From the IMG/VR virus record IMGVR_UViG_3300012665_001829, positions 1-44,356 of that record: a stretch of DNA of 44,356 bases; one strand, 5' to 3'. Both the position numbers and the translations under genes were made by a program. Of this stretch, positions 1 through 44,356 are shown one piece after another. Source of the stretch: a virus. Lineage: Duplodnaviria > Caudoviricetes. Below the pieces are notes generated by a model. The model had not been told where the DNA came from. It did no database searches and saw only the letters and a program-made list of their open reading frames with translations. Positions within the stretch are counted from its first letter, which is position 1; every line of letters begins with the position of its first letter.

Positions 1-2093
1 GTTCTTGGACTAGAGCGGTTGATATGTCATTAGACGATGATGTTTTTACAGGGTTGGGGGTATATGTAAATTCAGGAGCAACTCATTCAGGTAAAAATTT
101 TGTTATTACAACAAGTAATCCAATTATTTTAGGTAGTACTTCTTTAACGTTTGCACAATCTTCAGGTTCTGGTTCTTCAGGAACAAGTGGAAGTTCTGGT
201 ACATCAGGCTCTAGTGGAAGTTCTGGTACATCAGGTAGTTCAGGAACTAGCGGAAGTTCTGGTTCTAGTGGCTCATCTGGTAGTTCTGGTTCTTCAGGAA
301 AATCAGGTACATCAGGTTCTTCAGGAACAAGTGGAAGTTCTGGTACATCAGGTTCTAGTGGTAATTCAGGTACATCAGGTTCTTCAGGAACAAGTGGAAG
401 TTCTGGTACATCAGGTAGTTCAGGAACTAGCGGAAGTTCTGGTTCTAGTGGCTCATCTGGTAGTTCTGGTTCTTCAGGAAAATCAGGTACATCAGGTTCT
501 TCAGGAACAAGTGGAAGTTCTGGTACATCAGGTTCTAGTGGTAATTCAGGTACATCAGGTTCTTCAGGAACAAGTGGAAGTTCTGGTACATCAGGTAGTT
601 CTGGTACATCAGTAACAGTGTCAGGAACAAATAATACTATTGTTAAATTCACATCAAATTCAACTATCGGGAACAGTACCCTTGTTGATAATGGAACTGA
701 TGTTAGAGGAACTAAAGGATTTTATCTTGCGGTTAATGGTGCAGCACAAGACCCATACGGTGCAATATCAGTAATAAATCCAAATAACACGTCAAATTAT
801 TCTTATTTTGGGATGACAAGAAGTACCGAAATAGGTATTGGAATGGGTATAACAACTGGAAATGAAGTATGGTTTGGAGGTGCTGCTTCAGGAGCCGGAA
901 CATCTACAGTATTATCGGGTAGTGCGTGGTTTAGATTTAGCGCAAGTAATGCAATATTTAACGGTAACGTAGGTATTAATGGTGGAGCGCTCACAATAGA
1001 AAAAAACGGAACAACAAGTACAATTACTTTTCCGGCCCAAACAAATGACCCTGGATTTATACAACACTATGAATCATCCAACACGGCAGTAATGTATTTC
1101 TCTGTATCAGATGATATTGGAACTACTGACTATTTTGCTTTTGGTGCTAATGGTACATATAACACAATAATATATACAAACGGAAGGGTTGATTATGTTT
1201 CTTGGAATGGATATGGATATGCGGTTGCTGCAACAGCAAGTACTTTCGTATTAAGAGGTACCAGTGGTGAAATCACCGGAGGTTACATTTATGGTTCGTA
1301 TTTTAATTCATCCGCAGGAAATTCAGAAAATCCTACTATTGGTCAGATTTGGACACAGAATACTGGTGATGATTTCTTAAGAAAATCAACACCGGCTCAT
1401 TTTAGAAGTCAAGTTACTGATTCATATTATGTACCTATTAGAGGTGTGTCTAACTGGAACAGTTCACCATCTGTAATAAATAAAGTTGTGGGAATGATAG
1501 GGTGGAAACATTATGGTAATGGCCATATAATATTTGACGCATCTAATAGTACAAATCCAGATGGAGGTACAATAAATAATGCAAATCCTTCTGTTTCTTG
1601 GTCAGGTACATACCCAACATTGATGGGATGGAACGGTACTGACACTTATGGGGTAAGAGTTGATATAGCTAAAAGGGTTGATATAGAATTCAACAATGAT
1701 ACTAACTCTACCTATCAAATGTTATGGGGTTCGGGAACTCTTTTATATGGTACTGCTGGAATTTATTGTAATCCGTCCACTGATACACTATACACAAATG
1801 GTGATGTTGTAGCATATGCTTCATCAGATAGAGCATTGAAAGATAATCTTAAACTAATTGAAAATGCAATTGATAAAGTTAATCAAATCGGAGGTTATAC
1901 ATTCGAATGGAATGATAAACAACAAGTATATACTGGTACCGATATCGGTGTAATAGCTCAAGAAATTGAGGCAATCTTACCTGAAATCGTAACAACTAGA
2001 GAAAATGGATACAAAGCTGTTAAATACGAAAAATTGATACCTGTATTGATTGAAGCAATTAAAGAATTAAAAATTTTAATAGATAAAAAATAG
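1..2093 (+). CDS. Tail fibre protein (5' partial) with Gly-X-Ser repeat and C-terminal peptidase S74 intramolecular chaperone
   Basis: The frame is open to the window edge (SWTRAVD precedes the Met at 24). C-terminal SSDRALKDN...GVIAQEIEAILPEIV...YKAVKYEKLIPVLIEAIKEL is a typical S74 chaperone domain. Confidence 0.9.
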   Translation, partial: SWTRAVDMSLDDDVFTGLGVYVNSGATHSGKNFVITTSNPIILGSTSLTFAQSSGSGSSGTSGSSGTSGSSGSSGTSGSSGTSGSSGSSGSSGSSGSSGKSGTSGSSGTSGSSGTSGSSGNSGTSGSSGTSGSSGTSGSSGTSGSSGSSGSSGSSGSSGKSGTSGSSGTSGSSGTSGSSGNSGTSGSSGTSGSSGTSGSSGTSVTVSGTNNTIVKFTSNSTIGNSTLVDNGTDVRGTKGFYLAVNGAAQDPYGAISVINPNNTSNYSYFGMTRSTEIGIGMGITTGNEVWFGGAASGAGTSTVLSGSAWFRFSASNAIFNGNVGINGGALTIEKNGTTSTITFPAQTNDPGFIQHYESSNTAVMYFSVSDDIGTTDYFAFGANGTYNTIIYTNGRVDYVSWNGYGYAVAATASTFVLRGTSGEITGGYIYGSYFNSSAGNSENPTIGQIWTQNTGDDFLRKSTPAHFRSQVTDSYYVPIRGVSNWNSSPSVINKVVGMIGWKHYGNGHIIFDASNSTNPDGGTINNANPSVSWSGTYPTLMGWNGTDTYGVRVDIAKRVDIEFNNDTNSTYQMLWGSGTLLYGTAGIYCNPSTDTLYTNGDVVAYASSDRALKDNLKLIENAIDKVNQIGGYTFEWNDKQQVYTGTDIGVIAQEIEAILPEIVTTRENGYKAVKYEKLIPVLIEAIKELKILIDKK
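171..611 (+). repeat. 49 consecutive Gly-X-Ser triplets containing an exact 180-bp tandem duplication
   Basis: GSS/GTS/GKS/GNS triplets; 213-421 is identical to 393-601. Confidence 0.95.
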
Positions 2094-2107
2094 TTAATGT
2101 TTATATA

Positions 2108-2136
2108 TTGACATTACTGTAAAAAGAATTTATTTT
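2108..2136 (+). promoter_or_regulatory. Putative sigma70-like promoter
   Basis: TTGACA-N17-TATTTT upstream of the ATG at 2164. Confidence 0.4.
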
Positions 2137-2163
2137 TTTCTTTCAGAAAAATATACAAAAAAT

Positions 2164-2508
2164 ATGAAAACACTCACATTAAGATTCGGAAAAGAAAATG
2201 TTAACGGACAAGATACGTTTTTCTCAACAGCAACGTTATTAAAAATTGCAATCAATGGAACACAAAAAGATTCTGGAATTAGTGTATCTGAAATGTCAAA
2301 AAGAATTAAATTATTAGATATTTTAAATCAACATCCTGAATTTGATGTAAATGAAGGAGAGTTTACTGATAATCTTTTAAATCTTAATAAAGTTATAGAA
2401 ATAGAAGATTCAGATTATGAAAAAATCAAAGAACTATTCTCTGAAGTAAGATGGAAAATAGTTTGTAAATTTATTGTTAATTTATCAGAAGAATTAAATT
2501 CTAAATAA
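2164..2508 (+). CDS. Hypothetical protein, possibly tail-fibre associated
   Basis: 114-aa ORF directly after the tail fibre; no recognised motif. Confidence 0.7.
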   Translation: MKTLTLRFGKENVNGQDTFFSTATLLKIAINGTQKDSGISVSEMSKRIKLLDILNQHPEFDVNEGEFTDNLLNLNKVIEIEDSDYEKIKELFSEVRWKIVCKFIVNLSEELNSK

Positions 2509-2537
2509 ATAGCTGAAAACATAGGTTATTAATATAC

Positions 2538-2585
2538 GGGTTACTTAAATCAAAGTTAGTAAGATTTAAGTAACCCATTTTTTTT
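2538..2585 (+). terminator. Intrinsic terminator between convergent genes
   Basis: Perfect 14-bp inverted repeat GGGTTACTTAAATC (2538-2551) / GATTTAAGTAACCC (2563-2576) followed by a T-run. Confidence 0.8.
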
Positions 2586-3312
2586 ATAAAAATTCAGAAT
2601 TATCAATATAGATTATAACTTCAGTATAATATTCTATAAAATGTTCATTGAACAAGTCCCACTTTATATCAATACCGTCTACTGAAAAAACATTTATTTT
2701 TTTAAATTCCACTAAGAAAGTATCTCTAAAATTTCTAAAACTATTTTTTAGTTCTAAAGAAGACAAATGCCATTCACCAACAACATTACGGATTTTATTT
2801 TTAATAAAAGGTAAATTTTCTTGTGTAAAAATATGGTACTCACCACCCTCACAATCAGTTTTCAAAAAATCAATTTTCTCAATATTATAAAGGTGACAAA
2901 ACATATCAAATGTGATTCCTTCCATTCTATTATCACCGCCAAATATTTCATTATTTATTTCAAAAGAATTTATATTAGAAATTCCTTTATTAATTGGTGT
3001 TACAGGATATCCACAAGTATTCTTCGCCAGAATAGGAAATTCTACATTACTTGGTTCTAAACAATAAACATGTTTAGGGTTTTTATGTAAAATACTATAA
3101 GTAAAAGGACCATTACTTGCTCCTATATCCACAACAATATCATTTTTTTGAACTTCAAAAAACTTTTCATAAAGTCCCTGAATGAAAATTTCATTTATAA
3201 TTTGTTTTCTGTGGTACTCGCCCAAATTTGTTATTTCTCCTTTAATAACAATTTCTATATCATCAGAGCCCATCCAACCCCAATCGAAGTTTTCTAATTT
3301 TAATTTATCCAT
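2584..3312 (-). CDS. FkbM-family methyltransferase
   Basis: VVDIGASNG SAM motif, CLEP, IDFLKTDCEGGE. Start reassigned to the ATG at 3312, just after the upstream stop. Confidence 0.88.
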   Translation of the reverse strand: MDKLKLENFDWGWMGSDDIEIVIKGEITNLGEYHRKQIINEIFIQGLYEKFFEVQKNDIVVDIGASNGPFTYSILHKNPKHVYCLEPSNVEFPILAKNTCGYPVTPINKGISNINSFEINNEIFGGDNRMEGITFDMFCHLYNIEKIDFLKTDCEGGEYHIFTQENLPFIKNKIRNVVGEWHLSSLELKNSFRNFRDTFLVEFKKINVFSVDGIDIKWDLFNEHFIEYYTEVIIYIDNSEFL

Positions 3313-3314
3313 AT

Positions 3315-6206
3315 TTATATTTTTTTTGCAAACAAGTGCACAACATCCCAAGATTCATGTATGTGTTCAAAAAATGTTTGGAACCCATTTGTGTTGAATT
3401 TATGTAAGATTTTCATGAACTTCCATAGAAGTTCTTTTTTACTACTATCATCAAAATTTGAACTATAAAAATGAGTGTGAAACTCTATTGCCCATTTATC
3501 AACTTTTAATAAGTCAGAGACTTGAATTTTTTCAAATAAATCCCATTCATCGCCTTCTATATCAATTTTTGCAAAATTTATTTTAACAATTTTATGTTGT
3601 TCCAAAATTTTTTGGATGTCAAAATCATCCCCACCAACTTTCCCTAATGTAGAAACTACCGGTAAATTTTCTGTGTTTTTTAAAAGACATTGATAAAAAG
3701 TTTCATTTATTTCATAACTAAAAATTTTAGACGCTCCCATCTGGTGAGCGTAATTTGAAAAAATTCCAACATTACCACCGGCATCCAAAACATTATCACC
3801 AATCTCAATTTTGATACCAAAACGATTATATTCGTTTTCATCAAAAATTTCTTTGATAAAATTTTCTGTAAGATTTTCTTCGCCTTCAGGACAAATAAAT
3901 TTCTTTTTTTCCACTAAATTTAACTTGTTAAAAACTTGTTCAGGGGTTATTGATTTTTGACATATGTGTTGTTTTTTCGTTCCTTTATAAAGAGGGCACC
4001 AATCCCAATCACCACCATCAAAAACAAACCCTTCGTCATTCCAACAAGATATACAAACATTTTGATTTTGAATTCTAGTTACATTTTTTGTAAACTCATG
4101 ACCTGCCTTTGCAAATCCATTTATCATATAGGTATGTTTTCCTATGGACCAATTCAACCATGATAAACCTGAACCAAGACCTATAAAAATATCTGCGTGG
4201 TTTAATATGTTTATCACATCATTCATAGGTTTGTTGGAGTAATTTTTAACTCCGTCAATAATAAAAGGAGACTTTGTTAAGGTAACAACATCATATCCTT
4301 TTTTTATTAATAATTTTGATAACTCAACCCAATAGACGTAGACCCATTCTTTGCAACCGGCAGTTGCTTGAGGACCAAAAACAACGTATTTGTTTTTGAT
4401 TGGCCTTTCTTTATTTGGTATTTTAATACCGTAGTTAACTTCTTTGAAGTCCAGCCCCAAAATATCTGTCGCTGCTTGTTGTAATGGTATTATATTAACC
4501 TGATTTGGGTTTCTGTCAAAGTCTTCCCATTTTTCATTTTTTTTAAACCAACCTAATCTATAAACGGCAATACATTCATGAGATTCACTTGGGTTTATGA
4601 ATTTGATATCTTTGTATTCATCAAGACCCTCAAATAGGTGGTTATGAAATGTGGACATTATTACCTTACATTTATATTTTTTCGCAAATTCAATAGAATA
4701 AGGAACCCATGCCAATGTATCGCCCAAAGATTTTGATTCCATTGAAATTAAAACATTTCGGTTTTCAAGATTAAATTCATCAACTACTTCACCGTTTATT
4801 CTAATTTGCCAAGGGATATAATATTTTTTACCGCAAGAGGTCCACATGTTATTTTTTATTGTACTTGAATGTAAAACTTCATTAGTTGTTTTATTAACAA
4901 ATTCTACTAAATAGATTTTATCTTCATCACCTAAAATCTCAACTTTTGGACCATCCAAGTAAGTTATTTCTATTTTATTTTTCTTAAAGGGTTTTATTTC
5001 TTTAGATAAGAAAGGAAGTTTTTTGATAAACTCTTCAATTGTATTATAACCTATCTGTGCAACATTCTCCCAATTAAATTCTTCTCTGATATATTTTGAT
5101 TCGACAAGCGATATTTTTTTAAACGTTTCGTATTTTTCATACACTAATCTCATCATTTCAGATAAATGATTAAAATCTGGCTCATAATAGTTACCAACCA
5201 TTTCGTTAAAATGATTGTATGAACTTTCATTTGCTGGTTTTTCGCCCAATACATTAACAGGAATACCTCTACCTTCCGCAAATTCTAATTGACCTGAACA
5301 ATTAGAATATATTGAAGGTGTACCACAAGCCATGGATTCGATTAACGGTAAATTCCAACCTTCACTTCTGGCACAAGAAACAAAACAATTACAAGATTTT
5401 AGAATATCAATATATTCGTTACGTGAAGGAAAGTGTAAGATTTTAATCCTTTCATCCTCCAATCCATAATGTTTTAATCTCTCTTCAGTTGTCTTTAGAC
5501 CATCATTAGAGAATGGATTGTCAACAGATATAATCAAGTCAACAGGTTCATTCTTATCAAAAGTTTTCAAAAACGTTTCGATTATTTCCTTTATCGATTT
5601 TCTGTAATCCCATCTTCCCGCCAAGAAGAACTTAAATCTTCCGTCTGATGTTGTTTCATGTCTAACTTGAGGGTTAGGAAAAAAAACGTGGGAATCAACA
5701 CCTTCAGGAACAACTTTTATTTTATTTTCAGGATATCCTTGTTTTATCATACACTCCATTTGCCACTTTGAAGGTACCCACATTTCATCAAACTCTAACA
5801 ATTTGTTAAAATATTGTTCAGGTTGCAAAGTGGTTTCCCATACATTGTATGCGATTTTGGGACCATTGTATGTGTCATAGAATATATGGTGGTTTGATTC
5901 ACATAATACAATATTCAAATCATGCTCAAATTCTTTTTCTATTGATGGATAAATCGGGTAGTTACCTCTTTTCCCATTGGCTTCCCAAAGAATTTGTTGG
6001 TATAGTATTTTTTTATCTGTTTGATTAAAATATGGTTCTTTATCATGAGGATTTAGGGTATACCCATCCCAAGTATTACCGATGGTAAAGTTTCTTACCT
6101 TAATGTCAGCATGTTTTGTCAATGCTCTGAAAAAATCACGAGTATGTTGGTTGTAACCTGTGTTACCAACGTAAGAACCATGAGCGTATATTTTTGGCCT
6201 TTTCAT
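3315..6206 (-). CDS. Fusion: GT4 glycosyltransferase + Aah/TibC-like (autotransporter) O-heptosyltransferase + FkbM methyltransferase
   Basis: N-terminal RSEGWNLPLIESMACG (GT4). Middle SLGDTLAW, FIGLGSGLSWLNW and CISCWN...WCP...HICQKSIT (four-Cys iron-finger pattern of Aah/TibC). C-terminal LDAGGNVG and KIDIEGDE (FkbM). Confidence 0.85.
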   Translation of the reverse strand: MKRPKIYAHGSYVGNTGYNQHTRDFFRALTKHADIKVRNFTIGNTWDGYTLNPHDKEPYFNQTDKKILYQQILWEANGKRGNYPIYPSIEKEFEHDLNIVLCESNHHIFYDTYNGPKIAYNVWETTLQPEQYFNKLLEFDEMWVPSKWQMECMIKQGYPENKIKVVPEGVDSHVFFPNPQVRHETTSDGRFKFFLAGRWDYRKSIKEIIETFLKTFDKNEPVDLIISVDNPFSNDGLKTTEERLKHYGLEDERIKILHFPSRNEYIDILKSCNCFVSCARSEGWNLPLIESMACGTPSIYSNCSGQLEFAEGRGIPVNVLGEKPANESSYNHFNEMVGNYYEPDFNHLSEMMRLVYEKYETFKKISLVESKYIREEFNWENVAQIGYNTIEEFIKKLPFLSKEIKPFKKNKIEITYLDGPKVEILGDEDKIYLVEFVNKTTNEVLHSSTIKNNMWTSCGKKYYIPWQIRINGEVVDEFNLENRNVLISMESKSLGDTLAWVPYSIEFAKKYKCKVIMSTFHNHLFEGLDEYKDIKFINPSESHECIAVYRLGWFKKNEKWEDFDRNPNQVNIIPLQQAATDILGLDFKEVNYGIKIPNKERPIKNKYVVFGPQATAGCKEWVYVYWVELSKLLIKKGYDVVTLTKSPFIIDGVKNYSNKPMNDVINILNHADIFIGLGSGLSWLNWSIGKHTYMINGFAKAGHEFTKNVTRIQNQNVCISCWNDEGFVFDGGDWDWCPLYKGTKKQHICQKSITPEQVFNKLNLVEKKKFICPEGEENLTENFIKEIFDENEYNRFGIKIEIGDNVLDAGGNVGIFSNYAHQMGASKIFSYEINETFYQCLLKNTENLPVVSTLGKVGGDDFDIQKILEQHKIVKINFAKIDIEGDEWDLFEKIQVSDLLKVDKWAIEFHTHFYSSNFDDSSKKELLWKFMKILHKFNTNGFQTFFEHIHESWDVVHLFAKKI

Positions 6207-6218
6207 TTATAAGTTTTA

Positions 6219-6251
6219 TTGAAAATATAACATAATTCAACTATAATTCAA
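6219..6251. promoter_or_regulatory. Overlapping divergent sigma70-like promoters
   Basis: + strand TTGAAA(6219)-N17-TATAAT(6242); - strand TTGAAT(6251)-N16-TATATT. Both lie in the 50-bp gap between divergent genes. Confidence 0.55.
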
Positions 6252-6256
6252 ATACT

Positions 6257-6901
6257 ATGTCGCAAGGAGTTCATAAAATAACTGAAGATTTTGAAAAGGC
6301 GTTATGTGATTATACAGGAGCACCTTATGCAATTGCATTAGATAATATGAGTAATGCGTTGTTTCTATCGTTATATTATGAGAAAAATATTAAAAAGTCT
6401 TTAGATGACGACTTTGTGGATTGTCCGTCAAGAACGTATCCATCAGTTCCTTGTGAAATTATTCATGCTGGACTTAAAGTTAATTTTGTGTCTGTTGAGG
6501 GTAAAACAATTAAAGGGTCGTATAGATTATCTCCATCAAATGTTATTGATTCTGCATTACATTTTACAGCAGATATGTATGTTCCTGGCACACATATGTG
6601 TTTATCATTTACCGGTCCATACAAAACTTTAAAATTAAGTAAGGGTGGAGCAATCATTACAGATGATTATCGGGCGATGCTTTGGTTTAAACGAGCAAGA
6701 TTTAGTGGAAGGAGAGAATGTTCATATCACGATGACCATTTTGATATGTTAGGGTGGAATTTTTATATGATGCCTGAACTTGCGGCTAGAGGACTTTTAA
6801 TGATGACACAATTTTATAACTTGGATGGAACAAAAAAACACAATGATGATTTGGAGTTACCATATCCTGATTTGTCTAAATTTGAAATATACAAACAATG
6901 A
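6257..6901 (+). CDS. DegT/DnrJ/EryC1/StrS-family PLP sugar aminotransferase (short form)
   Basis: FEKALCDYTGAPYAIA, IDSA, CLSF...K, GGAIITDD, GWNFYM..LAA.GL. Confidence 0.82.
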   Translation: MSQGVHKITEDFEKALCDYTGAPYAIALDNMSNALFLSLYYEKNIKKSLDDDFVDCPSRTYPSVPCEIIHAGLKVNFVSVEGKTIKGSYRLSPSNVIDSALHFTADMYVPGTHMCLSFTGPYKTLKLSKGGAIITDDYRAMLWFKRARFSGRRECSYHDDHFDMLGWNFYMMPELAARGLLMMTQFYNLDGTKKHNDDLELPYPDLSKFEIYKQ

Positions 6902-7476
6902 AAAAAGTATTGGTTGGTAATGGTGGACACGCAAGAGAAGTAATGGCTCAAATGGGTATTAAATTAGATAGATTCGTTGATGACCGATACTCTGATAACG
7001 AAACACTACCGATATCTAAATTAGACCCTGAAGAACACACAGTTATGGTTGCGGTTGCTAATTCAAAAGATAGATTCGATATTACTCAAAGACTACCAAA
7101 AGGAATTCAATTTTTTACTTTTATACATCCCACAGCACTTATTATGGATAATGTTGAGATTGGGGAAGGTAGTTTTGTAGGTGCTTATTCAATATTAACA
7201 ACAAATATAAAAATAGGTTCGCATGCAATTTTAAATAGAGGTAATCATATTGGGCATGATTGTAGAATAGGTTCTTATTTCAGTGCAATGCCAGGAGCGA
7301 TTGTTTCAGGTAATGTAACCATTTATGATTTAGTTTATATGGGAAACAATTCCTCAATTAGAGAAAAATTATCGGTACATAGTTTAACAACAATAGGTAT
7401 GAATAGTGCGGTTGTTAAAGATATTGAATACCCTGGAACCTATGTTGGTTGCCCCGTAAAAATAATTAAATCATGA
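6898..7476 (+). CDS. NeuD/PglD-family sugar acetyltransferase
   Basis: GNGGHAREV Rossmann start, IHPTA, HIGHD, hexapeptide repeats, VGCP ending. ATGA-coupled to the aminotransferase. Confidence 0.88.
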   Translation: MKKVLVGNGGHAREVMAQMGIKLDRFVDDRYSDNETLPISKLDPEEHTVMVAVANSKDRFDITQRLPKGIQFFTFIHPTALIMDNVEIGEGSFVGAYSILTTNIKIGSHAILNRGNHIGHDCRIGSYFSAMPGAIVSGNVTIYDLVYMGNNSSIREKLSVHSLTTIGMNSAVVKDIEYPGTYVGCPVKIIKS

Positions 7477-8378
7477 ATCTAAAATGGGATAATAATAAAA
7501 TAACATTTATAATAGATACGATACATTCAATTGGATTCGAATCTAAAGGGGCATCAATTGCTTGTCATAAATTGGCATATGAGTTATCTAATCAAGGACA
7601 CTATGTTTATATATTTAATGACCCATTATTTCCTCATCCTAACATTGAAATAATTCCTGTTGAGAAAAAAGATGAAGATGATGGGTGGTGGAGTTCGTTT
7701 TATTGGGAACCATTTATCTTTAATTTTAATAGAACGGTATCAATTTATACTCAAATTACATGGGGAAACCCAATGAATACAATTCATAATGTTAGATGGT
7801 TATTACATGATTACGATGAAAACCAATGGGGAACTTTTGGGAGAGAAGACCAAATTTTTAATTTTGGGACATTTGCTGTACCTGAAGGAATTAAACAATC
7901 ACCATTAACTGTTTTCGATTATAATTTTGATAAATTATACAATACTAATAATCCAAGACGAAAAGGATTTGGACACATTATACATAAAAATACTCCTAAT
8001 TGGGGAAAAGATTTTTTAAATCAATTTGGTTCAGTAGAAATACCGCATTACAACGGAAAGAAAGATTTGGATTATTTGTTAGATGAATTTAACAAATATG
8101 AATATCTATTAACATTTGACGATAAATCTTATTACACTTCAGCTGCAGGATTGTGTGGTACCAAAAGTGTTATATTAAATCCAAATAAAGATATAACTCC
8201 GATTGATTATAGAATGAAAAATCCAATTCAAATGTGTGGAGTTGCTTATGGGTTTGATGACATTAAGTGGGCTAATGATACAATTGGATTAGTTAGAGAA
8301 AATTTATTACAATTAGAACAAAGAGACAAAAAAACAATTTTAAATCTTATTGAATATTGGAAAAACAAATTGCTTTAG
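7473..8378 (+). CDS. Putative glycosyltransferase-like protein (WavQ-like)
   Basis: KGASIACHKLAYELSNQGH, GNPMN...VRWLLH, AGLCGTKSV, GVAYG; sits in a glycan operon. Confidence 0.5.
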   Translation: MNLKWDNNKITFIIDTIHSIGFESKGASIACHKLAYELSNQGHYVYIFNDPLFPHPNIEIIPVEKKDEDDGWWSSFYWEPFIFNFNRTVSIYTQITWGNPMNTIHNVRWLLHDYDENQWGTFGREDQIFNFGTFAVPEGIKQSPLTVFDYNFDKLYNTNNPRRKGFGHIIHKNTPNWGKDFLNQFGSVEIPHYNGKKDLDYLLDEFNKYEYLLTFDDKSYYTSAAGLCGTKSVILNPNKDITPIDYRMKNPIQMCGVAYGFDDIKWANDTIGLVRENLLQLEQRDKKTILNLIEYWKNKLL

Positions 8379-10246
8379 TAGAGGTTTGGTTGGGTAAAAT
8401 ACCCGAGTATTTCAAATACCACATTGAAACAATCGGGTCAATGACTTGCGTTGATTTTTATTTCCTGACAAACGATAAAGATTATGATTTCTCTTATATT
8501 AAACATTCAAATTTTATCTTACATTACATTTCCGAAGATGGGTTTTTAGAAAGATTTAATAACAACTCAAAAGTTAAGGTAGATAAAATATATACCCCAA
8601 AAAAGATTATTGATTTCAAATTGGCATATTTTGATATGTTCCAAGACATTGTTGGTGAATACCCTTATGTTGGAATTTATGATATTGATACAATGTTTGG
8701 AGACATAAACCCGTTTTTACTACAGTATATAAAAGAATATGATTTCATTTCGGTTGGGGATGAAGTTTACCATAATAGATTAAGTGGACCATTGTTGATT
8801 ATGAAGAACACAGAGGAACTTCGTAGTTTGATGAGAACAGACAGATATTATGAAACACTAAAGATGGACGGCATTTATGGGTATGGGGAACAAGAGCTAT
8901 CAACAATTGCGATAAAAAATTATAAGACAAAGATTATTCACTCAATGAATACTGAAGTTGGTAATGGAGGTAAAACAACATACAATGTTTGTTGGAGTGG
9001 CGGTAAATTAAAAGTGAATGATGAGGAAAAAATGATTTATCATTTTTATAGAAAATCGTATACAATTTTTACTAAAGTGGGTAATAAAATTTATGCCAGA
9101 TATAATAAAAAATTCGTTGATGATTTTTATTGGGTTTTTGGATTTACTGAAAACTATTCAGAAACAATTTTTTATTTACTTGATTCATTACAAAATTATT
9201 CAGTAAGAAAATGTATTATTTATACAATAAATTTTGATTATGATTTACCTGAAAAGTTTTTAACTAGTCAACAATTTATAGTCAGAAGAATCGATATAGA
9301 AACGGGAAAAAAAGATTATAGAGGTAGAGATGAAAACATTATAAGTTGTAAACCAAAACTTATGATAGATGTTGTTGACACATATCCCAAAAGTAAATTT
9401 ATTTTTATTGATAGTGATGTTTATTTAACAACCTCTGCAGATGACATATCAAGGTATTTTGATGAACTAGAAAACTACCCACTTATAAATTCTCATATAC
9501 ATGATAAAATTTACTTATGTGGACTTGTGGAAGGTGAAGAACGTACAAGTACTGTCGATGTTTTGGCGAGAAAAGTTGAGGTTGAAATAAAAATCTTCCC
9601 AAGAAGAAAGACCAATGTTATTTTATTTGACAAAAACTCAAAATGGTTTTTTCAAGAACAGATAGAAATGTATGAAAAATATAAAGATACTGAACCTGGA
9701 ATTTTTGCGTTACATGATGAAGATTCTGCTAACGTAATATTATCGAAGTATGATTTTCAAAAGTCTTTACATCTTTGTGATATAGAAGAAACCAATGATA
9801 TTGAAATATCAAAATTTACTGACCTTAATCATCCGTTTCATATTACAGGACTTTCGCCATATCTTAAGTTACCTAATAATCAAAATGATATTGTTATTTT
9901 TCATGGTTTAAAGGAACCAAAAAGATATCAAGATATTCAAAAAGTATACGGGAATAAAGTTTTAGACTGCGAAGAAATTTTGGTATATTATAATAACAAT
10001 ACAATATATTTTGAAAAAAATTCTTTCTTAAATACAAAAAATATTGATGAACCTGTAGATTTTATAATAAAAAATAAATCAGGAGATATAATAGAAAAAT
10101 TACCAAATCAACCTTTACACGGATACTGGTTATTTTACATTTCAAATGTGAATCTGACGGACAATTATTACCATATCGAAATAATAAAAACTAATTCTAA
10201 ACAAAAAATTTATAACAACATTTTATGCACTACTCAGCTTATGTAA
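8357..10246 (+). CDS. Two-domain putative glycosyltransferase (DUF6625-like + GT-A/DxD domain)
   Basis: WLGKIPEYF, DFKLAY, YDIDTMFGDI (DUF6625-like); second domain KPKL...FIFIDSD...DE. TTG start uncertain. Confidence 0.6.
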   Translation: MEKQIALVEVWLGKIPEYFKYHIETIGSMTCVDFYFLTNDKDYDFSYIKHSNFILHYISEDGFLERFNNNSKVKVDKIYTPKKIIDFKLAYFDMFQDIVGEYPYVGIYDIDTMFGDINPFLLQYIKEYDFISVGDEVYHNRLSGPLLIMKNTEELRSLMRTDRYYETLKMDGIYGYGEQELSTIAIKNYKTKIIHSMNTEVGNGGKTTYNVCWSGGKLKVNDEEKMIYHFYRKSYTIFTKVGNKIYARYNKKFVDDFYWVFGFTENYSETIFYLLDSLQNYSVRKCIIYTINFDYDLPEKFLTSQQFIVRRIDIETGKKDYRGRDENIISCKPKLMIDVVDTYPKSKFIFIDSDVYLTTSADDISRYFDELENYPLINSHIHDKIYLCGLVEGEERTSTVDVLARKVEVEIKIFPRRKTNVILFDKNSKWFFQEQIEMYEKYKDTEPGIFALHDEDSANVILSKYDFQKSLHLCDIEETNDIEISKFTDLNHPFHITGLSPYLKLPNNQNDIVIFHGLKEPKRYQDIQKVYGNKVLDCEEILVYYNNNTIYFEKNSFLNTKNIDEPVDFIIKNKSGDIIEKLPNQPLHGYWLFYISNVNLTDNYYHIEIIKTNSKQKIYNNILCTTQLM

Positions 10247-11373
10247 ACGCTCAAAAATTTTATGAAAAATATTGTCATGAAAACATCAAAAATAAAAAAA
10301 TTTTGGATGTTGGTTCATACGACGTGAACGGAACTATGAAACCCATTTTTGAACAGGGTCAATATATCGGGTTAGATATGGAAGAAGGTCCTAATGTGGA
10401 TGTTGTAGGAAGGGCACAGGAAATACCATTCATTGATGGTTTTTTTGATATTGTAATTTCATCTTCGTGTTTTGAACATGACGACATGTTTTGGGTTTCA
10501 TTCAAAGAAATGTGTAGAGTACTCAAACCAGATGGGTATATGTATATACAAGCACCTCAGAATGGACCATATCATGGATGGCCAGGTGACAATTGGAGAT
10601 TTTATGCCGATAGTTGGAGAGCTTTGGAAAAATGGGGTAAGTCACTCGGATATGAAGTAGAACTAATTGAAAGTTATATTGATGAAAAAACGCCATCACC
10701 AGAATATGAAGGAGATAGAATTTGGAATGATTCAATAGGAATTTACAGAAAAAAATCATCAAAAGAAACTAACTTTAATCTGAAAACAATAGAGATTGGG
10801 CATCATAGTTTTGAATACAATGGGTTAAAGTCATTAAAATGTCCTTTTGATTATTTGAATTACCAAATGATAATTGATGAGGTTAAACCTGATTTGATTA
10901 TTGAAATCGGTACTCATTTTGGTGGTAACTCTTTATATTTAGCCGATTTACTACAATTAAGGAATAGAGGTGTTTTACACACAATAGATGTAAATGAATA
11001 CGGAGACCTAAGTAAGTTGGATGCTCACCCAAGAATAAAAAGATTTTTAGGTGGATATGAAAATTATGATTTAAGTCAAATTTCAGAATTTGAAAATGTT
11101 TTAATAATAGACGACGGCTCACATCAATACAGTGATGTACTTAATTCACTAAGAAAGTTTAACGAATTTGTCACCATGAATTCTTATTTTATAGTAGAGG
11201 ATGGGGTGTTATCCGAATTGGGTTATGAAAAAAATTATGATGGAGGCCCATTAAAAGCGATAGAAGAGTTTTTGGATGAAAACAAAAATTTTGTGATTGA
11301 AGAAAAGTGGATTAACTTTTTTGGTAAAAATGCAACTTTTAACCCCAAAGGGTACTTGAAAAAAATTAGATAA
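10225..11373 (+). CDS. Fusion: class I SAM methyltransferase + CmcI-like (rhamnosyl O-methyltransferase/cephalosporin hydroxylase) domain
   Basis: ILDVGSYDVNG, FEHD, RVLKPDG; then KCPFD..YQ.II..KPDLIIEIGT..GG, IIDDGSH, VEDG, NPKGYLK. Confidence 0.85.
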   Translation: MHYSAYVNAQKFYEKYCHENIKNKKILDVGSYDVNGTMKPIFEQGQYIGLDMEEGPNVDVVGRAQEIPFIDGFFDIVISSSCFEHDDMFWVSFKEMCRVLKPDGYMYIQAPQNGPYHGWPGDNWRFYADSWRALEKWGKSLGYEVELIESYIDEKTPSPEYEGDRIWNDSIGIYRKKSSKETNFNLKTIEIGHHSFEYNGLKSLKCPFDYLNYQMIIDEVKPDLIIEIGTHFGGNSLYLADLLQLRNRGVLHTIDVNEYGDLSKLDAHPRIKRFLGGYENYDLSQISEFENVLIIDDGSHQYSDVLNSLRKFNEFVTMNSYFIVEDGVLSELGYEKNYDGGPLKAIEEFLDENKNFVIEEKWINFFGKNATFNPKGYLKKIR

Positions 11374-12296
11374 TGAAAAAAATTGCTCTTATAAGTTCAT
11401 TTTGTAATGATGAAAATAAAATAAATGTTCTCATATCAAACATTAAAAAATTGAAAGAAATGAACTTTGATATTTTGGTTATATCACCAATTCATTTAGA
11501 TGCTGAAGTTATAAAATATTGCGACTATTATTTTTTCACAAAAGACAATCCAGTTTATAATTGGCCTTTGAGAGGTTGGAATTTTTGGAGAACATTTTAT
11601 TTAGATGAAAAACATGTAAAAATTTCAAAAACAGTTTCAGACTATGGATGGGCGTCACTAAATCAAATTAAACAATTGAATGCTGTTGCGTTAAATTTAG
11701 ATTACGATTATTACTATCATCTGATTTATGATTTGAAAATAGACGAAGACATTATAAAATATTTTTTAGAAACCAGCGATAGATTAGTTTTTCCGTCTAA
11801 GAGAGGAGAGACTATTTGGAAAGTAGGATTACATCTTATGATTTTTAATAAAGAGTATTTGAAAATCTTTAATAACCATATTAGAGAAGAGAGTTACAAT
11901 TCGATAGAAGAGATTGAAAGTGTTTTTGATTGGTTGTATAAGATTGTAAATATAATACCACTTAAAGTGGCGGAAAGTGCGGTTGAGGATGAAATTTATT
12001 TATATGAAAACGAAGATATTTTTAACTACTCCACGGAGAATAGATTCAAATTTTTTATTGACAAAAATGACAAAACTTTGGAGACCATCAAAATATTATT
12101 TTATGATGTTAGGGAGGAGTTGAAATTATTATTACCGCAAAATAATAGGATAGAATTTATTAATCGAGACTGTATAATTGAATTAGGATTTAATAAACTA
12201 GACATGAAACAAGTTTTTATACAAGTGGAAGACAAAATTACTGATATAACTGAACTTATACTTGAGGTTAAACACAATACATTAGAATTTTTATGA
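11373..12296 (+). CDS. Hypothetical protein of the glycan operon
   Basis: 307-aa ORF, translationally coupled on both sides; N-terminal half is loosely GT-A-like. Confidence 0.65.
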   Translation: MKKIALISSFCNDENKINVLISNIKKLKEMNFDILVISPIHLDAEVIKYCDYYFFTKDNPVYNWPLRGWNFWRTFYLDEKHVKISKTVSDYGWASLNQIKQLNAVALNLDYDYYYHLIYDLKIDEDIIKYFLETSDRLVFPSKRGETIWKVGLHLMIFNKEYLKIFNNHIREESYNSIEEIESVFDWLYKIVNIIPLKVAESAVEDEIYLYENEDIFNYSTENRFKFFIDKNDKTLETIKILFYDVREELKLLLPQNNRIEFINRDCIIELGFNKLDMKQVFIQVEDKITDITELILEVKHNTLEFL

Positions 12297-12838
12297 CAGA
12301 AAATTTACATCTTTGGCATTCAGATAGAGGAACTTATTTTGACAGAAATGTAAATATTATAAGTTGGAGTGATGTTTTTCACATCTATCTCGGAAAATAC
12401 AATTCAATAGGTAGAGATTGTAATTTTTTCTTACATGCAAACCATAGACCTGATTGGATTACAACAACTTCACAACTTTGGGGTCCAGTTACTCCTGAGA
12501 TTGCTGACATGCACATGAATATGGGACACCCATCTTGTAAGGGTCATATTGTCGTTGAAAACGATGTTTGGATTGGGGCTAAATCAACTATCATGTCAGG
12601 GGTTAAAATACATAACGGAAGTATTGTTGGAGCTAACTCAACCGTAACAAAAGATGTCCCGCCGTATTCAATCGTTGTAGGTAACCCCGCCAGAGTAGTT
12701 AAATACAGATTTAATGAACGTCAAGTAGAATCATTACTCAAGATTCAATGGTGGAATTGGACAGAAGATAGAATAAAATCAGAGGCCATGGTAATGTGGT
12801 CAGATAAAATAGATGAATTTATTGATAAGCATTTATGA
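12293..12838 (+). CDS. CatB/Vat-related hexapeptide O-acetyltransferase
   Basis: GKYNSIG, NDVWIG, VTKDVPPYSIVVGNPARVVKYRF, WWNW. Confidence 0.88.
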   Translation: MTENLHLWHSDRGTYFDRNVNIISWSDVFHIYLGKYNSIGRDCNFFLHANHRPDWITTTSQLWGPVTPEIADMHMNMGHPSCKGHIVVENDVWIGAKSTIMSGVKIHNGSIVGANSTVTKDVPPYSIVVGNPARVVKYRFNERQVESLLKIQWWNWTEDRIKSEAMVMWSDKIDEFIDKHL

Positions 12839-13692
12839 TTAATATAGATTATAGTAACGGACAGATAAAAATAACAACTGAAAATTTGAGTCAACTATTC
12901 AAAGAGGATGAATTACCTCTAAAGTTTGAAATAAAAAAAACAATCTCGAAAGAAGTCTCTTGGGTAACACATCTTAGTAATCACATGTGGGCGGTATATC
13001 CAGAAAACGAAATAAATGACGTAGTTGTTTATGATGCTAAAAATAATTTTATAACACAATATTATTGGGACGTTATTAAACACGGTAGTATTTTTTATAA
13101 ATCGTTGTGGTTATATTGTAAGAATTTAATTAATGAAGGTAAAAGACCTAAGGGTTTGGTTATTGGAACTCATGATGGTGAATTTGGTGAATGGGTTCCA
13201 CTTGTAAGAAATTTCATGTCTGATATGGTTCTTGTTGAAGGTAGCAAAAATCAATATGATAAATTAGTACAGAATTTTAGAGACAGACAGGGGTTGAAAT
13301 TTATATTTGACATTGTGACTCCTGACGGAAATGACGTGGAATTCTTTGAAGGTGGTAAGGGTTATACAAATAGTGTTGTGGAAAGAGTTATTAGGAGTTG
13401 GGAAACAGAAGAAATAAATTCAACCAAAAGAAAATCGATATCTTTTAATTCAATTATAGAAGATAATTTTATTGTATTTGGTGAAAAATTAGATTGGATT
13501 CATTTGGATGTCGAAGGATTAGATGTAAAGTTACTAAATTCGTTGAAAGAAGAATACATACCCAATTTTATAATTTTTGAAGATTATAATTTAACAGATG
13601 ATGATAGAGTTTTAATTCAAATTTGGATAGAAAAAAATAACTTTAAAAAACATTCTGAAAATGGTATTTGTATGTTGAGCAAAATTTTTTAA
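12835..13692 (+). CDS. FkbM-like methyltransferase with N-terminal accessory domain
   Basis: GLVIGTHDG, VLVEG, LDWIHLDVEGLD, IIFE. Confidence 0.7.
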   Translation: MINIDYSNGQIKITTENLSQLFKEDELPLKFEIKKTISKEVSWVTHLSNHMWAVYPENEINDVVVYDAKNNFITQYYWDVIKHGSIFYKSLWLYCKNLINEGKRPKGLVIGTHDGEFGEWVPLVRNFMSDMVLVEGSKNQYDKLVQNFRDRQGLKFIFDIVTPDGNDVEFFEGGKGYTNSVVERVIRSWETEEINSTKRKSISFNSIIEDNFIVFGEKLDWIHLDVEGLDVKLLNSLKEEYIPNFIIFEDYNLTDDDRVLIQIWIEKNNFKKHSENGICMLSKIF

Positions 13693-13719
13693 TTCAAAAC
13701 TAATTTACTCTTTAATTAG

Positions 13720-13727
13720 TATTTATA
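13720..13727 (+). promoter_or_regulatory. Putative late-promoter motif TATTTAT
   Basis: The same motif lies shortly upstream of starts at 15790, 21124, 30872/30918, 32624 and 43386. Confidence 0.5.
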
Positions 13728-13731
13728 TGGT

Positions 13732-13908
13732 ATGAAACTCCTTAAGACAATTAAGAATATAATTCAGGAGTCTGAAGAACAATATAGTAGGGCTTGTGAG
13801 TTAGGTTTACCAATCGAAGAGTTGGATAAATTAGAAAAGCATTATATTGATTCTTTGAAATTATTAAAACTATATAAAAAAGAAGAGATAAAAAAACTTA
13901 AGAAATAA
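13732..13908 (+). CDS. Small hypothetical protein (58 aa, not in the ORF track)
   Basis: MKLLKTIKNIIQESEEQYSRACELGLPIEELDKLEKHYIDSLKLLKLYKKEEIKKLKK*; TAATG overlap with the next gene. Confidence 0.75.
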   Translation: MKLLKTIKNIIQESEEQYSRACELGLPIEELDKLEKHYIDSLKLLKLYKKEEIKKLKK

Positions 13909-15692
13909 TGCCAATCACAAATCCTGTACATTACAATAGTGGTACAACATTAAATAATTCCATCAGACGTAATCAAATGTCTTTTGGTGTTAATAATGTT
14001 AATTATGGACCAACCATACAAACCAAATGGTATGCAAATACACCAATAATAGGATTTGTAATTGTTTCAGATAGTTATTCACAAGGAATTACAAATCAAG
14101 AAAATGCTTATCCTATATTTTGGGGACAGCCCTCAACTGTTTTTTCAGGACTAACTAGTCTCATAAACGGGTTACCTGATAGGTATCAGCAGACATCATT
14201 TACTAATATTGAAAGTGCTATTACTTGGCTAGACGGAGAAGGGATTTATGGTATTCAAAATAGAACTTATGAGAATATTGCAACTAGTGGATTAACTCTA
14301 TTATATGATGCGGGCGCCACTTTATCATACCCTACTGTTAATGAAACAATATACAATTTAGGGTCTTCAAATGTTAACGGAACCTTACAAAACACACCGT
14401 CATTTAATAATTTGAATGGAGGGTATCTAACTTTTAGTGCATCTAATTCAGAGTATATTACTTTCAATGATTTAGGTACACTATCTAATTTTACTGTTGG
14501 ATGTTGGTTTAGACTAAACCAATCAATAAGTGCAACAACTTTTCCATCTTTAGTTACAAATACATATGCTGGTGGAAACAATATAAACTATAATCTAGGG
14601 CCTATTAATTCGTCTGATAAAATTACTGGTGGGTTTTTTAATTCTGGATGGATTTCACCTGAAGGATTTACACCTACTGTTGGAGAGTGGTATTATGTTG
14701 TTGTTACTTATGATGGTAACACTGTAAAATTATATAAAAATGGGATATTATTTTCCGATGTTGATAGCAGCGCTAGTGCGGTCTCAACAGGACTCGGAGG
14801 TAGAATTGCTCGCGGATGGAATAATACTAATTACCTTAATGCTGATATTGGAGTAGTTCAGATATATAACAGGGCGTTATCATATTTGGAGGTATATGAA
14901 AACATGTCAGCTCAAGCCGGAAGGTATTCGGTGCCTATACCACCAATACCATATTTAGCGGCATCCGATGTTTTATTAATGAATTCAACCAATAAGAATG
15001 TATATAAATACGATTTTGGAACAAACACAATCACAACTTTATTCACAGCAACAACTGCAAACCAAGTATCTCAAATTGCCGCAACTCAAAATAAAATATT
15101 TATATCAGATATTACCGGTGTAATATATCAATATTCATATAATCCAATACCTTTTGAAGTTAATTATGAAACATCTTATAACTTCACGTCTGGGTCTACT
15201 AGTGGTATGACGGCGGTAAATAATAATACATTATTGATTGGAAATAATAGTATTTACAGATTTAATTTATCCGCTAACACAATAGAATTGTTATTTAATT
15301 ATACTGGAGGAAGTTGTCCATCTTGTGGAACATATGCCGGAATGGCGTATAATCCAACTACTAATCAGATTGCAACAAACTATTTGAATAATGGTAATGA
15401 AAATATTTCCATATATGAAATATCAGGAACTCCTGTATCTTCTATATCATATTTACCTTATTCTGGGGTTACTTACCCTGAGTTACAAACACAGGCTTCA
15501 GGAGTATTCGTTTACCAAAATAATTTATACATTATTACTAGTGGTATGCATATTTATCAAGCAGATTTCAATGGGGTAATAATATATCCACCAACACAAC
15601 CATCTAATTTGACAACAGAAATTGCAAATTCGGCCTCATCAATATCGCTTTATAATATTTGGCAAAATCCGGCACCATACTTCTACTATTAA
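13908..15692 (+). CDS. LamG/concanavalin-A-like lectin domain virion protein with C-terminal beta-rich (propeller-like) domain
   Basis: GLTLLYDAG...SYP, FTVGCWF, WYYVVVTYDG..VKLYKNG, VQIYNRALS. Confidence 0.8.
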   Translation: MPITNPVHYNSGTTLNNSIRRNQMSFGVNNVNYGPTIQTKWYANTPIIGFVIVSDSYSQGITNQENAYPIFWGQPSTVFSGLTSLINGLPDRYQQTSFTNIESAITWLDGEGIYGIQNRTYENIATSGLTLLYDAGATLSYPTVNETIYNLGSSNVNGTLQNTPSFNNLNGGYLTFSASNSEYITFNDLGTLSNFTVGCWFRLNQSISATTFPSLVTNTYAGGNNINYNLGPINSSDKITGGFFNSGWISPEGFTPTVGEWYYVVVTYDGNTVKLYKNGILFSDVDSSASAVSTGLGGRIARGWNNTNYLNADIGVVQIYNRALSYLEVYENMSAQAGRYSVPIPPIPYLAASDVLLMNSTNKNVYKYDFGTNTITTLFTATTANQVSQIAATQNKIFISDITGVIYQYSYNPIPFEVNYETSYNFTSGSTSGMTAVNNNTLLIGNNSIYRFNLSANTIELLFNYTGGSCPSCGTYAGMAYNPTTNQIATNYLNNGNENISIYEISGTPVSSISYLPYSGVTYPELQTQASGVFVYQNNLYIITSGMHIYQADFNGVIIYPPTQPSNLTTEIANSASSISLYNIWQNPAPYFYY

Positions 15693-15814
15693 TTTACTAA
15701 AACAACACTTTAAATTATATATTAACATTACTAATGGTGTTAGTTTATAATTTTTAAAAGTTTTTTATAATTAAAATACCTAAACGAGTTATTTATATTA
15801 TATCATAGACATTA

Positions 15815-18800
15815 ATGGCGGGAACTTATTATAATTTTAGTGGGACAAGTTGTAGTACATCTATTTTAACACAACTTACAACAGATGCAACAAATTCTAC
15901 ACCTGTTTTAGGTGAGGTTTATAGTGGATATACGTCAGGAGATTTTTATACAGTAACAAATAGTGGAACAACAAGTGCAACTCCTATAGGAATTGATGTT
16001 GATACCAATAATAATTTTGTTACTTGTCCCGGACAATGTTATGAAATATCTAACGGAGATTTATCATTCGCATATGACGTTAGTTACATTGATAATTTAG
16101 GTGCTAGTGTTTGTACGACCTTGGCTCAAGGTAGCTCACCAGGAGACACTCAAATAATATGTATATCCGCGGGAACCTCAACGAGTATTGTCGGGCATTC
16201 AACAAGTGATGGTTCTTGTGGTGGTTTTGCTGTTGTTATATCGATAGTTGATTTGAGTACATTTTGTCAAAATCCTGGAGATTGTGTTGCGGTTTCTCCA
16301 ACCCCAACCCCAACTAATACTGAAACACCAACCGAGACACCAACACAAACACCAACTAATACCGAAACACCAACACAAACACCAACTAATACTGAAACAC
16401 CAACCGAGACACCAACACAAACACCAACTAATACATTAACTCCAACGAATACACCAACTAATACTGAAACACCAACACAAACCCCTACCCTTACACCTAC
16501 TACAACAGAAGTTTGTGATGAAACTTATTGTTTAAGTAATTGTTGTACTTTTACATTATTTAATGAGAGTGGAAGTATAAAAAATTATAGTTATTATGAT
16601 TGTAACGGTGTTTTACAATCTGGAACTTTTGCGGGAGGTACAAATTTTCAATTTTGTTCTAATCAATTATATGGTGCAATATTTGTAGATACTATATGTA
16701 CTTTAGTTTTAAATGGATGTTGTACAGGTCCTGCGCCAACTCTAACACAAACTCCAACTGAAACACCTACTAACACTCCAACTGAAACACCTACTAACAC
16801 TCCAACTGAAACACCTACTAATACTCCAACTAATACTCCAACTAATACACCAACAAACACATTAACTCCAACTGAAACACCTACCAATACTCCAACCAAT
16901 ACACCAACAGAAACACCTACAAATACTCCAACCAATACACCAACAGAAACACCTACAAATACTCCTAGTGTAACCCCAACATTAACACCAACCAATACAC
17001 CAACAGAAACACCTACAAATACTCCTAGTGTAACCCCAACATTAACACCAACCAATACACCAACAGAAACACCTACAAATACTCCTAGTGTAACCCCAAC
17101 ATTAACACCAACCAATACACCAACAGAAACACCTACAAATACTCCTAGTGTAACCCCAACATTAACACCGACTAATACTCAAACACCAACAAATACTCAA
17201 ACACCAACATCAACTATGATTCCTGGTGTTGTTGTTCAATTTCAAGATTGTGAAAATGGTTCTAATATTTTTAGGTTTGGTGGTAGTCTTGGTTCACTGA
17301 CCGTTGGTAATGTTTATTATATTACAGGTAGTGGTGATTTTATGGGGTGTGGTACTGTTGTTACAGGAACAGGAGCAGGTCCATTGTATAATGCTAATGG
17401 AGTGACATTCACTAATACATTAGGATGTGCTGACCCTGTTTGTCCAAGAACACCAAAAGTTGCTGCGGTTTTATCAAAATGTTCTAATGGTTCTTTATTT
17501 TACGCTACTGTAGATGAAGATGTTGCATTTCCTGGCGCGACTTACATATATAATGGAGAATGTTATAGTTTTATAGAATTTTCAGGTCCTGGTGGTCCTG
17601 ATTTCGGGGCTCCTCTATTTAATAATTGTATTAATTGCGTACTAACACCAACACCAACAACAACACCTGTTACACCAACCCCAACCCCAACAATAACTTC
17701 AACACCATTAAATTGTTATTGCCCTGACACGGTATTTTGTTTAGATACAACTTGGTTTGTATTAACAGGATATAGTGGAAATTATTTTCAAAATAATGGA
17801 TATTATAACTGTTGTCATTTTTATGAAGGTGGAGAATTTAACTATGGTGTTATTTATAATACAGGACAATATTGGTGTTTAAGTAATACTTTAGGAGGAC
17901 CATGTTTACTTACAGGTTCACAAACTTGTTTTTCAAATTGTCCTGATTTAGATGCAAATATTTTTAGTGTCGGAGCCTGTCCGGCTCCACCAACACCAGC
18001 TGTGGATTGCAGTGTGTTAGATTTTTATGCGTACTTTAATTGTGATTATGAGCCACAACCAACACCTGTATCTTGTAATGTTGTTGATTTTGTTTTATCT
18101 GCAATTACTACTACACCAACACCAACTCCAAGTGGACAATATTGTAATAATATTGGAATCGATTTTAGTATGAGTTCCTATACACCATCAACAAATGTAA
18201 CACCAACACCCACCCCAACGATTACTCCGACAAATCCTCTTAGTATTTCAGGTAGTGCGACATTCGAAGTATTCCAAGAACAATTTGTATGTGCTTCAGT
18301 TAAAGTTCTTATTGATTGTAATAGCTCAACCGAATACTATGTTTCTGATTCGTTGTCTTATAATGGAACACCAATTACAACAGGAATGACAATATTCGCA
18401 AGTGTTAATGGAGACCAGGTATGTGTAACATACGACAGAGACGACAGTAATATAAGTTCTAATTCAAGTGTAGACCAAATTTATAATATATCAGGTGGAG
18501 GATGTGTTGGATGTCAAATGACACCTAGTCCGACACCAACATTAACAAATACACCAACTACTACGATTACTCCAACAAATACGAGTACACCAACAAAAAC
18601 ACCAACAAACACACCAACACCAACAATAACATCTACAACAGGATTTATTCCATCACCATCACCAACAAATACACCTACACAAACTAATACACCAAGTAAT
18701 ACACCGACAATGACAGTAACACCAACTAATACTAGTACTCCAACACCATCACCGGTATATGTTTATGTATACCAAAGTTGTTCTCCACAACAATTAATTC

Positions 18801-19396
18801 CATTTTTGGAAAATCAAATTATACAAACACTTAAATTAAGTGGGGTTAATGAAATAGGAACAACATTTAAAGATTCGTCAAATAATTGCTGGAGATATGT
18901 AGGACAATACCCTAGTAATTACATACCACCAATTAATGTGGTTTCAACTACCTACCAAGGTAATTACTTTACTACGATTGGAGAAACTTTATACGAAAAC
19001 TGCGACTCTTGTGTTAACGGAAGTACTCCAACAGGAGAGTTTGTATCTGTTTATAACCAAGGTCTTATTTCAGGATTACCTGACGGATGTGGTGAGTATA
19101 ATGCGTCAAAAACATTTTTGAATGTTCAAATAGTTGATTCATCAGGACAACCTGTTATTTCTGTCACAGATACTACTGTGGTAATTGAATTGTCATATTC
19201 AGATTGTTTAAGTAGTAGTGCCCCAACTGAAACATATGATGTTATAATACCGACAGGAGCATCAAGTAAGATATTTGAATTTATGAGTGTGGACTACCAA
19301 CCATGTCCATATGATGATTTATGTTCTCCTGTTTATAGAGGATATAACGGAATCTCTCAAATATTTCCATCAACAATAACACAATATACACCATAA
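15815..19396 (+). CDS. Cys-rich modular protein with mucin-like Thr/Pro tracts (putative virion fibre)
   Basis: 1193 aa; [10 protein letters not shown] tracts alternate with Cys-rich modules; no signal peptide evident. Confidence 0.8.
16928..17169 (+). repeat. Perfect 60-bp tandem repeat, ~4 copies (20-aa unit [20 protein letters not shown])
   Basis: The 60-nt blocks starting 16981, 17041 and 17101 are identical. Confidence 0.95.
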
Positions 19397-19617
19397 TGGC
19401 AATTAAAGTTACCATATCGAATATAACAGGAGCAACTCCTTACGATATCTATATCTGTCAACCAGATGGAACATCTTGTTTTTATATTGATACAATAGGA
19501 AATGTTGAATTACCTTATGAGTTTGATATACCAACGCCATATAACACAGGTACCTCGTACATGTTAAAGGCTATTGATAATAATAATTGTATAATAACAG
19601 GAACTACAACAGTATAA
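19396..19617 (+). CDS. Small Cys-containing beta-domain protein
   Basis: 73 aa; TAATG-coupled on both sides; resembles the N-terminus of the next protein. Confidence 0.8.
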
Positions 19618-21104
19618 TGGCAGAAATAGTAACCATATCATCTTTTACAGGAAACACACCAATAAGCATTTATTATTGTGATTCTTTTAGTGCTAATTGT
19701 AGTTATGTCGGAGCTACTTCAAATTTTCCGTATACATTTACAGTACCGTCCCCAATTGCTGACAGTAACTTTTTAGTTAAAATTGTTGACTATTATTCTT
19801 GTGAAATTGGAGAAATTGTTTATGTGATACCGACACCCACACCAACAAATACAAGTACACCAGGGTTAAGTCCATCAGTAACACCAACCAATACCCCAAC
19901 GGTAACTATTACTAAAACACCCACAATAACACCAACACCGACCATTACGTCAACTGCAACACCTATAGTAACACAAACTAGAACACCGGCACAAACCCCA
20001 TATCCTGCTTGCATAACACCAACTCCAACCACAACTACAGGTTTAACACCAACACCAACTCCAACAAATACTCCCACACAAACATTAACTTCAACACAAA
20101 CACCAACCAATACCGAAACACCTACAAATACTCCAACTGAAACACCAACACAAACACCAACCAATACCGAGACTCCTGCAAATACTCCTAGTGAAACACC
20201 TACAAATACTCCAACTGAAACACCAACCAATACACCTAGTGAAACTCCAACACAAACTCCTACTAATACTCAAACGCCAACCAATACTTCTAGTGAAACT
20301 CCAACACAAACTCCTACTAATACTCAAACGCCAACCGAATCACCAACAAATACGCCAACTAATACTCAAACGCCAACAGTAACACCTACAACACCTACTA
20401 CTATCCAACCTATAGACATCTTATTTGTGGAAGTAACAACTGCTAAAGTTTATTCATATAACCCTGTTTCAAGTGCGTTAACCTATTTGTTTAGTGCCAC
20501 AACAACAGGTTCTGTTACTGATATTGCCGCAACACAAAATAAAATATTTTTAAATGTTCAAAATGGTAGTAATTTGGATGTTCTTATTTATTCATACACG
20601 GGTTCACCATTTAATATTGTATATGAAACAACAAAAATATTCACAGGAATTAGTGGTTCAGTGGGAATGTGTGCAATAAATGATAATTTTTTAGTTGTAG
20701 GTTACAGTGATAATACGGCAATAGATAGATTAGACTTAAGTGCAACAACAAAAACTACATTATTTAATTTACCAACAGATAATTACGTTACGGGAGATAT
20801 TGTTTATAGTTCAGGATTAACTCAATATGCAATAACATATTATGATAACTTTACTTTTGATAGTTATGCGGGAATATTTAATTCTTCTGGTACATTACAA
20901 TCTAATATTTTATTATCAGTTGGGGATATGTACGGAATTTACGCTTACAATAATAAATTGTGGGGTGCTGTTCAAAATATGGGAATATATTATTTTAATT
21001 TTACAAATTCAACTTATACTGGACCAACACAACCAGTTAATTATTCCGGACAATCATTAGGTGGGTCAACAAATACTACGACACAAATTTCTTGGAGCTA
21101 TTAA
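19617..21104 (+). CDS. Thr/Pro-rich mucin-like protein with C-terminal propeller-like domain
   Basis: Start moved to the ATG at 19617 (TAATG overlap). ~190-aa T/P tract; C-terminal domain paralogous to that of 13908-15692. Confidence 0.8.
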
Positions 21105-21147
21105 AAATTAGGTGACTTATTTGTATTTATGTTAAGAATATTAATTA

Positions 21148-24100
21148 ATGCAAACTTACATATTATCAAGGACAAATACAACGAGTAATATATCGCCTAC
21201 GTCGGATTCAGGTATTGTTGACCAATATCAGATTATTAGTCAAGTACCACAAGTAGGTTCAAATTTAAGCGTTAACCCAACAACAGGGTTACTTGTATTC
21301 ACAGGACAGTCAAACTCTCAAATATCTTCAGTTTTGATTGAAGGTTCTAATGACACTGGTTCATGGAGTGATTATGTGTATGTTATAACGCCTATAGAAA
21401 TACCATATGGGAATATAACCGCTAACACTCAATATGATGTTATAATTCCAGAATACCAAGACTCTCTAAAAATAACATTTACCAGTGGAGGGTCGGTTAG
21501 TGATTTAAGTGGAGGATATATTGCAGTAATACCAAACCAAGTTTCCGATTTTGTTTCAGGTACATCTATAAGTGGAAATATAATAACCACAAATTATTAT
21601 CTATCCAACTTAATTCAAATTTTCAATTTTGACTATTCTGCGGTAACACCGACATTTCCTATAGAAATCGCAATACCGGTTAGCGGAGTTACCGAAAATC
21701 AATTTAATAATATAAAGGCGTTTCAAAATAATGGAGGAACTGTCAGTGAATTACCAATAAGTTTTGGTACATATGATAACATTAACAATTCTGGATATAC
21801 ATTTACAACATTAAATGATTTATCAACAGTTATTGCATTAGGTCTATCGGCTTTAGCTGCACCATATACCCCATTTACTTTTTTCACAGGAACAACATTT
21901 TTACAATCAGGAACAAGATGGTATAACAATGACGTGGCTAATTCAATCACTCTTTACCTCTCAACACCAACAGTGTTAATAACTGATGATGAGAAACTAA
22001 CGTTTTTAACACAATCATTGTTAACACTATGTAACAAACCATTCTACACTGATGAGTTAGGTACTTTATTTATACCCCCAACAATAACACCAGCACCTGC
22101 GGGTTTTTATGGATTTTTTTATACGTTTATGGGGTGGTTTTTACAAATACAGTATGAAACTTCAAATTTACAAAGTCAATTAATTACGGCTTGTAATAAC
22201 TGTCAATACCCAAGACAGATGATTCCTGTTTCAACAGGTACTACTATAGACGAAGCTTGTAACGGTTCCGTAACGTTTGTTTGGAATGGGACAGGTACAT
22301 GTCCATATTCGGAAAATTACACCGAGTTGTCCCAAGGAGATAGGATATTTTATTCTTTAGAAAATCCTGTATCTTTACCTTTTAGTCCACTTAACGGAGG
22401 AGCAACTACAATAACAAGACCAGTTCCAAGTATATGGATGAAAATTCAAAATCCTGTGTATTATCCTTCTAATAGAACCCCTGGACCATATGTTGTTGGT
22501 AAAGTTTTTAATACGACTGGTACCGGTAATATAAATGCACCTCAAGACTGCCCTGCACCAACACCAACACCTACCCCAACACCTACAATTTCAGAAACTC
22601 CAACTAATACTCCTACGCAAACTAGTACACCTACAAATACACCAACTGAAACCCCAACTAATACTCCTACAAATACACCAACAAATACTCCTACCGAAAC
22701 TCCAACCAATACCGTAACAAATACACCAACTGAAACTCCAACTAATACTCCTACCGAAACTCCAACTAGTACTCCAACAGAAACACCAACCAACACTCCT
22801 ACTGAAACACCAACTAACACTCCAACTAATACCGTAACAAATACACCGACTAATACTGAAACACCAACTAACACTCCTACAGAAACACCAACTAACACTC
22901 CAACTAACACTCCAACTAACACTCCAACTAATACCGTAACAAATACACCGACTAATACCGAAACTCCAACTAATACTCCAACTAATACTGAAACGCCAAC
23001 ACAAACACCAACAACGACTCCAACACCAACACCATTGGTTCCTTTATTTTATAAGTTTAGTGCGTGTTGTTATAATGCGGTCTTTAACATAGACAATTTA
23101 TTTACACCTATGAATTTAGGTGATATTAATTATATAACGGTTCCTGGATTCTCAGGTTGTGCTGAAGTTGTTACATATTCTATAACTAATACGGTTTATA
23201 ATGGAATAAGCGCAACTTTAACACCGTATGGTAGTTGTGAAACTTGTATATCAACTAATATTTGCCCAACACCAACACCAACTCCAACTAATACTGAAAC
23301 ACCAACGCAAACTCCAACTAATACGCAAACCCCTACAAATACCGAAACTCCAACAAATACTCCTACAGGAACTCCCACAGGAACTCCTACACAAACACCT
23401 ACAAATACTGAAACTCCAACTAATACGCCAACCAATACTCCGACAAATACCGTAACTAATACTGAAACGCCAACTAATACTCCTACAGGAACTCCTACAC
23501 AAACACCTACAAATACCGAAACACCAACAAACACACCAACTAATACTCAAACGCCAACTAATACTGTAACGCCAGGTTTATCGCCTAGTGAAACACCAAC
23601 TAATACTCCTACTCCTTCAGAAACACCAACTAACACTCCTACAAATACCGAAACTCCAACAAATACTCCTACAAATACTGAAACGCCAACAAATACTCCT
23701 ACAGGAACTCCTACACAAACACCTACAAATACTGAAACTCCAACTAATACGCCAACCAATACTCCGACAAATACCGTAACTAATACTGAAACGCCAACTA
23801 ATACTCCTACAGGAACTCCTACACAAACACCTACAAATACCGAAACACCAACAAACACACCAACTAATACTCAAACGCCAACTAATACTGTAACGCCAGG
23901 TTTATCGCCTAGTGAAACACCAACTAATACTCCTACTCCTTCAGAAACACCAACTAACACTCCTACAAATACCGAAACTCCAACAAATACTCCTACAAAT
24001 ACTGAAACGCCAACAAATACTCCTACAGGAACTCCTACACAAACACCTACAAATACTGAAACTCCAACTAATACGCCAACCAATACTCCAACAAATACCG

Positions 24101-25254
24101 TAACTAATACTGAAACGCCAACAAATACTCCTACAGGAACTCCAACTAATACGCCAACCAATACTCCAACAAATACCGTAACTAATACTGAAACGCCAAC
24201 AAATACTCCTACAGGAACTCCAACTCAAACACCTACAAACACTCAAACCCCAACAAATACACCAACACCTTCATCAACATCATTAGATTGTAATGGATGT
24301 AATTACTATACTGTTGTTATAACACAATTAGACATAGATAATAGTCCTGATAATAAAGTTTATATAAATTATACAAATTGCGATGGTATTGTTACCCAAG
24401 AATCATTTAGTTATGCAGGAACTTACAACAGTGTAATTTGTGTTAAAAATTGTCAACCAGTAACTCTTTGTTGGTATAATTATGATGGAAACCCATTATG
24501 TACAACACCATCTAATGGTTCGCAAGTTATAAATACATATACATCTTGTAAAACAATAGAATATTCTTGTCCGGCAACTTTCAGTTATACTGTAACACAA
24601 CCAGGATTAGTTACAATCAGTAGTCCTTCTGTTAATTTAGGTTTGAATTATGGAAATGTGGACGTGTCAATAACTGGTACAGGAATAAATAATAATGTAC
24701 AAGTATTTGTCGGAACTTACGATACACTATATGGTGAAGTATTCCAATTCACAACAAATGGAACACAAACAAAAACTGTAGGAATATATAGGCAAACTAA
24801 TTACACAACATTAGACATTGTGGTTAATACTGATTCAGTAAGTGTTGAGGACTTTACACCATATACTTTAACTTTCAATGTAACTTGTCCTACACAAATT
24901 GTTTGTTCTAATCCAACAGTTTATATAAACGCGTGTGGAAGTGACCCGGCAGATGGTTTAGGCACCGCAAGTGTTACAGTTAGAGCGATGGATGTAAACA
25001 CGTTTATCGGAACTCCAATAGACGTTGATACAACGTTAACGGTTTATGTTGTGGGAATAGGTTCTGTTAGTGGAAATCATGGTGGAAATATAACAATAAA
25101 CAACGGAAGTAGTTGTGGAACTGGTACAATTAGTGGATTTAATAATAACGAAGTTATTGATGGATACACTGTGGTAAGTATTTCTCCAACATCTTCTTTA
25201 ACCCAAAACTACTCAACAGGAATAGGATTTAGGAATGATTGCTGGACTTGTTAA
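21148..25254 (+). CDS. Large Thr/Pro-rich mucin-like Cys-rich protein (putative virion fibre)
   Basis: 1368 aa; two long T/P tracts (~22555-23030 and ~23270-24270). Confidence 0.8.
23377..24122 (+). repeat. Near-perfect 324-bp tandem duplication (~2.3 copies)
   Basis: GCCAGGTTTATCGCCTAGTG occurs at 23571 and 23895; off-frame ORFs at 23588 and 23912 are almost identical. Confidence 0.9.
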
Positions 25255-25279
25255 AATAAATTGATAATTATAATTAAAA

Positions 25280-25576
25280 ATGGGAGTGATTAATATACCT
25301 GAAGTTTCTTATGGTACTGCCTTTGGAAATGTAAATAAGGCGGTTTGGTTTAAACCAGAATCCAATACTGCTGGTTATTTTGATGTTAATATTACGGTAG
25401 TACCAAATACAACAATATCAACACAAATCAATATTTACAATTATTCTAAAAATAGGTCTATGTATGGAAGAACTTATTTACCTAACCCATCACAAACACC
25501 AATAAACGATAAATTGACAATAACACACAATCCAACACTATTGTCACAATATTATGTTTTAACTAATAAATCATGA
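25280..25576 (+). CDS. Hypothetical beta-rich protein
   Basis: 98-aa ORF, ATGA-coupled to the 1670-aa gene. Confidence 0.7.
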
Positions 25577-28500
25577 GTACTTTTGAAGTATTATGTCCGT
25601 CACCTTTATATGATATACCTGACGTAACAGAATGTCTAACAGAAAAAACAGTTACCTGGTCAAACCCTGGTGTACAGTCAAAACAATTCTATGTTCTTGG
25701 TTTTACTTATAGAACTTTGGGAATTAGGTTTACTCCCATCACAAATAATGGTTCAACCATATCCGTTGCTTTGAAGTATAGTAAAGACGGAATAGTTACT
25801 ACCCAACAAACTTTTTCATTATCAACATTACCAAGTACTGTTACAAAATACCATGATTTACTATTTTCAAGTGATTATTCGGTGGATTCTGGATTTTTAT
25901 TTTTTGAAGTAACAATAACAGGTGGTTCATCAGGTTCATTTAAAATATTTTTAGATTGTGATGTTACTGTTTGCCAAGATTGTTTTTGTTATGTTCCTTT
26001 AACAACAAAGTATACTGATTTGTGTAATAATTGTGATGTTGAAAGCTCTGTAACACTATATTGGGAATGTAGTCAGAGTGGTGATAAAAGTTTTATAAGT
26101 TATGGTCCTTGGTATACTGACCCAGAGCTTCAGACACCTGCACCCGCTGGATATTATACACAATGTGCAAATAGATACTATGGTGACGCCAAATTAGCAT
26201 ATACTGGGGGTGTATATAAAGGATTGAATAATCCGACAATTTTTAAATATCCTGGAGGTACAGGAACCGCAACTGTTCAAGCCGTTTGTGGGGCGGATGA
26301 TTTAATTTATTGTACCACAGGTGTTGATAGTAAAACCTTGACACACACAAAAACAGGATATACTGCAAATAACCCTTATATAGTTTATAATACAAATCAA
26401 CCTAAGTCTACATTGAAATGGTCAGTTAAATCAGTTGTAATACAACTTGACAGTTTTGACCATCAAGTTGTTCCAATAAAAGTATGTTTTACTGGTAGGG
26501 CTGAATCAATTGTATTCACAGTTTCAGACCCAACAGTACCGGAAGGTGTTGGGGAGTTGTCTTTTTCAGGTACTAATTTGACTGGAGATAATTTTCGTTT
26601 CATTGATTTAAATACTCTTTTTACGGTGAATCCATTAACTAAAAAAGGTATTGCGGGATGTCTAACAATAAATGTTAATGTAAACGGTTCGGATGTTATG
26701 AAAACAGGGAGATTACTTGTTAGAGTTGCTGTCGGACAAAATAGAAAATACAACTCAAATTTACCTGTTTATACCTCTGTTTCTGCAATGTGTCCTTCGT
26801 TTCCTGTTTATGGCTATAACATGGGACTACATACGTATTCTGCGTACGATAGTGCATACAGTTCAAAATTGAGCACCAAATTATATTCATTGACTTCGGT
26901 GGGTAGTTGGATAACAAATACCAAAGTATTTAATGACCCATTTTTAGGTCACCCTGCATTACCATGGTATTATTCTTATGGTGATTATGTTTATAAAGTT
27001 GGTATACCATTCAAAAGAGAATATGCAACAAAAATATCTTTTAAACAATATTCAAGCCAAATTAGGGCTATAGGTGCTTTATTGGGAATAACAAAGAAAC
27101 CTTATATAATTAAAGAGGTGACTTTGGGACCTAAAGATTGGTTTGATTCAATCGGAGGACAGCAGAAAGTGCCAAATTGCATTAATCCTTTAATGGACCC
27201 AGGTGAAATATGGAAAGTTTATGCTAAAAGTTCCGTACCACAACCATCCAAGTATTGGTATTTAGTCGGATTCAACGCAAATAAAGAACTATCCAATGAC
27301 AATTATTTTAATTACTGGAATTTTCAAAGTAAAACTTTAATACCAATAACAGGGTATGAACACGCGACAACAAGATTACCTCAAGGGTATGTGGACGGAG
27401 TAACAAAGTTCAATGACCCTGCGGTTAGAGGTCTTAATGGTAGTGGGTGGAAACAGATGGCAATAGCGGGACTTATAAATATAGTCGGTATTGTGGCTAG
27501 TACTGTTTTAATAGTTAATACTGGAAGTGTTTCAGATTTGACTAAAAGATGGTTTAGGAAGTGTCCTAGCTGGTTGAATAAATTACTTTCAGCATTAGTA
27601 CCAAAAGCGCAAAAATTCTTACCATGGCTTGCTCTTGCTAATTCACTATTCCAATTATTTAGAAGAAGAACTACTAATTTTGATGAGGTTTGTGGTAACT
27701 TTGAAAATGCGTATACAACAACACCATATATAGAACTAAATACGAGGATTTGGAATCAACCAGAATTTACAACATCTAACTCAGGTTATTATTGTGATGG
27801 CGCATACTTTTATACTCAAAATTCAAATCAAGTACAGACTAAAGAAATTTCTTACACCGATGATGGTGGTGTTAAGGACTTTTCTTTAGCACCTGATGAC
27901 CCAGTATTTGTTGACGATATACCATCTCTTTTCTTTTTACCTTATGTGTCAGGAAGACCAATACAATATTCTACCGGTACAATATATTATAATGCATCGC
28001 AAGTGAGTATTCAAACGCCTACAGAGGTAGGTGAATTAAATAATCCTTTACCCGTAACTTACGAAGTTCCGGCAGGAACAATACAATCTTTTGTATCTCA
28101 AATAGAAGCTGACAATGATGCGGTTGTTTATTTAGAACAATTGACCGCTAACACAATTTCAATAGTTGCTTCATCTGAACCTAAACCAAGTATTAGTGGA
28201 GAAACTATTACGTTCACACATGTAATTGCAAATGAGAACACACCATCTAATTTTGGAGTTTTTTATGATAACTCCGACTCAAATGGAATTACCATAGGTA
28301 AAAAGTTGTATTATGATTGCAATGGGTATTTTACCACTCTTAACGGATATTATTCAATTCCCGTGTATAATGGTGATTATAAGTATTTTTATAAACTAAG
28401 TGCCGGAACAGTTGTTGATGTATTAACAATGTCATCATCTACTGCACAAGATGTAACTTCACAAGTAAATAGTCAAAAATATCCAATAGAAACAACATAT

Positions 28501-30585
28501 AATGAGTATACAAGCACATGGTATTTTTCATCACCTGTGTATAATAATATTCAGTTTAATCAAATGAATAATTTATACAATTTCAATAACATTTGGAATA
28601 CTGAAGATTTTTATTCAAATGATGTTGTATACAAAGGACTAAGTTTGAATCCTAATAACAATGAATCTATTTTATTGTATGACGATAATTTAACAGGTAC
28701 TACAGTTTATTCCGCAAATACTTCTTGGTATTTTGAAATACCGCAAGTTTACAATTCAGAACCTTTCGTTTATTCAACAGGATTTACAATTACAATAAAT
28801 TCTGTTCAACAATGTTCTAGTGATAGTTTTAATGGAGTTTTATTCCAATGTGTTGATAGTGATGGAGAATTTATACCTTCTTCTTATGGAGTTTCTTTTG
28901 ATGTTTCAATATATACAGGATATACCTATGATTCTACACATACAGTTGCAATTCAAGGAAATGAGTATGAAAAATTACTACCTTTAAATGTTAACTACAT
29001 AGGACAAATCACAAGTATCAATATTACAGGATATAACTCACCAAACCCTATTGACGGAATAACTTTTGTTGAAGGTACTTTTACTCCATGTAATGTTCCT
29101 ACACCAACTTCTACACCCATGGAAACTTCAACACCTACACCTACACCAACAACACCTGAATTTACTTACACACCAACACAAACTCCAACACAAACTCCAA
29201 CCCCAACCAACACTCAAACACCTACAAATACCCAAACACCTACAAATACTCAAACTCCAACCAATACTCAAACCCCTACAAATACAGAAACACCAACTCA
29301 AACCTCAACCAATACCCAAACACCTACAAATACTCAAACTCCAACCAATACCCAAACCCCAACCAATACCCAAACACCTACAAATACTCAAACTCCAACC
29401 AATACCCAAACACCTACAAATACAGAAACACCAACTCAAACACCTACAAATACTCAAACACCTACAAATACTCAAACTCCAACCAATACTCAAACTCCAA
29501 CCAATACTCAAACACCTACAAATACAGAAACACCAACTCAAACACCTACATCAACTCCTATATCTGCTTTTTATCTGAGAGTTAATGACGCGACAGATTG
29601 TGTCGGTGTCTGTGGTGGAAGCGGTGCTCAAAATTTCGTATATTCACCGTGTAGTACTTTAAATGTAGGATGTTATTTATATGCAAATTTCGGATTGACA
29701 GTTCCTTACTCAAATTATTTTTTAACTGATGGAACAAATTGTTACGAGACTGATGCCTCAGGTCAAATTGTAAATGAATCAATTTGTCCATCTCCAACAC
29801 CAACACCAACTGAAACTCCAACCAATACACCTACAAACACACAAACACCTACAAACACACAAACACCTGAAAGTACACCAACACCAACTCCAGTATATTT
29901 CTCAGATATAACTTCTGACCCTGAAACAACTGAAACTGAGGCTTGCGGTTCAATATTCTTTAATCCAGACCAAACTGTTGGTAATCAAACAACTTTCTGT
30001 AGTAGTACTACTTTGACAAATCCGTCTTATGGTTCACTCTCCACTGGAACATACTACATTTCGTATGGAGGACAGGTCGTTACTGTTGCAATAACTAATG
30101 GTGATAATACTGCAGATGTCATGAGTTCTTGTAGTACTTGTCCAAGTCAAACACCTACACCAACTCAAACTGAAACGCCAACACCTACACCAACTCAAAC
30201 TGAAACGCCAACACCTACACCAACAACGGCAGGAATTAGTGATGTTTATATTAGTGCAGGAGGAGACCAAACGTTTGACTCTTCTGGTGACTATACTTAT
30301 GTTTTATACGCGGATACGACATCAAATAGTTATGGTGTAAACCCTATAAATGTAGAGGCATCTCCATTAATTGCTTATGTTGATATAATTGCCGAATACG
30401 GTACTTACTCTGGTAGTGGAATTATTGGAAATGGATTCTCATGTTCCTATAATTATTATACGGACGGGGTTCATCCATTACAGTTTGTTTCAAGTATAAC
30501 CATTACAGGAGTATCTCCTTCATCATCAGGAAACCAAAATTATACGGCTAGTGGTGGCGATGTAGGCACACATACTTGTCCATAA
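25573..30585 (+). CDS. Large modular putative virion protein with hydrophobic segment, DUF5977-like motif and TPTNTQ tract
   Basis: 1670 aa; [20 protein letters not shown] hydrophobic stretch; [23 protein letters not shown]; T/P tracts near the C-terminus. Confidence 0.78.
29200..29550 (+). repeat. Degenerate 18-bp tandem repeat encoding TPTNTQ
   Basis: Repeated ACWCCWACMAATACYCAA-like units. Confidence 0.85.
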
Positions 30586-30607
30586 AAAAAATAAAAAAAA
30601 ATAAAAT

Positions 30608-30835
30608 ATGACAAATTATTACAAACTAACACAAGCTGATTTATATTGGAAGATAGTCGATGAAACAACAACAGTTTTACAAATTAAAAATTCTACGGAC
30701 GCTATGGGTATAACCAAAACAACAGGTGTTGCAAGATATGAGGTACTAATACCTAATATTCCAAAATGGGATGTTAGCGATGAAACAGAGTTTAATTCTG
30801 TAATGGCTGAAGTTCTTAGTGCAATAAATAATTAA
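30608..30835 (+). CDS. Small hypothetical protein
   Basis: 75-aa ORF with an A-rich leader. Confidence 0.7.
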   Translation: MTNYYKLTQADLYWKIVDETTTVLQIKNSTDAMGITKTTGVARYEVLIPNIPKWDVSDETEFNSVMAEVLSAINN

Positions 30836-30947
30836 TAACTGGTTTATTTGTTGTAAAACATAAGTTACCATTATTTATTAATAAACGTATATTAGTCGGA
30901 TAGTTTTAACTATAACGTATTTATTGATACAAAATACTCCTGAACCA

Positions 30948-32609
30948 ATGCAAATTTATAAATTAACAAATGATTGTGATGTATTCACATTATTTCCGTT
31001 AGGTGTCGAATGTGTCACATTATCCAATGTGAGTTCAGCGAATAGTCTTAATGGTTCTTTATCTTTGAAAATTACAGGAGGAACAAGTCCTTATACCATA
31101 TCTTGGAGTAATGGACAAAAAACAAAAACTATTTCAGGTTTGGGTCCTGGTAGTTACGAGGCTCAAGTGATTGATTATTATGGTGATTATACGGCAACAA
31201 CAATTTGTTCTTTATTGGAACCAACACCATCACCTACACCGACATTAACACCTACGCCAACACCAACACCTACAGGTATATATCCAAATTTGTGTTTATC
31301 AATAGTAACATGTCCTGCAATTGTACCAATACAATTCACTTCAAGTTCAATACAAAACGGAAAACCAAGTTGGTCTTCATCTGCGGGGTATCTTATTGTT
31401 TGGAATGTAACACTACAGCAATGGGAGATACAAAACTATACGGTCTCAGGAGGTATACTTGTTAGTAAGACAGCTTCAATACCACCTTTATCTGGATGGT
31501 TTGTATTAGGAGGAACATCAAGTCCGACTGTTGCAATGACATCAGGAACTTGTCCATCATATGCACCACTTAATACAACAATCCAAAAAACAGATTCTGA
31601 TTGTAGTAATAATGGTAGTATAGTAATTGCAACATGTGGAGGACAATCACCATATCAGTATTCTATAGACGGAGGTAGTACATTTACAACATCTAACATA
31701 TTCAATAATTTATCACCGCAAACTTATAACATAATAGTGAAAGACTCATTAGGTAATACGTCAACCGCCACATCAACTATTTCAAGTAATTCTACAGGAG
31801 TTACGAGTTATGGTTTATTAATATCAAACTATAATACAACAACCATAAATGATGGGTATATTAGAAGTTCATGGTCAGTAAATGTTGTACCGCCAATACC
31901 ACAAGGAACACAAATATCATTTAAAATAATTGTTAACTCAACACAAATAGTTAACGGACCTGGTTCGGGTACAACATCTAGTTTGACAAACATATATAGC
32001 GGAGGTACTTTAATAAGTGCGTCGAGCAGCGACAGTAATACTAATATAAATACAAGACCAAATTGTTCACCTGAAACTACGACGATAACAGACATTAACG
32101 ATGTATATGATGTAACTCTTGGTTATGGATATGGTATCAGTGGTGTTACATTCTCCAACCTTAATATTACATCAGGAGTAACTTCTCTTAATGGATGTGT
32201 AACTAACTTAACACAAAACATTTCTGTTTTTGCCTCATCAGGTTTGATATCTGGTTGTAACTGTTGTACAATAAACACAGATAGTTTTAGTTATGGTGGT
32301 GTTGAAAACCATTCATTGAGTGTCGGTCAAGGACAAACAAGTCAAACTTATTATAGTTTTATTGTGGGTGTTGGAACAACTGAAAATGGTGCATGTTTTA
32401 ACTATCAAGCGGAACAACCTACAAGATTAGTAAATCAATCTACTTTTGGAGTTGGAGCTACAATATACACAGGAAGCCCATCAAACCCTAAACCATTATT
32501 AGGTTTTAATAACTGTGTTTATAATGGTTATTTATATTATATGAAATCAGACACTGGACAAGTGATTGGACCTGTTTTAGGGTCGGGAAATTTACAAATT
32601 GGTTGCTAA
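30948..32609 (+). CDS. SprB-repeat-like Ig-fold putative virion protein
   Basis: GSLSLKITGGTSPYTISWSNGQ...GLGPGSY..QVID and GSIVI...GGQSPYQYSIDGG...FNNLSP.TY.IIVKD. ATG at 30948 preferred over TTG at 30924. Confidence 0.72.
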   Translation: MQIYKLTNDCDVFTLFPLGVECVTLSNVSSANSLNGSLSLKITGGTSPYTISWSNGQKTKTISGLGPGSYEAQVIDYYGDYTATTICSLLEPTPSPTPTLTPTPTPTPTGIYPNLCLSIVTCPAIVPIQFTSSSIQNGKPSWSSSAGYLIVWNVTLQQWEIQNYTVSGGILVSKTASIPPLSGWFVLGGTSSPTVAMTSGTCPSYAPLNTTIQKTDSDCSNNGSIVIATCGGQSPYQYSIDGGSTFTTSNIFNNLSPQTYNIIVKDSLGNTSTATSTISSNSTGVTSYGLLISNYNTTTINDGYIRSSWSVNVVPPIPQGTQISFKIIVNSTQIVNGPGSGTTSSLTNIYSGGTLISASSSDSNTNINTRPNCSPETTTITDINDVYDVTLGYGYGISGVTFSNLNITSGVTSLNGCVTNLTQNISVFASSGLISGCNCCTINTDSFSYGGVENHSLSVGQGQTSQTYYSFIVGVGTTENGACFNYQAEQPTRLVNQSTFGVGATIYTGSPSNPKPLLGFNNCVYNGYLYYMKSDTGQVIGPVLGSGNLQIGC

Positions 32610-32635
32610 AAATTAAAAATTGATATTTATTTGAA

Positions 32636-34819
32636 ATGGCATATATAATTAAAAATACGGCAGGGTTAATAAATACAAGATTAACCGATGTAGGAAGAAG
32701 AAAACTATCGCAAGGAAATTTCAATATATTGTATTTCCAAATTGGAGATAGCGAAGTTAATTACACAGCTGTACCAAACTATAACCAAACAAACAACAAC
32801 ATACTTATGCCAGCATTCAATGCACAGAATAATACTGGCTCACCACAATCAAACAAACAAAATATTAAATACCCTTATTATGTTACGGGAGGTAATGGAG
32901 GAACCTATGGAATTCCTTTTGATAATAGTCAAATCCAACCTATCTATAATTCTGCTGCGGTTAAAGGTTTTTTTACCGGAACAACAGGGAATTGGTTAGT
33001 ACAGAACACATCAGCATATACTATCAACTCAAACTATTGGATAGACATGGTCAATCTTGATGGTACTGATGTTATAACATTAGAATCAGATGTTTGTGAA
33101 CCTACAACAGGAACACCAAGTGTTGGAGACTTTTTAACAATATATTTGGATGGATTTGGAACATGTCAAAATGTAGAAACCGTACCTATTTTAACATATA
33201 AAATTCAAGAAGTTAGTGGATTAAATTTAACACTTGATAGACCAGTTCCTGACTATACAAGTATTGCAACTGCGGCACAATATGCAAGGGTTCATGTGTA
33301 CCCTTCAGGTATGACCGCTCTTTATGATACAGTCACACCAGCTCCTTTCTGGGAGACGGATGCTCTCAATTTTGAAGCACCTTGTGATATCACAAATAGA
33401 GAAAATACTGTTGTTTGGAATATGAACATACCTTGGTCTGAAAATCCTGCTGGATTATTTACGAATGCTTGGGAAGGATATACTAATTTTGGTTCGGTTA
33501 GTTATATAGGAACCAAAGAATATTTAGGGTATCAAGAAAATAGCGGACAAACAGATACAGGGCAAGTATTCTATTATAACTCATTCGACGAGAAAATAGT
33601 TTTGTCACCAAGTGACCAAAAAACAATTGCAATTATACATTATACAAACCAAGATATTGATTTTGTGTACGGGGAAAAGTTTTCAACCGTTCCTTTTGAC
33701 CCACAAAATCCAAATGATGATACAGGTTTAGCAAGACACCTCAAGGTTACTTTACCAACACTTATGTGGCACAAGACAACAGGTACAACTATTGGTGAGA
33801 CATTCATGATTGACCCTCCTGGATATGATTTATGTAAACCTTATTATATAAAGTCAAAGGTAAATACTGACATGAATGACCCAGGTATCAGGTATTTTCA
33901 GTTATGGGATTTGAACCCTGATGTTAATGGAAATTTAAATAGAATTGGTAAAGTATTTCCTGACCAACAAATTATAATAATAGATGATGAAGAAATCGTT
34001 GCGGCAATTTCTAACAAATCAAATAGAAACTGGACATTACCTGCACCACAATTATCATTGTTAACTCCTAATGTTTGTTTCACAAATAATTTAAATTCTG
34101 AAGGGTTAATGGACAATGATGTTGAAAGAATGTGGGTGACTTATCTTTTTGAGAATACTACAGGATTTACAAACTCATTACATTGTAATTATTATTCTGT
34201 TATACAAGGACCATCTACAGGATGTACTGATACATCTAAAAATGTTGCGGTTAGGTTCGGACCTGAGTTCCCCTTCTTGAATCCAAATTTTTCAAGTGGA
34301 GACCTAACAGGGTTTCCGGCAAACTCAATGAAACTTCTTTGTCAGAAAGTTTCCGGAGACACAAGACCAAATCCAACTTCATGGAAAGTTATTGATATTA
34401 CAAGTCAACTAAGTGCATCCACTGTTAATGGTAAATTAACCATGAACGGAATTGTAGGAACTACGTTTCAAATTGATTCTGCGTCTTACACTGCGGCAAC
34501 AACTTATAATTTATCAACTTACATAAGTTTAACGCCAAACGGAAGTCCAGAAATTATGAATTTTGGTGATGAATATTATTTCTATGGTAATTTTGAAACT
34601 GATATTAGTGCCACAATATATGAAATGAATTATCTTGTTAATTTAGGTAGAAATCAATTTACAAATACTTCAAATCCAACATGGACTTCGGGTACAACAT
34701 CATATGTTACTGAAATTGGACTTTACGATTCTGACTTAGACCTTATAGTTGTATCTAAACTACAATCACCACAAAAAAGACAGGGAATACAACAATTTGT
34801 GGTTAAGTTGGACTTTTAA
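32636..34819 (+). CDS. Putative baseplate/tail-collar structural protein
   Basis: N-terminal LTDVGRRKLSQG...GDSE and C-terminal VTEIGLYD..L...SKL..P, resembling tail-collar/baseplate proteins. Confidence 0.6.
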   Translation: MAYIIKNTAGLINTRLTDVGRRKLSQGNFNILYFQIGDSEVNYTAVPNYNQTNNNILMPAFNAQNNTGSPQSNKQNIKYPYYVTGGNGGTYGIPFDNSQIQPIYNSAAVKGFFTGTTGNWLVQNTSAYTINSNYWIDMVNLDGTDVITLESDVCEPTTGTPSVGDFLTIYLDGFGTCQNVETVPILTYKIQEVSGLNLTLDRPVPDYTSIATAAQYARVHVYPSGMTALYDTVTPAPFWETDALNFEAPCDITNRENTVVWNMNIPWSENPAGLFTNAWEGYTNFGSVSYIGTKEYLGYQENSGQTDTGQVFYYNSFDEKIVLSPSDQKTIAIIHYTNQDIDFVYGEKFSTVPFDPQNPNDDTGLARHLKVTLPTLMWHKTTGTTIGETFMIDPPGYDLCKPYYIKSKVNTDMNDPGIRYFQLWDLNPDVNGNLNRIGKVFPDQQIIIIDDEEIVAAISNKSNRNWTLPAPQLSLLTPNVCFTNNLNSEGLMDNDVERMWVTYLFENTTGFTNSLHCNYYSVIQGPSTGCTDTSKNVAVRFGPEFPFLNPNFSSGDLTGFPANSMKLLCQKVSGDTRPNPTSWKVIDITSQLSASTVNGKLTMNGIVGTTFQIDSASYTAATTYNLSTYISLTPNGSPEIMNFGDEYYFYGNFETDISATIYEMNYLVNLGRNQFTNTSNPTWTSGTTSYVTEIGLYDSDLDLIVVSKLQSPQKRQGIQQFVVKLDF

Positions 34820-34822
34820 TTT

Positions 34823-35428
34823 ATGAAGAAAAATATTTCAAAAGATTCTCCCAAAATTTTGGGGCTGGACATTTCAACAAAAACAATTGGTATTGCGTTA
34901 TTTGATATTGAAAGTAAACAACTTTTAGAACTTACGCATGTATCACCAAAACCTAAAGTGGAAGAAAGTGATAATAAGATAAAAGAACTTCTATTAAAAA
35001 GTGAAATTTTTAGAGAGAAATTAGAAACTTATGCGGGATTAGGAATACAAAATGTTATTATTGAAGAACCATTATTAAATTCAAATAATGTTTATACCGT
35101 TGGAACTTTAATGAGATTCAACACGTTAATCTGTAAAGAAGTATTTGACGTATTAGGTTTAGTACCTGAATTTATTACAACATACAATTCAAGAAAATTT
35201 GCATTTCCTCACCTTGTTGAGAAAAACGATAAGGGTAAATTCGTTCTTTTTGGAGGATTCAATAAAGATGTTGATAAAAAAGTTATTGTTTGGGAACAAG
35301 TCGCAAAAAGAGAACCACAAATAACTTGGCAATATACTAGGAACAATACTATGAAGAAAGAAAATTTTGACATGAGTGATGCTTATACTTGTGTTATGGG
35401 ATATATGAAGTCCAAAAATCTTTGGTGA
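34823..35428 (+). CDS. ruvC: RuvC-like Holliday junction resolvase
   Basis: ILGLDIST..IG, IIEEP, DMSDA acidic residues of the RNase H fold. Confidence 0.75.
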   Translation: MKKNISKDSPKILGLDISTKTIGIALFDIESKQLLELTHVSPKPKVEESDNKIKELLLKSEIFREKLETYAGLGIQNVIIEEPLLNSNNVYTVGTLMRFNTLICKEVFDVLGLVPEFITTYNSRKFAFPHLVEKNDKGKFVLFGGFNKDVDKKVIVWEQVAKREPQITWQYTRNNTMKKENFDMSDAYTCVMGYMKSKNLW

Positions 35429-35452
35429 GTTAAATAATATCTCTTATATTTG
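35421..35452 (+). promoter_or_regulatory. Bacteroidota-type -33/-7 promoter
   Basis: TTTG(35421)-N20-TATATTTG(35445), 4 nt before the ATG at 35457. Confidence 0.65.
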
Positions 35453-35456
35453 CAAT

Positions 35457-35831
35457 ATGGATTGTATAAGAGATAACGAAACCAAATCATATTTTAATTA
35501 CATTAAGAAGAAACACTCAGTGATTAAAGTCAGTGACCCTGAAAATATTGATGGTGAAGTGACTATTAAATCAATTAGAAAATACCAAACTTATCAGAAT
35601 TACTTCAGATATGAAGTTGACATTGAGTTCAAAGGATGTGTTTGGGGTAGAGGTTGGTACGAGGGTGGTGCTGGAAAACTTGAACATAGATTTTTACCCA
35701 CTTATTACAAAATCAAAGTTTATAGGCTAATTAGAAAAAAAATTATGTCAGAATTACGCACAAAACTTTCACTATTTGATATTAAAATAGATAAAGTTGA
35801 AAACATAACAAAATTAAAGTGGGTAGGATAA
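35457..35831 (+). CDS. Hypothetical basic protein
   Basis: 124-aa ORF behind a predicted promoter. Confidence 0.7.
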   Translation: MDCIRDNETKSYFNYIKKKHSVIKVSDPENIDGEVTIKSIRKYQTYQNYFRYEVDIEFKGCVWGRGWYEGGAGKLEHRFLPTYYKIKVYRLIRKKIMSELRTKLSLFDIKIDKVENITKLKWVG

Positions 35832-36748
35832 AAGTAACAGAAGAGGTTGAGGTGTTGGTTGAGCTCCTACGAGACGTATTAGGAGACGAAAAACAACACT
35901 ATGAGTCAAAGGGTCAAATATCCTTTAACTGTCCTGTATGTGCTCGTGAGAAGGGATTAGATAATGGTGATGGTAAGGGTAACCTTGAGGTTAATTATTA
36001 TATTCATGTTTATAAATGTTGGGCTTGTTCAGATACAGACGGAACTCAAGGACCTTTAGGTAAATTGTTTGACCAGTTTGGAACAAAGAAACAGAAAAAG
36101 GTTTATAACTTAATTAAACCAGAAGAACAAAAGGTTGAATTAAAAAAGGCAAATAGATTAAGGTTTCCTGAAGGTTATACAACCTTTGAGGATTCAAATG
36201 CAAGATTCATACCACATATAGAATCCATGAGATATCTTAATTCTCGTGGTATTACTGACGAGATTATTAAGAAATATAAGATTGGTTATACCGTTACTGG
36301 CGAGTTCGCTTATAGAATTATAGTTCCATCTTTTGATTCTGAAGGACAACTTAACTATTTCATTGCACGTTCATGGGTACCTAAAAAGATGAAATATAAA
36401 AACCCAACAGCAGAAAAAGATAAGATTATCTTTAACGAGAGTATTATTGATTGGGATAAAGACATTTATTTGGTTGAGGGTGTATTTGATGGATTTTTCT
36501 TGGATAATTCAATACCTATGTTGGGTAAAAAATTAAGCGCTTTATTGTTTGAAACTCTATATACCAAAGCAAAGGGAAATATTATCATATGTACTGACGG
36601 TGATGCTTGGAATGATGGGCTAAAAATATATCACGAGCTAAATGGAGGTACGTTATATAACAAAATTAAAATAATTAAACTCCCTAAGGATAAAGACGTA
36701 TGTGATTTGAGGGGACAAATAAATGAATATTATTATGAAATTAAATGA
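35819..36748 (+). CDS. DnaG-like DNA primase
   Basis: Zn finger CPVC...CWAC; YL..RGI; KYKNP; Toprim VEGVFD...DGD. Start codon uncertain. Confidence 0.85.
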   Translation: MGRIKVTEEVEVLVELLRDVLGDEKQHYESKGQISFNCPVCAREKGLDNGDGKGNLEVNYYIHVYKCWACSDTDGTQGPLGKLFDQFGTKKQKKVYNLIKPEEQKVELKKANRLRFPEGYTTFEDSNARFIPHIESMRYLNSRGITDEIIKKYKIGYTVTGEFAYRIIVPSFDSEGQLNYFIARSWVPKKMKYKNPTAEKDKIIFNESIIDWDKDIYLVEGVFDGFFLDNSIPMLGKKLSALLFETLYTKAKGNIIICTDGDAWNDGLKIYHELNGGTLYNKIKIIKLPKDKDVCDLRGQINEYYYEIK

Positions 36749-37574
36749 TGCGGTTAAAGAAATAAGAGATGTTATATCTAAAAGACAGGAAGAGTTAGGT
36801 CTTACATTTGTGGAGGAAGACCATATATATACGATGAATGGTAAAACAGATTATCCATCAGTGTCTAAAGTACTTAGTAAATTCTATAAAAAATTCCCAA
36901 CAGAGAAAGCCGCATTTAATAAAGCAGGAGGAGACCCATATAAACAACAAGAACTCATTAAAGAGTGGGAAGCTGCTGGACTTTATTCAACTAATTTAGG
37001 TAGTAGGGTTCACTATGTTCTTGAGAAGAGGGTTATTGAAATAAATGGAGACTATAAGGAAGTTAGACAACCAATATTTGAATGTGATTTAGAACAGTTG
37101 ATGAAGAGTGATAAGATGATAACTGCTGGTAGTAAATACCTAAAGTTAATGGAGGAAAGAGGTGCAGTACTATTGGATACTGAGATGGTGTTGGGTGACC
37201 CTGAACTTGGTTATACAGGACAACCCGATAAAGTATGGTTGATTCACAATAAAACAAAGTCAGATTTCGGATTAGTTATAACAGATTGGAAGACGAATAA
37301 AACAAAAAACTTTCAAGAGAATAGTTTTACTGAAAGAATGTATGAACCTTTTCAGAAGTATCCAAACACAGCACTTGGACACTATTATGTTCAGTTACCT
37401 CTATATGGTAGACTTCTAATTAAAATGTTACAGGGGTCTAAATACGAGGGTTTAAAGTTGTATGGATGTATCATATCGCATTTGAAAGATGACTCAAATT
37501 ATGATGAGTATAGGGTCCCTAAAGAAATTATTGATACTGTGATGAATATGAACATAAAAATGTATATATCGTAA
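36735..37574 (+). CDS. PD-(D/E)xK exonuclease (RecB/lambda-exo-like)
   Basis: YPSVS, GSRVH, GQPD, DWKT, YYVQLPLY. ATG at 36723 is an alternative start. Confidence 0.8.
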   Translation: MKLNDAVKEIRDVISKRQEELGLTFVEEDHIYTMNGKTDYPSVSKVLSKFYKKFPTEKAAFNKAGGDPYKQQELIKEWEAAGLYSTNLGSRVHYVLEKRVIEINGDYKEVRQPIFECDLEQLMKSDKMITAGSKYLKLMEERGAVLLDTEMVLGDPELGYTGQPDKVWLIHNKTKSDFGLVITDWKTNKTKNFQENSFTERMYEPFQKYPNTALGHYYVQLPLYGRLLIKMLQGSKYEGLKLYGCIISHLKDDSNYDEYRVPKEIIDTVMNMNIKMYIS

Positions 37575-37600
37575 TAATTATGTAAAATAATTATTCATAA

Positions 37601-37996
37601 ATGCAAGAAAAATTTGTTCCTTATCACCAACATTTATTGTTAAAATGTTGGGCAAAAAATCCACCAAAAAAAGAAGAAGTATTAAACGATTGGTTTATTA
37701 ATTTAGTTGAGAAAGTAGGTATGAAAGTGGTTGCCGGTCCAACAAGTGTTTATGTTTCTGACCCAGGAAATGAGGGTTTAACAGGTACTGTTACATTAGC
37801 AACTTCACATGCTTCCATACATATATGGGATAGTCTTGAAGTACCTATGTTACAATTCGATATCTATAGTTGTAAGTGTTTTACATTAGAACAAGTTATG
37901 GAATGTTTCAAACCTTGGGGATTGATTAAAGCCGAATGGATTATGATTGATAGGAATGATAAGCCGTTGATTATATCTGAAGGAGTTTGGGAATAG
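37601..37996 (+). CDS. speD: S-adenosylmethionine decarboxylase proenzyme (class 1B-like)
   Basis: GLTGTVTLATSHASIHIW...FDIYSC matches the SpeD/SpeH pattern LxESHxSIH(T)W..D.YxC. Confidence 0.78.
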   Translation: MQEKFVPYHQHLLLKCWAKNPPKKEEVLNDWFINLVEKVGMKVVAGPTSVYVSDPGNEGLTGTVTLATSHASIHIWDSLEVPMLQFDIYSCKCFTLEQVMECFKPWGLIKAEWIMIDRNDKPLIISEGVWE

Positions 37997-38022
37997 ATAG
38001 TTAAGTATTTTTCTTTAGGTAC

Positions 38023-38051
38023 TTGAACAATATGAAATATATTATTATATT
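38023..38051 (+). promoter_or_regulatory. Putative sigma70-like promoter
   Basis: TTGAAC-N17-TATATT upstream of the ATG at 38067. Confidence 0.35.
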
Positions 38052-38066
38052 TTTATAAAATAGTAT

Positions 38067-38300
38067 ATGGATTTACAACCGAAAATTAACATAAGAGAAT
38101 GTCCTACAATCACCTGTGAAAACTGTGATGGATATTACTTTAGAGAAGTCATTTATCTTAAACGCGTTCCAGCACTAATGACAGGTTCACCTGAAGACAC
38201 CACAGTGCCCTTTCCAATTTATAAATGTGACAATTGTGGTCATGTAAATAAAGGATTTAATCCGTTTGAAGAAGAGACAAATTCAGTTATTACCGAATAA
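38067..38300 (+). CDS. Zinc-ribbon protein
   Basis: CENC...CDNCGH. Confidence 0.75.
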   Translation: MDLQPKINIRECPTITCENCDGYYFREVIYLKRVPALMTGSPEDTTVPFPIYKCDNCGHVNKGFNPFEEETNSVITE

Positions 38301-38310
38301 ATAAAACCAC

Positions 38311-39090
38311 ATGATTAAACGAATCGTACATTTTTCAGACCTACACATTCGTTTATTTAAAGAACATGAGTTATATCGCAAGATTATGATTCAGGCTTTA
38401 AATGAATGGAGGTCATTACAACCTGACCGAATAGTATTTACGGGTGATTTAGTTCACTCCAAAAACCAAATGACACCTGAATTGGTTGAGTTTGTTGCAT
38501 GGATATTGACAGAGTGCGCGAGTATTACCAAAACCATTTTAATAATCGGGAATCATGATTTCTTGGAGAATAATAATGAGAGATTGGATGCACTATCACC
38601 AATTATAGATTCTATAAAAAACCCTAATATTATATATTTTAAAAATCGAGGAATTTATGAAGATAGTAATATTAATTGGTGTGTGTTTTCTTTGGTTGAA
38701 CATAACATACCTCCAGACATTGTTAAGAACGGACATACTAACATAGGACTTTTTCATGGACCGGTTCAAGGTCTAACAACTGATATAGGTTATAAGTTTG
38801 AAGAGGGATTTGATACAAACAAATTCAAAGGATGTGATTTAGTTCTGTGTGGTGATATACATAAGAGACAAGTTTTTGATATACCTGGAGGAAAAAAGGC
38901 TTATATGGTTGGCTCCACCATCCAACAAAACTTTGGTGAGACAATTAGGAAACATGGTTATGGTGTTTATGATGTAGAAAAAAATGAATATGATTTTGTG
39001 GACCTACCAAACCCTAAACCATTCTTATCTTTTTATATGAATTCTTTTGATGTATTAGGTGAAGGAAAAGAAAAACTTGTTAACTATTAA
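38311..39090 (+). CDS. sbcD: Mre11/SbcD-like (T4 gp47-like) metallophosphoesterase nuclease
   Basis: SDLH, GDL, GNHD, HG, GDIH motifs; GS..QQNFGE. Confidence 0.85.
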   Translation: MIKRIVHFSDLHIRLFKEHELYRKIMIQALNEWRSLQPDRIVFTGDLVHSKNQMTPELVEFVAWILTECASITKTILIIGNHDFLENNNERLDALSPIIDSIKNPNIIYFKNRGIYEDSNINWCVFSLVEHNIPPDIVKNGHTNIGLFHGPVQGLTTDIGYKFEEGFDTNKFKGCDLVLCGDIHKRQVFDIPGGKKAYMVGSTIQQNFGETIRKHGYGVYDVEKNEYDFVDLPNPKPFLSFYMNSFDVLGEGKEKLVNY

Positions 39091-39092
39091 TC

Positions 39093-39752
39093 ATGGATGT
39101 TAATCTTTCTTTATCCAATACTGAATACAAAGAGTTAACCAACTATTGTAACCTTAATGACTTATTGATAAGTTCAGTTGTCAAGAAATCCTTTACAACT
39201 GGATTTAACATTGATAGGTATGGTTTGTTAGGTCAATCTAAAAAAGAGGTTGAGGTAATAAAGGAAGTTAAGGTTATAGAATATGTTGACAGAGAGGTGA
39301 TTAAAGAGATAATTGTTGAAGTTCCTGTCGAAAAAATAGTAAACATTTACGACAATTCTCAGACGGATGAGTTGGCCGGAAAAACCGAACAACTGAAAAA
39401 AGAAAATGAATTTTTTTCCACTAAAGTAGAAGAATTGAACAGTCAATTAGAAATTTTTTCCACTAAAACGACTGAAATGGAAAATATTTTCCAAAATGAA
39501 AAAAATGAACTGTTATTAAAAATACAACAGTTGGAAGAAAGGAAACCGGAAATCATTGAAAAAGTGGTTGGTGATGAAACAAAACAAAGAATGTTGGAAC
39601 AAACACTACAAATTTTGAGAACGGAAAACTTTAGTAAAGATAAAAAGATTAAGGAACTAGAAGATATTGTCTCTGATTGTAGAAAATACGAACAAAAAAT
39701 AGGGGCGGTTTATCTTAGAGGAACTAATTTAGATGAAACATTATTTAAATAA
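39093..39752 (+). CDS. Coiled-coil protein with Val/Glu/Lys-rich repeat
   Basis: EVIKEVKVIEYVDREVIKEIIVEVPVEKIV followed by heptad-rich sequence. Confidence 0.7.
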   Translation: MDVNLSLSNTEYKELTNYCNLNDLLISSVVKKSFTTGFNIDRYGLLGQSKKEVEVIKEVKVIEYVDREVIKEIIVEVPVEKIVNIYDNSQTDELAGKTEQLKKENEFFSTKVEELNSQLEIFSTKTTEMENIFQNEKNELLLKIQQLEERKPEIIEKVVGDETKQRMLEQTLQILRTENFSKDKKIKELEDIVSDCRKYEQKIGAVYLRGTNLDETLFK

Positions 39753-39758
39753 AAAATT

Positions 39759-40112
39759 ATGACACAATTATTTTTATGGGTATTGTTAGCTTATGGAATG
39801 AGCAACATACTGGTTTATGGTAGTATTTTTAGTGGGCCAAGAAATACTATTAATAAATGGGCGGCAAATGAATCCGTATTTTTTAATGGATTTTGGGTAT
39901 TTCTTTCCGATATGTTAAAATGCATGATGTGCGCACCAACATGGGTTGGATTTTTCTTCGGAATTTTCTTATATTCACCTGTACATGAAATACTTGGAGT
40001 TAATAAATACGCATCTTGGTTTTTTGATGGTATGTTAGCTTCAGGGGGAACATGGGCAATAAATTCAATAATCGAGTGGTTCGAACAAAATAGACCACAA
40101 CAAAATCATTAA
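39759..40112 (+). CDS. Small membrane protein, DUF1360-like
   Basis: Several hydrophobic helices and a CMMC...WVG motif. Confidence 0.6.
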   Translation: MTQLFLWVLLAYGMSNILVYGSIFSGPRNTINKWAANESVFFNGFWVFLSDMLKCMMCAPTWVGFFFGIFLYSPVHEILGVNKYASWFFDGMLASGGTWAINSIIEWFEQNRPQQNH

Positions 40113-40114
40113 TT

Positions 40115-40363
40115 ATGGCAAAATCAAAAGTTAGGGGCGGAAAAAAAGCCCACAAAGCAAAAGTTGATGCAAGAAATCAAAAGTTAAAATCGGCACAATC
40201 TGCAATGCAAAAACTATTAAAAGAAGCAATGCAAAAAGAGATAGAAGCTCTGAAGGATAATAATGAAGGAGAAACCGCACATGATACCGCACATGATACC
40301 GCACATGATACCGCACATGATACCGCACATGATACCGATTCAACAGAAAACACAAAACAGTAA
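40115..40363 (+). CDS. Small protein with basic N-terminus and (TAHD)5 tail
   Basis: 82 aa; TAATG-coupled to the Rad50 gene. Confidence 0.75.
   Translation: MAKSKVRGGKKAHKAKVDARNQKLKSAQSAMQKLLKEAMQKEIEALKDNNEGETAHDTAHDTAHDTAHDTAHDTDSTENTKQ
40274..40337 (+). repeat. Perfect 12-bp tandem repeat ACCGCACATGAT x5.3
   Basis: Directly visible; in frame within the 82-aa ORF. Confidence 0.97.
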
Positions 40364-42741
40364 TGAAATGGGATTTATTCAATCCAATACCTAATTTTAA
40401 TTATAATCATATGTCAAAGAAACTAGATATAGAATCTTTAGAGAATCCGTATGTTCAAGTTATTTGGGAAGATACTCCTGAAAACTTTACACAAGAAAGG
40501 ATTAAGTCCGTGAAACAATACTTCATGAAGAAGTATGTTTCATCAAACGTAAATGTTATCACTAAGGTAAAGACATCCGATGAAGTTCAGCAAACCATAG
40601 ATGTTGCGGTTAACATTATGGATAAAAATTATCAAAAGGAACTTATCAAATCTTTGTTGGAATCTAAAGGAATTGATAATCATTTTGATGATATCATGAA
40701 TATTGATATTGCTGTTGAAAATAAGATGGTTTCTGAAGATGATGATGTTAGTCCATTCAAACGTTGGTACATCAAGAAGATTGAGTTTTCTAACTTCTTA
40801 TCTTATGGTGAGAGTCAGGTGTTGGATTTTGATAAATGTAGAGGTATTACAGTTGTTGAGTCTAATCCACCAAACTTTGGAGGTAAGACGGTATTAACTG
40901 TTGACCTATTAATGTTCTTATTTTTCAACACAACAACCAAAACAAACAAGGCTGAGGAAATATTTAACAGGTTTACTGATAAAAATAAAGTAAATGTTAA
41001 AGGTGAGATTCTTATTGATGGTGAAGAATATATCATTGTTCGTCAGTTAGAAAGAAAAAAATCAAAATCTGGTGATTGGAATGTTAAAACTGAACTAGAC
41101 TTTTTTAAAAGACTTTCGGATGGACAATTACAAAACTTTACAGGAGAACAAAGGAGAGAAACGGAAGAGTTCATCAAAAAGTCTATTGGAACTATGGATG
41201 ATTTCTTGATGACGATTCTAACTACCGCATCTAATCTGGAAGAACTTTTGGAGGCCAAGCCAACGGCAAGAGGTCAAGTCCTATCAAGGTTTCTTGGATT
41301 GGAGTTCCTAAAGAAAAAAGAGGAATATGGTAAAGAAATTTATTCTCAATTTTCTAAAGGAATGTTGTCAAATGTTTATAATACGGAATCTTTGAAACAA
41401 GAAATAACATCACTTGGTGAAGAGATTATTAAACTTAATTCACAAATAGAAACAGCAAATAAAGGAGTTTTTGATGTTGATGAAAGACTTCAAAAAGGTC
41501 AGGAATATAAAGAAAATCTATTGAAGACAAAGTTTAATGATTTAGATAAAGAGTTGGTTATTCTCAATCCTGTATCATTAGATAATGATATCCTTGATGT
41601 TTCAAACAAAATTACTGAAATCAAGAAAAAAATAGATGAGGTAAAGATTGTTGAACCAACAGAGTTTTATCATGAAGACAAACATGATTCAATCAGGGAT
41701 GAGATGAAATCCGTTAATGGTGAATTGGTTCTTGCTCAAAACAAAGTTAAAGAGATTGAGGAGTTAATTAGAAAGTTTGGTGATGGAATACAATGTGAGC
41801 ATTGTGGTATCAAATTGATGGAAGCGGCTCTAACAAAGAAGAAGATAGACGAACTATCTGATTGGGAAAATAAAGTTGATAAATTAAGTAAGAAATGGAA
41901 AGACCTTGATATCAAGGAAAAATCTTATACTCAACTTAAAAAAGACTTTGATGAATATGAAAGAAATAAGCTAATCAAAGAAAAACATGAGGCAACATTA
42001 GAATCTGCAAATCTTAGGTTTAATCAACTAAAGGATAAGAAGAAAAGATACGAAGAGGTTCAAGATAAGATTAAGAAGAACAAAGAAATTGATTCTCAGT
42101 TGATGAAAGCAACCATGAGGATTGATGAACTTATCAACGAGAAGAGGGGATATGAAAGAGTAATAACTTCTAATCAGATTGGTATTAAAAACTATCAAGA
42201 AAGAATTACCAAGAACAACGAAAACATAACCAAGATTGCGGAAGAGTTTGAAAGAGAAAAAATATATAAAATTTATCTTGATGTCTTTGGAAAGAATGGT
42301 ATCAGTAAGATTATAATGAAGACAATGATGCCAATTATTAATCAGGAACTTCAAAGGTTGTTAATGGATTCTTGTTATTTTAATCTTGAGATTAGAATTA
42401 ATGAAAAGAATGAAGTTGAGTTCATGATGATTGATAACTCTACCGGTATTGAGAAGTTGATGACAAGTGGTAGTGGTTATGAAAAGACCATTGCGTCCAT
42501 GGCTTTGAGAGCGGTATTAAGTAAGGTATGTTCTCTACCAAAACCAAATATCATTGTTTGGGACGAGGTCTTCGGTAAGGTAAGTAATGAAAACTTGGAG
42601 ATGGTTGGTGAATTCTTCACAAAAATGAGGGATTACTTTGAAAAGATATTTGTTATAACTCATAATCCTTTGGTTAATAACTGGGCAGACAATGTGGTCC
42701 GAATAACAAAGACAGAAAATATTTCAAAAGTCTCACAATAG
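40363..42741 (+). CDS. sbcC: Rad50/SbcC-like (T4 gp46-like) SMC ATPase with N-terminal extension
   Basis: FSNFLSYG, NFGGKT Walker A, CEHC zinc hook, SGYEK signature, VWDE Walker B, ITH. Confidence 0.88.
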   Translation: MKWDLFNPIPNFNYNHMSKKLDIESLENPYVQVIWEDTPENFTQERIKSVKQYFMKKYVSSNVNVITKVKTSDEVQQTIDVAVNIMDKNYQKELIKSLLESKGIDNHFDDIMNIDIAVENKMVSEDDDVSPFKRWYIKKIEFSNFLSYGESQVLDFDKCRGITVVESNPPNFGGKTVLTVDLLMFLFFNTTTKTNKAEEIFNRFTDKNKVNVKGEILIDGEEYIIVRQLERKKSKSGDWNVKTELDFFKRLSDGQLQNFTGEQRRETEEFIKKSIGTMDDFLMTILTTASNLEELLEAKPTARGQVLSRFLGLEFLKKKEEYGKEIYSQFSKGMLSNVYNTESLKQEITSLGEEIIKLNSQIETANKGVFDVDERLQKGQEYKENLLKTKFNDLDKELVILNPVSLDNDILDVSNKITEIKKKIDEVKIVEPTEFYHEDKHDSIRDEMKSVNGELVLAQNKVKEIEELIRKFGDGIQCEHCGIKLMEAALTKKKIDELSDWENKVDKLSKKWKDLDIKEKSYTQLKKDFDEYERNKLIKEKHEATLESANLRFNQLKDKKKRYEEVQDKIKKNKEIDSQLMKATMRIDELINEKRGYERVITSNQIGIKNYQERITKNNENITKIAEEFEREKIYKIYLDVFGKNGISKIIMKTMMPIINQELQRLLMDSCYFNLEIRINEKNEVEFMMIDNSTGIEKLMTSGSGYEKTIASMALRAVLSKVCSLPKPNIIVWDEVFGKVSNENLEMVGEFFTKMRDYFEKIFVITHNPLVNNWADNVVRITKTENISKVSQ

Positions 42742-42756
42742 TGTGAGATTTTTTTT
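42731..42756 (+). terminator. Intrinsic terminator overlapping the sbcC stop
   Basis: TCTCACA-ATAG-TGTGAGA followed by T8; immediately overlapped by TATCTTTG (-7-like). Confidence 0.7.
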
Positions 42757-42784
42757 ATCTTTGATATTAATAAAAAATAAAATT

Positions 42785-43375
42785 ATGGATGAGAAAGTTG
42801 AGTTGTTTAGAGAAAAAGTATTAATGCTTGCTAAAAAAGTTAAAGAAGAATCGGAAATTACGAGAACAACTTATGGGTCAACAACATATTTTTTGTTTGG
42901 GCCTAGAATCTCAACACAATCAGTTGTAATCAAATTTGGTAATAGATTTGAAACGTTATTAAATGAATTTTCAACTTCATTAGGAATTAATTCGCATTTT
43001 AACGATATTAAGCAGATTAATGGATATCAGGTAGATAGTCTTCGACTTATAGGTGATTGTTTGGATTATGAAGAACAAAAAAATAATCCTGGACTTGATT
43101 CTGAAAAGGCACCGGCAACTCTAAATAAAATAATTAATATTAAAGATTGGTTAACTAAAGAATATCCACAATATAGAGTTAGAGGATGTATTTTTCATAC
43201 TATGGCGTGGGAGGAAAAGGATGCGCCTGATTTTAAAGTGTATTATGAAAGGTACAAAAAAAATGGAATATATGTTAAAACAATGAAAGAGTATTTCGAA
43301 AGTTTAAAAATTCAAATAACAAAAAAAGAATATGAAAGTATCACTGAAGAAGTCAGAAGTATTTTCAATTCTTAA
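42785..43375 (+). CDS. Putative PD-(D/E)xK nuclease, possible type II restriction endonuclease
   Basis: FGNRFE...QVD...YEEQK pattern; adjacent to a DNA methylase. ATG at 42785 preferred. Confidence 0.45.
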   Translation: MDEKVELFREKVLMLAKKVKEESEITRTTYGSTTYFLFGPRISTQSVVIKFGNRFETLLNEFSTSLGINSHFNDIKQINGYQVDSLRLIGDCLDYEEQKNNPGLDSEKAPATLNKIINIKDWLTKEYPQYRVRGCIFHTMAWEEKDAPDFKVYYERYKKNGIYVKTMKEYFESLKIQITKKEYESITEEVRSIFNS

Positions 43376-43396
43376 TTAAGATTTATATTTATATTT

Positions 43397-44239
43397 ATGT
43401 CATTAAAAACAAAAAATCAGTTGAAACCGCTTTGTAAATGGTCAGGAGGAAAAAGGAATGAAATTCAATATTTTAAAAAATATTACCCAAAAGATTTTAA
43501 AGTATTTTTAGAACCATTTGCAGGAGGTGCCGCCGCTTTTTTTGATTTAAATTTTGAAGGTTTAAATGTTATAAATGATATTCATCCTGAATTAATTAAT
43601 TTTTATAAACAAATTTCATTAGGTTATGCGGAAGAAATATATAACTTAATTATTTCATTTGGTTTAGGTGAAAAAGAATATTATATTGTTAGAGGGGGTG
43701 GAAAAAAACTAATAAACGGAGAAATCCCGTTTAAACCAACAACTGATATTGAAAGAGCTGCTCAGTTTTACTATCTTAGAAAAACATGTTTCAGAGGTAT
43801 GTTAAGATATAATGAAAAGGGACAATTTAATATTCCTTGGGGAAAGTATAAAACAGTTAATTTTGAAGATTTAAAAAATAAAAATTATACTGAGTTATTA
43901 TCAAGAACTGATATCATGATTGGGGATTATACTAAAGTTTTTGAAAAATATAATTCACAGGATAATTTTTATTTTATTGACCAGCCATACGATTCAGTTT
44001 TTAATGATTATGGGTTTGATAATTTCGATAGAAAAAAACAGATTGAACTTTCTGAAATTTTTAAAAATACTGAGAGTAAATGTTTAATGGTTGTTGGGGG
44101 AAGTGATTTTATACGAGAATTATATGATGGTTATATTAAATTTGAATATCCTAAAAAATATGCATTTAAATTGTATGATGGTAGAGTTGGGGATGAGATA
44201 AATGTCAACCATTTAATTATAACTAATTATGAAATATAA
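43397..44239 (+). CDS. dam: Dam-family (D12 class) DNA adenine methyltransferase
   Basis: KWSGGK, EPFAGG, IND, R.N..G.FN.P.G, D(Q)PY, IITNY. Confidence 0.9.
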   Translation: MSLKTKNQLKPLCKWSGGKRNEIQYFKKYYPKDFKVFLEPFAGGAAAFFDLNFEGLNVINDIHPELINFYKQISLGYAEEIYNLIISFGLGEKEYYIVRGGGKKLINGEIPFKPTTDIERAAQFYYLRKTCFRGMLRYNEKGQFNIPWGKYKTVNFEDLKNKNYTELLSRTDIMIGDYTKVFEKYNSQDNFYFIDQPYDSVFNDYGFDNFDRKKQIELSEIFKNTESKCLMVVGGSDFIRELYDGYIKFEYPKKYAFKLYDGRVGDEINVNHLIITNYEI

Positions 44240-44265
44240 TAATTAATTCAACTTATAGATGGTTT

Positions 44266-44297
44266 TTTGTTTTAGTTAAATAATTTCCATATATTTG
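44266..44297 (+). promoter_or_regulatory. Bacteroidota-type -33/-7 promoter
   Basis: TTTG(44266)-N20-TATATTTG(44290), followed by CA as at 35445; ATG at 44302. Confidence 0.65.
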
Positions 44298-44301
44298 CAC
44301 C

Positions 44302-44356
44302 ATGCAAATATTCTTACCATATCCCGACATGAGGAAGTCCCTTCAATCTCTTGACA
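44302..44356 (+). CDS. Pyrimidine dimer DNA glycosylase / MSMEG_6728-like protein (3' partial)
   Basis: MQIFLPYPDMRKSLQSLD resembles the family N-terminus MQTFLPYPDF...LD; only 18 codons are visible. Confidence 0.6.
   Translation, partial: MQIFLPYPDMRKSLQSLD

Follow-up and report, generated by a model that had tools for sequence, protein, structure and literature searches.

The window, a 44,356-nucleotide stretch of DNA, comes from the part of a large T4-like phage genome that encodes its fibres, and we propose as the probable explanation that two phage-encoded cytoplasmic O-glycosylation starters coat the virion fibres while an island of sugar enzymes decorates the glycan. The genes, intact catalytic residues, repeats and cross-genome co-occurrence behind this proposal are directly observed. 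The approximately 11-kb island includes ten soluble sugar-enzyme-type genes (2584-13692), and it is flanked by a fibre with G-[ST]-S repeats and by five genes with Thr/Pro tracts (15815-32609), an arrangement already described by a sequence-only reading and confirmed here. The window is a 14%-complete fragment of the phage genome, and a search of INPHARED gave no isolated close relative. The genes are as follows.

3..2093, +, tail fibre, truncated where the contig begins and so open at the 5' end; G-[ST]-S tract at 171-611, C-terminal S74 chaperone
2584..3315, -, FkbM-type methyltransferase (PF05050 E 1.5e-8; TIGR01444 41.9 bits, cut-off 37.7)
3315..6206, -, 963-aa fusion of GT4, Aah/TibC-like GT and FkbM-like domains (TIGR04414 228.2 bits, cut-off 200; 4RAP E 1.6e-37)
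6257..6901, +, short (214 aa) DegT-like sugar aminotransferase
6898..7476, +, NeuD/PglD/VioB-like sugar acetyltransferase (TIGR03570 157.7 bits, under the cut-off of 160.8)
7473..8378, +, phage-family protein with a weak GT-B glycosyltransferase lead (no Pfam match; nearest named Atlas clusters at 0.84)
8357..10246, +, DUF6625 domain and a C-terminal domain without family
10225..11373, +, fusion of a SAM methyltransferase with a CmcI/rhamnosyl O-methyltransferase domain (PF04989 E 1.5e-30)
11373..12296, +, protein without family, present in 5/20 Aah-locus clusters
12293..12838, +, hexapeptide-repeat O-acetyltransferase, Vat/CatB-like, under the cut-offs of both families
12835..13692, +, weak FkbM-type methyltransferase domain (PF05050 E 0.0065)
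13908..15692, +, LamG/concanavalin-like protein, matching a 'virion structural protein' PHROG
15815..19396, +, protein with Cys-rich domains and Thr/Pro tracts that hold 168 Thr
19396..19617, +, 73-aa stand-alone small beta-sandwich domain; the same domain opens many Thr/Pro proteins
19617..21104, +, Thr/Pro protein with N-terminal beta-sandwich, TPTx stalk of about 200 aa and C-terminal globular part
21148..25254, +, Thr/Pro protein whose two tracts hold 241 Thr
25573..30585, +, Thr/Pro protein with TPTNTQ repeats and 107 tract Thr
30924..32609, +, SprB-repeat protein that also carries a short Thr/Pro tract
32636..34819, +, conserved gene closing the variable region, used as clade marker

Repeat proteins and sugar enzymes of the window

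The fibre open reading frame has 49 unbroken G-X-Y triplets (GSS 27, GTS 18, GKS 2 and GNS 2), tail-fibre PHROG matches and a C-terminal Peptidase_S74 chaperone. The Thr/Pro tracts consist mostly of [16 protein letters not shown] and hold 611 Thr overall. Their lengths of 401, 199, 522, 249 and 34 residues exceed the maxima found in 100 shuffles of each protein (100, 88, 287, 42 and 21). None of the five proteins has an N-terminal hydrophobic signal stretch, in agreement with the earlier impression that signal peptides are lacking; a single hydrophobic stretch lies inside the 25573-30585 product, at residue 630 (2.45). Judging by gene position, the five would be virion proteins. One of them had been placed at a start of 19587, but its start is most likely 19617, and the 73-aa gene in front of it had been overlooked. 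The small N-terminal domain of the Thr/Pro proteins has a predicted fold with six strands (pLDDT 81), for which fold searches at E <= 0.001 gave no named match: BFVD yielded three phage proteins, all uncharacterised, and the PDB none.

In the island, the aminotransferase is equally short in two relatives (213-214 aa, 90% and 75% identical), and the C-terminal domain of the 8357..10246 product recurs in the Aah-like fusion proteins of relatives. As the tailoring genes are mostly matched in just 1/20 Aah-locus clusters, we regard the decoration as a variable cassette. The island proteins match no flippase, polymerase or lipid-carrier enzyme family, and no 19-residue hydrophobicity mean exceeds 1.14; the sequence-only reading was right on this point, but little can be argued from it, as host lipid-linked intermediates could be substrates of soluble enzymes. 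We reject the 12293-12838 product as a Vat/CatB resistance protein, since it scores 118 bits where the cut-offs are 300-350. A possible role of the 32636-34819 product as a baseplate or fibre anchor gets no support from single-sequence AlphaFold (pLDDT 30) or from Atlas, which leads to unnamed viral clusters only.

The Aah/TibC-like domain and the G-[ST]-S repeats

In the 3315..6206 fusion, a GT4 domain (approximately residues 1-395) precedes the Aah/TibC-like domain (residues 405-763; window 3918-4994), which is followed by the FkbM-like part. The Aah/TibC-like domain passes TIGR04414 and retains D496, T615, K619 and W683, equivalent to TibC Asp110, Thr226, Lys230 and Trp305, as well as the iron-finger cysteines C718, C721, C737 and C749. 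PMC4358343 describes the roles of the catalytic Asp, the phosphate-binding Thr and Lys, the adenine-contacting Arg286 and the iron finger. Amongst 48 distinct phage Aah-like domains, the catalytic Asp and Trp305 are present in all 48, Thr226 and Lys230 in 47 each, and the iron cysteines in 46. Arg286, the basis of ADP-sugar specificity, is replaced by Val664 in the window, and it is kept in 2/48 phage domains versus 5/5 bacterial ones. The beta-hairpin thumb used in dodecamer assembly has, at the sequence level, a 9-residue gap relative to TibC that is shared across the window's clade. Because the ADP-reading Arg and the dodecamer thumb are lost, heptose is not assured as the donor sugar, and the donor is likely not restricted to ADP-heptose. 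GmhA is absent from 5/5 Aah-bearing phage genomes. In a tree of Aah-like domains (a quick method, midpoint-rooted, with long branches meeting, from which we claim no direction of transfer), the five bacterial rows lie on one side of a branch with support 100. Querying GTDB genomes with the domain for a host or donor clue gave a single 20-residue match and no such clue.

Like the bacterial autotransporter heptosyltransferases Aah and TibC, which put sugars on E. coli adhesins (BAHT; TIGR04414; PDB 4RAP/4RB4), the window enzyme is soluble, scores over the family cut-off with the catalytic, phosphate, Trp305 and iron-finger residues in place, and adjoins a Ser/Thr-rich repeat protein of adhesin type. 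It differs in Arg286, in the shortened thumb and in the GT4 and FkbM fusions. Its neighbour is also different: no autotransporter is matched amongst the 29 window proteins scanned, and next to it is the G-[ST]-S tail fibre. It counts against the proposal that the known acceptors of TibC are autotransporter beta-helices, the acceptor proposed here being G-X-S triplets, likely those of the 3..2093 fibre.

Aah-like genes go with these repeats across phages, a positive outcome, for this pair, of the genome comparison that the sequence-only reading had proposed. An Aah-like gene occurs in 9/15 records selected by G-[ST]-S repeats, versus 2/26 selected by Thr/Pro tracts and 0/42 selected by charged G-D-K collagen repeats. 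For 32 related records, picked by the clade marker or by GT60, the repeat is found in 8/12 Aah-positive and 0/20 Aah-negative records (so that all eight repeat-bearing records carry the gene), with a nominal Fisher p of 5e-5 that overstates the significance since the records are related and partly duplicates (G018/G020/G042, G086/G092, G093/G094). Most of the records are fragments. The pair is present too in Mel-JY01 (190 kb) and in a 735-kb phage. There are counter-cases: LR756504 (636 kb) combines an Aah-like gene with an absence of both repeat types; the gene is missing from 6/15 repeat-selected records, among them two with a completeness of 84% and 77%; and it is also missing from 5/7 repeat-positive Thr/Pro-selected fragments. 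A test of loci within +/-10 kb found an Aah-like gene in 7/55 G-[ST]-S clusters, 4/53 Thr/Pro clusters and 0/78 controls, and by itself did not separate the two repeats; whole-record searches did.

The strongest alternative, although we consider it unlikely, is that the island alters LPS, capsule or proteins on the host surface against superinfection, through host lipid carriers and flippases, and that its place beside fibre genes reflects nothing more than the variability of this region. It is the published reading of jumbo-phage sugar clusters in the available text of PMC7824862, it fits the patchy tailoring genes and the score of the Aah-like domain to Pfam GT9, and it accommodates the missing flippase, for which host enzymes could substitute. 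However, the domain keeps the N-terminal part of TibC along with the iron finger, and it reaches just 20 bits with the LPS heptosyltransferase I model (cut-off 185). A host-surface function also leaves unexplained why Aah-like genes track G-[ST]-S repeats within the related records, and why GT60 genes abut Thr/Pro genes.

GT60 and the Thr/Pro tracts

In protists, GT60 glycosyltransferases start mucin-type O-glycans, and one member of the family is soluble and cytosolic (PMC8724618). GT60 (PF11397) is found neither in the 14%-complete window nor in the 27%-complete record G002, and we see it in relatives. It is present in 16/26 Thr/Pro-selected records, 0/14 TPT-negative records and 0/42 controls, in 3/3 marker-chosen relatives at least 90% complete, and together with Thr/Pro tracts in 5/5 records at least 90% complete (two of the five picked by GT60). 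The relatives' genes are full-length PF11397 matches (E ~1e-49 to 1e-63), with the DSH motif in 80/80 loci, and the gene just upstream is a Thr/Pro gene in 61/80 loci (20/32 clusters at 95% identity). By comparison, in the complete 321-kb relative G018, 15/295 genes are Thr/Pro genes. As to detection, a six-frame Thr/Pro detector fired in 13/78 control clusters and was replaced by a gene-called version (4/78).

Exceptions occur here as well. GT60 is missing from a 76%-complete record that encodes a 5,472-aa Thr/Pro protein and from four more records of the same or similar pattern, and two GT60 records lack the TPT pattern. In 12 loci without an Aah-like gene, the gene directly before a divergent GT60 encodes a G-T-S/G-T-N repeat. 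The enzymes therefore do not divide the labour exclusively, and the strict repeat pattern misses interrupted repeats.

That one system does everything, the island's own Aah-like or GT4 domain glycosylating G-[ST]-S fibre and Thr/Pro tracts alike, seems to us quite improbable. Both repeat types flank the island in the window, G002, G024 and G034, and the absence of GT60 from the window and G002 is as this alternative would have it. On the other hand, the TPTx pattern appears in 0/7 complete or near-complete Aah-bearing genomes, and the near-complete, Thr/Pro-rich G018, G090, G109 and G110 have GT60 and no Aah-like gene. The suggestion that the phage O-glycosylates its own fibres stands as the best reading, with the G-[ST]-S pairing in its favour; the part that made the Aah-like enzyme a modifier of the Thr/Pro tracts is not supported, as those tracts track GT60.

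We give slightly less credit still to the idea that the repeats serve as flexible or polyproline-II linkers and carry no glycans, that the targets of the enzymes lie elsewhere (capsid or sheath, host cytoplasmic proteins, small molecules), and that their linkage is inherited hitch-hiking in a few clades. Thr/Pro tracts are near-universal in the clade (22/22 marker-chosen records), which means that much of the GT60 association would be expected from belonging to the clade, and both pairings have exceptions. Against this stand the gene-level adjacency of GT60 and Thr/Pro genes (61/80 loci), the recurrence of GT60 with Thr/Pro tracts in the distant XacN1 group, and the finding that, inside one clade, the Aah-like gene and its repeats come and go together. 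Hypermodification of phage DNA against restriction is very improbable: phage glycosyltransferases are known to glucosylate DNA (in the available text of PMC12619734) and Atlas points weakly from 7473-8378 to T4 glucosyltransferase clusters (0.84), but the family matches of the island genes include no base-hydroxymethylating partner, and the key enzymes come from protein-acting families that co-occur with repeat proteins.

Proposed mechanism and known systems

In the two-starter explanation, the Aah/TibC-like domain would likely add sugar to Ser/Thr of the G-[ST]-S fibre repeats in the host cytoplasm, and a GT60 GlcNAc-transferase, predicted outside the fragment, would likely do so on Thr of the TPTx tracts. 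The GT4 domain may extend the glycan, and the aminotransferase, acetyltransferases and methyltransferases may supply its N-acyl, O-acetyl and O-methyl groups. Stalks that bear adhesion domains and would otherwise be disordered would be stiffened, hydrated and protected by dense glycans, and a phage that exchanged its tailoring cassette would present a different virion surface.

In giant-virus fibril clusters and for the collagen glycans of Bacillus BclA, cassettes of aminotransferase, acetyltransferase and O-methyltransferase tailor sugars on repeat-rich surface fibres. The type of tailoring cassette is the same here; hosts and initiating enzymes are different. Protist mucin-type O-glycosylation by GT60 polypeptide alpha-GlcNAc-transferases (CAZy) is alike in that the PF11397 genes of relatives lie beside Thr-rich tracts, and candidate acceptor tracts are present in the window; it is unlike in that the enzyme lies outside the window, is phage-encoded, would work in the bacterial cytoplasm rather than the Golgi, and has a predicted activity only. 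Mycobacteriophage virion glycans are at the C-termini of capsid and tail tube (Freeman et al. 2023, as cited in the available text of PMC12619734 and PMC12582341). Both cases place glycans on phage virion proteins, here by prediction, but the sites predicted for the window are hundreds of Ser/Thr in repeat stalks, and the enzyme families are others.

A further parallel is the Xanthomonas jumbo phage XacN1 with Xoo-sp13, CM1 and RAS14, where GT60 is followed within four genes by an HtrL/YibB protein as in the window's clade. XacN1, Xoo-sp13 and CM1 have GT60 and 179, 141 and 71 TPT matches, respectively, and there are none in 14 large genomes that lack GT60, one of which, RsoM2USA, comes next in relatedness by capsid protein. 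This group has many Thr/Pro proteins, one directly behind the baseplate-wedge gene, and XacN1 virions have at least two Schiff-stained glycoproteins (PMC5852040), in bands that the available text does not assign to proteins. Unlike in the window's clade, there is no Aah-like match and GT60 is not next to a Thr/Pro gene. The available text of the XacN1 paper names neither GT60, Thr/Pro tracts nor the modified proteins, and the literature we searched has neither enzyme-repeat pairing in print. The XacN1 virion spectra are on deposit (PXD008065), open to re-search.

Sugar clusters of large phages are usually read as modifiers of host LPS or DNA, and Ser/Thr repeats as low-complexity filler. Matching enzymes to repeats assigns a concrete function to each of the two and points to acceptors that could be synthesized. 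If the proposal is true, densely glycosylated fibres are common and unrecognised in large phages, affecting adsorption, stability and how grazers and immune systems see the virion, and these phages are a source of soluble enzymes putting O-glycans on simple GSS/TPT tags in bacterial cytoplasm. More tentatively, large T4-like phages may owe a virion glycocalyx to two independently recruited starters, Aah/TibC from a family known for pathogen adhesins and GT60 from one known for protist mucins, each with its own low-complexity repeat, with exchangeable cassettes setting a surface 'serotype' and the phage Aah-like enzymes forming a large reservoir of the family with a different donor and oligomer. 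These enzymes have more than 1,500 database relatives, in deep branches.

Enzyme and repeat pairs across virus records

On the evidence of whole records, the Aah-like gene is the putative partner of the Ser-rich fibre, not of the Thr/Pro tracts, because it co-occurs with G-[ST]-S arrays in two samples and because the TPTx pattern is found in none of seven complete or near-complete Aah-bearing genomes of other groups.

Features of the window
3-2093, fibre ORF with G-[ST]-S array and S74 chaperone
2584-13692, island of ten soluble sugar-enzyme-type genes, none encoding a membrane protein
3315-6206, minus strand, 963-aa fusion of GT4, Aah/TibC-like and FkbM domains
15815-32609, region with five Thr/Pro genes
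32636-34819, conserved gene used as clade marker
Right third, replication block (RuvC-like, primase, exonuclease, SbcD, SbcC, Dam)

This layout of fibre, island and Thr/Pro genes agrees with the sequence-only reading, and the tracts of the five Thr/Pro genes exceed shuffled controls. Pattern searches of IMG/VR, covering 2/64, 10/64 and 2/64 parts, supplied records with G-[ST]-S arrays, with TPTx tracts and, as a control, with charged G-D-K collagen. Whole-record searches used 15 array-selected records (of 21 chosen) and 26 Thr/Pro-selected records (of 27), all of at least 90 kb, and 42 G-D-K controls (of 43) of at least 40 kb, 11 of them at least 90 kb. A full-length Aah-like gene is found in 9/15 array-selected, 2/26 Thr/Pro-selected and 0/42 control records; both Thr/Pro-selected positives have arrays, and none of the 19 Thr/Pro-selected records without arrays has the gene. 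A second sample, blind to repeats, has 32 records (of 34 chosen), 22 taken by the clade marker and 10 by GT60; the Aah-like gene is present in 12 of them and an array in 8, all 8 being among the 12. In three of the four Aah-positive records with no array, the gene lies at most about 5.5 kb from a contig end. The gene is missing from six array-selected records (two are 84% and 77% complete, and one is a giant-virus bin) and from five array-positive Thr/Pro-selected fragments, all five with GT60; LR756504 (636 kb) has the gene, with neither repeat found. Contigs frequently end inside G-[ST]-S arrays (G024, G025, G026, G093, G094 and G105), and such fibres are therefore under-counted in assemblies. 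The expected co-occurrence of Aah-like genes with G-X-S repeats thus holds. The coupling of the same enzyme to Thr/Pro tracts, also proposed earlier, is not supported, given the seven genomes without TPTx and G018, a close relative of the window with 15 Thr/Pro genes, no Aah-like gene and no G-[ST]-S array.

In G018, a gene of the GT60 family (PF11397), at 63077-64327, lies 6 kb past the main Thr/Pro cluster. In both Dictyostelium and Trypanosoma cruzi, GT60 initiates O-glycans of the mucin type, and a related soluble cytosolic enzyme exists (PMC8724618). GT60 is found in 16/26 Thr/Pro-selected and 1/5 further TPT-positive records, in 0/14 TPT-negative records and 0/42 G-D-K controls, and in 12/22 marker-chosen records, including all three that are at least 90% complete; such repeat and enzyme counts are inflated by duplicate species, nominal p values ignore kinship, and nearly the whole clade has Thr/Pro tracts. 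The gene directly upstream of GT60 is a Thr/Pro gene in 9/15 phage neighbourhoods and, in a larger sample, in 61/80 loci (20/32 clusters). Two records, G093 (98% complete) and G099 (96%), have both enzymes and both repeats, and we predict the same for the window's full genome. GT60 is not found in G033 (76% complete) despite a 5,472-aa protein (107307-123725) with about 5,030 residues of Thr/Pro tract, nor in G038 (89%), whose contig stops inside the Thr/Pro cluster; G114 and G115 have GT60, with no TPT pattern found. G033 also has a separate glycosyltransferase-like gene block at 153-164 kb, judged by N-terminal sequence only.

At 12 loci (L624, L648, L650-L653, L655-L659 and L668) a divergent GT60, 40-50% identical to that of G018, lies directly 3' of a G-T-S/G-T-N repeat gene, which suggests a subtype for glycine-triplet repeats. 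GT60 also occurs in a giant-virus bin that has G-[ST]-S repeats (G003:C5:44829-45707); this gene shares about 50% identity with the copies in phages.

Among GenBank phages, only XacN1, Xoo-sp13, Stenotrophomonas phage CM1 and RAS14 have GT60. Mel-JY01 combines an Aah-like gene with G-S-S repeats and has no GT60. TPT matches number 179 in XacN1, 141 in Xoo-sp13 and 71 in CM1 (reversed-pattern controls 0, 2 and 0), and are absent from 14 large genomes without GT60, including RsoM2USA, the next by capsid identity. XacN1 virions are reported to have at least two Schiff-stained glycoproteins, and the phage's two glycosyltransferases are the suggested source (PMC5852040). XacN1 ORF325 lies directly 3' of a baseplate-wedge gene and contains a short Thr/Pro tract. 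Candidate modified proteins of XacN1 are ORF174, 180, 232-237, 325, 371 and 384. Virion spectra of this phage are deposited as PXD008065, in which tract peptides may have escaped trypsin because the tracts contain few Lys or Arg residues.

The Aah/TibC-like domain

Residues 405-763 of the 3315-6206 product (window 3918-4994) pass TIGR04414 and align with TibC (E 1.6e-37). In TibC, Asp110 is the catalytic base, Thr226 and Lys230 contact phosphate, Trp305 contacts heptose, Arg286 touches adenine and is the basis of specificity for ADP, and the dodecamer is held together through the thumb and the iron finger (PMC4358343). All 48 distinct phage domains compared keep the Asp and the Trp, 47 keep the Thr, 47 the Lys and 46 the cysteines; Arg286 is retained in only 2/48, versus 5/5 bacterial rows, and the thumb is shortened across the window's clade. 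GmhA is absent from all five Aah-bearing phage genomes searched. Like the bacterial autotransporter heptosyltransferases (BAHT), the window's domain reads as a GT-B transferase that is intact and belongs to a protein-acting family, and it would work as they do, yet we do not class it as a BAHT because three of their defining features do not hold for it. The Aah-like family has 1,581 metagenomic clusters of similar length, bacterial members counted in, and is rare among GenBank phages (4/50,697 records). Short ORFs of 218-229 aa match only the N-terminal part of TIGR04414 (G009:269149-269472, G017:82729-83049, G029:139119-139652), and G093 and G094 have a second, 302-aa Aah-like copy in tandem.

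Virion glycans are already known in mycobacteriophages, as cited in PMC12619734 and PMC12582341. In a literature search outside subscription journals and preprint supplements, judged by titles, abstract openings and passages, we found no paper tying phage fibres to Aah/TibC-like enzymes or phage Thr/Pro proteins to GT60. Added here are the whole-record split of the two enzyme-repeat pairs and the observation that Arg286 and the thumb have been lost.

Proposed mechanism and its rivals

From genes, residues, repeats and linkage, which are directly observed, we consider it probable that two phage-encoded cytoplasmic O-glycosylation starters coat the virion fibres, with the island decorating the glycan. 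Virion proteins would fold in the cytoplasm and would therefore be reachable by soluble enzymes only. The Aah-like domain would put the first sugar on Ser/Thr of the G-[ST]-S arrays and GT60 would put GlcNAc on Thr of TPTx; GT4 and neighbouring transferases would lengthen the glycan. The DegT-like and NeuD-like pair may make an N-acetylated amino sugar, and the FkbM, CmcI-type and hexapeptide enzymes may add O-methyl and O-acetyl caps, roles we assume from general family functions. Coated in this way, disordered linkers would become stiff and protected, and would serve as stalks for LamG, SprB or other tip domains.

Remodelling of the host surface by the island enzymes is unlikely, even with jumbo-phage sugar clusters interpreted as host-surface modifiers (PMC7824862). 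A single system serving both repeat types, as the sequence-only reading had it, is improbable beside the split described here; other enzyme targets are slightly less probable still, and DNA as the target is very improbable.

The tailoring genes are accessory, because the island order of the window is repeated in G002, parts of it occur in G034, and most of these genes matched 1/20 Aah-locus clusters. The DegT-like aminotransferase (6257-6901) has just 214 aa and is possibly a real compact form, not a fragment, since this length is kept in two relatives.

The clade, its host and small domains

The window is a linear virus record of 44,356 bases with a completeness rating of 14%. G018, which is 321 kb long and has direct repeats at its termini, shares 32636-34819 with the window at 50%, RuvC at 73% and SbcC at 63%, and it encodes tail sheath, T4-type baseplate, portal and gp23 capsid (91 of 170 listed larger non-Thr/Pro ORFs scanned). 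Because this relative shares genes with the window and encodes T4-type virion parts, the window is a fragment of a T4-like myophage of about 300 kb. Type IX secretion C-terminal sorting domains, which we take as a sign of Bacteroidota hosts, occur in two of five near-complete records (G018 and G093) and suggest such a host. The window's replication block also contains an S-adenosylmethionine decarboxylase (37601-37996) and a Dam-family methyltransferase (43397-44239).

In the relative G033, the Thr/Pro genes occupy the stretch immediately ahead of the 32636 homologue. Upstream of them is a series of large, conserved genes, of which the first has just a weak gp6-like baseplate match (E 0.29, in G018). 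This order fits, without proving, a variable fibre region. A six-strand domain of about 70 aa stands alone at 19396-19617 and forms the N-terminus of a Thr/Pro protein at 19617-19826; it has 28 distinct copies across the loci examined and a weak Kre9/KNH Ig-like match under the cut-off (E 0.002), and it may serve to dock the stalks. Between two Thr/Pro genes lies a 75-aa ORF (30608-30832), below the 80-aa listing threshold.
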